A stretch of DNA of 64,000 nt from Leucoraja ocellata (lineage: Eukaryota). Position 1 is the first letter of the stretch, and each line of letters starts with the position of its first letter. The DNA is taken from positions 4,402,001 through 4,466,000 of the forward strand of contig JAWMAR010000070.1 in the NCBI GenBank assembly GCA_036785375.1, in the 5' to 3' direction. This document shows positions 1 through 64,000 of this stretch, in pieces. The translations under genes were made by a program, and so were the position numbers. Below the pieces are notes generated by a model, which was given only the letters and a program-made list of their open reading frames with translations, did no database searches and was not told where the DNA came from.

Positions 1-265
1 ACCCCACTTTGCTATTTCATTGGCGGTGACAATTTCTTCACAGCAGTTATCAGGCATCTGAATCATCCTACCACGCCCAGAGATCTGTCCTGAACTCCCA
101 TCTACCTCTTTGACGACCCTCGGACCACCCTTGATCGTACTTTGCTGCCTTTACCTTACACTAAACGTTATTTAATTTTCAATTATATATGCACTGTAGG
201 AGAATCGATTGTAATCCTGTATTGTCTTTCTGCTGGAGACGTCAATCAATCGCTGCGAAACGTAC

Positions 266-586
266 CGTCAGATACTTCGAGATGAACGTTAAATATTGGA
301 TGGTCGGCAGATGTCTTAATTCCACATCTGTACCATCCTGTATCTCCATCCTGAAGATCGTCCACAGTCACAGTAAATATTCCTCGTGCCGGGTTATCTG
401 TGATTGACAATCTTCCACTCCGTTCGTGTTGCTCATTTGTTTCCACCAAAACTGTACATTGGAGACTCATCCCACGGCACCAGTATTTTGTGTGTGAGCG
501 GTACTCTGCTGCATAGTAACAATCGATTATGGTCGCTGTTCCCACAACTCCTCTTACATCCCGCTTTGCCCACACTGCACCTGAAA
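266..586 (-). CDS. Gene A V1 exon, CD300/pIgR-type Ig V domain
   Basis: TCAG|TTTCAG acceptor, GACG|GTACGT donor, 321 nt, phase 1/1; motifs IDCYY..KYWC-x6-C..SITD..FTVTV..DTGWYRCG. Confidence 0.92.
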
Positions 587-656
587 CTGAGCGGAGAAAC
601 TTTCAGATGGAGAGCAATGAACTGTTTAATGGAAATAGATACATTTTGAAGATTAC

Positions 657-1262
657 TTCTTCATATAAACTTCTTCATCGCCTCCAATGCATTCAGAACT
701 CAGCAGCCCGGATCATCACCCGTACCAGATCATCGGACCACATCACACCCATCCTCGCTCAGCTCCACTGGCTCCCTGTGCACCACCGGATTAACTACAA
801 GATTTTACTGCTGACCTTAAAAGACCTACCGCACCTTGCTCCCCAATACCTCTCTGACTTGCTGCTACCATACACTCCTTCCCGGTCACTTCGTTCCTCC
901 TCAGCTGTAACTTTAACTGTCCCCACATTTAGACTCAGCACAATGGTTGCCAGAGCCTTTGGCTGCTCTACCCCACGTCTCTGGAACACTCTCCCACCTC
1001 CCTTCCGTCACCTAGGCACTATCGATCAATTCAAATCACAAATCAAAACACACCTGTTTAGATTAGCATACCCGACATAACTTCCACAATGTTCACCCTG
1101 ATTTTAATGACTTAAAATATTTTGTGTATTTTTTTGTTTTTTGTTTTTTGGCAACTTAATTTTAATATTGATAATTGTATTGTGATTTTATGTCCTGTAA
1201 GGTGTCCTTGCGTGTCCAGAGAGGCGCTAGCAAATAAAATGCATTATTATTATTAATATTAA

Positions 1263-1329
<67 letters not shown>
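657..1329 (+). mobile_element. L2-clade LINE 3' fragment with (ATT)n tail
   Basis: ORF 529-1080 has LQCIQNSAARII..HITPILAQLHWLPV..RSLRS, typical of the L2 ORF2 C-terminus; tail 1243-1329; empty site in gene C (~37822 gaagattacatgaaag). Confidence 0.9.
1243..1329. repeat. (ATT)n microsatellite (L2 tail)
   Basis: Direct reading. Confidence 0.98.
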
Positions 1330-1457
1330 TGAAAGAAAACTTAAATCGTTCCATGATGTGTCATATTGCTTCACGGCCAATGTCTCCGGCCTGAAGTGCA
1401 GGCAGTGCTGTTATTGTACCAGTTGTGTCAGTGTTCTGTCCCCGGTTCAGTACAATT

Positions 1458-1662
1458 TGGGTTCACTTCCCACTCCAGATCCCAGAGCAGAAACTGGGCT
1501 GGGATCGCAGTGCGGTACTGAGGGAGCGCGGCAGTGTTGCAGGAGCTGCCTTTCAACAATCCCAGGCGGTGCCCGGCCTCTCACCCCACAGAAAGACCCC
1601 ACTTTGCTATTTAATTGGCGGTGCCGCCGGCTACGCTGCCAACATTCATCTCTCAACCGACA
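1458..1662 (+). mobile_element. Old DeuSINE/SacSINE1-like SINE remnant (copies ~20260-20420, 21870-22075, 37036-37195, 37936-38142, 53852-54012, 55441-55646)
   Basis: gggttca..cccactccaga..gcagtgcggtactgagggagcgcggcagtgt and gccaacattcatctctcaacc resemble the Deu-SINE core as I recall it; not database-verified. Confidence 0.55.
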
Positions 1663-1679
1663 CTGGGCAGGACGCGTGT

Positions 1680-1965
1680 TTTTTTAAATTATCAAATAAT
1701 TTATTCAATTATTAAAAATAATATTTACACTACAATAAAACAAGAACCCAACACCATAATACAAGACAAACAAATATACTAAATAAACTACTATACAACT
1801 ATGTTACAATACTTGTCAAGGGTGTATTCAACCACAGGCGGTGCCCAGATGTCCCGGAAATCCCCCAGATGCCCGTGGACAGCGCCTGGTCCTTCTCGAG
1901 ACCCACCCGGACGCGGAAAGCCGACCCGTGTTTAGACATTCACCGCCGCCAATGCTTTCCAACGC
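1680..1965 (-). mobile_element. Tx1-like LINE 3' end (copies ~22090-22380, 38157-38447, 55660-55950)
   Basis: Minus-strand FRVRVGLEKDQALSTG resembles the Tx1 ORF2 C-terminus, followed by an AT-rich 3' UTR with AATAAA and an A-run. Confidence 0.55.
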
Positions 1966-2848
1966 CCTGACTGAGGACAGAGGACGGACGAGATACATTA
2001 AAGCGGGTCCATTAACGGAGAGCGTAGTAGCGTGACAACGCACACCGCCAGATTCGGGGAATGTTTCTTCCCAGCTGTTATCAGACATCGGAATCATCCT
2101 CCCATAACCAGAGAGCAGTGCTGAACTATGTACCTCTTTGGTGACCCTCGGACTATCCTTGATCGGACTTTGCTGGCCTTACCTTACACTAAACGCTATT
2201 TCACATTCATGTATCTATGCGCTGTAAGAGGATCGATTGTAATCATGTATCTGGCAGGTTAGCATGCAACAAAAAGCTTTTCTCTGTACCTCGGTACACG
2301 TGACAATAAACTGAACTTGGATTTCAGCACGACTGGGCCACGGATCCGAGAGCGGATGGAGAGAGAGTTGGGAGTGGGTGGATAGAGCGAGGACAGTGGT
2401 TCAGTCCCAGACTCCGGGGAATTGTTGGGTTTGCGACAGAGTTGAGATGGACAAATGCAGGGAATATTTGAACTGACACAATGAGACCACAATCCTGACT
2501 TCCACCTCTGTTGTATACACATTTTGTTAGTGTAGAATTAACTTCCTGGTGATGTTGGAACCTCTATCCTTCGGTCCAGGTGTCTTGGAGTATCTGCTCC
2601 AAATACATTCGCTATTTTATGCCGATAAACTACCATCAGGATGCAATTAGACCACGTGTTAACGGTGGTTAAACTACGAACATAGTCTAGATATTCAAAT
2701 GTGATTTCAGATCCATCACCACAATGCACTGAGTTCCATCTCCCCCATTACATGTCTACACACACTTAACCATCTCTGCTGTAGAAAGGGTGCACGGGAC
2801 CCCAACTAACATTGATCATTGGAATATCAGGATCTGGCTTTCACTCAC

Positions 2849-2885
2849 ACGGCAGCGAGGAGATGAGAAGAATGGGAATCCACAT
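2849..2885 (-). CDS. Gene A leader (signal peptide) exon MWIPILLISSLP
   Basis: ATG at 2885, hydrophobic 12-mer, phase-1 donor GTGAGT matching the V exon. Confidence 0.9.
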
Positions 2886-2987
2886 TGTTTTATCCACAGT
2901 GACGAGACCAGCACTTGTATGTCTGTCGCTCAGCTCTGAGCTTTCAGAGACAACCGCGTCTCTCAAATAGCAATGACTTAGAAGGGA

Positions 2988-3012
2988 ACAGGAAGTAAGA
3001 TCGTGAACCACA
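2988..3012. promoter_or_regulatory. ETS (ACAGGAAGT) + RUNX (AACCACA) composite ~100-125 bp upstream of the gene A ATG
   Basis: Exact consensus matches at the same position in the paralogous promoters. Confidence 0.55.
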
Positions 3013-4929
3013 GCGAGCCAGCAGCAGCTCGACACGATGTAGTGTGAAAGGCTCAGGGTTATATTTAGCAAATGGTTGGGTCAGATGATCACAGAATCAT
3101 ACGTCACGGAAACAGGCCCATCTCCCCAAATCGTTAGACCAATATGTTCATCTAAGTTAGTCAAATTTGCCCACGCTCGACCCATATCTCCCCAAACCTT
3201 CCCTATCCGTGGACCTGTCCAAGTGCCCGTTCCATGTTGTTATTGCAGCTGCTTCAGTCGCTTCGTCAAGTGTGATGTATCCGTAAGGATGGCGCGCCGG
3301 TTATCTCTGTACTCAGAGTCTGTTAACACTGAACTGTGGTGGAAATATTGACAGACAAATAAAATGCAGGAGCAACACTGCGGGCCCGTCAGCACCTCTG
3401 GAGAAAATGGATAGATGACGTTTCGGGTCGGGACCCTTCGTGTAAACAATGATACGTTGTATAAAATATGACATTTACAAGAGTAAAAATTAGGTTCCAC
3501 TGTATTGTTTTGTACTGTATTAACTTCTAATAAAATAAACGAACAAAAAAAAGAGTAAAAACGTCTAAGATGTGTACACTTCCGGATCATTCCCTCTTGA
3601 TGATTTTGTAAGTGGACCGGCAGGCCAAAAACATGGAACTTTTGTTTTGGAATATTGCTGAAGTGATACACTTAGTGAAGTTAAAGCAAGGTAGAATATG
3701 CACGGTGAATTGAATTGTTAACTTGTCTTCTTCACAAGTGCTAATAAATTATCAGAGTTGTGGTCATGTACATTCCATTGGTTGATTTTGTACATCTGCT
3801 TGCAACGATTTCATTCTGTAGGCAACTAGTTGTATTATAATATGACTTAATATCTGCTGCGGGCTATCGTTCTGGGTGTGTTACTTTCAGGGGAACAGTG
3901 CAGTTTATTCGGGTTATGTCCGTCAGTGGCATTGTTGTGTATCACGTGGTATGGGTGTAACACACTGATGTGTCCGCCACTGATGTTAGCTGAGCGCTGG
4001 CAACCCTCAGTAAATTATCTTTTGTTCGGAGCTATTTCCTGTTTACTTGCCCAACTAGAAACACTGCAGAGGGGAACCGACGATGCAGCAAAACAATTTA
4101 ATCCTGTCTTCATTCGCCATTGACCCATGACTTCTGCAAACACTGCTCAGCAATCAGTGTTACACCGAGCTGCTCGCAAGATGCGGTTCAGAGATACGAA
4201 TCTACAGACTCTTGTTTCAGCAGCGCGAGCAAAGTGTCAGCACTGCAGAACAATTCAGTGTAAAGGGAGAAATGACTGTTTGATCATATTAGATTAAAGT
4301 ACATTGCAAGTCAGCACTCACCGCTAAACACAACAGTGGCATCGACCCGAAATGTCACCCGTTCTTTCCCTCGAGTGATGCCGCCCTTCCCGCGGAGTTG
4401 CTCCAGTATTTTGTGTATATCTGTGGCATCTCAGACCATTTATCTCTCATTATCTGAGAGGCACTTTGGGATGTCCTGCAGTGGGGAAATGATCCAACTC
4501 AAGATCATTCCTCCCATTAGACCATGAACAAGCTCTATTTGAACGGGCCAGGCAGCATCAATGTGACCACAGAATCTGCAAGTATCTCTGGGTATTCAGC
4601 ACCCCTCCCTGACCTGGGGGTTTATGAGTTCAAAGCCGCCTCTGGTCTCATTCCCGCGTCTCCCCGCTTACTGTGTGGATAATATTTATCTTTGTCAGTG
4701 GGACATTTCAGCAATCTTTGAATCTTTCCGAACTTTATGGCGGTTACTCCGTTATTGCAGGTCACCATTTTGTATTCGCAAACAACATCCTTCAAAGTTC
4801 TTTCATGGGCGGGGCTACAGTCACGAGTCAGACTGAGGAAAGCAACACAATGTATTTGCAGTTTCACACCCCGCGCTTTGCAAGCTGCAACTCAACCATT
4901 TTGTTCTGCACAAGAATAGACTTTCAACT

Positions 4930-5062
4930 AGTTTAGTTTAGTTTAGTTTGGAGATACAGCGAAGAAAACGGCCCTTCGGCCCACCGAGTCCACACTGACC
5001 AGCAATCCCCGCACATTACACGCACACTGGGGACGATTTACATTTATAGCATGCCAACTGCG
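4930..5062 (-). mobile_element. HE1/V-SINE 3' portion
   Basis: (gttta)n tail and ggcccttcggcccaccgagtccacactgaccagcaatcccc; matches 41410-41545 and 58850-59150. Confidence 0.75.
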
Positions 5063-5090
5063 TGGGGGGGGGGGGGGGGTGCCCTGACCC

Positions 5091-5299
5091 TATTCCTCGT
5101 GCCGGGTTATCTGTGATTGACACTCTTCCGCTCAGTCCATGTTCCCCATTTGTTTCTATTACATGTGTACACTGGCGACTTGTCCCAGGGCACCAGTATT
5201 TTGTGTGTGAGCGGTACACTGCTGCATAGTGACAATCGATTTTGATCGCTCTTCCCACAACCCCTCTTACTTTGCTCTCAGCCCACAGTGCACCTGAAA
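5091..5299 (-). pseudogene. Orphan truncated V4-type exon
   Basis: VSGALWAES..KYWCPGTSRQC..NPARGI then breaks into gccctgaccc/poly-G; second half and donor are missing; 5300-5980 is homologous to the gene C intron 32534-33430. Confidence 0.88.
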
Positions 5300-6399
5300 C
5301 TGAAGGAAACATATTTCATCAATTGAAGAGCAAAATTAACCTTTCACAAATATATACATTATAGTATACATCAATGTGTACAGGGGAATCCGCCCAATCA
5401 TTTTCGTAACCTGTGTTGAATTCCACCTAGATTGCGATGAGAGACAGATACTGTACACCGTCCCTTACCACCTGCTTCCAAAGCGCTCCCCAGCCAATGT
5501 GGGTGTGAATGGTGAAAAATGATGCATTGAAAATGGAGCCTGTTGCAATTGGACGGCGCTGTCTAGGGAGTCTTGGTGAGTTGCTGCAGTGCATCGTGCA
5601 GATGGTGCAAACTGCTGCTGCTCTGCATCAGCGGGGGAGGTTGAGGATGGGGTGTCTATCAAGCGCGATTCTGGGTCATGACAGACGAGCACAAGTGTTC
5701 AGCGAAACTGTGGCCTAGGCTTTGCTTGGCCTCGCTGATGTAAACCATTCACACTCGCTTCTGGACTTCCCCGTCTCCACACCTACTGGGAGCTACATTT
5801 CAAAACTCACTTTGACAAAAGTAACGGGTTTACTTTATGGAGTGACGGGGAGGCCGATTCACTTTAATTTTGAGAGATTATTCAGGTTCGTCCAGAGATT
5901 CACACAAATTAATAAGTTTTTAATCCTGCCATGATCGTGAAATTGTTTTTAATCCTGCCATGATCATGAAACCCATGCGTACACAAGCAGACCGTACAAA
6001 CTCCATACAGACAGCACCCAAGGTCAGGATCGAACCCGGGACTCGGATGCTGTGAGGCAGCGGCTCTACCTGTTGTGCCAATGTGTGATTGTCTCAGATA
6101 TCTTTCAACTTTCCTTGCAGGCAAGAACACGGATTGAACCCTGGTTAGCAGCATGGGAGCTGCATGCTTGCAAACCGGCAAGCTAAGTGCAGAGTTACGT
6201 CTATGGTACTTCCTCCCCGATGGTTTTGCAAGCCGACTGTGAACACCCTTTCTTGTGTGTTGGTGATAAGGGCTCCCCGGTCAGATACTTTTTTCGTTGC
6301 GTTTTGTTGCACAACCACAGAGCTCCACAAGGCAGCTGTGCTCTGGACAAAACTGTTATCCATCTACTTCTGCAGTGTGCAATTGGCAAGGAAACGTTA

Positions 6400-6660
6400 T
6401 AGATACAACATGGAAACAGGCTCTTCGGCTCACCGAATCTGCGCCAACCAGTGTTCACCCCGGATACAATTTACTGTGCAATTTAACCTACAAACCTGTC
6501 TGACTTTGGTGTGTGGGAGGAAACCGGAACACCGCGAGAAAACCCACGCGGACACAATGAGAACGTACAAACTCCATATAGACAGCAGCCGAGATCAGCA
6601 TTGAACCTGGGTCTCAGGCGCTGTTAGACAGCAACACTACAGCTGTACCACTTTGTTCCA
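6400..6660 (-). mobile_element. HE1/V-SINE
   Basis: Reverse complement of the V-domain core (gtgtgggaggaaaccgga..cccacgcgg..gaacgtacaaactcc) plus a tRNA-like head. Confidence 0.75.
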
Positions 6661-6782
6661 CCTACTGACTTGCCAGGGCAATGTGTTCCCCCTGAGCTAA
6701 CATTCTTATATCTTCATATTTTCCAGCATCTGCAGTTCCTTCTTAAACATTCTTATACTCTGCATGTTCTTGCTGAATTCTT

Positions 6783-7970
6783 GAGAACCAGAGGACATAT
6801 GTTTAAGGTGAGGGGAAAAGATTTAATAGGAACCTGAGGGAAGCTGAACAGGATAGGTTTACAGAGATATGAGCCAAATGTCTTTAGTCAGAGGGTGGGG
6901 AGTTTGTGGAATTTATTTCAACAAGCAACTGTGGAAGCTTATTCGATGGATATTTTTTAGGCAGAGATTGACAGATTCCTGATTAGTGTGGGAGTCAGGG
7001 GCTATGGGGAGAAGGCAGGTGAATGGAGGTGAATGTAGATCAGCCACGATTGAATGGCGGAGTAGAGTTGATGCGCCGAAAGGCCAAATTCTGCACTTAG
7101 AACTTATGAACCTATAAACATTGTGTTTAAGAAGGAATTGCAGATGCTGGAAAATCGGAGGTACTCAAAAATGCTGGAGAAACTCAATGGGTGCGGCAGT
7201 ATCTATGGAGCAAAGAAAATAGGCAACTTTTCGGGCCAAAACCCTTCTTCAGATCAGTCTGAAGAAGGGTTTATTCAGATCAGTCTGAAGAAGGGTTTAG
7301 GCCCGAAACGTTGCCTATTTCCTTCGCTCCATAGATGCTGCTGCACCCGCTGAGCTTCTCCAGCATTTTTGTGAGGTTATGAACATTGATGGTTTGTGGG
7401 TTTCTGCTGCAGTCATATTCTGAGAAAAGTAACACCAGCCCGAAGTAAGTTCCTGACCTGAAATGTCGCTTGCCCATCTCGTTTCAGAGATGATGTTTGA
7501 CCCACTATAGTGGTTTTTTTTTGTTTTGCTCAACTGCTCATATTAACAGGAAGCACGTTGACCACAGCAAGATGCTGCTCATACATTTGACTCAGACCAC
7601 AATATTTATTTCCATCACACGTTGGCCTTTGATGTGTTTGTACATTGACTGGAAATGTGTTCAAAACAAATAAATGTGTACTGTAGGGTGCACAAATTAA
7701 TGTACAAATATGTCAGGCCCCATTCAGTCCTTCATAACTACACTATGCATTAAACTCATAGCTTATCCTTCATATCAATATCCAGTACTATTTATATTTC
7801 CATAAATCCCGTAATATCTAAGAAACAACTGTTCACAGGCTAGATTGCATTGGAGTCATACAATGTAGAAACAGGCCCTTCGGCCCTACTTAACCCTTCA
7901 CACTGCATTTGGACAATTGAGACAACGAAAACCTCATTCCTTGAACTGCACTCTCCTGTTCAGTAAGAAC
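6783..7970 (+). repeat. Direct repeat copy 1 of a ~0.9-1.2 kb segment (copy 2 at ~9592-10490); starts with an old CR1 3' end
   Basis: Colinear similarity, from agaaccagaggacata..gtttaaggtgagggg to ctgcactctcctg..gtaagaa. Confidence 0.85.
7125..7375. mobile_element. Head-to-head inverted pair of Penelope-like terminal repeats
   Basis: atgctggagaaactca..cccttcttcaga / tctgaagaagggttt..tgagcttctccagcat; absent from repeat copy 2. Confidence 0.75.
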
Positions 7971-9147
7971 TTTGCATATTTTGAACCGCTATAGTTGAGT
8001 ACCGCTATAGTTGAGAAGAAGTCCTGTAGCAATGCTGCTTAGACCAGAATTTCCAAATCGAACTTTCTTCTGCTACAGAAAATGTGATTTTTGGAAGTGT
8101 TTCTGTGGTCATGACAGTTGAACCTTCTTGGTTTAGGATCTCACCCAGAAATTTGCATTTCAGGCAGTGATGTACTCTACCAGTTGGCACTGTGGTGCTC
8201 GTAGGTCATGTGCTCATGTACTGGGGAGGGACGGTGTAGACGGGGAATTTTCACGTGGACTCCGGGCTTGTTTGCAGAAAAAAATGTTTTATTACGAATT
8301 GGCCAACTTTGTTTACACATGTCCTGGGGAAGATGCCCTCAGATACAAAACATTCAGTGCCTTTTACACAACCACATCTACATTACCTTCTTCTCCTAAC
8401 TTTACCTTGCATTCTAGTGAGTAGAAAAGATAAAGGAATGCATGTATATTACTCTGTTGTGCTGCTGCAAGTACATACTGCATGACAATAACACACACTT
8501 GACTGACTTTTTGCCTTCTAATAGGCTATAAAATCTGTGAATATTTCTGCAGTTCCACGCTACATTACTCCCCTCCATCTATCCTTGTTTGCGCAGTATC
8601 TAGGGATGGGCTCACTTAGGATCATTTTATTTGCAAATGGTCCCTGAGGCAGGTAAAATCCAGTCTAGACCAAGTTTCAATGAGACCACTTACCCAGGCT
8701 TGAGGATCATTTTACATCTTGGGCTTATCTGCCTTAGCCCATTATCCACTTGAACCCATGTTCTTGCTCGATCCATTGCCCCTTTACGGACTTGAACCCA
8801 CAATATTTTGGCCCAGAGACAATGGGGTGTGGTGTGCTTAGACAGACACTTGCAATTGATTATAATGGGGTTGTTTAATTATTATCTTAATTTACACAGA
8901 GCCAACTCTTCTTCGTCTGAATGTTCAATTAACCTATCCTTTGTCTATTATAACGATGTTTATCTTACCTCTGACTCTTGTGGATCTCGGCAGGGAACCA
9001 GATAATCCTCAGTCGAGGGACCGGGGTTTCCTGGGAACTCGTTCGGGAGTTCAGACTTAATGGATCCGATAGTGCACTTTTCACTCCCCTCGAGGTCCGG
9101 AGCAGACAGCAGCCGCCTACTCAGTCATCGGAGATGGTCCCAGTGAG

Positions 9148-9165
9148 ATCCTGCCGGCTACGGCA
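9148..9165 (-). other. Primer-binding site complementary to tRNA-Ser
   Basis: TGCCGTAGCCGGCAGGAT vs the tRNA-Ser 3' complement TGGCGTAGTCGGCAGGAT (16/18), 1 nt after the LTR terminal CA. Confidence 0.78.
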
Positions 9166-9166
9166 A

Positions 9167-9588
9167 TGTTAAATTTCTATCCGCGCTATCAAACAACAAA
9201 CCCCATTGGTCACTTTAAGAATGTAACAAGTCCTCTTTATTACGCATGCGGGAGTGGGAGAGCATCCACCAGTCTGGTTACACAATCGTTGCCCCTCGCG
9301 GTCCCACTCAATTATTCTTTGCACAGGCAGCATATTTATACATGAATAGTCACGGGTCTAGTTAATCACACAATCAGCACATTCGTGCACCGGTTCTGAT
9401 TGTTTAGAACAAATGTGTTTTTCTCTGCAGCACAACTTGGTATCAGGACTGTTCCCTTTTTAGTCACAATACCTTTTGCAGTTCTGCAAAACCATTCATT
9501 AGTTAGCAATTCTAAGTAAGTAAAGCAGACTTGCCACGCGCAACAAGCAATCTGTATGTACACATGAACTCTTAAACCCCCAGCCACA
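9167..9588 (-). promoter_or_regulatory. 422-bp LTR with TATA box (9340-9334) and AATAAA (9241-9236)
   Basis: Starts TGTGGCTGG, ends TTAACA; TATAAAT precedes AATAAA by ~95 nt as in U3-R-U5. Confidence 0.72.
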
Positions 9589-9591
9589 GTT

Positions 9592-10490
9592 TAAGAACCA
9601 GAGGACATAGGTTTAAGGTGAGGGGGGCAGATTTAATAGGAACCCGAGGGAACCTGGACAGGATAGGTTTCCTTCATTAGAGGGTGGTGAATCTGTGGAA
9701 TTTATTTTAACAGACGGTTGTGGAAGCCAATCCAATGGATATATCTGAGACAGAGATTGACAATTCCTGATCAGTGTGGGTGTCAGGGGTTAGAAGGAGA
9801 AGGCAGGAGAATGGGGATGGGAGGGAAAGATAGATCAGTCATGATTGAATTGTGGAGTAGACTTGAATGGCCAAAAGGTCTAATTCTGCACTAAAAACTT
9901 ACTAACCTATGCACATTGTATGTTTGTGGGTTTCTGTGGCAGTCATATTCGGAGAAAAGTAACACCAGTCTGAAGTAGGGTCCTGACCTGAAATGTCATC
10001 TGCCCATTTCCATTCAGAGATGCTGCTAGACCCACTGAAGTTTTTTTGTGTTTTGCTCAACTGCTCATATTGACAGGAAGCACGTTGACCACAGCAAGAT
10101 GCAGCTCACACATTTGACGCAGAACAGAATATTTATTTCCATCGCACGATGGCCTTTGATGTGTTTGTACTTTGACTGGAAATGTGTTAAAAAAATGTGT
10201 ACTGTAGGGTGAACAAATTTATGAACAGATATGTCAGGCCCCACTAGGTCCTTCATAACTTTACTATGCATTAAAACCATACCTTATCCTTAATCAAGTC
10301 AATATCCAGTACTAGTTCTATTTCCATGGATCCTTTATTATCTAAGAAACAATTGTTCCCAGGCTAGGTTGTATTCGAGTCATAGATTCATACAACGAAG
10401 AAACAGGCCCTTCGGCCATACTTACCACTCCTCACTACGTGCCATGGAAAACCTAACCCCTTCACCTGCACTCTCCTGCTCTGTAAGAAA
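9592..10490 (+). repeat. Direct repeat copy 2; contains candidate gene B polyA signals (minus AATAAA at 10334-10339 and 10132-10137)
   Basis: Similarity to 6783-7970; tttatt hexamers on the plus strand. Confidence 0.75.
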
Positions 10491-11161
10491 TGTGTGATGT
10501 GTTTAGGCTGACCCTTGCAAGGAATGATGATGGGAGGGTTGGGGAATTTGTGAGTGGAGGGAATGAGGGTGGGTATGACACGAATGGGAACCAATGCCAT
10601 TTTATCATTTGTATGCATGATCTAGGCTCATTCATTATACTGGCGGATGAAAGAGATCGTACAAGTGAGTGTAATTCGTAAGGTCATTTGTGATAGGGGC
10701 AGACAATTTGACCCATCAAGGCTACTCCACCATTCAATCATCGCTGATTTACCTCTCCCTCCTAACACCACTCCCCTGCCTTCTCCCCATCACCCCTTAC
10801 ACCTGATGAATTGAACGAAACCGCTCAGAAGGTGTTTGACAAAGTAAAGCTATAAAAAGATGCCGGTTTATCCAAAGACGAACCCAAAATGCTGGAGTAA
10901 CTCAGATGGTCAAGAAATATCTCTGGTGAAAATTGATGGGTAACATTTTGGGTCAGGACCTTTCTACAGACCATCTGAACATGGGTCCCAACTTCAAACA
11001 TCACCTGTCTATTTTGTCCAGAGATGCTGCCTGACCTGTTGAGTTACTCCAGCATTTTGTGTTCATCCTTGAAAACGTATAGGGCAGATAAGAGCAGTGT
11101 AATCTGAACAGAGTGGTAAAGCAAGTGTTGCCAAAAACTCACTCCAAATTAAAAATCTCTC

Positions 11162-11428
11162 CTAAGAAACGACAGAGGCATAGATTGACTCAGGGTTCTC
11201 TGGAGTCATAGTAGAGTGGGGTTTCCGAATGCCCTTTGGGCAGTTGCGGTGAAAATTGACATCTGCGTAGACGACAGCGTTTTCAGCCGCATGCTGCCTT
11301 GATCTCAACTTCCTTTGACAATTCACCACTGCATACGTGATTCCACCTTCATTGTTATCCGAATGGTCACCTGCCCTGTTGTTTTCCAGATTTGTATCAA
11401 CGTGGTTCCCTTCCAACACTGCCATTTC
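11162..11428 (-). CDS. Gene B last exon: cytoplasmic tail with ITIMs ITYAVV, VVYADV, SIYASV
   Basis: TTTCAG|GAA phase-0 acceptor; ORF 11162-11425; three matches to [SIVL]xYxx[IVL]; TAG stop. Confidence 0.9.
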   Translation of the reverse strand, partial: EMAVLEGNHVDTNLENNRAGDHSDNNEGGITYAVVNCQRKLRSRQHAAENAVVYADVNFHRNCPKGIRKPHSTMTPENPESIYASVVS

Positions 11429-11850
11429 CTGAAATATAACAAAATCCCATTTTACAACCTAATAGATTTGAAAGGTCCTCAACAGAGGTCTATTACAAAG
11501 TAGGTCTCAAACTGTTCAGTGTACAGAACAAGCCATGACTGCTGTTTACAACACAAAGATAGTGCAGCACGGTGGAGCAGCGGTAGAGTTGTTGCCTGAC
11601 AGCGCCTACAACAGGTTTGTATTTTAGGTCAATTGGTTTGGTTTAATTGCAAATTGCCCCTAGTGTGTGTAGGATAGTGTTCGTGTGCGGGGTCACCAGT
11701 TGGCGTGGGCTCGGTGGGCCAAAGGGCGTGTTTCTGCGCTGGATCTCTTAACTGGAGTGGACTGCTGTTGCTAAACGGTCGGTGTAAACACTGATAATTC
11801 AATATTATATATTCTTCATCACTCAGAAAATGTATATTTCACATTGTTAC

Positions 11851-11897
11851 CTGGGTTTCATCGTTGTCTTCACCGTGTGATGTATTGCACTTGGATT
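11851..11897 (-). CDS. Gene B cytoplasmic exon 1 (ESKCNTSHGEDNDETQ)
   Basis: TTTTCCAG acceptor, CAG|GTAACA donor; phase 1 to 0 bridges the TM and last exon. Confidence 0.8.
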
Positions 11898-12614
11898 CTG
11901 GAAAATATATTGTCGATAGAGCCATATCAGGAACAGGTTTAAACATCATTCATTCATATATTCCATTCATGTGTTCCATGTACCTTCTATATCTCTCGTT
12001 TCCCTTTCCCCTGACTCTCAATCTGAAGAAGGGTCGCGACTCGAAACGTCACCTGTTCCTTTTCAAGAGTCAAGGGAGTTTTATTGTCATATGTCCCAGA
12101 TAGAACAATGACAATCTTACTTGCTGCAGCACAATAGAATATGTAAACATAGTACATAACGGGAGAGAAAAAAAAGTTCAGTGTGTATATATACACATAC
12201 ACACATACTCAATCTGCTTATTTTATCCAGCTAAGCTGAGAACTACTATATTTGATGATTTTCTGTTGCGCTGCTGGCAAAATGTCGCTTCTGACCCGCT
12301 AATTGCTAGAGCATTTAATGTTCATCTTCAGTATTAACCACCATGTGCAGTTCCTTCCAACACACAAACATCTACATGTTTTGTGCAAGACGTTATATTT
12401 AGGAGAACCCCAAAAGTACTTCAGTATATTTGCACGTACGGAGTAAGTGTATGCCCTCTTGTTCTGGTTACTCTACGTAATGTTCAGAATGGATCATATT
12501 CCCTGTGCTCTACCCATTCCACCCTAAAGCTACCTAAACCTACCTGATCTCCCTGTTGCTCAAAATTTAAATCCACCTCCCATTCCCACACTAACTATTC
12601 TGTCCTGGGCCTCA

Positions 12615-13265
12615 TCCGGATGTTAGACTAACTGGTCTGTAATTCCCCGTTTTCTCTCTCGCTCTCTTTTTAAAAAGTGGAGTTACATTAGCTACCCTCC
12701 AATCCTCAGTAACTACTCCAGAATCTAAAGAGTTTTGAAAAATTATCACTAATGCATCCACAATTTCTAGGGCTACTTCCTTAAGTACTCTGGGATGCAG
12801 CCTCCTATCTTGCCCAGGGAATTTATCGGCCTTTAATCCATTCAATTGACCAAACACCACTTCCCGGCTAACCTGGATTTCACTCAGTTCCTCCATCTCA
12901 TTTGACCCCTGGTCTCCTGCTATTTCCGGCTGATTATTTATGTCTTCCTTACTGAAGACAGAACCAAAGTAGTTATTCAATTGGTCTGCCATGTCCTTGT
13001 TCCCCATGATCAATTCACCTGTTTCTGACTGCAAGGGACCTACATTTGTTTTAACTAATCTTTTTCTCTTCACATATCGATAAACACTTTTGCAGTCAGT
13101 TTTTATGTTCCCTGCCAGTTTTCTTTCATAATCTATTTTCCCTTTCCTAATTAAGCCCGTTGTCCTCCTCTGTGGACTCTGAATTTCCCCCTCTCCTCTT
13201 GTATGCTGCTTTTTTCTGGCTAATTTGTATGCTTATTCTTTTGTTTTGATACTATCCCTGATTTC
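12615..13265 (-). mobile_element. CR1 LINE internal fragment
   Basis: ORF 12612-13073: LHPRVLKEVA..DWRVANVTPLFKK..GNYRPVSLTS. Confidence 0.92.
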
Positions 13266-13570
13266 AGCTCTGTGAACCTTCAAGTTTTCATCGGCAGCGG
13301 AGATAGTTGGCAGTTTCAAGTTCATGGGTGTTCACATCTTGGATTACCTGCCCAGGCTAGACCTGCCCTGCCTCAACTACCTCCTCTGGCAGCTCCTGCC
13401 ATATACCCACTGTGTGATGCAGGTATGTCGTACGTTTTCTATGTCCCTGTGAAGCTGCAGGCGTGATCTTCATTGCAACTGTAAATCTTACTTCTACCTA
13501 ACCTCTTAGTTCTCATGCATCTCTGCTATTTCACACTCAGTTTCTGTGCAATTATGTTAAAATAACTCAC

Positions 13571-13659
13571 CATTGGTTTTACGCTTTCGGTACCAAAAGA
13601 AGGCAATGATGAGAATCAGGAGAAGCACAGTGACACCAGCCACAACTATGTAAATGATC
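13571..13659 (-). CDS. Gene B TM exon, uncharged (IIYIVVAGVTVLLLILIIAFFWY-RKRKTN)
   Basis: CCGACAG acceptor, G|GTGAGT donor, 89 nt phase 2 to 1; 23 hydrophobic residues then a basic stop-transfer. Confidence 0.92.
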
Positions 13660-13999
13660 CTGTCGGATAGAGAATAGGGAAGGGTGAGACTTGGCTCATC
13701 ATTGATTCTTGGCCTTCAGTAAAGAACAAAAGTCAAGCATTTATGTGTCAAGCCTTTCATGATTTTTCTGAAGTGTGTTGCAAAGGAAATTAAGTGTAGA
13801 GTCTGTTTCGGTGGGTAATGCAGCAACTAATCTGCTCACAGTAAGGTGACATTGACCAAGAATCGTGAAACTGGTTGAAGAGCAATTGGGTTCAACCATT
13901 AAGAAATCCTCCCTCCTCCTTCACAATGCATGGGAACTGTTACACTTTAATAATAATGATTACTTTAGTTTAGTTTAGTTTAATTTAATTTATTTTATT

Positions 14000-14290
14000 T
14001 TAGAGATACAGCATGCAAACAGGACTTTCGGACCACCAAATCGGCGTCGACCAGCAATCACCATGTATTAGATCTACCCGAAACATTAGAGACAATTTAC
14101 AGAAGCCAATTAACCTACGAACCTGCATGCCTTTGGAATGTGGGGGAAAAAACGGGAACATCTGGAGAACACCCACGTGGACACTGAGAGAACGAACAAA
14201 CTCCGTACATACAGCAACTGTAGTCAGGATCGATCACAAGTTTCTGGGGCAGTAAGGCAGCAACTACATCGCTGTCCGACCATGCCACAG
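14000..14290 (-). mobile_element. HE1/V-SINE
   Basis: V-domain core and (gttta)n tail. Confidence 0.7.
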
Positions 14291-15204
14291 TTATTGGAGA
14301 TTTCATATCTGACAGCTAGCACGCTACCCTCCCTCAGTACTGCAAAGGTGTGGTACCCGATTTACCCTAATATTTGCAGCTATCCTTGAAACCACCACTT
14401 TGTGAACACGGCTCTACATCCCTATTCCAACCTCGGCGGAGAGAACACGATGCCAAAGAGAAAACAATGCACTTTCAACAAATCTCACCCCAATGCCATT
14501 TACATCTCCATCTCCACCAACATTGGTTTGGGCAGTGACTGCTCGTTTAGGGCTGTCTGGAATATGGAACATCTACAACATATCCAGAAGGCGGCTCACC
14601 ATGACCATCTCAAGGTCAGCAGTGTGACCTAACGTGCCTCCCACACAGGGTCACGTTCTAGGTGGAGACACTTCCTGCTGTTGGAGTGACTCACATTGAG
14701 ACTTTGACAAACTCCGCAAGTTGGTGTTTTAGCCCATAATTCCCTATGCATTTTCCTATCAGTACCACACCACAGCAGGTCACAGCAAGGCAACGCAGCA
14801 ATAGTTGTGTTTGGCAACTATACTCATCTCACACCATGGGATGAGGTTAGTGATGGAGACCTCATGGTGAATACCACAGGGAACGCCCTATAGAAACATA
14901 GAAACATGGAAAATAGGTGCAGGAGGATGCCATTCGGCCCTTTGAGTCTGCTCCGCCATACATTGTGATAATGGCTGATCGTCCCCAATCAATAACCCCT
15001 GCCTGCCTTCTCCCCATATCCCTTGATTCCACCAGCCCCTAGAGCTCTATCTAGCAAGAGAGGGTTAGATACTTGACGCCGTACGTCACGCGCGAACAGC
15101 CCGCGGACTTCGCTCGAACTTCACGTCACTCACTCGACCTCCGCGCAGCCCCCGCGTCCAGTTTGGTCGCGCTTGCCGCTTGTAGGTCGCATGCTGGTGG
15201 GACC

Positions 15205-15830
15205 GCCCCTCCACATCAGCAAGACAAAATGGTGACTGGACGATCGTTTCACTGAACACATACGCTCAGTCCGCCTGGGATTATATGATCTCCCAGTTGC
15301 TAAACTATTTAACTCCCCCTCCCATTCCCACACTGACTGTTCTATTCTGGGCTTTCTCCATTGCCAGAATGAGGCCGAATGGAACTTGGAGGAACAGCAC
15401 CACACATTTCGCTTGGGCATCTTACAGCCAAGCGGCATAAATATTGATTTCTATAACTTCAAATAACCCTTGCATCCCCTCTCTCTCCGTCCCTCCCCCA
15501 CCCTAGTCATTGTACGAATTTCACTGTTGTCTTGTAGTGTTTCATTGTCTGTACAACTCGTTTTCTCCTAGCCCACAGCTAACTATGGATCGTTTCATTC
15601 ATCATCGTTACTTTTGTTGCATACCTTTCATTCAATGTTTTATATCTTTCTATATCACCGTCGATGTCAATCTTGTTTCCCTTTCCCCTGACTCTCACTC
15701 TGAAGAAGGGTCTCAACCTAAAACGTCACCTATTCCTTTTCTCCAAAGATGCTTGTCTGACCCGACGAGTTACTCCAGTTGTTTGTATCTATATTCAGTT
15801 TAAACCAGCATCTGCAGTTCCTTCCAACAC
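15205..15830 (+). mobile_element. Penelope-like element 3' fragment (GIY-YIG end + terminal repeat)
   Basis: DRFTEHIRSV..LEEQHHTFRLGILQPSG-type sequence, then tctgaagaagggtctcaacctaaaacgtcacc. Confidence 0.75.
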
Positions 15831-16057
15831 AATGAAAGTCGAAATTTGCAGAACACACATAGATGGCACCTAAGTTCAGAGTCTTGGCTTTGTGAGGCTG
15901 TGGTTCCACTGGCTGTGTCTGTGCATTCAGATCAATAATCGCAAGGGCCTTTAATGCCAGTGAACGGAGGAACCAACTTTCTCCCAATTGAAGTAATCCC
16001 AATCAAAACACCAGCAATTAGTACATGGCACCTTTCATTGGAATCAGAGTAGTTTAC

Positions 16058-16106
16058 CTTGATAAAGCATTGGATCCTTTCGAAGTTTCACAAGAATATT
16101 CATGTC
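16058..16106 (-). CDS. Gene B Cys mini-exon (GHEYSCETSKGSNALS)
   Basis: Polypyrimidine-AACAG acceptor, AG|GTAAAC donor, 49 nt phase 1 to 2; conserved in genes C and D. Confidence 0.85.
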
Positions 16107-16289
16107 CTGTTAGAACAAGGAAATAAAAATCAGTTTCACTGATTTTCACTTGCAGTTGAAGAAGAGAACATGCTTGTCCGATGTAAGGAGTTTATAGATT
16201 TAATAGACAGGGCAATGTTTCTCCAGTGTAATTTGCAGCAAATGGGAGATGCTTGCACAACTCAGGTACAACTCAGGTCGCCAACATTA

Positions 16290-16510
16290 GGGCGGCATAG
16301 CGGTAGAGTTGCTGCATTACAGCGCCAGAGACCCGGGTTCAATCCTGACTACGGGTACAATCTGCACTGACTTCGTATATTCTCCCTGTGACCGCGTGGG
16401 TTTTATTCAAATGCTCCGGTTTTCTCCCACATTCTAAAGTCGTGCAGGTTTTGAGGTTAATTGCCTTCTGTAAATTGTCCCTAGTGAGTGGGATGGAATT
16501 GGTGCACCGG
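16290..16510 (+). mobile_element. HE1/V-SINE (corresponding copies ~28500-28770, 46338-46600)
   Basis: tRNA-like head gcggtagagttgctgc..gggttcaatcctgac plus V-domain core. Confidence 0.8.
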
Positions 16511-17505
16511 TTAAAGGCAGTTGCTTCCACCTGGATTTCTAAACCAAACTAAAGGAGGTGATTTCATGCGAGGGATAGTGCCTGGGATGAAACATTACAG
16601 TTCGAAGGAGAAGGCTTGATACATGGGGATTTTACTCCATATAGGAAAAGAAGGGGGAACCTATTACCGGTGTGTAAAGCTACGAGGAACTTAGATAGGG
16701 TACTTTGTGGGAAATCAGCACAGCAGATGTACGAAGAAGTGGAGAACATAGGGTTGGGTTAAGGAGTAGAATATTTGGAGGGTATCTGAGCAAGAAGTAT
16801 TTTTAAGCTTAGATAGTGGAGGCACTTGGATTGTCAACTCTGAGAAGACTGTGGATGAGGGGCTGGTAAAATGGATTAGTATCGATGGTACTGAATGCTC
16901 AACATTAACACAGTGAACCAAAGCTGATAGGAGTTAATTCTATGAGGTAACTGCGGCCACATTTACTGATAATTCCTGTTCCCTTCCCATATTTGAGTGT
17001 CGGTCATGTGGAGATGATGGAAAGTGAAAGTGCTTGGACTGATGTCACTACAAACCTAGTTTAAAGCTGTGTAAACATAAGAAGAAGTTCTAGCCCGGAA
17101 GCTGGCCTACACCAGCACTGGGGAATCTGTGGCTGGAGCCCAGCAACCAAGTATTGACAAATGGGCCATAATTCCATCATTTTAATCTTGATAACTTAAT
17201 TAAATAATGTGCATGGATATCAGAGTGTCGGGGCTACGGGGAGAGGGCAGGAGAATGGGGTGAAGAGGGGAAGATACATCAGCCATGATTGAATGGTCTA
17301 TCTCTGCTTCTATCACAAGTGATCCTATGAACCACCCCACCCCCACTTCCCCTTCTTCTCCCCATTCCCTTCACTACTTATAATTTGTTTGGTTGTTTTG
17401 TTGTTTGTCTTTTGCACAAAAGTCCGCGAGCATTGCCACTTTCATTTCACTGCACATCTCGTATGTGTATGTGACAAATACACTTGACTTGACTTGACTA
17501 CTTAC

Positions 17506-17826
17506 CAGTGCCGTTGATTTTCACCAGGAAACTGCAGGGCACGTCACTGCTGGAGATGGACACGTTGACCATTTCACTGAATTTTGTTCCATTATTATTT
17601 GAGGTTGTGCAATAATATTGATGGTGCTGGTGTTTGAAGGATTGACAATGTAGATCCAGGGTATTGTTGTCTGAGATCTTTGAATCCCCAGATGGGGTCT
17701 TTTCATACCAGCTGTAGTTAATGGGAAGGGATCCCCGGACCGACTCACAGGACACTGTCACTGAGCCCCCGAGACAGGAGACATTGGCTGGTGACAGAAT
17801 CCCAAGCACAGGAACAGACACGGGTT
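17506..17826 (-). CDS. Gene B C2-like Ig exon (type b)
   Basis: CCCACAG|AA acceptor, G|GTAAGT donor, 321 nt; VTVSCESVRGSLPINYSW..YYC. Confidence 0.92.
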
Positions 17827-18819
17827 CTGTGGGAAAGGAGCAAACAGTCAGACAGTCAGTGAACATCTGAAAATCAAACACTCGCCAATATCCACCATCT
17901 CTGTATCTTCGCCAGAGCCGCCAGGTTGGAATCTGACCCATCCATCTACTTAGAGTCATAGAGGCATATAGTGTAGAAGCTGGCCAACATGTCCAACCAC
18001 ACTAGTTCCACCTGCCCTTGCTTAGCCCATAAGCTTCCAAACGCAAGAGACTGTGCATTTACTCGATCTATTCGTCGCGTGATTTTGTAGCTGCCGTAAG
18101 ATCATCACTCATCCTCCTGTTCTCCCAGAAATAATGTCCTAGTCTGCTCAATCCCTCCCTGGAGTTCAGGCACTCAAGTCATGGCAGCATCCTTGTAAAT
18201 CTTCTCTGCACCCAATCTTACTTGATAGCATCTTTCCTATAACATGGTGATGAATACTGACCACAGAGCAGACATATCATCAGACAATCTTCGATTCTCT
18301 TTTACATTTCAGGAATTGCCAGCAGGAAAGAGGGAGCATTGTTTATATAACTGTCGGACCCATCCCATCTACATAGATTCGTAGAGTCATACAGTAGAAA
18401 CCTCGGCCTAACTTGCCCGCGGGAACCAACACGCCAAATCTACACTAGTTCCACCTGTCCTTTCTTGGCCCTTAATCCTCTAAACATATCCTATTCATGT
18501 GACTGTCCAATATTTTCTGAAATGTTACGATAGTACCTGCCATAACTACTTCCGTCGGCAGTTCGTTTCATGGACCTACCAACCTTTGTGTAAACACGTT
18601 ACTCGCCAGGTTCCTGTTAAACCATTCACCCCTGATATGAAAACTATGTCCTCCGGTTCCCGATTCCCCTACTCAAGGTTTCCCGACCCCCGCCCGTTCC
18701 CCGCAGATCTCTGCACTGCTGCGGAGCCTCGGGATATCGGTGCTGCCCTGACCCTTCCCGGAGAGAACATAGATAAGGCATTTCAGTGGAGACGTCAAGT
18801 CAATCGCTGCGAAACGTAC

Positions 18820-19140
18820 CGTCAGATACTTGGAGATGTACGTTAAATATTGGACGGTCGCCAGGTGTAGTAATTCCACAGCTGTACCATCCTGTATCTC
18901 CAGAGTGAAGATCCTCCACAGTCACAGCAAATATTCTTAGTGCCGGTATATCTGTGATTGACACTCTTCCACTCCGTCGGTTTTGCCCATTTGTTTCCAC
19001 TGAAACTCTACATGGGCGATTCCTCCCACGGCACCAGTATTTTGTGCGTGAGCGGTACTCTGCTGCATAGTGACAATCGATTGTGATCGCTCTTCCCACA
19101 ACTCCACTTACATCCCTCTCTGCCCACACTGCATCTGAAA
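18820..19140 (-). CDS. Gene B V3 exon
   Basis: ORF 18800-19129, canonical boundaries, 321 nt. Confidence 0.92.
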
Positions 19141-19289
19141 CTGAGGGGAGAAACTTTCAGATCAACCACAGATCAAACAACACTTGTTCCTCACTGGGAT
19201 TATTAGTTTGAGTCTGAATGCAAATTTCTCAAGGGTGACATTTCATACAGTTCAGAGGAAGGTGCCACTTGAAGTGAAAAGTAAAGTTA

Positions 19290-19700
19290 AATCCCACTTT
19301 TCAAGAAAGGAGCGAGAGAGAAAACGGGAAATTACAGAGCAGTTAGCCTGACTTCGGTGCGGGGAAGATGCCGGATTCAATTATTAAAGAGGTAATAATG
19401 GGGCATTTGGATAGCAGTAAAATAATTAGTCCAAGTCAGCATAGATTTATGAAAGGAAAATCATGCCTGACTAATCTTCTGGATTTTTTTGAGGATGTGG
19501 CAAGTAAAATGGACGAAGGTGAGCCAGTGAATGTAGGGTATCTAGACTTCAAGAAATCCTTTGTTAAGGTTCCGCACGGGAGACTGGTGACTAAATTGAG
19601 AGCGCATGGAAGGGTGTTGGCGTGGATAGGAAATTGGTTGGCAGACAGGAAGCAAAGGGTAGGAGTGAACGGGTCCTTTTCAGAATGGCGGGAAGTGGCG
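19290..19700 (+). mobile_element. CR1 RT fragment in the V2-V3 intron (also ~36065-36473, 53130-53540)
   Basis: GKSCLTNLLDFFE..YLDFKK..VPHGRL. Confidence 0.9.
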
Positions 19701-19739
19701 AGTCAGTGGAGACGACCAGTCAATCGCTGCGAAACGTAC

Positions 19740-20060
19740 CGTCAGATACATGGAGTTCTACGGTGAACATTGGGCGGCCGTTAGATGTTGCAATTCCACA
19801 TCTGTACCAGCCTGTATCGCCAGAGAGAAGATCCTCCACAGTCACAGTAAATATTCCTCGTGCCCGGTTATCTGTGATTGACACTCTTCCACTCCTTCCG
19901 CGTAGCCCATTCGTTTCCACCATATCTGTACATTGGCGACTCTGCACACGGCACCAGTATTTTGTGTGTGAGCGGTACTCTGCTGCATAGTGACAATCGA
20001 TTGTAAACGCACTTCCCACAACTGTTCTTACATACGTCTCTCCCCACACTGCAACTGAAA
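19740..20060 (-). CDS. Gene B V2 exon
   Basis: ORF 19720-20049, canonical boundaries. Confidence 0.92.
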
Positions 20061-20662
20061 CTGAGGGGAGAAACTTTCAGATGGAGAGCAAATCAACAGT
20101 TTAATGGAAATAGATACATTTCGAAGATTACATGAAAGAAAACTTAAATAGTTCCATGATGTGTCATATTGCTTCACGGCCAATGTCTCCTGTCTGAAGT
20201 GCAGACAGTGCTGTTATTGTACCAGTTGTGTCAGTGTTCTATCCCCGGGTCAGTGCAATTAGGGTTCACTTCCCACTCCAGATCCCTGAGCAGAAACGGG
20301 GCTGGGATCGCAATGCGGTACTGAGGGAGCGCGGCAGTGTTGCAGGAGCTGCCTTTTAACAATCCCAGGCGGTGCCCGGCCTCTCACCCCACGAAAGACC
20401 CCACTTTGCTATTTCATTGGCGGTGACAATTTCTTCACAGCAGTTATCAGGCATCTGAATCATCCTACCACGCCCAGAGATCTGTCCTGAACTCCCATCT
20501 ACCTCTTTGACGACCCTCGGACCGCCCTTGATCGGACTTAGCTGCCTTTACCTTACACTAAACGTTATTTAATATTCATGTATCTATGCACTGTAGGAGT
20601 ATCGATTGTAACCCTGTATTGTCTTTCTCCTGGAGACGTCAATCAATCGCTGCGAAACGTAC

Positions 20663-20983
20663 CGTCGGATACTTCGAGATGAACGTTAAATATTGGATGG
20701 TCGGCAGATGTTGTAATTCCACATCTGTACCATCCTGTATCTCCATCCTGAAGATCGTCCACAGTCACAGTAAATATTCCTCGTGCCGGGTTATCTGTGA
20801 TTGACACTCTTCCACTCCGTCCGTGTTGCTCATTTGTTTCCACCAAAACTGTACATTGGAGACTCCTCCCACGGCACCAGTATTTTGTGTGTGAGTGGTA
20901 CTCTGCTGCATAGTAACAATCGATTGTGGTCGCTGTTCCCACAACTCCTCTTACATCCCACTTTGCCCACAGTGCACCTGAAA
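20663..20983 (-). CDS. Gene B V1 exon
   Basis: ORF 20643-20942 extended to the acceptor at 20983. Confidence 0.92.
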
Positions 20984-21053
20984 CTGAGGGGAGAAACTTT
21001 CAGATGGAGAGCAATGAACTGTTTAATGGAAATAGATACATTTTGAAGATTAC

Positions 21054-21754
21054 TTCTTCATATAAACGACTTCATCGCCTCCAATGCATTCAAAACTCTG
21101 CAGCCCGGATCATCACCCGCACCAGATCATCGGACCACATCACACCCATCCTCACTCAGCTCCACTGGCTCCCTGTGCACCACCGGATTAACTATAAGAA
21201 TTTACTGCTGACCTTCAAAGCCCTACACCACCTTGCTCCCCAATACCTCTCTGACCTGCTGCTACCATACACTCCTTCCCGGTCACTTCGTTCCTCCTCA
21301 GCTGCAATTTTAACTGTCCCCACATTTAGACTCGGCACAATGGTTGCCAGAGCCTTTGGCTGCTTTGCCCCACGTCTCTGGAACACTCTCCCACCTCCCT
21401 TCCGTCACCTGGACACTATCGATCAATTCAAATCACAACTCAAAACACACCTGTTTAGATTAGCATACCCGACATAACTTCCACCATGTTCACCCTGATT
21501 TTAATGACTTAAAATATTTTGTGTATTTTTTTGTTTTTTGTTTTTTGGCAACTTAATTTTAATATTGATAATTGTATTGTGATTTTATGTCCTGTAAGGT
21601 GTCCTTGGGTGTCCAGAGNNNNNNNNNNNNNNNNNNNNNNNNNNNNNNNNNNNNNNNNNNNNNNNNNNNNNNNNNNNNNNNNNNNNNNNNNNNNNNNNNN
21701 NNNNNNNNNNNNNNNNNNNNNNNNNNNNNNNNNNNNNNNNNNNNNNNNNNNNNN
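21054..21754 (+). mobile_element. L2 3' fragment (same insertion as 657-1329); tail falls in the N gap
   Basis: ORF 20926-21477. Confidence 0.88.
21619..21754. other. Assembly gap (136 N) at the expected (ATT)n microsatellite
   Basis: Flanks match the (ATT)n flanks in genes A and D. Confidence 0.95.
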
Positions 21755-23253
21755 AAATCGTTCCATGATGTGTCATATTGATTCACGGCCAATGTCTCCG
21801 GTCTGAATTGCAGGCAGTGCTGTTATTGTTCCAGTTGTGTCAGTGTTCTGTCCCCGGTTCAGTACAATTTGGGTTCACTTCCCACTCCAGATCCCTGAGC
21901 AGAAACTGGGCTGGGATCGCAGTGCGGTACTGAGGGAGCGCGGCAGTGTTGCAGGAGCTGCCTTTCAACAATCCCAGGCGGTGCCCGGCCTCTCACCCCA
22001 CAGAAATACCCCACTTTGCTATTTAATTGACGGTGCCGCCGGCTACGCTGCCAACATTCATCTCTCAACCGACACTGGGCAGGACCCGTGTTTTTTTAAA
22101 TTATCAAATAATTTATTCAATTACTAAAAATAGTATTTACACTACAATAAAACAAGAACCCAGCACCATAATACAAGACAAACAAATATACTAAATACAC
22201 TACTATACAACTATGTTACAATGCTTGTCAAGGATGTATTCAACCACAGGCGGTGCCCAGATGTCCCGGAAATCCCCCAGGTGCCCGTGGACAGCGCCTG
22301 CTCCTTCTCGAGTCCCACACGGACGCGGAAAGCCGACCCGTGTTTAGACATTCACCGCCGACAATGCTTTCCAACGCCCTGACTGAGAACAGAGGACGGA
22401 CGAGTTGCGGGTCCATTAACGGAGAGCGTTAGTAGCGTGACAACGCACACCGCCAGATTCGGGGAATGTTTCTTCCCAGCTGTAATCAGACATCGGAATC
22501 ATCCTCCCATAACCAGAGAGCAGTGCTGAACTATGTACCTCTTTGGTGACCCTCGGACTACCCTTGATCGGACTTTGCTGGCCTTACCTTACACTAAACG
22601 CTATTTCCCATTCATGTATCTATGCACTGTAAGAGGATCGATTGTAATCATGTATCTGGCAGGTTAGCATGCAACAAAAAGCTTTTCTCTGTACCTCGGT
22701 ACACGTGACAATAAACTGAACTTGGATTTCAGCACGACTGGGCCGCGGATCCGAGAGCGGATGGAGAGAGAGTTGGGGGTGGGTGGATAGAGCGAGGACA
22801 GTGGTTCAGTCTCAGACTCCGGGGAATTTTTGGGTTTGCGACAGAGTTGAGATGGACAAATGCAGGGAATATTTGAACTGACACAATGAGTCCACAATCG
22901 TGACTTCCACCTCTGTGGTAAACACATGTTGTTAGTGTAGAATTAACTTCCTGGTGATGTTAGAACCTCTATCCTTCGGTCCAGGTGGCTTGGAGTATCT
23001 GTTCCAAATACATTCGTTATTTTATGCCTATAATCTATCATCAGGATGCAATTAGACCACGTGTTAGCGGTGGTTAAACTACGAACATTGTCTAGATATT
23101 CAAATGTGATTTCAGATCCATCACCACAATGCACTGGGTTCCATCTCCCCCATTACATGTCTACACACACTTAACCATCTCTGCTGTGGAAAGGGTGCAC
23201 GGGACCCCAAATAACATTGATCATTGGAATATCAGGATCTGGCTTTCACTCAC

Positions 23254-23290
23254 CCGGCAGCGAGGAGATGAGAAGAATGGGAATCCACAT
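23254..23290 (-). CDS. Gene B leader exon
   Basis: MWIPILLISSLP, G|GTGAGT donor. Confidence 0.92.
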
Positions 23291-23392
23291 TGTTTTATCC
23301 ACAGTGACAAGGCCAGCACTTTTCTGTCTGTCACTCAGCTCTGAGCTCTCAGATACAACCGCGTCTCTCAAATAGTAATGACTTAGAAGGGA

Positions 23393-23417
23393 ACAGGAAG
23401 TCAGATCGTGAACCACA
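23393..23417. promoter_or_regulatory. ETS+RUNX composite upstream of gene B
   Basis: ACAGGAAGT 23393-23401, AACCACA 23411-23417. Confidence 0.55.
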
Positions 23418-24210
23418 GCGAGCCAGTAGCAGCTCGACACGATGTAGCGTGAAAGGCTCAGGGTTATATTTAGCAAATGGTTGGGTCAGATGATCACAGA
23501 GTCATACGTCACGGAAACAGGCCCTTCTCCCCAACTCGTTAGACCAATATGCTCATCTAAGTTAGTCAAATTTGCCCACGTTCGACCCATATCTCCCCAA
23601 ACCTTCCCTATCCATGGACCTGGCCAAATGCCCGTTCCATGTTGTTATTGCAGCTGCTTCAGCCACTTCGTCAAGTGTGTTGTATCCGTAAGGATGGAGC
23701 GGCGGTTATCTCTGTACTCAGAGTCTGTTAACACTGAACTGTGGTGGAAATATTGACAGTCAACACCTCTGGAGAAAATGGATAGATGACGTTTCGGGTC
23801 GGGACCCTTCATGTAAACAATGATACGTTGTATAAAATATGCCATTTAGAAGAGTAAAAATTAGGTTCCACTGTACTGTTTTGTACTGTATTAACTTCTA
23901 ATAAAATAAACAAAAAAAAAAAAAAAAAAAAAGAAGAGTAAAAACGTCTAAGATGTGTACACTTCCGGATCATTCCCTCTTGATGATGGACCGGCAGGCC
24001 AAAAACATGGAACATTTGTTTTGGCATATTACTGAAGTGATACACTTAGTGAAGTTAAAGCAAGGTAGAATATGCACGGTGAATTGAATTGTTACCTTGT
24101 CTTCTTCACGTGCTAATAAATTATCAGAGTTGTGGTCATGTACATTCTATTGGTTGATTTTGTACATCTGCTTGCAACGATTTCATTCTGTAGGCAACTA
24201 GTTGCATTAT

Positions 24211-24304
24211 CTGAAGAAGGGTTTCGGCCCGAAACGTTGCCTATTTCCTTCGCTCCATAGATGCTGCTGCATCCGCTGAGTTTCTCCAGTTTTTTTGTGT
24301 ACCT
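24211..24304 (+). mobile_element. 94-bp Penelope-derived mini-element starting at a hammerhead core, 12-bp TSD
   Basis: tagttgYattat at 24199-24210 and 24305-24316; paralogs show the empty site (e.g. 3827-3838); CTGAAGA-A-GGGT-TTCG-GCCC-GAAAC. Confidence 0.8.
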
Positions 24305-25903
24305 TAGTTGTATTATAATATGACAATATCTGCTGCGGGCTATCGTTCTGGGTGTGTTACTTTCAGGGGAACAGTGCAGTTTATTCGGGTTGTGTCCGTC
24401 ACTGGCATTGTTGTGTATCACGTGGTATGGGTGTAACACACTGATGTGTCCGCCACTGATGTTAGCTGCGCGCTGGCGACCCTCAGTAAATGATCTTTTG
24501 TTGGGAGCTATTTCCTGTTTACTTGCCCAACTAAAACACTGCAGAGAGGAACCGACGATGCAGCAAAACAATTTAATCCTGTCTTCATTCGCCATTGACC
24601 CATGACTTCTGCAAACACAGCTCAGCAAACAGTGTTACACCGAGCTGCTCGCAAGATGCGGTTCAGAGATACGAATCTACAGACTCTTGTTTCAGCAGCG
24701 CGAGAAAAGTGTCAGCACTGCAGAACAATTCAGTGTAAAGAGAGAAATGACTGTTTGATCATATTAGATTCAAGTACATTGCAAGTCAGCACCCACCGCT
24801 AAACACAACAGTGGCATCGACCCGAAATGTCACCCGTTCTTTCCCTCGAGTGATGCCGCCCTTCCCGCGGAATTGCTCCAGTATTTTGTGTATATCTGTG
24901 GCATCTCAGACCATTTATCTCTCATTATCCGAGAGGCACTTTGGGATGTCCTGCAGTGGGGAAATAATCCAACTCAAGATCATTCCGCCCATTAGACCAT
25001 AAACAAGCTCCATTTGAACGGGCCAGGCAGCATCAATGTGACCACAGAATCTGCAAGTATCTCTGGCTATTCAGCACCCCTCTGATATCCCTGACCTGGG
25101 GGTTTGTGAGTTCACAGCAGTCTCTGGTCTCATGTCCGCGTCTCCCTGCTTACTGTGTGGAGAATATTTATCTGTGTCAGTGGGACATTTTACCCAAAGC
25201 AATCCTTGAGTCTATCCGAACTTTATGGTGTTTACTCTGTTATTGCAGGTCACCATTTTGTATTCGCAAACAGCATCCTTCACAGTTCTTTCATGGGCGG
25301 GGTTACAGTCACACGTCAGACTAAGGAAAGCAACACAATGTATTTGCAGTTTCACACCCCGCGCTTTGCAAGCTGCAACTCCGCCATTTTGTTCTGCACA
25401 AGAATAGACTTTCCTCTAGTTTGGTTAAGTTTAGCTTAGTTACCTGGTATCTACTGATGCCGCCTGTCACGCTGAGTTACCCCAGCAATTTATGTGTATC
25501 TTCAGTTTAAACCAGCATCTGCAGTTCCTTCCTACCTAAAAATTAGTTGCAGATCGGAAATGAAATCTGCAGATGTTGGATGCGCCTCAGTCAGTGTTCG
25601 TGCAGAGAAAAATAAGGCTAATAGTCAGAACAATGCCGTTGCGTAATTTTGGTCTGATGGGATAGCATAGTCTGAAAGATTAATTGAATGTCTTCCCTAA
25701 TCGCCTTTAATGTTTGGCAACAAGAGGAATATCCAGCAGTCTAATCAAAACAAATTAGACAAACCGTTTATTAACAACAACCATTTATTAAGAAGCATTC
25801 TGTTGCATTATTATTCTTTAAGCTAGGAGTCTTCATTGTAATTCGTGGGTCGAGTGGCGAGGTTCTGTGTCGTCGCGTCTCTGCAAAAGACAATGTGAAG
25901 TCA

Positions 25904-26074
25904 TCAGACGGACTGACAGTGGGAACCACGCTTTATTTGTCCCGGCCACTCCCAACACATTGCTGTCTGCAAGATGCTAACCCACGAATTAGTTAATCCA
26001 ATGCCAACGAACCCACACCGGGCACAGAAATCCACCCTGCACGCGTACAACCTGACAGAACCTCGTGATATCAT
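25904..26074 (-). CDS. Candidate terminal exon of gene C (acceptor 26074 or 26051; no ITIM/ITAM in either reading)
   Basis: Unique sequence conserved downstream of the Arg-TM exon in C, D (partial) and E; minus AATAAA at 25932-25937 and 25784-25789; the true acceptor is uncertain. Confidence 0.35.
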   Translation of the reverse strand: MISRGSVRLYACRVDFCARCGFVGIGLTNSWVSILQTAMCWEWPGQIKRGSHCQSV

Positions 26075-26526
26075 CTACATAGAGATTTGGTTTAACTTCA
26101 GGATATGAAAACGTGCACGATTTTTGTTTCTATCGATGCACAGGATATATGAAAGCATTAATGGAAACCGTTTGGACACATTCGGCGAAGAGAAGGGATT
26201 GCTTTGGGCGAATCCCTTCTGGCGAATCTATGGATTTCATTGCCACAGGAGGCTGTGGAGGTCAATTTAATTCACACCGGAGATGCTGCCTGTCCCGCTG
26301 AGCTACTCCAGCATTTTTGTATCTGTCCAAATTAATTGATATTTTTAAGGCGGAGATTTTCATTTTCTTGATAAATAAGGATGTCAATGGTTACGGGGAG
26401 AAGGCAGGTGAATGGGATCGAGAGAGAAGGATAGATCAGACGTGATTGGGGGCCGATTAGATATGATGGGCTGAATGGCCTAATTCTGCTCCTATAATTT
26501 ATGAACATGATGACAATAAAACCTAC

Positions 26527-26617
26527 CTTAGAGCCTCTTGTGAACACCGCGGTTGAGATACTCCAGATCACAAGCAGGAGAAAAAACATCCAGCGCCCCA
26601 CTTCCCATGAGATGTAA
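26527..26617 (-). CDS. Gene C TM exon with membrane Arg (SYISWEVGRWMFFLLLVIWSISTAVFTRGSK)
   Basis: TTTGCCCAG|T acceptor (phase 2), AAG|GTAGGT donor; conserved in three copies. Confidence 0.85.
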
Positions 26618-26685
26618 CTGGGCAAAGGGCAAGAGATACGGAGTCAATGGGAGGAAACGAGACGGGTAATCTTTGAAGCATTTAC

Positions 26686-26751
26686 CTGTTATTTGCTTCA
26701 TAATCTTGGTGAAGTGGAGCGCGGCGAAGCGGCAGCGTCAGTGGAGACCAT
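26686..26751 (-). CDS. Gene C candidate stalk exon (RWSPLTLPLRRAPLHQDYEANN)
   Basis: TTCTTTTACAAAG acceptor, AG|GTAAAT donor, 66 nt phase 2/2; only the phase-2 frame is open; 68-nt intron to the TM exon. Confidence 0.6.
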
Positions 26752-26787
26752 CTTTGTAAAAGAACGGGTGTTGGACTGGGTGGAGGT

Positions 26788-26818
<31 letters not shown>

Positions 26819-28254
26819 AACATATGATCACCAATTGTTGACGTCATTGCTGGGGCATGGCTACAAGACTGGGAATGAGAGACTACGCGGTTAAATGGAT
26901 TCAGAGAAGATAGATAAATAAGTCATGAGTTGGGGCAGTGAATACAAAACAGGTGGACACAAAATGTTGGAGAAACACAGCGGGAGAGGCAGCATCTCTC
27001 TGGAGAGAAGGAATGCGTGAAGTTCCGGGTCGAGACCCTTCTTCAGACCAAGAGTCACGGGAGAGGGAACTGTGGATGTGGAAGGATACAAAGAACAGTG
27101 TGATACCCTGGAAGAAAGAAAATGCAGCTGCAAGAAGATTATAATAAAATCCATTTGGATAGACAGGAATAATAAAAACGGATCAATTCCAATAATGGAA
27201 GGGAGATGGGCAATAAAAATGGAAACAGATGAGGCCAATTAATAAAATTAATTAAAAAATGATTATACTTAATCTCACACCCTGGATACTTCGTGGATCA
27301 ACGCGGTAGGTGTGTGGATGGAGGAATTGTGCTCGAAAAATCGGTTTAAGGTTCGCTCATAACGGCGTGGCTTTCATGAACATTTGCTAACGCAAGTATA
27401 ACACAAGAGTGTGATAGAAAGTCAGATCTATTTCAATTGTGATAAGATAAACAACAAAATGTTCCCACTTTCATGACTATATTATGATTGAATATTTAAT
27501 TCAAGTTTCAAGTATCAACGAGTAAGAGAGAGTCAGATAACTCATTTTGCTGTATTCGGATGAGGTGAGTGATGGAGCAGTCATGTTGAATACTACAGGG
27601 AGCGCTCTCTGAAAAGCATCAAATGGAGGAACTTGTTCTTATCATCCAAGCATGTACACAACACAATGAGATGTAAACCAGTGCGATTCCCCCTCTGATG
27701 AGTTAACTAATAACTGGTTTGTAAGGTATATTTATTGTATTAAATAATATTTAATAGATACGTTTATATTTGGTGTCAGGCTTGAAACTTGTACAACAAT
27801 TGGTTATGCTTCATGACATTTAGGTTCATTGGATCAAAGACCCATAGAGAAACACAGTATAGAAACAGGCCGTTTCCGTCAACTGCATTCACATGATTTC
27901 TGTGTCAATCCTATTTTTATTTCCCCCACTTGCTCATCAGCTATCACCCCCACCCCCACCCCACCCATTCTTCACAGATTCAGCCACTCTCCTGTACACA
28001 TGGGGCAATTTACAACTGGCTCATCTTTGGGAGCTGGGAGGAAACTGGAGCACTTGAATGAAACCAACACAATTAAAGGCAAAACATGCAGACCACGTAC
28101 AGACAGCTCATAATGAACCAATGGCGTGGCGTTGTGAGACTGTGGCTCAACACTCTCACGCATTTAATGCCAGTTTCTCCCAATTAAAGCATTCCCCAAT
28201 CAAAACACCAGCAATTAGTACATTGTAACTTTCATTGGAAACAGAGCATTTTAC

Positions 28255-28303
28255 CTTGCAGAGTAATTGGATGGTATCGAATTTTCACAATAACATTCAA
28301 GAC
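28255..28303 (-). CDS. Gene C Cys mini-exon (GLECYCENSIPSNYSA)
   Basis: Paralog of 16058-16106 with canonical sites. Confidence 0.85.
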
Positions 28304-29596
28304 CTGTTGGAACAAGGAAATAAAAGTCAGTTTCACTGCTTTTCACTTGCAGTTTAACAAGTAGCTATGATTTTCCGATGCAAGGAGTTGATAGGCTTAG
28401 CAGACGGGGCAATGCTTCTTCTGTGTGATTTGCAGCAAATGGGAGATGTTATCATGACAAGCAGGAGTGCTGGTAACAACTCTGGCTCCAGGTGTAGATG
28501 GCACGATGGCGCAGCGGTAGCGTTGCTGCCTTACAGCCAGAGGCACGGGTTCGATCCTGACCACGGATGCTGTCTGCACGGAATTTGTAACTCCTCCCTG
28601 TGACCGCGTGGGGTTTCTACAAGTGCTCCAGTTTCCCCACAGTCTGAACTCTTGCAAGTGTGTTGGTTAATTGGCTTCTGTAAATTGTCCCCATGGAACT
28701 AGTATACTGGTGATTACTGGACGTTGTGTACTCAGTGGGACGAAGAACCTGCTTCCACGATGTATCCACAAATTAATCAAAAGGGTCCAATTTCATTTGA
28801 GAGGAGTATTGCTTGGGATGAAACATTACAGTGATGGGGAGGGGTTGGATAGGGGTTTTATAAAATTCCATTCAGAACAGGTGAGGAAGGAGGGACCTAT
28901 TACAGGTGTACAAAACTATGAGCAGCATAGACAGGGTAATTTTGGAACATTTTACATGACAGATATGTGTAAAAGTGGAGAACATATGGGTAAGTTAAGG
29001 AGCAGGATGTTTGAAGGGTATAAATAAATATTTTTAAACCGAGAAGATAGAGGTACCTGAATTGCCTCAATGGACGAGGTGCTGGTAAGTGGGATGAGTA
29101 TTGATTGTACTGAATGGACAACATTAACACAGTGACCCAAATGCGATACCGTCGTCTAGTAGTTAACTGTGGCCACATTTACTGATAATTTCTGATCCCT
29201 TCACATATTTGAGTGTCGGTCATGTGCAGATGATGAAAAGTGAAAATGCTTGGACTGATGTCACTACAAACCTAGTTTAAAGCTGTGTAAACATAAGAGG
29301 CAATTCTAGCCGGGAAGCTGGTCTACACCAGCACTGGGAAATCTATTTATGGAGCCCAGCAACCAAGTATTGACAAATGGGCCATAATGCCATCATTTTA
29401 ATCTTGATAACGTAATTAAATAATGTGCATGGATTTCAGGGTGTCGGGGGTTTGGGGAGAAGGCAGGAGAATGGGGTGAAGAGGGGAAGATACATCAGCA
29501 TTGATTGAATGGTCTATTTCTGCTTCTATCACATGTGATTTTATGAACCACCCCACCCCCACTTCCCCTTCTTCTCCTCATTTCTCCACTACTTAC

Positions 29597-29917
29597 CAGT
29601 GCCGTTGATTTGCACCAGGAAACTACAGGGCACGTCACTGCTGGAGATGGACACGTTGACCATTTCACTGGATTTTGATCCATGTTGATTTGAGGCTGTG
29701 CAGAAATATTGATGGTGTTGGTGTTTGAAGGATTGACAATGTAGATCCAGGGCATTGTTGTCTGAGATCTTTGAATCCCCAGATGGGGTCTTTTCATACC
29801 AGCTGTAGTTAATGGGAAGGGATCCCCCGACCGACTCACAGGACACTGTCACTGAGCCCCCGAGACAAGAGACATTGGCTGGTGACAGACACCCAAGCAC
29901 AGGAACAGACACGGGTT
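29597..29917 (-). CDS. Gene C C2b exon
   Basis: ORF 29589-29972, canonical boundaries. Confidence 0.92.
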
Positions 29918-30811
29918 CTGTGGGAAAGGAGCAAACAGTCAGACACTGAGTGAACATCATAAAATCAAACACTCGCCAATATCCACCATCTCTGTGTCTT
30001 CACTAGAGCCGCCAGGTTGGAATCTGACCCATCCATCTACATAGAGTCATAGAGGCATATAGTGTAGAAGCAGGCCAACATGCCCATCCACACTAGTTCC
30101 ACCTGCCCTTGCTTAGCCCATAAGCTTCCAAACGGAAGAGACCGTGCATTTACTCGATCTATTCGTCGCGTGATTTTGTAGCTGCCATAAGATCATCCCT
30201 CATCCTCCTGCTCTCCCAGAAATAAAGTCCTAGTCTGCTCAATCCCTCCCTGGAGTTCAGGCACTCAAGTCATGGCAGCATCCTTGTAAATCTTCTCTGC
30301 ACCCAATCTTACTTGATAGCATCTTTCCTATAACATGGTGATGAATACTGACCACAGAGCAGACATATCATCAGACAATCTTCGATTCTCTTATATATTT
30401 CAGGAATTGCCAGCAGGAAAAAGGGAGCATTGTTTATATACCTGTCGGACCCATCCCATCTGCATAGATTCGTAGTCATACAGTAGAAACTTCGGCCTAA
30501 CTTGCCCGCGCTGACCAACACGCCCAATCTACACTAGTTCCACCTGTCCTTTCTTGGCCCTTAACCCTCTAAACATATCCTATTCATGTAACTGTCCAAT
30601 ATTTTCTGAAATGTTACGTTAGTATCTGCCATAACTACTTCCGTCGGCATTTCGTTTCATGGACCTACCAACCTTTGTGTAAACACGTTACTCGCCAGCT
30701 TCCTGTTAAATCATCCCCCCCTGATATGAAAACTATGTCCTCTGGTTCCCTATTCCCCTACTCTGGGCAAAAGACTGTGTATTTACTCGATCTATTCCTC
30801 GCGTGATTTTT

Positions 30812-31514
30812 GTGATTTTTAAAAAAAATTAATAAATATTTTTATTTGAATCAATGTACAGTAGTATAAACCGTGTTTTACATATTACATTTAGTGTAAA
30901 ACTTCTTGTTTTTAATTTATTAATAGAAAAGTAACAGAAGCAAAAATGAGAAGGAGAGAGAAAGTTAAGTAGTGATATTGATAGTTCGTGAAAGAATAGA
31001 TAGAAAGAACCCGTAAAGATATAAAGTCGTAAAAAATCCGTGACCCCCCCTCCCCCCGAAAATTAAATACATTAATTAGTAAATAGAAATAAAAAATAGA
31101 AAATAAAATAAAATAATAAGAAAACAAAACAGAAAAAGAATAAAAGGGAGAAGGGATATACCTGCTTCATGTCTTTCCACACCCCTCGCCTAGTTCTGAA
31201 ACAGTTAATTTCCAGGGTTATGTTGCACCATGTACTTGGAATAAGTCGATAAAAGGAGACCAAATCTTTAGGAATTGGTCTGCTTTACATGCTAGGACGA
31301 ATCTTATATCTTCGAGGTGTAACATTTCAGACATGCTTGAAATCCACATTTTACGCGTGGGGGTGGGTTCGTTGTTCAAGAATTTGAGTATACGTTTTTT
31401 TGCTGTTATCAAGCCGTGGTTAAGGAGAGAATTTTGGAACGAAATCAGCTTAGAGCCGGCTTCCATTGTTCCAAAAATAATCAATTCAGTGTTGGGGTCC
31501 AATTTTATTTTAAA
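30812..31514 (-). mobile_element. 5'-truncated L1-clade LINE with 14-bp TSD
   Basis: ctcgcgtgattttt at 30798-30811 and 31515-31528; ORF 31218-31547 ends KRIL..W..FLKIWSPFI; empty site in gene D ~48203. Confidence 0.8.
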
Positions 31515-32215
31515 CTCGCGTGATTTTTTTACCTGCAATAAAATCACCCCTCATCCTCCTGCGCTCCAAGGAATAAAGCCCTAATCTGCGCAACCCCTCC
31601 CTGTATAGCAGGCCCTCAAGTCATCGCAACATTCTTGTAAGTCTTCCCTGCTCCTTCTCCTCACAATCAATTTACCAGATTTATACATCTCTGTGTCTCT
31701 CCATTCTCCCAGCCGCCAGAACTACCATGTCTGGCACTGGACCAGTACACAGCAGCACCATCTCTCTTTGTTTTACAATTCCAGCATCTGCAGTTAATCT
31801 TCTTTTAATCTGAAACTCTGCTTTTAATCTGAACATTCAAACACTTCATTAGTGCAACAGTATCAACAACTTTTTAATTTCCTTGCATAAAATTGTTGAT
31901 AGTGATAATGTTGCACAAATGAGGTGTGTGAATGGCGGTATTGTAGAATTGTGTGTAGGGAGCGAATGGGGAAGTGGAATAATATAAAACTAGTGTGACC
32001 GGTGATCGCTAGTTGGTGAGGATTCGGTGGGCCGAAGGATCCGTTTCCATGTTACATTTGTATATCCGGGTGTACATTTTTCTGTAAACTCTACAAACCG
32101 TTCACATCTTTTGTTTTATAAAGCGGCGACCAGAACTGTGCACCAGATTCCCACCTAACAAATGTTTTGCCCGTTGCCAAAGTGGAGACATCAAGTCACT
32201 CACTGAGAAACCTAC

Positions 32216-32533
32216 CTTCAGATACTTGGAGATATACTTTAAATGTTGGTTCGCCAGGTGTAGTAATTCCACATCTGTACCATCCTGTATCAGCAGAGTG
32301 AAGATCCTCCACGGTCACAGTAAATATTCCTCGTGCCGGGTTATCTGTGATTGACACTGTTCCGTTCAGTCCACGTTTCCCATTTGTTTCCACTACATGT
32401 GTACACTGGCGACTTGTCCCACGGCACCAGTATTTTGTGTGTGAGCGGTACACTGCTGCATAGTGACAATCGATTGTGATCGCTCTTCCCACAACCCCTC
32501 TTACTTCGCTCTCTGCCCACAGTGCACCTGAAA
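32216..32533 (-). CDS. Gene C V4 exon (318 nt)
   Basis: ORF 32196-32546; GAAG|GTAGGT donor. Confidence 0.92.
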
Positions 32534-33750
32534 CTGAAGGAAACATCTTTCATAAATTGAAGAGCAAAATTACCCTTTCACAAACATATACATTAGAGTA
32601 TAATGTACAGGGGAGTCTGCCCACTTATTTTCTGAACTCTGTTGAATTCCACCTAGATTGCGATGAGAGACAGATACTGTACACCGTCCCTCACCATCTG
32701 CACAGGTCGTTCCAAAGCGCTTCCCAGCCAATGTGGGTGTGAATGGTGAAGAATGATGCATTGAACACGGAGCCTCTTGCAATTGGAAGGCGCTGTCTAG
32801 GGAGTCTTGGTCAGTTGCTGCAGTGCATCGTGCAGATGGTGCAAACTTCTGCTGCTCTGCATCAGCGGGGGGGGGGTTGAGGATGGGGTGTCTATCATGC
32901 GCGATTCTGGGTCATGACAAACCAAACACAAGTGTTCGGCGAAATTGTAGCATAGGCCAGTGCTTCTTAAACTGATGAATGGTTCACCCAAGGGCGAATG
33001 AAATTATTTTGGCGTAAATTAGTTAATTTATGTTTTTTGCTCATGTGACAAAATCAATTATCTATAAAGATTATGCACAAGGGAAAATAAGATGATAATA
33101 ACCAAAAGAACGTAAGAACATTTAGTGGAGGGTGAATTAAATCTTGTAATAAAGACTCAAGGGCGAATGACACTGTAATAGTTTATTAAGAACTGGCCTT
33201 GTATAAAATTGGCCTCGCTGATGTAAACCATTCACACTCTCTTCTGGACTTCCAATATGAGCGTCTCCACACCTACAGGGAAGTTCTTTTCAAAATTATC
33301 TTTGATAAAAGTAAGGGTTATACTTGATGGAGTGACGGACAAGTAGATTCCAATTTAATTTTGTGAGATTACTGGAGTTTAACACAAATTAACAGAGTTA
33401 AAATCATGAACATGATCATGAAATTGTACATCCTTGGTTATAACTGATGATGGATCCAAACAGAATGAATTTGGTTTCTTTCTCTGTCTCAAAGTGCGGC
33501 AGCCAGAAAATAATTTTGATGGAATGCACTCAACCCGCAGGTATTTCTCTCATATGCTGACATTTCTCAACAACTCCCAGGTGAAAGCAACAGTCAATCA
33601 TTTACCAGCCCCCCAAACAAACTCTCTCATTTTACACCATGAGCTCCCGGTGGCTGCAATGATGCCGTCTGCAAATAACAAGAAATCCATGAACATCACC
33701 ACAAGGTGAATAAATAGCAGCAGGTTCAGGGACACGAGAATAACACTCAC

Positions 33751-34071
33751 CTGCATTGTTCATTTCTGTCACATAACTGCACGTTCCTGCTCCTTTGAAG
33801 ACTTTCACGTTGAGTATTTCACTGGATTTTGTCCCATGATTATTTGTGGCTCTGCAGTAATATTGACGGTGTTGACCTTCGAGGATTTCACAACTCAGAT
33901 CCAGTTGATTGCCAGACAAGATCGTTGAAACCCAATGCTCGTTCTTTTCAAACCATGTGTAATGGATGGGAAGGGATCCACGGACAGACTCACACGACAC
34001 TGACACTGAGCCTCCGAGATGTGAGGCATTTGCTGGTGACAGATATCTGAGCACAGGAGCAGACACGGGTT
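33751..34071 (-). CDS. Gene C C2a exon
   Basis: CCCACAG|AA acceptor, G|GTGAGT donor; VSVSCESVRGSLPIHYTW..YYC. Confidence 0.92.
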
Positions 34072-34497
34072 CTGTGGGAATGGAGCAAACATTCAGTCAC
34101 CTGTATGAAAAGTTAAAAACCAAACACGTGCTAAATCTCAGCAGCCCTTTATCTCAGCCCGAACCGTCCGGTTGACATCTCACCGGCTCATCTACATCTC
34201 TGTGAGTGTGCGAAGCTCAGAAACTGAAGAAGGTTAGAGTTATAGAGAACCGAAAGATGCCCATCACAACAGCTCATTCATGCCGACCAACATGTCTTTC
34301 TGGGCCATTTCCATATGTCCACGTTTCTCCCTTATCACTCGCAATGATCCCAATCTACGCAAATATCAAAAAAATATTTTAAATGCTGCTATTCTAACTG
34401 CCTTAACACCTTCCCCTGGCAGCAGGTTCCATATACATATCACCCAATGTGTGGAATATGTTGTCCCTCAGAACATATGTTGGGATGTTACGTCCCT

Positions 34498-35275
34498 TTA
34501 AGATAGACACAAAATGCAAGAGTAACTCGGCGGATTAGGCAGTATCTTTCGAGAGAAGGAATGGGTGACGTTTCGAATCGTGACCCTTCTTCAGCCTGAG
34601 AATCATGAGAAAGGGAGACAGAAGAGAAATGGAAGGGTACGGTGTGAAAACAAGAGATCAAAGGTGAAAATGTTTTTAAAAAATGTAGAATGGATCATTG
34701 TCAGCTGAAGGGAAGGCATACAATCAGTAAAATATAATCTGGAGGGCAGTGAAAATAATTCGAGGCTTCGGATGGGGCGGGATGGAGACAGGAGTAAAGC
34801 AAGGGTTACTTGAAGTTAGAGAAGTCAATATTCAAACCGCTGGGTTGTAAGCTGCCCAAGCGAAATATGAGGCACTGTTCCTCCAATTTGCTTTTTGGCC
34901 TCACTCTGCAGGTGAGGAGGTCCGGGACAGAAAGATCAGTTTGGGAATGGGAGGGGGAATAAAGGTGTTTTGCAATCGGGATGTAGCGTAGGCCGAGGGA
35001 CACTGTGCGGAATTGTTCAGCGAAACGATCGCCGAGCCTGCGTTGGGTCTCCCATCTACTGTGTCCGCATGTTCACACCTGGAACAGCGGATATAGTAGA
35101 TGAGGTTAGAAGAGATGCAAGTGAACCTCTGACTCACCCGGAAATACTGTTGGAGCCTTGGACGGAGTAGAAGCGGGATATATAGGGACTGGTGTTGCAT
35201 CTCCTGCAGTTGTAGGAGAAGGTATCTGGGGACGGGGTGGGAAAGGACGAGTTGACCAGGGAGTTGCGGAGTCTG
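34498..35275 (-). mobile_element. Penelope-like element fragment, GIY-YIG region (copy ~51195-51970)
   Basis: FTCISSNLIYYIRCSRC and KLEEQCLIFRLGSLQPSGLNIDFSNFK, plus terminal repeat with a hammerhead-like core. Confidence 0.82.
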
Positions 35276-35568
35276 TCGGGTTATTAGTTTGAGTCGGAAT
35301 GCAAACCTCTGGCAGGGTGACATTTCATACAGTTCAGAGGCAGGGAAATGTGCTGAGCTTCCCACTTGAAGTGGGTGGCCGCTCAGTGGGACAGAGCCCG
35401 CACTGGGTGAGAGCAACATGAGTGGGGTTTCCCGACCCCCGCCCGTTCCCCGCAGGTCTCTGCACTGCTGCGGAGCCTCGGGATATCGGTGCTTCTCTGA
35501 CCCTTCCCGGAGAGAACATAGATAAGGCATTTCAGTGGAGATGTCAAGTCAATCGCTGCGAAACGTAC

Positions 35569-35889
35569 CGTCAGATATTTGGAGATGTACGATAAATATT
35601 GGACGGTCGCCAGGTGTAGTAATTCCACAGCTGTACCATCCTGTATCTCCAGAGTGAAGATCCTCCACAGTCACAGCAAATATTCTTAGTGCCGGTATAT
35701 CTGTGATTGACACTCTTCCACTCCGTCCGTTTTGCCCATTTGTTTCCACTGAAACTCTACATGGGCGATTCCTCCCACGGCACCAGTATTTTGTGTGTGA
35801 GCGGTACGCTGCTGCATAGTGACAATCGATTGTGATCGCTCTTCCCACAACTCCACTTACATCCCTCTCTGCCCACACTGCATCTGAAA
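35569..35889 (-). CDS. Gene C V3 exon
   Basis: ORF 35549-35878. Confidence 0.92.
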
Positions 35890-36512
35890 CTGAGGGGAGA
35901 AACTTTCAGATCAACCACAGATCAAACAACACTTGTTCCTCACTGGGATTATTAGTTTGAGTCTGAATGCAAATTTCTGACGGGTGACATTTCATACAGT
36001 TCAGAGGAAGGGAAATGCGCTGAGTATTCCACTTGAAGTGAAAAGTGAAGTGAAAGTGAAGTTAAATCCCACTTTTCAAGAAAGGAGCGAGAGAAAACGG
36101 GAAATTACAGACCAGTTAGCCTGACTTCGGTGCGGGAAAGATGCCGGAGTCAATTATTAAAGAGGTAATAATGGGGCATTTGGATAGCAGTAAAATAATT
36201 AGTCCAAGTCAGCATGGACTTATGAAAGGAAAATCATGCCTGACTAATCTTCTGGAATTTTTTGAGGATGTGGCAAGTAAAATGGACGAAGGTGAGCCAG
36301 TGAATGTAGTGTATCTAGACTTCAAGAAATCCTTTGTTAAGGTTCCGCACGGGAGACTGGTGACTAAATTGAGGGCGCATGGAAGGGTGTTGACGTGGAT
36401 AGGAAATTGGTTGGCAGACAGGAAGCAAAGAGTAGGAGTGAACGGGCCCTTTTCAGAATGGCGGGAAGTGGCGAGTCAGTGGAGACGACAAGTCAATCGC
36501 TGCGAAACGTAC

Positions 36513-36833
36513 CGTCAGATACAAGGAGTTCTACGGTAAACATTAGGCGGCCGTTAGATGTTGCAATTCCACATCTGTACCAGCCTGTATCGCCAGAGAG
36601 AAGATCCTCCACAGTCACAGTAAATATTCCTCGTTCCGGGCTATCGGTGATTGACACTCTTCCACTCCTTCCGCGTAGCCCAATTGTTTCCACCATATCT
36701 GTACATTGGCGACTCTGCACACGGCACCAGTATTTTGTGTGTGAGTGATACTCTGCTGCATAGTGACAATCGATTGTAAACACACTTCCCACAACTCCTC
36801 TTACATACGTCTCTCCCCACACTGCACCTGAAA
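36513..36833 (-). CDS. Gene C V2 exon
   Basis: Within ORF 36493-36957, canonical boundaries. Confidence 0.92.
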
Positions 36834-37437
36834 CTGAAGGGGAGAAACTTTCAGATGGAGAGCAAATGAACAGTTTAGTGGAAATAGATACATTTTCAAG
36901 ATTACATGAAAGAAAACTTAAATAGTTCCATGATGTGTCATATTGCTTCACGGCCAATGTCTCCTGTCTGAAGTGCAGGCAGTGCTGTTATTGTACCAGT
37001 TGTGTCAGTGTTCTGTCCCCGGGTCAGTACAATTAGGGTTCACTTCCCACTCCAGATCCCTGAGCAGAAACTGGGCTGGGATCGCAGTGCGGTACTGAGG
37101 GAGCGCGGCAGTGTTGCAGGAGCTGCCTTTCAACAATCCCAGGCGGTGCCCGGCATCTCACCCCACAGAAAGACCCCACTTTGCTATTTCATTGGCGGTG
37201 ACAATTTCTTCACAGCAGTTATCAGGCATCTGAATCATCCTACCACGCCCAGAGATCTTTCCTGAACTCCCATCTACGTCTTTGACGACCCTCGGACCAC
37301 CCTTGATCGGACTTTGCCGCCTTTACCTTACACTAAACGTTATTTAATGTTCATGTATCTATGCACTGTAGGAGTATCGATTGTAATCCTGTATTGTCTT
37401 TCTGCTGGAGACGTCAATCAATCGCTGCGAAACCTAC

Positions 37438-37758
37438 CGTCAGATACTTCGAGATGAACGTTAAATATTGGATGGTCGGCAGATGTTGTAATTCCACATC
37501 TGTACCATCCTGTATCTCCATCCTGAAGATCGTCCACAGTCACAGTAAATATTCCTCGTGCCGGGTTATCTGTGATTGACACTCTTCCATTCCGACGGTT
37601 TTGCCCATTTGTTTCCACCAACACTGTACATTGGAGACTCCTCCCACGGCACCAGTATTTTGTGTGTGAGCGGTACTCTGCTGCATAGTAACAATCGATT
37701 GTGATCGCTCTTCCCACAACTCCTCTTACATTCCTCTTTGCCCACACTGCTTCTGAAA
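37438..37758 (-). CDS. Gene C V1 exon
   Basis: ORF 37418-37747. Confidence 0.92.
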
Positions 37759-39313
37759 CTGAGGGGAGAAACTTTCAGATCGAGAGAAAATTAACTGTTT
37801 AATGGAAATAGACACATATTGAAGATTACATGAAAGAAAACTTAAATCGTTCAATGATGTGTCATATTGCTTCACGGCCAATGTCTCCGGTCTGAAGTGC
37901 AGGCAGTGCTGCTATTGTACCATTGTGTCAGCGTTAGGGTTCACTTCCCACTCGAGATCCCTGAGCAGAAACTGGGCTGGGATCGCAGTGCGGTACTGAG
38001 GGAGCGCGGCAGTGTTGCAGGAGCTGCCTTTCAACAATCCCAGGCGGTGCCCGGCCTCTCACCCTACAGAAAGACCCCACTTTGCTATTTAATTGACGGT
38101 GCCGCCGGCTACGCTGCCAACATTCATCTCTCAACCGACACTGGGCCGGACCCGTGTTTTTTTTAATTATCAAATTATTTATTCAATTATTAAAAATAAT
38201 ATTTACACTACAATAAAACAAGAACCCAGCACCATAATACAAGACAAACAAATATACTAAATACACTACTATACAACTATGTTACAATGCTTGTCAAGGA
38301 TGTATTCAACCACAGGCGGTGCCCAGATATCCCGGAAATCCCCCAGGTGCCCGTGGACAGCGCCTGGTCCTTCTCGAGTCCCACCCGGACGCGGAAAGCC
38401 GACCCGTGTTTAGACATTCACCGCCGCCAATGCCTTTACAACGCCCTGACTGAGGACAGAGGACGGACGAGTTACGGGTCCATTAACGGAGAGCGTTAGT
38501 AGCGTGACAACGCACACCGCCAGATTCGGGGAATGTTTCTACCCAGCTGTTATCAGACATCGGAATCATCCTCCCATAACCAGAGAGCAGTGCTGAACTA
38601 TCTACCTCTTTGGTGACCCTCGGACTACCCTTGATCGGACTTTGCTGGCCTTACCTTACACTAAACTTTATTTCCCATTCATGTATGTAAGATGATCGAT
38701 TGTAATCATGATCTGGCAGGTTAGCATGCAACATAAAGCTTTTCTCTGTACCTCGGTACACGTGACAATAAACTGAACTTGGATTTCAGCACGACTGGGC
38801 CGCGGATGCGAGAGCGGATGGAGAGAGAGTTGGCGGTGGGTGGATAGAGCGAGGACAGTGGTTCAGTCTCAGACTCCGGGGAATTGTTGGGTTTGCGACA
38901 GAGTTGAGATGGACAAATGCAGGGAATATTTGAACTGACACAATGAGACCACAATCCTGACTTCCACCTCAGTTGTAAACACATTTTGTTAGTGTAGAAT
39001 TAACTTCCTGGTGATGTTAGAACCTCTGTCCTTCGGTCCAGGTGTCTTGGAGTATCTGCTCCAAATACATTCGCTATTTTATGCCTATATATTCCTACCA
39101 TCAGGATGCAATTAGACCACGCGTTAGCGGTGGTTAAACTACGAACATTGTCTAGATATTCAAATGTGATTTCAGATCCATCACCACAATGCACTGAGTT
39201 CCATATCGCCCATTACATGTCTACACACACTTAACCATCTCTGCTGTGGAAAGGGTGCACGGGACCCCAACTAACATTGATCATTGGATTATCAGGATCT
39301 GGCTTTCACTCAC

Positions 39314-39350
39314 CCGGCAGCGAGGCGATGATAAGAATGGGAATCCACAT
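39314..39350 (-). CDS. Gene C leader exon (MWIPILIIASLP)
   Basis: ATG 39350, G|GTGAGT donor. Confidence 0.92.
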
Positions 39351-39452
39351 TGTTTTATCCGCAGTGACGAGACCAGCACTTGTCTGTCTGTCGCTCAGGT
39401 CTGAGCTCTCAGATACAATCGCATCTCTCAAATAGCAATGACTTAGAAGGGA

Positions 39453-39477
39453 ACAGGACGTCAGATCGTGAACCACA
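39453..39477. promoter_or_regulatory. Gene C promoter: ETS core mutated (CAGGACGTCA), RUNX intact
   Basis: Comparison with the three paralogous promoters. Confidence 0.5.
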
Positions 39478-42289
39478 GCGAGCCAGCAGCAGCTCGACAC
39501 GATGTAGTGTGAAAGGCTCAGGGTTATATTTAGCAAATGGTTGGGTCAGATGATCACAGAGTCATACGTCACGGAAACAGGCCCTTCTCCCCAAATCGTT
39601 AGACCAATATGCTCATCTAAGTTAGTCAAATTTGCCCACGCTCGACCCATATCTCCCCAAACCTTCCCTATCCATGGACCTGGCCAAGTGCCCGTTACAT
39701 GTTGTTATTGCAGCTGCTTCAGCCACTTCGTCAAGTGTGATGTATCCGTAAGGATGGAGCGCCGGTTATCTCTGTACTCAGAGTCTGTTAACACTGAACT
39801 GTGGTGGAAATATTGACAGACAAAAAAAATGCAGGAGCAACACTGTGGGCCCGTCAGCACCTCTGGAGAAAATGGATAGATGACGTTTCGGGTCGGGACC
39901 CTTCATGTAAACAATGATACGTTGTATATAATATGACATTTACAAGAGTAAAAATTAGGTTCCACTGCACTGTTTTGTACTGTATTAACTTCTAATAAAA
40001 TAAACAAAAACAAAAAAAAAGAGTAAAAACGTCTAAGATGTGTACACTTCCGCATCATTCCCATTTGATGATTTTGTAAGTGGACCGGCAGACCAAACAC
40101 ATGGAACTTTTGTTTTGGAATATTGATGAAGTGATACACTTAGTGAAGTTAAAGCAAGGTACAATATGCACGGTGAATTGAATTGTTAACTTGTCTTCTT
40201 CACAAGTGCTAATACATTATCAGAGTTGTGGTCATGTACATTCCATTGGTTGATTTTGTACATCTGCTTGCAACGATTTCATTCTGTAGTCAACTAGTTG
40301 TATTATAATATGACTTAATATCTGCTGCGGGCTATCGTTCTGGGTGTGTTACTTTCAGGGGAACAGTACAGTTTATTCGGGTTGTGTACGTCAGTGGCAT
40401 TGTTGTGTATCACGTGGTATAGGTGTAACACACTGATGTGTCCGTCACTGATGTTAGCTGAGCGTTGGCGACCCTCAGTAAAGGATATTTTGTTCTGAGT
40501 TATTTCCTGTTTACTTGCCCAACTAAAAACACTGCAGAGAGGAACCGACGATGCAGTAAAACAATTTAATCCTGTCTTCATTCGCCATTGACCCATGACT
40601 TCTGCAAACACTGCTCAGCAATCAGTGTTACAGCGAGCTGCTCGCAAGATGCGGTTCAGATATACGAATCTACACACTCTTGTTTCAGCAGCGCGAGCAA
40701 AGTGTCAGCACTGCAGAACAATTCAGTATAAAGGGAGAAATTACTGTTTGACCATATTAGATTCAAGTACATTGCAAGTCAGCACCCACCGCTAAACACA
40801 ACAGTGGCATCCACCCGAAATGTCACCCGTTCTTTCCCTCGAGTGATGCCGCCCTTCCCGCGGAATTGCTCCAGTATTTTGTGTATATCTGTGGCATCTC
40901 AGACCATTTATCTCTCATTATCTGAGAGGCACTTTGGGATGTCCTGCAGTGGGGAAATGATCCAACGCAAGATCATTCCTCCCATTAGAACATTAACAAG
41001 CTCAATTTGAACGGGCCAGGCAGCATCAATGTGTCGACAGAATCTGCAAGTCTCTCTGGCTATTCAGCACCCCTCTGATATCCCTGACCTGGGGGTTTGT
41101 GAGTTCACAGCAGTCTCTGGTCTCATGTCCGCGTCTCCCCGCTTACTGTGTGGAGAATATTTATCTTTGTCAGTGGGACATTTCAGCAATCTTTGAATCT
41201 TTCCGAACTTTATGGCGGTTACTCCGTTATTGCAGGTCACCATTTTGTATTCGCAAACAACATCCTTCATAGTTCTTTCATGGGCGGGGCTACAGTCACG
41301 AGTCAGACTAAGGAAAGCAACACAATGTATTTGCAGTTTCACACCCCGCGCTTTGCAAGCTGCAACTCAACCATTTTGTTCTGCACAAGAATAGACTTTC
41401 CACTAGTTTAGTCTGGTTTAGTTTAGCTTAGTTTGGAGATACAGCGAAGAAAACGGCCCTTCGGCCCACCGAGTCCACACTGACCAGCAATCCCCGCACA
41501 TTACACGCACACTGGGGACGATTTACATTTATAGCATGCCAATTGGGTGGGGGGGGGGGGGGGGGGGGTGTTGGATTGAGAGGGAATGCAAGGGTTACTT
41601 GAAGTTTGAGAAGTCAACGTTCACACCGCTGGGGTATAACCAGCCCAAGCGAAATATGAGGTGCAGTTTCTCAAATTTGTGCGGCAACTTACTCTGACAA
41701 TGGAGGATGCCCAGGACAGTAATGTCAGTGTGGGAATGGGAGGGGGGAGTTACCGTGGCTACCGACCGGGACATCAGGTAGGAGCGGACTCAATGGAGGT
41801 GTTCAGCGAAACGATCGCAGTCTAATCAAAACAAATTAGACAAACCGTTTATTGACAACAACCATTTATTAAGAAGCATGCTGTTGCATTATTATTCATT
41901 AATCTGTGAAACAAAGTCCAGGAAATTGTATGCATATAATATAGTTTAACATGGTATAAAACTCTAAAGCAGCAGAAACCACGCAAAGGTTAAAACAATA
42001 GTTCGAAGCTGACGAAAGAAACCTTTGAAGAGGTGGCAAAAATTAAGAAGGTGCAAGCTAGCAGTCTTCATTGTAATTCGTGGGTCGAGTGGCGAGGTTC
42101 TGTGTCATCGCGTCTCTGCAAAAGACAAATGTGAAGTCAAATGTGAAGACTCTCTGACAGTGGGAACCACGCTTTATTTGACCCGACCACTCCCAACACA
42201 TTGCTGTCTGCAAGATGCTAATCCACGAATTAGCTAATCCACTGCCAACGAACCCATACCGGGCACAGAAATCCACCCTGCACGCGTAT

Positions 42290-43987
42290 CCTAAGGAAGA
42301 CATAAATAATTTGCCGGAAATAGCAGGGGACCGGGGGTCAAATGAGATGGAGGAACTGAGTGAAATCCAGGTCAGCCGGGAAGTGGTGTTAGGTAAATTG
42401 AATGGATTAAAGCCCGATAAATCCCCAGGGCCAGATAGGCTGCACCTCAGAGTACTTAAGGAAGTAGCCCCAGAAATAGTGGATGCATTAGTGATAATTT
42501 TTCAAACCCTTTAGATTCTGGAGTAGTTCCTGAGGATTGGAGGGTAGCTAATGTAACCCCACTTTTTAAAAAGGGAGGGAGAGAGAAAACGGGGTATTAC
42601 AGACCAGTTAGTCTAACGTCGGTAGTGGGGAAACTGCTAGAATCAGTTATTAAAGATGGGATAGCAGCACATTTGGAAAGTGGTGAAATCATTGGACAAA
42701 GTCAGCATGGATTTATGAAAGGTAAATCATGTCTGACAAATCTTATAGAATTTTTCGAGGATGTAATTAGTAGAGTGGATAAGGGAGAGGATGTGTTATA
42801 TCTGGACTTTCAGAAGGCTTTCGACAATGTACCACAAAAGAGATTAGCATACAAACTTAAAGCACACGCATTGGGGGATCAGTATTGATGTGGATAGAGA
42901 ACTGGCTGGCAGACAGGAAGAGTAGGAGTAAACGGGTCCTTTTCACAATGGCAGGCAGTGACTAGTGGGGTACCGCAAGGCTCAGTGATGGGACCCCAGC
43001 TATTTACGATATATATTAATGATTTGGACGAGCGGATTGAATGCAACATCTCCAGGTTTGCGGATGACACGAAGCTGGGGGGCAGTGTTAGCTGTGAGGA
43101 GGATGCTAGGAGGCTGCAAGGTGGCTTGGATAGGCTGGGTGAGTGGGCAAATGCATGGCAGATGCAGTATAATGTGGATAAATGTGAGGTTATCCACTTT
43201 GGTGGCAAAAACAGGAAAGTAGACTTATATCTGAATGGTGGCCGATTAGGAAAGGGGGAGATGGAACGAGACCTGGGTGTCATGGTACACCAGTCATTAA
43301 AAGTAGGCATGCAGGTGCAGCAGGCAGTGAAGAAGGCGAATGGCATGTTAGCATTCATAGCAAAAGGATTTGAGTATAGGAGCAGGGAGGTTCTACTGCA
43401 GTTGTACAGGGTCTTGGTGAGACCACACCTGGAGTATTGCGTACAGTTTTGGTTTCCTAATCTGAGGAAAGACATTCCTGCCATAGAGGGAGTACAGAGA
43501 AGGTTCACCAGACTGATTCCTGTGATGTCAGGGCTTTCATATGAAGAAAGACTGGATAGACTCGGTTTGTACTCGCTAGAATTTAGAAGTTTGAGGGGGG
43601 ATCTTATAGAAACTTACAAAATTCTTAAGGGGTTGGATAGGCTAGATCCAGGAAGATTGTTCCCGATGTTGGGGAAGTCCAGAACAAGGGGTCACAGTTT
43701 AAAGATAAGGGGGAAATCTTGTATGACTGAGATGAGGAAAACCTTTTTCACACAGAGATTGGTGAATCTCTGGAAATCTCTGCCGCAGAAGGTAGTTGAG
43801 GCCAGTTCATTGGCTATATTTAAGAGGGACTTAGATGTGACCCTTGTGGCTAAAGGGATCAGGGGGTATGGAGAGAAGGCAGGTACAGGATACTGGGTTG
43901 GATGATCAGCCATGATCATATTGAATGGCGGTGCAAACTCGAAGGTCCGAATGGCCTACTACTGCACCTATTTTCTATGTTTCTATG
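42290..43987 (+). mobile_element. CR1 LINE (RT to 3' end)
   Basis: ORF 42958-43905: [25 protein letters not shown]; ctatgtttctatg tail; same insertion site as 61311-63770. Confidence 0.95.
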
Positions 43988-44036
43988 GCCTAATTCTGCT
44001 CCTATAATTTATGAACATGATGACAGTAAACCCTAC

Positions 44037-44127
44037 CTTTGAGCCTCTTGCGAACACCGCGGTTGAGATACTCCAGATCACAAGCAGGAGAAAGAACATC
44101 CAGCGCCCCACTTCCCATGAGATGTAA
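44037..44127 (-). CDS. Gene D TM exon with membrane Arg
   Basis: YISWEVGRWMFFLLLVIWSISTAVFARGSK; donor GTAGGG. Confidence 0.83.
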
Positions 44128-44195
44128 CTGGGCAAACGGCAAGAAATACAGAGTCAATGGCAGGAAACGAGACGGTTAATCTTTGCAGCATTTAC

Positions 44196-44261
44196 CTGTT
44201 ATTTGCTTCATAATCTTGGTGAAGTGGAGCGGGGCGAAGCGGCATCGTCAGTGGAGACCAT
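44196..44261 (-). CDS. Gene D candidate stalk exon
   Basis: Paralog of 26686-26751, frame conserved. Confidence 0.6.
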
Positions 44262-44425
44262 CTTTGTAAAAGAACGGGTGTTGGACTGTGGGGAGGCGGG
44301 GGGGGGGGGGGGACAACATATGATCACCAATTGTTGACGTCATTGCTGGGGCATGGCTACAAGACTGGGAATGAGAGACTACGCGGTTAAATGGATTCAG
44401 AGAAGACATATAAATAAATCACGAG

Positions 44426-44520
44426 ATTACACAAAAAAGCTGGAGAAACTCAGCGGGTGCAGCAGCATCTATGGAGCGAAGGAAATAGGCAACGTTTCGG
44501 GCCGAAACCCTTCTTCAGAC
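44426..44520 (-). mobile_element. 95-bp Penelope-derived mini-element with hammerhead core, 15-bp TSD
   Basis: taaataaRtcaYgag at 44411-44425 and 44521-44535; empty site in gene C ~26915. Confidence 0.78.
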
Positions 44521-46147
44521 TAAATAAGTCATGAGTCGGGGCAGTGGAATACAATGAGTTGGGGCAGTGAATACAAAACAGATGGACACAAAATGTTGGA
44601 GAAACAGCGGGAGAGGCAGCATCTCTCTGGAGAGAAGGAATGCGCGAAGTTCCGGGTCGAGACCCTTCTTCAGACTGAGAGTCACGGGAGAGGGAAACTG
44701 TGGATGTGGAAGGATACAAAGAACAGTGTGATACCCTGGAAGAAATAAAATGCAGCTGCAAGGAAGTTTATAATAAAATCCATTGGGATAGGAATAATAA
44801 AAACGGATCAATTCCAATAATGGAAGGGAGATGGGCAACAAAAATGGAAACAGATGAGGCCAATTAATAAAATAAATTTTAAAATGATTATGCTTAATGT
44901 CACGCCCTGGATACTTCGTGCATCAACGCGGTAGGTGTGTGGATGGAGGAATTGTGTTCGAAAAATCGGTTAAAGATTCGCTCATAACGGCGTGGCTTTC
45001 ATGAACATTTGCTAACGCAAGTATAACACAAGAGTGTGATAGAAAGTCAGATATATTTCAATTGTATTAAGATAAATAACAAAGTGTTCTCATTTTCATG
45101 AATATATTATGATTGAATGTTTAATGGTTTCAATTATCAACGAGTAAGAGAGAGTCAGTTAACTCATTTTGCTGTATTCGGTCTGATTCAAGACAATTTT
45201 CTGACATTCTGCGCCAGCGATTTTCTGGTGTATGGCCCCATCAATGACAAGGTGTTGCCACAAGTGATATCATGGGGAGTGTGGCGTAGCCCATCATTCA
45301 TAAAGCATTTTCCTATCAGCACCACACAAGAGGAATTCACAGCAAAGCTAAACTGGAAGACTAAGGTTTGGGAACTATATTAATCTCACAGCATGGGATG
45401 AGGTGAGTGATGGAGCAGTCATGTTGAATACTGCAGGGAGCGCTCTCTGAAAAGCATCAAATGGAGGAACTTGTTCTTATCATCCAAGCATGTACACAAC
45501 ACAATGAGATGTAAACAAGTGCGATTCCCCTTCTGATGAGTTAACTAATAACTGGTTTGCAAGTTATATTTATTGTATTAAATAATATTTAATAGATACG
45601 TTTATATTTGGTGTCAGGCTTGAAACTTGTACAACAATTGTGCTTCGTGACATTTAGGTTCATTGGATCAAAGACCCATAGAGAAACACAGTATAGAAAC
45701 AGGCCATTTCCGTCAACTGCATTCACATGATTCCTGTGTCAATCCTATTTTTATTTCCCCCACTTTCTCATCAACTACCACCCACACCCCCACCCACCCC
45801 CCTGCCCCCTCCCCCACCCCACCCATTCTTCACAGATTCAGCCACTCTCCTGTACACATGGGACAATTTACAACTGGCACATCTTTGGGAGCTGGGAGGA
45901 AACTGAATGAAACCAACACAATTAAAGGCAAAACATGCAGATCACACACAGACAACACCCATTAAACCTATGTCGTGGCGTTGCGAGACTGTGTTTCTAT
46001 AGGCTTTGCCACTGTGCATTCAGATCAATACTCTCACGCATTTAATGCCAGTGAAAGGAAGGCACAACTTTCCCCCAATTAAAGCATTCCCAATCAAAAC
46101 ACCAGCAATTAGTACATGCAATTTTCATTGGAAACAGAGCGGTTTAC

Positions 46148-46196
46148 CTTGCAGAGTAATTGGATGTTATCGAATTTTCACAAGAATATTCATGAC
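46148..46196 (-). CDS. Gene D Cys mini-exon (GHEYSCENSITSNYSA)
   Basis: Paralogy and canonical sites. Confidence 0.85.
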
Positions 46197-47420
46197 CTGT
46201 TTGCACAAGGAAATAAAATTCAGTTTCACTGCTTTTCACTTGCAGTTGAGCAAGGAGGTATGATTTTCCGATTTGCAGCAAATGGGAGATGTTGTCATGA
46301 TAAGCAGGAATGCTTTTAACCACGTTGGCTCTGTAGACGGCACGGTGCCGCAGCGGTGGAGTTGCTGCCTTCCAGGGCCAGAGACCCAGGTTTGATCCTG
46401 ACTACGGATGCTGCCTATACGGAATTTGTCCCTCCTACCTGTGATCGCGTGGGTTTCTTCAAGTACTCCAGTTTCCCCCAGCGTTCCAAAGTCGTGCAGG
46501 TTTGTAGGTTAATTGGCTTCTGTAAATTGTCCCTATGGAACTAGTCTATTGGTGAATACTGGGCTGTGTGCACTCAGTGGGCCGATGAGCCTGTTTCAAA
46601 CCTGTATCCATAATGTAATCTAAAGAGTGCAATTTCACTTGAGAGGAATATTGCTTGGGATGAAACATTACAGTTATGGGGAGGGGTTTGAAGGGGCATT
46701 ATAAAAGTCCATGCAGAACAGGTGAGGAATGGGGGACCTATTGCAGGTGTGCAAAACTGTGAGCTGCAAAGATTAAGTATTTTTAGAAAAACTTGCACGG
46801 CAGACATGTGTAAATGTGGAGAACATATGGTTAAGTTCAGGAGCAGGATGTTTCAAGGGTCTCAAGACATATTTTTAAACGCAGAAAACTGAGGTGCCTG
46901 AATTGCCACAATGGACGAGGTGCTGGTAAATGGGATTGTATCGATGGCACTGAATGGTCAACATTAACACAGTGGACCAAATCTGATACCGTCGTCCACG
47001 AGTTAACTGTGGCCACATTTACTGCTAGTTTCTGTTCCCTTCCCATATTTGAGTGTCGGTCATGTGGCGATGATGGCGGGAAAGTGAAAGTGCTTGGGCT
47101 GATGTCACTGCAAACCCAGTTTAAAGCTGTGTAAACATAAGAGGAAGTTCTAGCCAGGAAGCTGGTCTACACCAGCGCTGGGGAATCTATGTCTGGAGCC
47201 CAGCAACCAAGTATTGACAAATGGGCCATAATTCCTTCATTTAAATAACGTGCATGGATTTCAGGGTGTCGGGGGTTATGTGGAGAACGCAGGAGAATGG
47301 GATGAAGAGGGGAGATAGATCAGCCATGATTGAATGGTCTATTTCTGCTTCTATCACGTGATCTTATGAACCACCCCACCCCCACTTCCCCTTCTTCTCC
47401 TCATTCCCTCCACTACTTAC

Positions 47421-47741
47421 CAGTGCCGTTGATTTTCACCAGGAAACTGCAGGGCACGTCACTGCTGGAGATGGACACGTTGACCATTTCACTGGATTTT
47501 GATCCATTATTATTTGAGGCTGTGCAATAATATTGATGGTGCTGGTGTTTGAAGGATTGACAATGTAGATCCAGGGCTCTGTTGTCTGAGATCTTTGAAT
47601 CCCCAGATGGGGTCTGTTCATACCAGGTGTAGCTAATGGGAAGGGATCCCCGGACCGACTCACAGGACACTGACACTGAGCCGCCGAGACAGGGTTCATT
47701 GGCTGGTGACAGGAATCCAAGCACAGGAACAGACATGGGTT
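47421..47741 (-). CDS. Gene D C2b exon
   Basis: ORF 47413-47805. Confidence 0.92.
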
Positions 47742-48923
47742 CTGTTGGAAAAGAGCAAACATTCAGACACTGAGTAAACATCTGAAAATCGCCAATATCC
47801 ACCATCTCTGTATCTTAGCCAGAGCCGCCAAGTTGGAATCTGACCCATCCATCTACATAGAGTCATAGAGTCATGCAGCGTAGAAACAGGCCCTTCGATG
47901 TAACTTGCCCGCGCTGACCAACACGCCCAATCTGCACTAGTTCCACCTGCCCTTTCTTGGCCCTTAATCCTCTAAACATATCATATTCATATAACTGTCT
48001 AATATTTTCTTAAATGTTACGATAGTACCTGCCACAACTACTTCTGTCGGCAGTTCATGTCATGTACCTACCAACCTTTATGTAAAAACATTACTCCCTA
48101 GGTTCTTGTTAAATCATTCCCCCCTCATATTAAACATATGTCCTCCGGTTCTGGATTCTCCTACTCTGAGTAAAAGACTCTGTGTATTTACTCGATCTAT
48201 TCCTCGCATAATGTTTTACCTGCCATCAGATCAACCCACATCCTGCTGCGCTCCAAGAAATAAAGCCCCAATCTGCTCAACCCCTCCCTGTATGCCAGGC
48301 CCTCAAGTCATCGCAACATCCTTGTAAGTCTTCCCTGCTCATTCTCCACACAATTTACCAGATTTAATTATCTCTGTGCCTCTCCATCCTCCCAGCTGCC
48401 AGAACTACCATGTCTGCCACTGTGCCAGGACACAGCAGCACCATCTCTCTTTGTTTTACAATTCCAGCATCTGCCGTTAATATGTTTTAATCTAAACCTC
48501 TGCCACAATTCTACAATATCAACATTCAAACACTTCATTAGTGCAACATAATCACTATCAACAACTTTTTAATTTCCTTGCATAAAATAGTTGATAGTGA
48601 TACTGTTGCACTAATGAGGTGTGTGAATGGCGGTATTGTAGAATTGTGTGCAGGGAGCGAATGGGGAAGTGGAATAACATAGAACTAGTGTGACCGGTGA
48701 TCGCTAGTTGGTGAGGACTCTGTGGGCCACAGGATCAGTTTCAATGTTACATTTGTACACTATTACTAAATATCCGGGTGAACATGTTTCTGTAAACTCT
48801 ACAAACCGTTCACATCTTTTGTTTTATAAAGCGGCGACCAGAACTGTGCACCAGACTCCCACCTAACACATGTTTTGCCCGTTGCCAAAGTGGAGACATA
48901 AAGTCACCCATTGAGAAACCTAC

Positions 48924-49241
48924 CTTCAGATACTTGGAGATATACTTTAAATGTTGGTTCGCCAGGTGTAGTAATTCCACATCTGTACCATCCTCTATCT
49001 CCAGAGTGAAGATCCTCCACAGTCACAGTAAATATTCCTCGTGCCGGGTTAACTGTGATTGACACTCTTCCGCTCTGTCCATGTTTCCCATTTGTTTCCA
49101 CTACATGTGGACACTGGCGACTTGTCTCACGACACCAGTATTTTGTGTGTGAGCGGTACACTGCTGCATAGTGACAATCGATTGAGATCGTTCTTCCCAC
49201 AACCCCTCGCACTTCGCTCTCAGCCCACAGTGCGCCTGAAA
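48924..49241 (-). CDS. Gene D V4 exon
   Basis: ORF 48904-49254. Confidence 0.92.
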
Positions 49242-50447
49242 CTGAAGGAAACAACTTTCATAAATTGAAGAGCAAAATTAGCCTTTCACAAACATACACA
49301 TTCCAGTATACAAGGGAGTCCGCCGACTCATTTTCTTAGCTGTGTTGAATTCCACCTAGATTGCGATGAGAGACAGATACTGTACACCGGCCCTCACCAC
49401 CTGCACAGGTCGTTCCAAAGCGCTTCCCAGCCAATGTGGGTGTGAATGGTGAAGAATGATGCATTGAACACGGAGCCTCTTGCAATTGGAAGGCGCTGTC
49501 TAGGGAGTCTTGGTGAGTTACTGCAGTGCATCGTGCAGATGGTGCAAACTGCTGCTGCTCTGCATCAGCGGGCGAGGTTGAGGATGGGGTGTCTATCATG
49601 CGCGATTCTGGGTCATGACAAACCAAACATAAGTGTTCGGCGAAATTGTAGCCTAGGCCAGTGCTTCTTAAACTGATGAATGGTTCACCCAAGGGCGAAT
49701 GAAATTATTTTGGCGTAAATTAGTTAATTTATGTTTTTTGCTCATGCGACAAAATCAATTATCTATAAAAATTATGCACAAGTGAAAATAAGATGATAAT
49801 AACCAAAATAACATAAGAACATATAGTGGAGGGTGAATTAAATCTTGTAATAAAGACTTAAGGGCGAATGACACTGTAATAGTTTATTAAGAACTGGCCT
49901 TGTATAAAATTGGTCTCGCTGATGTAAACCATTCACACCCTCTTCTGGACTTCCAATATGAGCGTCTCCACACCTACAGGGAAGTTCTTTTCAAAATTAT
50001 CTTTGACAAAAGTAAGGGTTATACTTGATGGAGTGACGGCCAAGTAGATTCCAATTTAATTTTGTGAGATTACTGGAGTTTAACACAAATTAACAGAGTT
50101 AAAATCATGAACATGATCATGAAATTGTACATCCTTGGTTATAACTGATGATGGATCCAAACAGAATGAATTTGGTTACTTTCTCTGTCTCAAAATGCGG
50201 CAGCCAGAAAATAATGTTGATGGAATGCACTCAACCCGCAGGTATTTCTCTCATTTGCTGAAATTTCTCAACACCTCCCAGGTGAAAGCAACAGGCAATC
50301 ATTTACCAGTCCCCCAAACAAACTCTCGCATTTTACACCATGAGCTCCCGGTGGCTGCAATGATGCCGTCTGCAAATAACAAGAAATCCATGAACATCAT
50401 CACAAGGCGAATAGCAGCAGGTTCAGGGACACGAGAAGAACACTCAC

Positions 50448-50768
50448 CTGCATTGTTGATTTCTGTCACATAACTGCACGTTCCTGCTCCTTTGAAGACT
50501 TTCACGTTGAGTATTTCACTGGATTTTGTCCCACGATTATTTGAGGCTGTGCAGTAATATTGACGATGTTGACCTTCGAGGATTTCACAACTCAGATCCA
50601 GTTGATTGCCAGACACGGTAGTTGAAACCCAATGCTCGTTCTTCTCAAACCATGTGTAATGGATGGGAAGGGATCCACGGACAGACTCACACGACACTGA
50701 CACTGAGCCTCCGAGATGTGAGGCATTTGCTGGTGACAGATATCTGAGCACAGGAGCAGACATGGGTT
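50448..50768 (-). CDS. Gene D C2a exon
   Basis: ORF 50299-50763. Confidence 0.92.
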
Positions 50769-52263
50769 CTGTGGGAATGGAGCAAACATTCAGTCACCTG
50801 TATGAACAGTTAAAAACCAAACACATGCTGAATCTCAGCAGCCCTTTATCTCAGCCCGAACCGTCCGGTTGATATCTCACCGGCTCATCTACATCTCTGT
50901 GAGTGTGCGAAGCCCAGAAACTGAAGAAGGTTAGAGTTATAGAGAACCGAAAGATGCCCATCACAACAGCTCATTCATGCCGACCAACATGTCTTTCTGG
51001 ACCATTTCCAGATGTCCACGTTTCTCCCTTATCACTCGCAATGATCCCAATCTACGCAAATATCAAAAAAATATTTTAAATGCTGCTATTCTAACTGCCT
51101 TAACACCTTCCCCTGGCAGCAGGTTCCATATAAATATCACCCAATGTGTGGAAAATGTTGCCCCTCAGAACATATGTTGGGATGTTACGTCCCTTTAAGA
51201 TGGACACAAAATGCAGGAGTAACTCGGCGGATTAGGCAGCATCTTTCGAGAGAAGGAATGGGTGACGTTTCGAATCGTGACACTTCTTCAGCCTGAGAAC
51301 CATGAGAAAGGGAGACAGAAGAGAAATGGAAGGGTACGGTGTGAAAACAAGTGATCAAAGGTGAAAATGTTTTAAAAAATGTAGAATGGATCATTGTCAG
51401 CTGAAGGGAAGGCATAGAATCAGTAAAATATAATCTGGAGGGCAGTGAAAATAATTGGAGGCTTCGGATGGGGCGGGATGGAGACAGGAGTAAAGCAAGG
51501 GTTACTTGAAGTTAGAGAAGTCAATATTCAAACCGCTGGGTTGTAAGCTGCCCAAGCGAAATATGAGGCACTGTTCCTCCAATTTGCTTTTGGCCTCACT
51601 CTGCAGGGGAGGAGGTCCGGGACAGAAAGATCAGTTTGGGAATGGGAGGGGGAATAAAGGTGTTTTGCAATCGGGATGTAGCGTAGGCCGAGGAACACTG
51701 TGCGGAATTGTTCAGCGAAACGATCGCCGAGCCTGCGTTGGGTCTCCCATCTACTGTATCTGCTTGTTCACACCTGGAACAGCGGATATAGTAGAGGAGG
51801 TTAGAAGAGATGCAAGTGAACCTCTGACTCACCCGGAAATACTGTTGGAGCCTTGGACGGAGTAGAAGCGGGATATATAGGGACTGGTGTTGCATCTCCT
51901 GCAGTTGTAGGGGAAGGTATCTGGGGACGGGGTGGGAAAGGACGAGTTGACCAGGTAGTTGCGGAGTCTGTCGGGTTATTAGTTTGAGTCGGAATGCAAA
52001 CCTCTGACAGGGTGACATTTCATACAGTTCAGAGGCAGGGAAATGTGCTGAGCATCCCACTTGACGTGGGTGGCCGCTCAGTGGGACAGAGCCCGCACTG
52101 GGTGAGAGCAACATGAGTGGGGTTTCCCGACCCCCGCCCGTTCCCCGCAGGTCTCTGCACTGCTGCGGAGCCTCGGGATATCGGTGCTGCACTGACCCTT
52201 CCCGGAGAGAAAATAGATTAGGCATTTCAGTGGACACGTCAAGTCAATCGCTGCGAAACGTAC

Positions 52264-52584
52264 CGTCAGATACTTGGAGATGTACGATAAATATTGGACG
52301 GTCGGCAGGTGTAGTAATTCCACAGCTGTACCATCCTGTATCTCCAGGGTGAAGATCCTCCACAGTCACAGCAAATATTCTTAGTGCCGGTATATCTGTG
52401 ATTGACACTCTTCCACTCCGTCCGCGTTGCCCATTTGTTCCCACTAAAACTGTACACGAGCGATTCTTCCCACGGCACCAGTATTTTGTTTGTGAGCGGT
52501 ACTCTGCTGCATAGTGACAATCGATTGTGATCGCTCTTCCCACAACTCCTCTTACAACCGTCTCTGCCCACACTGCATCTGAAA
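52264..52584 (-). CDS. Gene D V3 exon
   Basis: ORF 52244-52573. Confidence 0.92.
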
Positions 52585-53538
52585 CTGAGGGGAGAAACTT
52601 TCAGATGGACCAGTTGACCAGGGAGTTACGGAGCGAACGGTGTCTTCGGAAAGCGGTGGAGATGGAAAGGTGTGGCTAGTTATCTGGTTATGGGATCCCG
52701 TTGGAGGTGGCGAAAATGTTGGAGGAGTATATGTTGCGTGCGACGGCTGATGGGGGTGAAAGATGAGTTTATTTTGCTTACCACCGGGGAAATGTCCGGG
52801 TGTACAGTGGCTGTTGGGGGTGGGGGCCCATTGATGGGGCAGAGGGGGAGAGAGAGAGAGAGCGCGGGATGGGGAGGGAATGACTGATCGTTGAGGTGAG
52901 AGCGGGAAGCGGTATGAACTGCACCGGGAGGACTGATGAGCTCTGGGGACTGATATTTTTTTTAACTCTCCGGGTATTCAGACCGCGAGCAACACTTGTT
53001 CTTCACTGTGGGATTATAAGTTTGAGTCTGAATGCAAACTTCTGACGGGTGACATTTCATACAGTTCAGAGGAAGGGAAATGCGCTGAGTATTCCACTTG
53101 AAGTGAAAAGTGAAGTGAAAGTGAAGTTAAATCCCACTTTTCAAGAAAGGAGCAAGAGAGAAAACGGGAAATTACGGACCAGTTAGCCTGACTTCGGTGC
53201 GGGAAAGATGCCGGAGTCAATTATTAAAGAGGTAATAATGGGGCATTTGGATAGCAGTAAAATAATTAGTCCAAGTCAGCATGGATTTATGAAAGGAAAA
53301 TCATGCCTGACTAATCTTCTGGAATTTTTTGAGGATGTGGCAAGTAAAATGGACGAAGGTGAGCCAGTGAATGTAGTGTATCTAGACTTCAAGAAATCCT
53401 TTGTTAAGGTTCCGCACGGCAGACTGGTGACTAAAATGAGAGCGCATGGAAGGGTGTTGACGTGGATAGGAAATTGGTTGGCAGACAGGAAGCAAAGAGT
53501 AGGAGTGAACGGGTCCTTTTCAGAATGGCGGGAAGTGG

Positions 53539-53650
53539 CGGCACCAGTATTTTGTGTGTGAGTGATACTCTGCTGCATAGTGACAATCGATTGTAAACAC
53601 ACTTCCTACAACTGCTCTTACATACGTCTCTCCCCACACTGCACCTGAAA
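53539..53650 (-). pseudogene. Gene D truncated V2 exon
   Basis: Reads to KYWCR, then joins the CR1 fragment (HFPPF*); 250-bp deletion relative to gene C 36474-36723. Confidence 0.9.
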
Positions 53651-54253
53651 CTGAAGGGGAGAAACTTTCAGATGGAGAGCAAATGAACAGTTTAGTGGAA
53701 ATAGATACATTTTCAAGATTCCATGAAAGAAAACTTAAATAGTTCCATGATGTGTCATATTGCTTCACGGCCAATGTCTCCTGTCTGAAGTGCAGGCAGT
53801 GCTGTTATTGTACCAGTTGTGTCAGTGTTCTGTCCCCGGGTCAGTACAATTAGGGTTCACTTCCCACTCCAGATCCCTGAGCAGAAACTGGGCTGGGATC
53901 GCAGTGCGGTACTGAGGGAGCGCGGCAGTGTTGCAGGAGCTGCCTTTCAACAATCCCAGGCGGTGCCCGGCCTCTCACCCCACGAAAGACCCCACTTTGC
54001 TATTTCATTGGCGGTGACAATTACTTCACAGCAGTTATCAGGCATCTGAATCATCCTACCACGCCCAGAGATCTGTCCTGAACTCCCATCTACCTCTTTG
54101 ACGACCCTCGGACCACCCTTGATCGGACTTTGCTGCCTTTACCTTACACTAAACGTTATTTAATTTTCATGTATCTATGCACTGTAGGAGTATCGATTGT
54201 AATCCTGTATTGTCTTTCTGCTGGAGACGTCAATCAATCGCTGCGAAACGTAC

Positions 54254-54574
54254 CGTCAGATACTTGGAGATAAACGATAAATATTGGATGGTCGGCAGAT
54301 GTCTTAATTCCACATCTGTACCATCCTGTATCTCCATCCTGAAGATCGTCAACAGTCACAGTAAATATCCCTCGTGCCGGGTTATCTGTGATTGACACTC
54401 TTCCACTCCGTCCGTGTAGGCCATTTGTTTCCACCAAAACTGTACATTGGGGTCTCCTCCCACGGCACCAGTATTTTGTGTGTGAGCGGTACTCTGCTGC
54501 ATAGTAACAATCGATTGTGGTCGCTGTTCCCACAACTCCTCTTACATACCACTTTGCCCACAGTGCACCTGAAA
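54254..54574 (-). CDS. Gene D V1 exon
   Basis: ORF 54234-54533 extended to the acceptor. Confidence 0.92.
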
Positions 54575-54645
54575 CTGAGGCGAGAAACTTTCAGCTGGAG
54601 AGAAAATGAACTGTTTAATGGAAATAGATACATTTTGAAGATTAC

Positions 54646-55230
54646 TTCTTCATATAAACTTCTACATCGCCTCCAATGCATTCAGAACTCTGCAGCCCGG
54701 ATCATCACCCGCACCAGATCATCGGACCACATCACACCCATCCTCACTCAGCTCCACTGGCTCCCTGTGCACCACCGGATTAACTGCAAGATTTTACTGC
54801 TGACCTTCAAAGCCCTACCGCACCTTGCTCCCCAATACCTCTCTGACCTGCTGCTACCATACACTCCTTCCCGGTCAATTCGTTCCTCCTCAGCTGCAAT
54901 TTTAACTGTCCCCACATTTAGACTCAGCACAATGGTTGCCAGAGCCTTTGGCTGCTCTGCCCCACGTCTCTGGAACACTCTCCCACCTCCCTTCCGTCAC
55001 CTGGACACTATCGATCAATTCAAATCACAACTCAAAACACACCTGTTTAGATTAGCATACCCGACAAAACTTCCACCATGTTCACCCTGATTTGAATGAC
55101 TTAAAATATTTTGTGTGTTTTTTTGTTTTTTGTTTTTTGGCAACTTAATTTTAATATTGATTATTGTATTGTGATTTTATGTCCTGTAATGTGTCCTTGG
55201 GTGTCCAGAGAGGCGCCAGCAAATAAAATG

Positions 55231-55306
<76 letters not shown>
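54646..55306 (+). mobile_element. L2 3' fragment with (ATT)n tail and apparent 5-bp TSD attac
   Basis: attac at 54641-54645 and 55307-55311; single attac at the empty site in gene C. Confidence 0.88.
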
Positions 55307-55311
<5 letters not shown>

Positions 55312-56824
55312 ATGAAAGAAAACTTAAATCGTTCCATGATGTGTTATATTGCTTCACGGCCAATGTCTCCGGTCTGAATTGCAGGCAGTGCTGTTATTGA
55401 ACCAGTTGTGTCAGTGTTCTGTCCCCGGTTCAGTACAATTTGGGTTCACTTCCCACTCCAGATCCCTGAGCAGAAACTGGGCTGGGATCGCAGTGCGGTA
55501 CTGAGGGAGCGCGGCAGTGTTGCAGGAGCTGCCTTTCAACAATCCGAGGCGGTGCCCGGCCTCTCACCCCACAGAAATACCCCACTTTGCTATTTCATTG
55601 GCGGTGCCGCCAGCTGCGCTGCCAACATTCATCTCTCAACCGACACTGGGCAGGACCCGTGTTTTTTTAAATTATCAAATAATTTATTCAATTATTAAAA
55701 ATAGTATTTACACTACAATAAAACAAGAACCCAGCACCATAATACAAGACAAACAAATATACTAAATACACTACTATACAACTATGTTACAATGCTTGTC
55801 AAGGATGTACTCAACCACAGGCGGTGCCCAGATATCCCGGAAATCCCCTAGGTGCCCGTGGACAGCGCCTGGTCCTTCTCGAGTCCCACACGGACGCGGA
55901 AAGCCGACCCGTGTTTAGACATTCACCGCCGACAATGCTTTCCAACGCCCTGACTGAGAACAGAGGACGGACGAGTTACGGGTCCATTAACGGAGAGCGT
56001 TAGTAGCGTGACAACGCACACCGCCAGTTTCGGGGAATGTTTCTTCCCAGCTGTAATCAGACATCGGAATCATCCTCCCATAACCAGAGAGCAGTGCTGA
56101 ACTATCTACCTCTTTGGTGACCCTGAGACTACCCTTGATCGGACTTTGCTGGTCTTACCTTACACTAAACGCTATTTCCCATTCATGTATCTATGCACTG
56201 TAAGATGATCGACTGTAATCATGTATCTGGCAGGTTAGAACGCAACAAAACGCTTTTCTCTGTAACTCTGTACACGTGACAATAAACTGAACTTAAATTT
56301 CAGCACGATTGGGCCGCGGATCCGAGAGTGGATGGAGAGAGAGTTGGGAGTGGGTGGATAGAGCGAGGACAGTGGTTCAGTCTCAGACTCCGGGGAATTG
56401 TTGGGTTTGCGACAGAGTTGAGTTCGACAAATGCAGTGAATATTTGAACTGACACAATGAGACCACAATCCTGACTTCCACCTCAGTTGTAAACACATTT
56501 TGTTAGTGTAGAATTAACTTCCTGGTGATGTTGGTACCTCTATCCTTCGGTCCAGGTGTCTTGGAGTATCTGCTCCAAATACATTCGCTATTTTATGCCT
56601 ATAAACTATCATCAGGATGCAATTAGACCACGTGTTAACGGTGGTTAAACTACGAACATAGTCTAGATATTCAAATGTGATTTCAGATCCATCACCACAA
56701 TGCACTGAGTTCCATCTCCCCCATTACATGTCTACACACACTTAACCATCTGTGCTGTGGAAAGGGTGCACGGGACCCCAACTAACATTGATCATTGGAT
56801 TATCAAGATCTGACTTTCACTCAC

Positions 56825-56861
56825 CCGGCAGCGAGGAGATGAGAAGAATGGGAATCCACAT
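56825..56861 (-). CDS. Gene D leader exon
   Basis: MWIPILLISSLP, G|GTGAGT donor. Confidence 0.92.
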
Positions 56862-56963
56862 TGTTTTATCCACAGTGACAAGGCCAGCACTTTTCTGTCT
56901 GTCGCTCAGCTCTGAGCTTTCAGAGACAACCGCGTCTCTCAAATAGCAATGACTTAGAAGGGA

Positions 56964-56988
56964 ACAGGAAGTAAGATCGTGAACCACA
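56964..56988. promoter_or_regulatory. ETS+RUNX composite upstream of gene D
   Basis: ACAGGAAGT and AACCACA. Confidence 0.55.
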
Positions 56989-58849
56989 GCGAGCCAGCAG
57001 CAGCTCGACACGATGTAGTGTGAAAGGCTCAGGGTTATATTTAGCAAATGGTTGGGTCAGATGATCACAGAATCATACGTCACGGAAACAGGCCCATCTC
57101 CCCAAATCGTTAGACCAATATGCTCATCTAAGTTAGTCAAATTTGCCCACGCTCGACCCATATCTCCCCAAACCTTCCCTATCCATGGACCTGGTCAAGC
57201 GCCGGTTATCTTTGTACTCAGAGCCTGTTAACACTGAACTGTGGTGGAAATATTGACAGACAAAAAAAATGCAGGGGCAACTCTGCGGGCCCGTCAGCAC
57301 CTCTGGAGAAAATGGATAGATGACGTTTCGGGTCGGGACCCTTCGTGTAAACAATGATACGTTGTATAAAATATGACAATTAGAAGAGTAAAAAATAGGT
57401 TCCACTGTACTGTTTTGTACTGTATTCACTTCTAATAAAATAAACAAAAAAAAATAAAGAAGAATAAAAACGTCGAAGATGTGTACACTTCCGGATCCTT
57501 CCCATTTGATGATTTTGTAAGTGGACCGGCAGACCAAAAACATGGAACTTTTGTTTTGGCATATTGCTGAAGTGATACACTTAGTGAAGTTAAAGCAAGG
57601 TAGAATATGCACGGTGAATTGAATTGAATTGTTAACTTGTCTTCTTCACAAGTGCTGATAAATTATCAGAGTTATGGTCATCTACATTCCATTGGTTGAT
57701 TCTGGACATCTGCTTGCAACTATTTCATTCTGTAGGCAACGAGTTTCTTTATAATATGACTTAATATCTGCTGCGGGCTATCGGTCTGGATGTGTTACTT
57801 TCAGGGGAACGGTACAGTTTATTCGGATTGTGTCCGTCAATGGCATTATTGTGTATCACGTGGTATCGGTGTAACACACTGATGTGTCCGCCACTGATGT
57901 TAGCTGAGCGTTGGCGACCCTCAGTAAAGTATATTTTGTTCGGAGCTATTTCCTGTTTACTTGCCCAACTAATCACACTGCAGAGAGGAACCGACGATGC
58001 AGCAAAACAATTTAATCCTGTCTTCATTCGCCATTGACCCATGACTTCTGCAAACACTGCTCAGCAATCAGTGTTAGACCGAGTTGCTCGCAAGACGCGG
58101 TTCAGAGATACGAATCTACACACTCTTGTTTCAGCAGCGCGAGCAAAGTGTCAGCACTGCAGAACAATTCAGTGTAAAGGGAGAAATGACTGTTTGATCA
58201 TATTAGATTCAAGTACATTGGAGCAAGTCAGCTCCCACCGCTAAACAGAACAGTGACATCGACCCGAAATGCCACCCGTTCTTTCCTTCGAGTGATGCCG
58301 CCCTTCCCGCGGAGTTGCTCCAGTATTTTGTGTATATCTGTGGCATCTCAGACCATTTATCTCTCATTATCTGAGAGGCACTTTGGGATGTCCTGCAGTG
58401 GGGAAATGATCCAACTCAAGATCATTTCTCCCATTAGACCATTAACAAGCTCTATTTGAACGGGCCAGGCAGCATCAATGTGACCACAGAATCTGTAAGT
58501 ATATCTGGCTATTCAGCACCCGTCCCTGACCTGGGGGTTTGTGAGTTCAAAGCAGTCTCTGGTCTCATTTCCGCGTCTCCCCGCTTACTGTGTGGAGAAT
58601 ATTTATCTTTGTCAGTGGGACATTTTAGCAATCTTTGAATCTTTCCGAACTTTATGGCGGTTACTCTGTTATTGCAAGTCACCATTTTGTATTCGCAAAC
58701 AACATCCTTCATAGTTCTTTCATGGGCGGGGCTACAGTCACGAGTCAGACTAAGGAAAGCAACACAATGTATTTGCAGTTTCACACCCCGCGCTTTGCAA
58801 GCTGCAACTCACCAATTTTGTTCTGCACAAGAATAGACTTTCCTCTAGT

Positions 58850-59150
58850 TTAGTTTAGTTTAGTTTAGTTTGGAGATACAGCGAGGAAACAGGCCCTTCG
58901 GCCCACCGAGTCCACACTGACCAGCAATCCCCGCACATTAACACTACCCCACACACACTGGGGACGATTTACATTTATAGCAAGCCAATTAACCAACCGA
59001 CATGTACGTCCTCGGAGATCTCGGAGAAAACACGATGTTATGGGGAGAACGTACAAACTCCGCACAGACAGCTCCCGCAGTCGGGATCGAACCCGGGTCT
59101 TCGGCGCTGCAAGCGTTGTAAGGCAGCATCTCTACCGTTGCGCCCCATTG
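58850..59150 (-). mobile_element. HE1/V-SINE, near full length
   Basis: tRNA-like head, V core, (gttta)n tail. Confidence 0.8.
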
Positions 59151-59519
59151 GCCATTGTTTGTAGTCCTTTAACTCCTTTGCACGGTGGCAAAATGAACAA
59201 CTCGTTGCAGCATTAAAATGTTTATCAATATTACGGTACTCAAAAGACGTGAACGTGGTGTGATATAGAACTCGTGTGAAAGGGTTGATTACTGGTTGAC
59301 GTGGACTCGGTGGGCCAAATGGTCTGTATCCATGCTGTATCTTCCAATTACTTAATCCAAAAAAATGTTAGAAACATAGAAACATAGAAAATAGGTGCAG
59401 GAGTAGGCCATTCGGCCCATCGAGCCTGCACCGCCGTTCAATATGATCATGGCTGATCATCCAACTCAGTATCCTGTACCTGCCTTCTATCCATACCCCC
59501 TGATCCCTTTAGCCATGTA

Positions 59520-60040
59520 CAACATGCTGGAGTAACTCAGCGGGACAGGTAGCATATCTGGATGAAAGGAATGGGTGACGTTTCGGGTCGAGACCCTTCT
59601 TCAGGTTAAAGTCAGGGGAGAGGGTTAAGGAATAGTAAGGTGTGAAAACGGGACAAAGGCTTTGCAGATCAAAGGAAATATAGAATAGGTCATTGTTAGC
59701 TGGGAGAAGGTAACAATAAAGTAATTAGAGATAAAACGTAGTCGGAGACCGTCAGACTGATCGGATAACTGGGAAGGGGGGGGGGGGGGGGTGTTGGATT
59801 GAGAGGGAATGCAAGGATTACTTGAAGTTAGATAAGTCACCGTTCACACCGCTGGGATGTAACCAACCCAAGCGAAACATGAGGTGCAGTTCCTCCAATT
59901 TGTGCGGCAACTTACTCTGACAATGGAGCATGCCCAGGACAGGAATGTCAGTGTGGGAATGGGAGGGAGGAGTTACCGTGTTTAGCGACCGGGGTATCAG
60001 GTAGGGGCGGACTCAACGGAGGTGTTCAGCAAAACGATCG
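59520..60040 (-). mobile_element. Penelope-like element 3' fragment
   Basis: GIY-YIG C-terminal-like sequence plus terminal repeat. Confidence 0.75.
59577..59604 (-). ncRNA. Minimal hammerhead ribozyme motif (Penelope-associated)
   Basis: CUGAAGA-A-GGGUC-UC-GACCC-GAAAC-GUC: complete core, perfect stem II, palindromic ACGU in place of stem III. Confidence 0.6.
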
Positions 60041-61310
60041 CCGAGAAGCGAGAACAATCGCAGGCTCAGCAATCGTTTCGCTGAACACCGCCCCCCAGTC
60101 TGCCTACCCCTACCTGATCTATCTACTGATGCCGCCTGTCACGCTGAGTTACCCCAGCAATTTATGTCTATCTTCAGTTTAAACCAGCATCTGCAGTCCC
60201 TTCCTACCTAAAAATTAGTTGCATATCGGCAATGAAATCTGTACATGTTGGATGTGCTTAGCGCGTCAGTCAGCGTCTGTGCAGAGAAAAATAAGGCTAA
60301 TAGTCAGAACAATGCCGTTGCATAATTTTGGTCTGATGGGATAGCACAATCTGAAAGATTAATTGAATGTCTTCCCTAATCGCCTTTAATGTTTGGCAAC
60401 AAGAGGAATATCCAGCAGTCTAATCAAAACAAATTAGACAAACCGTTTATTGACAACAACCATTTATTAAGAAGCATTCTGTTGCATTATTATTCATTAA
60501 TCTGTGGAAAAAAAATCCAGGAAATTGTATGCATATAATATAGTTTAACATAGGATAAAACTCTGAAGCAGCATAAACCACGCAAAGGTTAAAACAATAG
60601 TTCGAAGCTGACGACAGAAACCTTGGAAGAGGTGGCAAAAATTAAGATGGTGCAAGCTAGGAGTCTTCATTGTAATTCGTGGGTCGAGTGGCGAGGTTCT
60701 GTGTCATCGCGTCTCTGCAAAAGACAATGTGAAGTCATCAGACATACTGACAGTGGGAACCACGCTTTATTTGTCCCGGCCACTCCCAACACATTGCTGT
60801 CTGCAAGATGCTAATCCTCGAATTAGTTAATCCAATACCAACGAACCCACACCGGGCACAGAAATCCACCCTGCACGCGTACAACCTGACAGAACCTCGT
60901 GATATCATCTACACAGAGATTTGGTTTAACTTCAGGATATGAAAACGTGCACGATTTTTGTTTCTATCGATGGACAGGATATATGAAAGCATTAATGGAA
61001 ACCGTTTGGAAACACTCGGCGAAGAGAAGGGATTGCTTTGGGCGAATCCCTTCTGGTAAATCTATGTATTTCATTGCCACAGGAGGCTGTGGAGGCCAAG
61101 TTAATTCACACCGGAGATGCTGCCTGTCCCGCTGAGCTACTCCAGCATTTTTGTATCTGTCCAAATCAATTGATATTTTTATGGCGGATATTTTCATTTT
61201 CTTGATAAATAAGGATGTCAATGGTTACGGGGAGAAGGCAGGTGAATAGGATCGAGAGAGAAGGATAGATCAGCCGTGATTGGGGGCCGATTAGATATGA
61301 TGAGCTGAAC

Positions 61311-63770
61311 GGAGGAAGAGGATTTCTTGGAATGTATGCGGGATAGTTTTCTAAACCAACATGTAGAGGAACCAACGGGAGAGCAGGCTATTCTAGACTG
61401 GGTATTGAGTAATGAGGAAGGGTTAGTTAGAAGTCTTGTTGTGCGTGGCTCCTTGGGCAAGAGTGATCATAATATGGTTGAGTTCTTCATTAGCATGGAA
61501 AGTGACATTGTTAATTCAGAAAAAAGGCTCCTGAACTTAAAGAAAGGTAACTGTGAGAGTATGAGACGTGAATTGGCGAAGATAGACTGGCAATTGATTC
61601 TAAATGGGTTGACGGTGGATATGCAATGGAAGGCATTTAAAGACTGCATGGATGAACTACAACAATTGTTCATCCCAGTTTGGCAAAAAAAATAAATCAG
61701 GGAAGGTAGTGCATCCGTGGATAACCAGGGAAATCAGGGATAGTATCAAAACAAGAGATGAAGCGTACAAATTAGCCAGAAAAAGCAGCCTACCAGAGGA
61801 CTGGGAGAAATTCAGAGACCAGCAGAGGAGGACAAAGGGCTTAATTAGGAAAGGGAAAATAGATTATGAAAGAAAACTGGCAGAGAACATAAAAACTGAC
61901 TGCAAAAGCTTTTATAGATATGTGAAGAGACAAAAGGTTAGTTAAAACGAATGTAGGTCCCTTACAGTCAGAAACAGGTGAATTGATCATTGGGAACAAG
62001 GACATGGCAGACCAATTGAATAACTACTTTGGTTCTGTCTTCTCTAAGGAAGACATAAATAATCTGCCGGAAATCGCAGGGGATCAGGGGTCAAATGAGT
62101 TGGAGGAACTGAGTGAAATCCAGGTTAGCCGGAACGTGGAGTTAGGTAAATTGAATGGATTAAAGGCCGATAAATCCCCAGGGCCAGATAGGCTGCATCC
62201 CAGAGTACTTAAGGAAGTAGCCCCAGAAATAGTGGATGCATTAGTGATAATTTTTCAAAACTCTTTAGATTCTGGTAGTTCTTGAGGATTGGAGGGTAGC
62301 TAATGTAACCCCAATTTTTAAAAAGGGAGGGAGAGATAAAACGGGGAATTACAAACCAGTTAGTCTAACGTCGGTAGTGGGGAAACTGCTAGAATCAGTT
62401 ATTAAAGATGGGATAGCAGCGCATTTGGAAAGTGGTGAAATCATTGGACAAAGTCAGCATGGTTTTACGAAAAGAAAATCATGTCTGACGAATCTTATAG
62501 AATTTTTCGAGGATGTAATTAGTAGAGTGGATAAGGGAGAACCAGTGGATGTGTTATATCTGGACTTTCAGAAGGTTTTCGAAAAGGTCCCACATAAGAG
62601 ATTAGTATACAAACTTAAAGCACACGGTTTGGGGGTTCAGTATTGATGTGGATAGAGAACTGGCAGACAAGAAGCAAAGAGTAGTAGTAAACGGGTCCTT
62701 TTCACAATGGCAGGCAGTGACTAGTGGGGTACCGCAAGGCTCAGTTCTGGGACCCCAGCTATTTACGATATATATTAATGATTTGGAGGAGGGAATTGAA
62801 TGCAACATCTCCAAGTTTGCGGATGACACGAAGCTTGGGGGGCGGGGGGGGGGGGGGGGGGGGGGCAGTGTTATATGTGAGGAGGATGCTAGGAGGCTGC
62901 AAGGTGACTTGGATAGGCTGGGTGAGTGGGCAAATGCATGGCAGATGCAATTTAATGTGGATAAATGTGAAGTTATCCACTTTGATGGCAAAACAGGAAA
63001 GTAGACTTATAATCTGAATGGTGGCCGATTAGGAAAGGGGGAGATGCAACGAGACCTGGGTGTCATGGTACTCCAGTCATTAAACGTAGACATGCAGGTG
63101 CAGCAGGCAGTGAAGAAGGCGAATGGTATGTTAGCATTCATAGCAAAAGGATTTAAGTATAAGAGCAGGAAGGTTCAACTGCAGTTGTACAGGGTCTTGG
63201 TGAGACCACGCCTGGAGTATTGCGTACAGTTTTGGTCTCCTAATCTGAGGAAATATATTCTTGCCATAGAGGGAGCACAGAGAAGGTTCACCAGACTGAT
63301 TCCTGGGATGTCAGGACTTTCATATGAAGAAACACTGGATAGACTCGGTTTGTACTCGCTAGAATTTAGAAGATTGAGGGGGGATCTTATAGAAACTTAC
63401 AACATTCTTAAGGGGTTGGACAGGCTAGATGCAGGAATATTGTTCCCGATGTTCGGGAAGTCCAGAACAAGGGGTCACAGTTTAAGCATAAGGGGGAAAT
63501 ATTTTAGGACTGAGATGAGGAAATCATTTTTCACATAGAGAGTGGTGAATCTCTGGAATTCTCTGCCGCAGAAGGTATTCGAGGCCAGTTCATTGGCTAT
63601 ATTTAAGAGGGAGTTAGATGTGGCCCTTGTGGCTAAAGGGATCAGGGGGTATGGAGAGAAGGCAGGTACAGGATACTGAGTTGGATGATCAGCCATGATC
63701 ATATTGAATGGCGATGCAGGCTCTAAGGGCCGAATGGCCTAGTCCTGCACCTATTTTCTATGTTTCTATG
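61311..63770 (+). mobile_element. 5'-truncated CR1 LINE (~2.46 kb; endonuclease C-terminus, RT, 3' end), frameshifted
   Basis: ORFs 61327-63538 (LGKSDHN, PGPDRLHPRVLKE, FADDTKL); inserted at gctgaa^tggcctaatt, empty in gene C (~26475). Confidence 0.95.
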
Positions 63771-63819
63771 GCCTAATTCTGCTCCTATAATTCATGAACA
63801 TGATGACAGTAAAACCTAC

Positions 63820-63910
63820 CTTAGAGTCTCTTGTGAACACCGCGGTTGAGATACTCCAGATCACAAGCAGGAGAAAGAACATCCAGCGCCCCACTTCCCA
63901 TGAGATGTAA
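63820..63910 (-). CDS. Gene E TM exon with membrane Arg
   Basis: YISWEVGRWMFFLLLVIWSISTAVFTRDSK, canonical sites. Confidence 0.83.
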
Positions 63911-64000
63911 CTGGGCAAAGGTCAAGAAATACAGAGTCAATGGGAGGAAACGAGACGGTTAATCTTTGAAGCATTTACCTGTTATTTGCTTCATAATCTT

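Follow-up and report, generated by a model that had tools for sequence, protein, structure and literature searches.

A probable tandem cluster of MDIR genes with two alternative tail modules in the skate Leucoraja ocellata

The stretch of Leucoraja ocellata DNA analysed here (hereafter the window; 64,000 nt) carries head-to-tail gene units of about 17 kb on its minus strand that are 93-96% alike. Each gene would encode a type I membrane protein with a short leader, interchangeable phase-1 Ig exons and one of two alternative 3' modules, and the Ig chain is predicted to combine V domains of the pIgR/CD300 type with C2 domains of the FCRL type. Positions given below count from the first letter of the window, and all exons lie on the minus strand. 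The features reported by a first-pass annotation were all recovered in the DNA at or near their assigned places and on this strand, and its suggestion of a probable cartilaginous fish agrees with the closest proteins, all of which come from skates: Leucoraja erinacea (up to 96% in one exon), Amblyraja radiata, Rhinoraja longicauda and Raja/Rostroraja eglanteria. As it had pointed out, the small exons are absent from the list of open reading frames (at least 80 aa), the exceptions being the ITIM exon and the Arg-bearing transmembrane (TM) exon of gene C. The introns contain TE insertions.

Gene A, which runs past the window start, is represented by a leader exon (2849-2885) and a V1 exon (266-586). 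A relic of a V4 exon, comprising the first two thirds of the exon (5091-5300), abuts the upstream block of this gene. Gene B (23290-11162) encodes, in this order, V-V-V-C2b, a stalk, a TM without charged residues and a two-exon cytoplasmic part that contains three ITIMs. Its leader exon (23254-23290) starts with the ATG, encodes MWIPILLISSLP plus one further nucleotide, ends at a GTGAGT donor and matches MDIR3 residues 5-16. The same leader and donor occur at four sites (2885, 23290, 39350 and 56861), with the gene C copy differing at two residues; the leader is 12 codons long in each gene. The Ig exons of gene B are V1 (20663-20983; phase 1-1, taken from the upstream of two acceptors 6 nt apart), V2 (19740-20060), V3 (18820-19140) and C2b (17506-17826). 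They are followed by a 49-nt stalk exon (16058-16106; HEYSCETSKGSNALS, phase 1 to 2), a TM exon (13571-13659; phase 2 to 1) encoding 23 uncharged residues, IIYIVVAGVTVLLLILIIAFFWY, and then RKRK, a first cytoplasmic exon (11851-11897; ESKCNTSHGEDNDETQ, phase 1 to 0) and a last coding exon (11162-11428) with the ITIMs ITYAVV, VVYADV and SIYASV before the stop. All three motifs fit (I/V/L/S)xYxx(I/V/L), and their tyrosines are 22 and 29 residues apart. Once phosphorylated, this tail should recruit SH2 phosphatases and so dampen cell activation. The exons add up to 1770 nt, which gives the 590 codons predicted earlier, and no stop occurs before the last codon.

Intron 1 of gene B holds a non-coding assembly gap (N, 21619-21754) that lies 636 nt from the nearest exon, V1, which starts at 20983. 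On either side of the gap the sequence lines up with units A and D in unchanged order and orientation, and the unaligned spacing is 121 and 115 nt in these units versus 136 N here. The collinear flanks and the intronic site make continuity plausible and leave the reading frame unaffected.

Genes C and D share the order V-V-V-C2a-V-C2b, stalk, Arg-bearing TM exon and a last exon of 15 codons. In gene C the leader exon (39314-39350; MWIPILIIASLP) precedes V1 (37438-37758; V-set E 1.3e-13), V2 (36513-36833; V-set E 1.4e-11), V3 (35569-35889), C2a (33751-34071), V4 (32216-32533), which belongs to the membrane-proximal V subfamily, and C2b (29597-29917). All four V exons match the Pfam V-set (E 1.1e-13 to 1.9e-11), and the two C2 exons match Pfam Ig_2, Ig_3 and Ig_C17orf99. 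The stalk exon (28255-28303; 49 nt, LECYCENSIPSNYSA, phase 1 to 2), the Arg-TM exon (26527-26617; YISWEVGRWMFFLLLVIWSISTAVFTRGSK, phase 2 to 0) and the last coding exon (25833-25880; RRDDTEPRHSTHELQ and stop) complete the gene. Its exons total 2145 nt (715 codons), again with a stop only at the end; this total and that of gene B are arithmetic on exon lengths, no joined sequence having been assembled. Gene D consists of a leader exon (56825-56861), V1 (54254-54574), a V2 remnant of which only the first 110 nt or so persist and whose donor is deleted (53541-53650), V3 (52264-52584), C2a (50448-50768), V4 (48924-49241), C2b (47421-47741), a stalk exon (46148-46196; HEYSCENSITSNYSA), an Arg-TM exon (44037-44127) and a last coding exon (42068-42115; RRDDTEPRHSTHELQ and stop). 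Since the broken V2 is a phase-1 exon, it can be skipped with the frame kept, which would leave gene D with five Ig domains. Only the tail of gene E lies inside the window (Arg-TM exon, 63820-63910; last coding exon, 60667-60714, RRDDTEPRHSTHELQ and stop); its Ig exons fall past the window end. The Arg in the TM and the tail devoid of signalling motifs that had been ascribed to C, D and E are thus present in all three. The TM exon of this module has a conserved W-x-V-G-R-W start and leads into a 20-residue tail without motifs, and its Arg is found at the outer margin of a hydrophobic run of 18 residues, which a further Arg closes.

Canonical AG/GT splice sites and compatible phases were found at every join of the modelled genes. 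A pattern script fully delimited 14 of the 18 Ig exons, all of them 315 or 321 nt long, phase 1-1 and free of stops; with the upstream acceptor the cassettes are 318 or 321 nt, phase 1-1. For two V4 exons the script gave the donor end only, and their starts were read by eye and then passed frame and stop checks. Gene D V2 showed no donor, and the V4 relic near 5300 showed neither boundary. Splicing was modelled from splice sites, phases and the public MDIR proteins of another skate, not from RNA of L. ocellata. Every V exon begins with a signal-peptide end and all Ig exons are phase-1 cassettes, so a single gene could yield several ectodomain lengths.

The family is not new: by sequence likeness, the genes in the window are MDIRs (modular domain immune-type receptors), a family reportedly described by Cannon et al. 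in 2006 (Immunogenetics 58:362). The earlier mention of MDIRs as mere relatives understated this. When MDIR3 (ABC86797.1) and MDIR5 (ABC86800.1) from the clearnose skate, Raja (Rostroraja) eglanteria, were compared with the window by local tblastn, their matches followed the exon order from leader to stop, with identities of 64-90%. Identity to these two proteins is 80-84% for C2a, 79-86% for V4, 83-86% for C2b, 78% for the ITIM tail and 87-90% for the Arg-TM exon (90% to MDIR5 in gene C), with the leader and V exons also collinear. Gene B shares with MDIR3 the leader, the Ig subfamilies and their order, the stalk type, the uncharged TM followed by RKRK and the three ITIMs (tail 78% and C2b 86% identical), whereas MDIR3 is V-V-C2a-V-C2b and gene B, from another species, is V-V-V-C2b. 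Genes C, D and E share with MDIR5 the stalk CEN.I.S.YSA, the Arg-TM exon and the short tail ending in HELQ, but MDIR5 is V-C2a-V-C2b, whereas C and D have three distal V exons. Numbers of distal V, C2a, proximal V and C2b exons vary as in the family at large, with four Ig exons in gene B, six in gene C, five in MDIR3 and four in MDIR5. The order V-V-V-C2-V-C2 had been thought possibly undescribed; a crude motif count shows this exact order to be absent from 265 fetched relatives, but in a family whose hallmark is variability of this kind it amounts to a minor variant. ITIM forms and short-tail forms occur side by side, gene B having the MDIR3 tail and C, D and E the MDIR5 tail, so both tail modules were already in public records. 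Taken as a whole, the best explanation is probably that the window is part of a tandem skate MDIR gene cluster whose units arose by recent duplication.

The similarity between units is unevenly distributed. Genes B and C are 94.6% identical through C2b, the last stretch that is about 95% alike, and then 77.9% identical over 1.4 kb that includes the stalk exon; past this region only short TE-like pieces align. The claim of near-identical ectodomains on two unrelated 3' modules needs qualifying: paralogous Ig exons are 92.5-98.4% identical in DNA but only 86-95% in protein, and the modules are not entirely unrelated, as their stalk exons and flanking intron are 78% alike. Likewise, a shared V/C2 ectodomain is seen in B, C and D, with the qualification that gene B is without C2a-V4, gene D has a truncated V2 and the Ig exons of gene E lie beyond the window. 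The C2a-V4 cassette is absent just downstream of gene B V3, at a junction near 18674/18677 that corresponds to 4,663 nt of gene C, and this alignment indicates that gene B lost the cassette by a 4,663-nt deletion relative to gene C. The C2b of gene B is 90.6% identical in amino acids to that of gene C but only 84-86% to those of MDIR3 and MDIR5, and the stalk tracks tail type across species, B resembling MDIR3 and C and D resembling MDIR5. These features are consistent with recombination that would keep or make the ectodomain-coding parts of both gene kinds alike, with a breakpoint in the intron after C2b. If ectodomains are kept alike in this way, inhibitory and putative activating receptors would see similar ligands.

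The paired-receptor layout proposed in the first-pass annotation is present: one gene combines its ectodomain with an ITIM module, the neighbouring genes combine similar ectodomains with the Arg-TM module and its short tail, and all of them point the same way. The C/D/E module would most likely signal by pairing of its Arg with an acidic TM residue of an ITAM adaptor, and it is roughly an even question whether C, D and E are activating partners of gene B. Among 265 fetched elasmobranch relatives the Arg-TM motif was found in 43 (rays, skates and sharks, from carpet sharks to skates) and the strict ITIM-tail pattern in 14, and none of the 265 combined the two. In the copies listed a short tail comes after the motif, except where the gene model continues into an adjacent gene or intron. 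A broader proposal is that MDIR5-type receptors are true activating partners of MDIR3-type receptors by way of an ancient elasmobranch TM module (W-x-V-G/I-R-W) docking an ITAM adaptor (perhaps not FcR gamma), that ongoing recombination just after C2b keeps the ectodomains matched and that leader-to-any-V splicing could vary ectodomain length. We offer this proposal tentatively, the chances being somewhat against all of its parts holding together.

Several observations count against an activating role and for the view that C, D and E encode non-signalling receptors, which might be membrane-anchored decoys, adhesion-type molecules or, if the 49-nt stalk exon is skipped, secreted proteins, with the conserved Arg merely interfacial. 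The tail is free of motifs, and the marginal position of the Arg in the hydrophobic run means that it may be interfacial rather than buried. The 2006 abstract is said to have listed MDIR5 as without activating or inhibitory motifs and not to have classed it as activating. Three NCBI models from other skates (P0004, P0005 and P0207) leave out the stalk exon and terminate ahead of the TM, in a shifted reading frame that skipping of the stalk would also produce here; the deposited MDIR5, however, retains the stalk exon in frame. In addition, Akula et al. (2014; PMC4016189) report having found no FcR gamma chain in cartilaginous fish. On the other side, the conservation of the TM start and juxtamembrane motif in the 43 relatives goes far beyond the needs of simple anchoring, the TMs of ITIM forms vary more between species (judged by eye on the sequences listed) and the Arg-TM module never accompanies the strict ITIM-tail pattern in the relatives fetched. 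On balance, the non-signalling view is unlikely.

Somewhat less probable still is that the duplicated units, or some of them, are not working genes but copies that are young, not expressed or in decay. Exon identity between units equals intron identity, and the pooled pN/pS between paralogous Ig exons is 1.04, a value that would also fit relaxed constraint and counts against the reading preferred here, although values near 1 are common in fast-evolving immune receptors. The putative activating counterparts described earlier as expanding are recent tandem duplicates, which fits that description, but with a pooled pN/pS of about 1 and a broken V2 in one copy. The truncated V2 of gene D, the partial V4 relic at 5300-5091 and the intronic TE insertions also suggest decay, whereas all other exons of B, C and D are open, their splice sites are intact, the frames add up and the broken phase-1 exon is skippable. 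There is almost no RNA depth on exons (at most 1.8 on the C2b exon and 0 on the stalk exon), and none of the 15 joints listed for four RNA runs is a splice joint (180 further joints being unlisted), but the reads used cover only 5-25% of each run, of unstated tissue. In these runs 95-99.7% of the reads lie only partly on the window and are heaped on a few short repeat-like stretches. It is highly improbable that the ectodomain exons of C and D serve as alternative 5' portions of a single long transcript that ends in the TM and ITIM exons of gene B, as nothing positive speaks for this beyond the single strand, each unit has an ATG-bearing leader and a stop-bearing terminal exon of its own, the deposited MDIR5 ends in the Arg-TM module and splices of 15-30 kb over complete genes would be required.

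The window provides a base-level gene map of an MDIR cluster that locates the switch from the shared ectodomain part to the tail-specific part within the intron that follows C2b. As the MDIR family, its two types of tail and its modular build were already known, the map adds detail rather than a new kind of receptor. With an Arg-TM module conserved across sharks and rays, the map makes testable whether paired inhibitory and activating signalling and ectodomain homogenisation were already in place in cartilaginous fish, and via which adaptor.

NCBI models named 'polymeric immunoglobulin receptor-like' or 'Fc receptor-like protein 5' in L. erinacea, A. radiata, R. longicauda, stingrays and sharks belong to the same family and have the same two tail modules; the best match is the 96% in one exon of L. 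erinacea, and none is identical to the window. Such automatically assigned names conceal that these are MDIRs. In related skates, automatic annotation gives the family a wrong label, pIgR-like or FCRL5-like, and frequently merges adjacent genes, as in the run-on or fused models P0153, P0001 and P0010 and in P0040, which is fused to a TRIM gene.

The V exons of the window match pIgR chains (E 2.7e-55, several domains summed) and CD300A (2q87, E 2.4e-20), and the C2b exon matches FCRL5 (9loc, E 2.7e-36 over three stretches). However, pIgR and CD300 have V-type domains only and FCRL C2-type domains only, whereas MDIRs interleave both, and the tails differ too. Membership in CD300/CMRF35 was rejected since there are four to six Ig exons including C2 types in place of a single V-type Ig, although the V domain itself is similar. 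The V similarity to pIgR is real, but the interleaved C2 exons and tails that bear ITIMs or are 20 residues long, as against a long sorting-signal tail, exclude that family; FCRL was rejected as only the C2 exons resemble FCRL5 and most domains are V-set. The layout is that of PIR-A/PIR-B, LILR, KIR, CD300 and Siglec-5/14, in which adjacent genes combine ectodomains that resemble each other with either an ITIM tail or a basic TM residue and a short tail; a published description of PIR-A and PIR-B uses the same terms (PMC2213385). The two tails in the window are unrelated exon sets and not mutated forms of a single tail, and the comparison is one of layout and not of orthology.

The tandem genes in the window form a cluster of modular domain immune-type receptors, or MDIRs. 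PMC3031540 is a paper on the same subject and contains the phrase 'modular domain immune'. The V3 exon of gene C was compared with 1.84 billion representative proteins and gave 2,216 matches at E <=0.001, 99 of them at E <=1e-30; the nearest were NCBI models of skates, rays and sharks. A search with a Rhinoraja protein model, P0003 (87 proteins), returned MDIR3 (ABC86797.1) and MDIR5 (ABC86800.1) of Rostroraja (Raja) eglanteria, and a search with MDIR5 (124 proteins) added MDIR2 (ABC86796.1). MDIR3 and MDIR5 are collinear with the exon map, and their alignments break at the splice sites read from the DNA. Identity to the window is 80-84% in the first C2 exon (C2a), 79-86% in the membrane-proximal V exon (V4), 83-86% in the second C2 exon (C2b), 78% in the ITIM exon and 87-90% in the transmembrane exon that bears an arginine (Arg-TM exon). 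These collinear matches identify the cluster as MDIR and place both tail modules in public records. The first-pass annotation had cited MDIRs as related to the cluster; the kinship stands, but the novelty is lost since the genes are themselves MDIRs. Among the proteins searched, none matches the window exactly; a Leucoraja erinacea model comes nearest, with 96.4% identity in one exon.

The window has a vertebrate-like composition (G+C 40-50%), and self-comparison shows that most of it is made up of tandem copies of a unit of about 17 kb with 93-96% DNA identity. All the MDIR-type genes discussed lie on the minus strand. Gene A (leader at 2885, V1 at 586-266) continues past the window start, genes B, C and D occupy 23290-11162, 39350-25833 and 56861-42068, respectively, and gene E has only its last two coding exons (63910-63820 and 60714-60667) in the window. 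Intron 1 of gene B contains an N gap at 21619-21754, separated from V1 by 636 nt. The flanks of the gap match units A and D in order and orientation, with a spacing there of 121 and 115 nt versus 136 N, and no coding sequence depends on the gap. It begins about 140 nt past the end of a plus-strand ORF (183-232 aa) of a repeat found in intron 1 of genes B (20926-21477), A (529-1080) and D (54392-55090). This repeat is absent from gene C, and the alignment of B with C ends at 21053/37829. In genes D and E, the intron that follows the Arg-TM exon and precedes the last one holds plus-strand LINE reverse-transcriptase ORFs (42215-43905 and 61327-63538), whereas the self-comparison found no LINE reverse-transcriptase remnant in the matching intron of gene C. 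D and E therefore split after the insertion. Genes B, C and D also carry reverse-transcriptase fragments in the intron between V2 and V3 (19368-19766, 36141-36539 and 53208-53561, plus strand), and gene B has a further one on the minus strand, between its TM and cytoplasmic exons (12612-13073).

The long minus-strand ORFs represent Ig exons plus read-through across their splice sites. A pattern script set both ends of 14 of the 18 Ig exons. Two V4 exons received only a donor end from the script; their starts were read by eye and passed frame and stop checks. The donor of gene D V2 is absent, and a V4 relic near 5300 has neither boundary. The delimited exons are 315 or 321 nt long, with two codon-completing bases after AG and one base before GT, and are thus phase 1-1. 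The V exons have paired acceptors 6 nt apart (..cag/TTTCAG/G.., for example 37758/37752), either of which keeps the frame. The deposited MDIR3 and MDIR5 use the upstream acceptor, which makes the exons 321 nt long (V4, 318 nt) and gives them a V-S-G-A start, so every V exon opens with this signal-peptide end. About 110 nt of gene D V2 are left; being a phase-1 cassette, it can be skipped with the frame intact. The V4 relic (5091-5300, minus strand) retains the first two thirds of the exon joined to gene A's upstream block, a remnant left by an old deletion or by unequal crossover.

All four V exons of gene C belong to the Pfam V-set family (E 1.1e-13 to 1.9e-11); for C2a and C2b the Pfam matches are Ig_2, Ig_3 and Ig_C17orf99. 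Among solved structures, V1 comes closest to pIgR and CD300 chains, with NKp44 and TREM2 next, and C2b to FCRL5. Between paralogous Ig exons, identity is 92.5-98.4% at the DNA level and 86-95% at the protein level, and their pooled pN/pS of 1.04 is compatible with relaxed constraint as well as with rapid receptor evolution.

Leaders were sought as hydrophobic peptides that run from an ATG to a phase-1 donor. One candidate is common to four units: MWIPILLISSLP and one further base ahead of GTGAGT, with two residues that differ in gene C. The first 16 residues of MDIR3 match only these four sites in the window, so no second leader precedes V4. A hydrophobic stretch at 1789, 22201, 38267 and 55772 was dropped as a leader because it has no in-frame ATG.

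The small tail exons were located by local tblastn of the C-terminal parts of relatives on the window, and their splice sites were then read directly. Gene B continues from C2b into a stalk exon of 49 nt (16106-16058, phase 1 to 2), a TM exon (13659-13571, phase 2 to 1) that encodes the uncharged segment IIYIVVAGVTVLLLILIIAFFWY followed by RKRK, a cytoplasmic exon of 47 nt (11897-11851, phase 1 to 0) and a last exon (11428-11162) with ITYAVV, VVYADV, SIYASV and a stop. Gene B TM joined directly to the ITIM exon is out of frame, and the 47-nt exon restores the frame. Stalk exons are also present in genes C (28303-28255) and D (46196-46148). In genes C, D and E, the Arg-TM exon encodes YISWEVGRWMFFLLLVIWSISTAVFTRGSK (phase 2 to 0) and the last exon encodes RRDDTEPRHSTHELQ before a stop. 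A direct joint of C2b to the Arg-TM exon sets phase 1 against phase 2 and reaches a stop out of frame after 16 codons; the 49-nt stalk exon therefore restores the frame. The out-of-frame joints that skip the stalk exon are 29597-26617 in gene C and 47421-44127 in gene D (16 codons), and three NCBI models of other skates (P0004, P0207 and P0005) end in exactly this reading, which is possibly a soluble isoform or a recurrent model error. A hydrophobic read-through after C2a (33744-33688) was rejected as an alternative TM since it falls within an intron according to the MDIR records. Genes C, D and E share a consensus donor, CAG/GTAAAT, some 70 nt upstream of the acceptor of the Arg-TM exon (26686/26685, 44196/44195 and 63979/63978, minus strand). 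It is degenerate at the matching gene B site (about 13740) and unused in MDIR5, and may mark a vestigial or optional stalk exon.

Thirteen pieces from 10 public relatives were placed by local tblastn; among the matches listed, those to the Arg-TM exon fall at 26.6, 44.1 and 63.9 kb alone, and those to the ITIM exon solely at 11.4 kb. MDIR3 and MDIR5 place both exons at the same sites. Coding lengths were obtained by arithmetic on exon lengths, the searches having used single exons or public proteins only. Gene C adds up to 2145 nt (715 codons) and gene D, minus its broken V2, to 1824 nt (608 codons). Gene B adds up to 1770 nt (590 codons), which equals the figure of 590 in the first-pass annotation.

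The proposal that near-identical ectodomains are attached to two 3' modules is borne out by genes B and C, which are 94.6% identical from upstream of C2b to its donor. Past C2b, identity falls to 77.9% over 1.4 kb including the stalk exon, and beyond this stretch the genes cannot be aligned apart from short repeat pieces. The modules are thus unrelated beyond the stalk but not within it. Gene B also skips from position 30763 to 35426 of gene C, a loss of 4,663 nt that removes C2a and V4. Stalk type tracks tail type across species but C2b does not: the C2b of gene B is 90.6% identical to that of gene C versus 84-86% to either clearnose-skate C2b. The boundary between the shared ectodomain and the tail-specific part thus falls in the intron after C2b, as would be expected if the two receptor kinds had undergone recombination or conversion.

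Among 265 elasmobranch relatives, 43 contain the motif W-x-[VI]-[GIAS]-R-W-x-x-F of the Arg-TM exon, and in the copies listed a short tail follows unless the model runs into a neighbouring gene or intron. A strict ITIM-tail pattern was found in 14 of the 265, a certain undercount, and none of the 265 combines this pattern with the Arg-TM motif in one protein. The Arg-TM motif spans carpet sharks to skates, and its retention argues for a putative partner-binding role. Within the 18-residue hydrophobic run, the Arg sits at the outer edge and a second Arg closes the run. Receptors coupled to FcR gamma have an Arg near the outer TM end, and the Arg-TM exon resembles them. The Arg could equally be an interfacial residue. 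Akula et al. 2014 (PMC4016189) report that cartilaginous fish yielded no FcR gamma chain, PIGR or FcRL, which leaves an adaptor for the Arg-TM receptors putative. The chances that the Arg-TM genes are activating receptors appear about even.

A search for sequencing runs listed 24, of which three entries of kind '?' contained 0.42-0.47 of the words of the stretch; no RNA run among the 24 contained it. Reads of four raw-read RNA runs (X6, X10, X13 and X8; tissues unrecorded) were placed on 25001-30400 only, with 5-25% of each run read. Between 95 and 99.7% of the placed reads were partial on the stretch and piled on a few short stretches that resemble dispersed repeats. The deepest pile-ups (up to hundreds) are at 25361-25540, 26261-26500 and 26981-27160, and their reads match over 20-40 nt before continuing into unrelated sequence. 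They represent short pieces of dispersed repeats with expression elsewhere in the genome. At this sampling, depth over the C2b exon was <=1.8 in the four runs, with first mates mapping to the plus strand, as would be expected of minus-strand RNA in a usual stranded library, and the stalk-exon bin had a depth of 0. Besides 180 further joints, 15 were listed, and each of these 15 was a strand change or a backward jump.

MDIRs reportedly contain one to six Ig domains from four Ig subfamilies. MDIR1 is said to have a charged TM residue and MDIR2 and MDIR3 to have ITIMs, while MDIR4 and MDIR5 reportedly have no characteristic motif. Domain orders in the 265 relatives were obtained by a crude motif count, in which 24 gave no marker. 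The order V-V-V-C-V-C was found in none of the 265, V-V-C-V-C in four (MDIR3 among them), V-C-V-C-V-C in 13 and V-C-V-C in 25. The six-domain order, which the first-pass annotation suggested might be undescribed, may indeed be unrecorded so far, but it amounts to one extra distal V, and variation of this sort is what defines the family. The map of the genes is nevertheless of use. MDIR3 consists of a leader, V, V, C2a, V, C2b, a stalk and an uncharged TM, and its three tail ITIMs are identical to those of gene B. MDIR5 consists of a leader, V, C2a, V, C2b and a stalk of the type found in genes C and D, followed by SYISWKVGRWLLFLLLVIWSISTAVFTRGSK and KRDESEPRHSAHELQ. The family, its tail modules and the modular principle are already known.

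Follow-up and report, generated by a model that had tools for sequence, protein, structure and literature searches.

Transmembrane arginine of MDIR5-type receptor genes in the skate Leucoraja ocellata, a predicted docking residue for FcR-gamma or CD3-zeta

In a 64-kb stretch of Leucoraja ocellata DNA (64,000 nt, hereafter the window), a short minus-strand segment encodes a putative transmembrane (TM) peptide with an Arg near the outer end of the helix. The locus raises the question of what kind of receptor carries this Arg and whether it could dock a signaling adaptor such as FcR-gamma. The initial annotation had reported the peptide in three copies, with its coordinates and with the Arg near the outer helix end. 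All of this was confirmed, and 26527-26617 proved to be an exact exon. The minus strand of the window has three coding copies of the peptide, YISWEVGRWMFFLLLVIWSISTAVF, in genes termed A, B, and C here:

26617-26527, minus strand: Arg-type TM exon of gene A, 91 nt, phase 2 in, phase 0 out, AG/GT ends
44127-44037, minus strand: TM exon copy in gene B, 91 nt, AG/GT ends
63910-63820, minus strand: TM exon copy in gene C, 91 nt, AG/GT ends

In gene A the Arg codon lies at 26595-26593 and the codon of the Glu three residues before it at 26604-26602. The frame of the exon is no chance reading: the link exon upstream ends in phase 2, the tail exon downstream begins in phase 0, and the database protein MDIR5 is translated in the same frame. 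Since the three copies are recent tandem segmental duplicates (segments about 93-97% identical), they are not independent observations. A PDB sequence search with the TM peptide as query gave no matches at E up to 10.

When the exons of gene A were joined by coordinates (39350 to 25833, minus strand), an open frame of 715 aa with canonical splice sites was obtained in the order leader, V-V-V-C2-V-C2, link, TM, and short tail. The exons flanking the TM exon are as follows:

39314..39350, minus strand: leader (coding part)
37438..37758, minus strand: V-set exon 1; best single-domain PDB matches CD300a/CD300c, then CD300f and pIgR D1
36513..36833, minus strand: V-set exon 2
35569..35889, minus strand: V-set exon 3
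33751..34071, minus strand: first C2-type Ig exon
32216..32533, minus strand: V-set exon 4, with YWCR and four Cys
29597..29917, minus strand: membrane-proximal C2-type Ig exon, FCRL5-like
28255..28303, minus strand: link exon, 49 nt, phase 1 in, phase 2 out, with one or two Cys; joined directly to the TM exon in MDIR5
25833..25880, minus strand: tail exon, 48 nt, 15 codons plus stop, no Tyr; resembles the MDIR5 tail

The predicted cytoplasmic tail of gene A comprises ∼19 residues and contains no Tyr. The C2 exons each end in an extra Cys-bearing strand (29597-29640) and the link exon (28255-28303) adds another Cys; these elements possibly form an added disulfide-linked subdomain. A 66-nt open candidate exon (phase 2-2, AG/GT ends) was also seen just upstream of the TM exon, at 26751-26686 and again at 44261-44196. 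It was rejected as a regular in-frame stalk exon: all fetched homologues lack it, and MDIR5 joins link to TM directly. No read covered 26751-26686 at the very low depth available.

The window holds further members of the same family:

56861-42068, minus strand: gene B, second Arg-type gene; leader, V, V, C2, V, C2, link, TM (44127-44037), tail
60667..63910, minus strand: 3' end of gene C; Arg-type TM exon 63910-63820, tail exon 60714-60667, remainder beyond the window
23290-11162, minus strand: gene D, putative inhibitory MDIR3-type paralogue; leader, V, V, V, C2, link, TM, tail exons
2885-266, minus strand: fifth gene of the family, represented by its leader and first V exon; it runs off the left window end

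Gene B has an open 608-aa frame if a truncated V exon at 53650 is skipped, and it is identical to MDIR5 at 401 of 499 positions. The open frame of gene D (590 aa) is identical to MDIR3 at 452 of 587 positions and combines an uncharged TM (13659-13571) with tail exons at 11897-11851 and 11428-11162 that carry three ITIM-like motifs. The four Ig domains of gene D match those of gene A at 95-101 of 106 positions (90-95%), and the link exons match at 6 of 15. By sequence, genes A and D are thus a paired-receptor arrangement, in which an Arg-type gene with a short tail stands against an ITIM-bearing twin with a near-identical ectodomain. Truncated V exons lie on the minus strand at 53650-53520 inside gene B and, isolated between gene D and the next leader, at 5299-5020. 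An intron of gene D also contains a 206-codon open frame (13232-12615, minus strand) that resembles a LINE reverse-transcriptase fragment, with inverted copies near 42.3-42.6 and 61.7-62.4 kb.

Pfam assigned the V exons of gene A to V-set and the remaining Ig exons to Ig_2/Ig_3. The best per-domain PDB matches of the first V exon were CD300a and CD300c (76 bits), followed by CD300f and pIgR D1. All four V exons carry YWCR and Cys at positions 22, 36, 43, and 87; YWCR together with a second disulfide in the V domain is described as the CD300 signature (PMC3031540). The membrane-proximal C2 exon matches FCRL5. The earlier assignment to a CD300/pIgR-type ectodomain therefore stands for the V domains, but the ectodomain as a whole is a mosaic of V and FCRL-like C2 domains. 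A search for homologues yielded 95 proteins, whose names place all of them in sharks, rays, and skates; MDIR2, 3, and 5 of clearnose skate were among them, and the window proteins reached up to 92% identity to Leucoraja and Amblyraja proteins. Gene A shares its layout with MDIR5 of clearnose skate (Raja/Rostroraja eglanteria, ABC86800.1), namely a leader, modules of the V and C2 kinds, a link, a TM of the Arg type, and a short tail; the two are identical at 27 of 30 positions in the TM exon, at 38 of 45 in TM plus tail, and at 78.8% over the MDIR5 length. They differ in that gene A has six domains instead of four and Glu, not Lys, three residues before the Arg. MDIR3 (ABC86797.1), the ITIM type of clearnose skate, has its counterpart in gene D. 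High identity to a named MDIR thus extends over ectodomain, TM, and tail. The genes also agree with the family description in PMC3031540: a modular array of CD300/pIgR-like and FcR-like Ig domains, a large multigene family, and activating as well as inhibitory forms. We assign genes A and B to the MDIR5 type and gene D to the MDIR3 type on these identities; they belong to a published family. A region search with an Arg-type C-terminus found three Rhinoraja proteins only, and the best ESM Atlas hits to the MDIR5 C-terminus scored 0.80, below the useful level.

Conservation of the Arg was examined within the genome and among homologues. A DNA search of the same genome with the TM exon gave 26 matches (26 candidates), all within a 0.7-Mb cluster on one contig (C70, 3.87-4.57 Mb), and the uncharged TM exon gave 10; both counts are lower bounds. 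The Arg is present in 25/25 parsed copies and in the 26th, which has a damaged acceptor, i.e., in 26/26. Because these copies are recent duplicates, invariance within the genome carries little weight. Among individual copies, L024 shows the damaged acceptor and L026 an additional Arg in the inner half of the TM. When segments were selected from the 95 homologues by a motif that did not require Arg, the residue was found in 32/32. After addition of 134 new proteins from a profile search it was found in 38/38 distinct segments from 36 proteins, as judged with a motif derived from the family itself, which cannot see very diverged TMs, and in searches dominated by elasmobranchs. Conservation of the two Trp that flank the Arg equals that of the Arg itself (Trp at +1 being demanded by the 38-segment motif), which would suit an interface anchor as well. 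Conserved Ser/Thr/Cys occur in the inner helix half. By tail type, the 95 homologues comprise 55 ITIM-bearing proteins, 21 with Arg and a short tail, and 19 others; across sharks and rays the Arg TM accompanies short tails and the uncharged TM accompanies ITIM tails.

The residue three positions before the Arg behaves differently. The initial annotation had pointed to a Glu there, which is indeed present in the window copies but is a local variant: the 26 genomic copies have Glu in 16 and Lys in 10, and the 38 segments have Lys in 16, Asp in 7, Asn in 4, Ser in 3, Thr in 2, Ala in 2, and Gln, Met, Glu, and Gly in one each. A role of this Glu as functional partner of the Arg was rejected for want of conservation. 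The residue at -3 would lie at the surface of the membrane and probably takes no part in the site.

To estimate the depth of the Arg, windows were scored with the Kyte-Doolittle scale and with an approximate insertion energy scale. In gene A, 19- and 21-residue windows placed the Arg inside, at position 2-3, but 17-residue windows left it outside in 2 of 4 scorings. Of the homologous segments, 30 had flanks long enough to be scored. The insertion score with 21-residue windows put the Arg at position 3 in all 30; Kyte-Doolittle gave positions 3-10 with 21-residue windows and left the Arg outside in 5/30 with 19-residue windows. The Arg is thus found at approximately TM position 3, near the outer helix end, an estimate that is sensitive to window length. 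The first cytoplasmic Lys/Arg follows the Arg by 19 residues in 27 of the 30 segments, and the first basic residue follows the Asp by 16 residues in 6/6 fish FcR-gamma chains. With 21-residue windows the gene A Arg is at position 3 and the Asp of skate FcR-gamma at position 6. In PMC1440944, the FcalphaRI Arg is placed at position 3, the Fc-gamma Asp at 6, and the DAP12 Asp at 9, and an N-terminal Arg is described for Fc-gamma partners with a basic TM residue. The Arg/Asp offset of 3 equals the FcalphaRI/Fc-gamma geometry and therefore fits FcR-gamma/zeta, not DAP12. The AlphaFold2 model of MDIR5 has one continuous helix at residues 456-485, Arg464 included, with pLDDT <50 up to residue 458; a model of the TM exon alone gave one helix through the Arg, which says little.

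Candidate adaptors are encoded in the same genome. An FcR-gamma TM exon with Cys and Asp was found, the Asp being at matching depth, and a CD3-zeta-like exon was also detected. In the assembly, the CD3-zeta-like TM exon (L028, contig C175, about 2976731-2976830) shows a frame change near the Cys-Asp motif, which is either an assembly error or a broken gene. A search of the genome for the DAP10 family gave no matches, a result that does not show absence.

How does this TM compare with those of known receptors? The initial annotation regarded an Arg-type FcR-gamma TM as a trait of the leukocyte receptor complex (LRC). In LRC receptors, the FcR-gamma-docking Arg lies within an NxxR motif, and the FCRL and SLAM families of Xenopus are described as using it too, with support from transfection (PMC2413239, PMC6557307, PMC4536121), so that the trait is not confined to the LRC. 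The NxxR type includes LILRA2, PIR-A, NKp46, GPVI, OSCAR, FcalphaRI, and TARM1 as well as Xenopus XFL/FCRL and SLAM-like proteins; its TM is described as opening with a DYT consensus and as having one or more acidic residues at its inner end (PMC6557307). Unlike these, the TM of gene A has no invariant Asn and no inner-end acidic residue, and two conserved Trp surround its Arg. The Asn three residues before the Arg is found in 0/26 genomic copies and in 4/38 homologous segments (Asp in 7/38); the helix starts with S-Y-I, which shares only the Tyr with DYT, and has no Asp/Glu before the first basic residue. Gene A further differs from NxxR-type receptors in having the tail on its own exon, as in MDIRs but unlike Xenopus TM1, and CD300/pIgR-type V domains in the ectodomain. 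The MDIR TM at best works like an NxxR TM, and we do not class it as NxxR.

The CD300/CMRF35 proteins (CD300a/c, LMIR7, LMIR8) share with gene A a V domain with YWCR and a second disulfide and the paired activating/inhibitory design, and some members use FcR-gamma. They have a single V domain and, in the members compared, a TM Lys or Glu, whereas gene A has four V plus two C2 domains and an outer Arg. The initial annotation had inferred a union of CD300-like V domains with FcR-gamma-style adaptor usage. Such a union is already in print: mouse LMIR8 is reported to couple to FcR-gamma in spite of a TM Lys, and mouse LMIR7 also couples to it (PMC5974347); human CD300c is reported to couple through Glu, and its binding to FcR-gamma persists after loss of the TM Glu (PMC12447643). 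Tandem V domains are common to gene A and to pIgR and fish pIgR-like proteins (PDB pIgR, E 1e-55 summed over domains). pIgR itself is defined by an all-V ectodomain and a long cytoplasmic tail for transcytosis. Gene A, on the other hand, contains C2 domains and a tail of ∼19 residues, and its alignment to pIgR D1 has two gaps where the loop after the first Cys is shorter.

We consider it probable that MDIR5-type genes couple to FcR-gamma/CD3-zeta through the Arg, as predicted from the sequence features above. Gene A is likely the activating half of a skate paired-receptor family. Its invariant Arg, ∼3 residues inside the outer leaflet, would dock an FcR-gamma (or CD3-zeta) dimer by pairing with the adaptor Asp pair; ligand binding by the V/C2 ectodomain would then be signaled via the adaptor ITAM, and the MDIR3-type twin would inhibit. 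Arg invariance, the Tyr-free tail, the ITIM twin in the window, the FcR-gamma TM exon in the genome, and the matching Arg/Asp depth count for such coupling, and Xenopus FCRL proteins with an N-terminal Arg TM are reported to associate with FcR-gamma in transfection (PMC2413239). The position of the Arg at the helix edge, the low model confidence of the helix start, and the mostly missing Asn of NxxR count against it. Adaptor-independent surface expression, formerly named together with missing co-precipitation as a refutation of coupling, is insufficient alone, since FcalphaR, OSCAR, and XFL1.7 are described as reaching the surface without FcR-gamma (PMC2413239). Our literature search returned no experiment on any MDIR and nothing on an Arg TM in fish pIgR-like proteins. 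The abstract of the original MDIR paper reportedly gives MDIR1 a charged TM residue and MDIR4 and MDIR5 no typical activating or inhibitory motifs. If so, the Arg of MDIR5 as a docking residue is a small new interpretation. The same search, of partial coverage and not establishing absence from print, found PMC3031540, the available part of which leaves the MDIR TM undiscussed.

Mammalian docking rules can fail in fish, since the basic TM residue (Lys) of catfish IpLITR 2.6b is reported to be dispensable for FcR-gamma binding (PMC4810170). An activating receptor in which the Arg is not the docking residue, or which uses another adaptor (DAP12, DAP10), has therefore to be considered, as in catfish LITR or CD300c. 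The persistence of CD300c binding without the TM Glu (PMC12447643) and the coupling of LMIR8 despite its TM Lys (PMC5974347) are in line with such a route, for which the conserved Ser/Thr/Cys of the inner helix half could make a polar interface. We nevertheless regard it as unlikely, given that the Arg is the sole invariant charged residue and is found at a depth matching FcR-gamma; the DAP12 Asp, placed at position 9, is too deep (PMC1440944). Somewhat less probable still is that W-x-x-x-R-W is a mere interfacial anchor or trafficking signal in a non-signaling or decoy protein competing for ligand with its ITIM twin. Helices commonly meet the membrane interface with an Arg flanked by two Trp, the Arg falls outside the shortest windows, and the Asn of NxxR is missing. 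But the ITIM paralogues, with their uncharged TMs, do without an anchor of this kind, and Arg and short tail co-occur across sharks and rays. Moreover, only 17-18 residues separate the Arg from the cytoplasmic basic residue, vs. 23 in the TM of the twin; unless the Arg itself lies within the membrane, this span is short for a helix of the plasma membrane.

There is finally the possibility that the exon is mainly read in another frame, or that the copies are silent duplicates. Skipping of the 49-nt link exon (29917-29597 joined to 26617-26527) brings a stop into the TM exon, and database models P0016, P0033, and P0107 end in this link-skipped frame. Since the stop lies only 41 nt before the last junction, the resulting secreted form could escape decay. 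Four RNA runs were examined for transcripts: nine reads, from two of the runs (the other two gave none), covered the TM exon only. Three of the nine stop at the predicted donor 26527 and continue in letters that match the tail exon at 24/30 positions (by eye); five others resemble a more distant paralogue type. As none of the nine is at least 99% alike to a window copy, what the reads document is the splicing of paralogues, or of genes from a related species, rather than that of gene A, and the copies could by this measure be silent. Reads over 14 kb revealed no exon joints, the signal being swamped by intronic repeats. Against both versions, MDIR5 and other Arg-type database proteins use the TM frame, genes A and B have uninterrupted frames and canonical splice sites, and it is in the TM frame that the residue pattern is conserved among elasmobranchs, which makes this explanation highly improbable.

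The preferred reading, coupling through the Arg, can be set in a wider range. The W-x-x-x-R-W core recurs in a second, diverged Arg-type TM, that of pIgR-like proteins of rays and skates and, with a weak score, of one sturgeon pIgR-like protein (KAK1138222.1; HMM E 0.017 among 134 proteins). The exon of this second TM gave nine further genome matches, seven at C70 4.79-4.90 Mb and others including C1141 (L029-L031); this neighboring subcluster is related to a little-skate pIgR-like protein, and one inspected exon has a phase-2 acceptor too. FcR-gamma (P0096/P0239) and MDIR-like records (P0014, P0001, and others) are located on sequences of equal size (33,952,483 in Leucoraja and 40,557,729 in Amblyraja), which suggests that the two kinds of gene share a chromosome in little skate and thorny skate. 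In the Leucoraja ocellata assembly they are on different contigs. The linkage is reminiscent of the human 1q FcR/FCRL/PIGR region. It is tempting, though rather doubtful as a joint proposal, to view W-x-x-x-R-W as a distinct FcR-gamma-docking helix that would be older than the shark/bony-fish split and a sister or forerunner of the tetrapod NxxR. The MDIR5-type proteins, with pIgR/CD300-type V and FCRL-type C2 domains and with genes linked to FCER1G in two skates, would then be the cartilaginous-fish equivalents of activating Fc receptors, a relic of the ancestor of the FcR/FCRL/pIgR region.

The gain from these results is incremental, because the family, its paired design, and CD300/FcR-gamma coupling were already known. 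If coupling through the Arg is true, the larger part of the skate cluster (26 Arg-type vs. 10 uncharged TM exons matched) would be activating via FcR-gamma or CD3-zeta, and MDIR5 would gain a mechanism. Arg-based docking of FcR-gamma would then date to the base of the jawed vertebrates, with a TM motif other than NxxR. MDIR5-type genes would also be candidate immunoglobulin or lipid receptors in sharks and skates.
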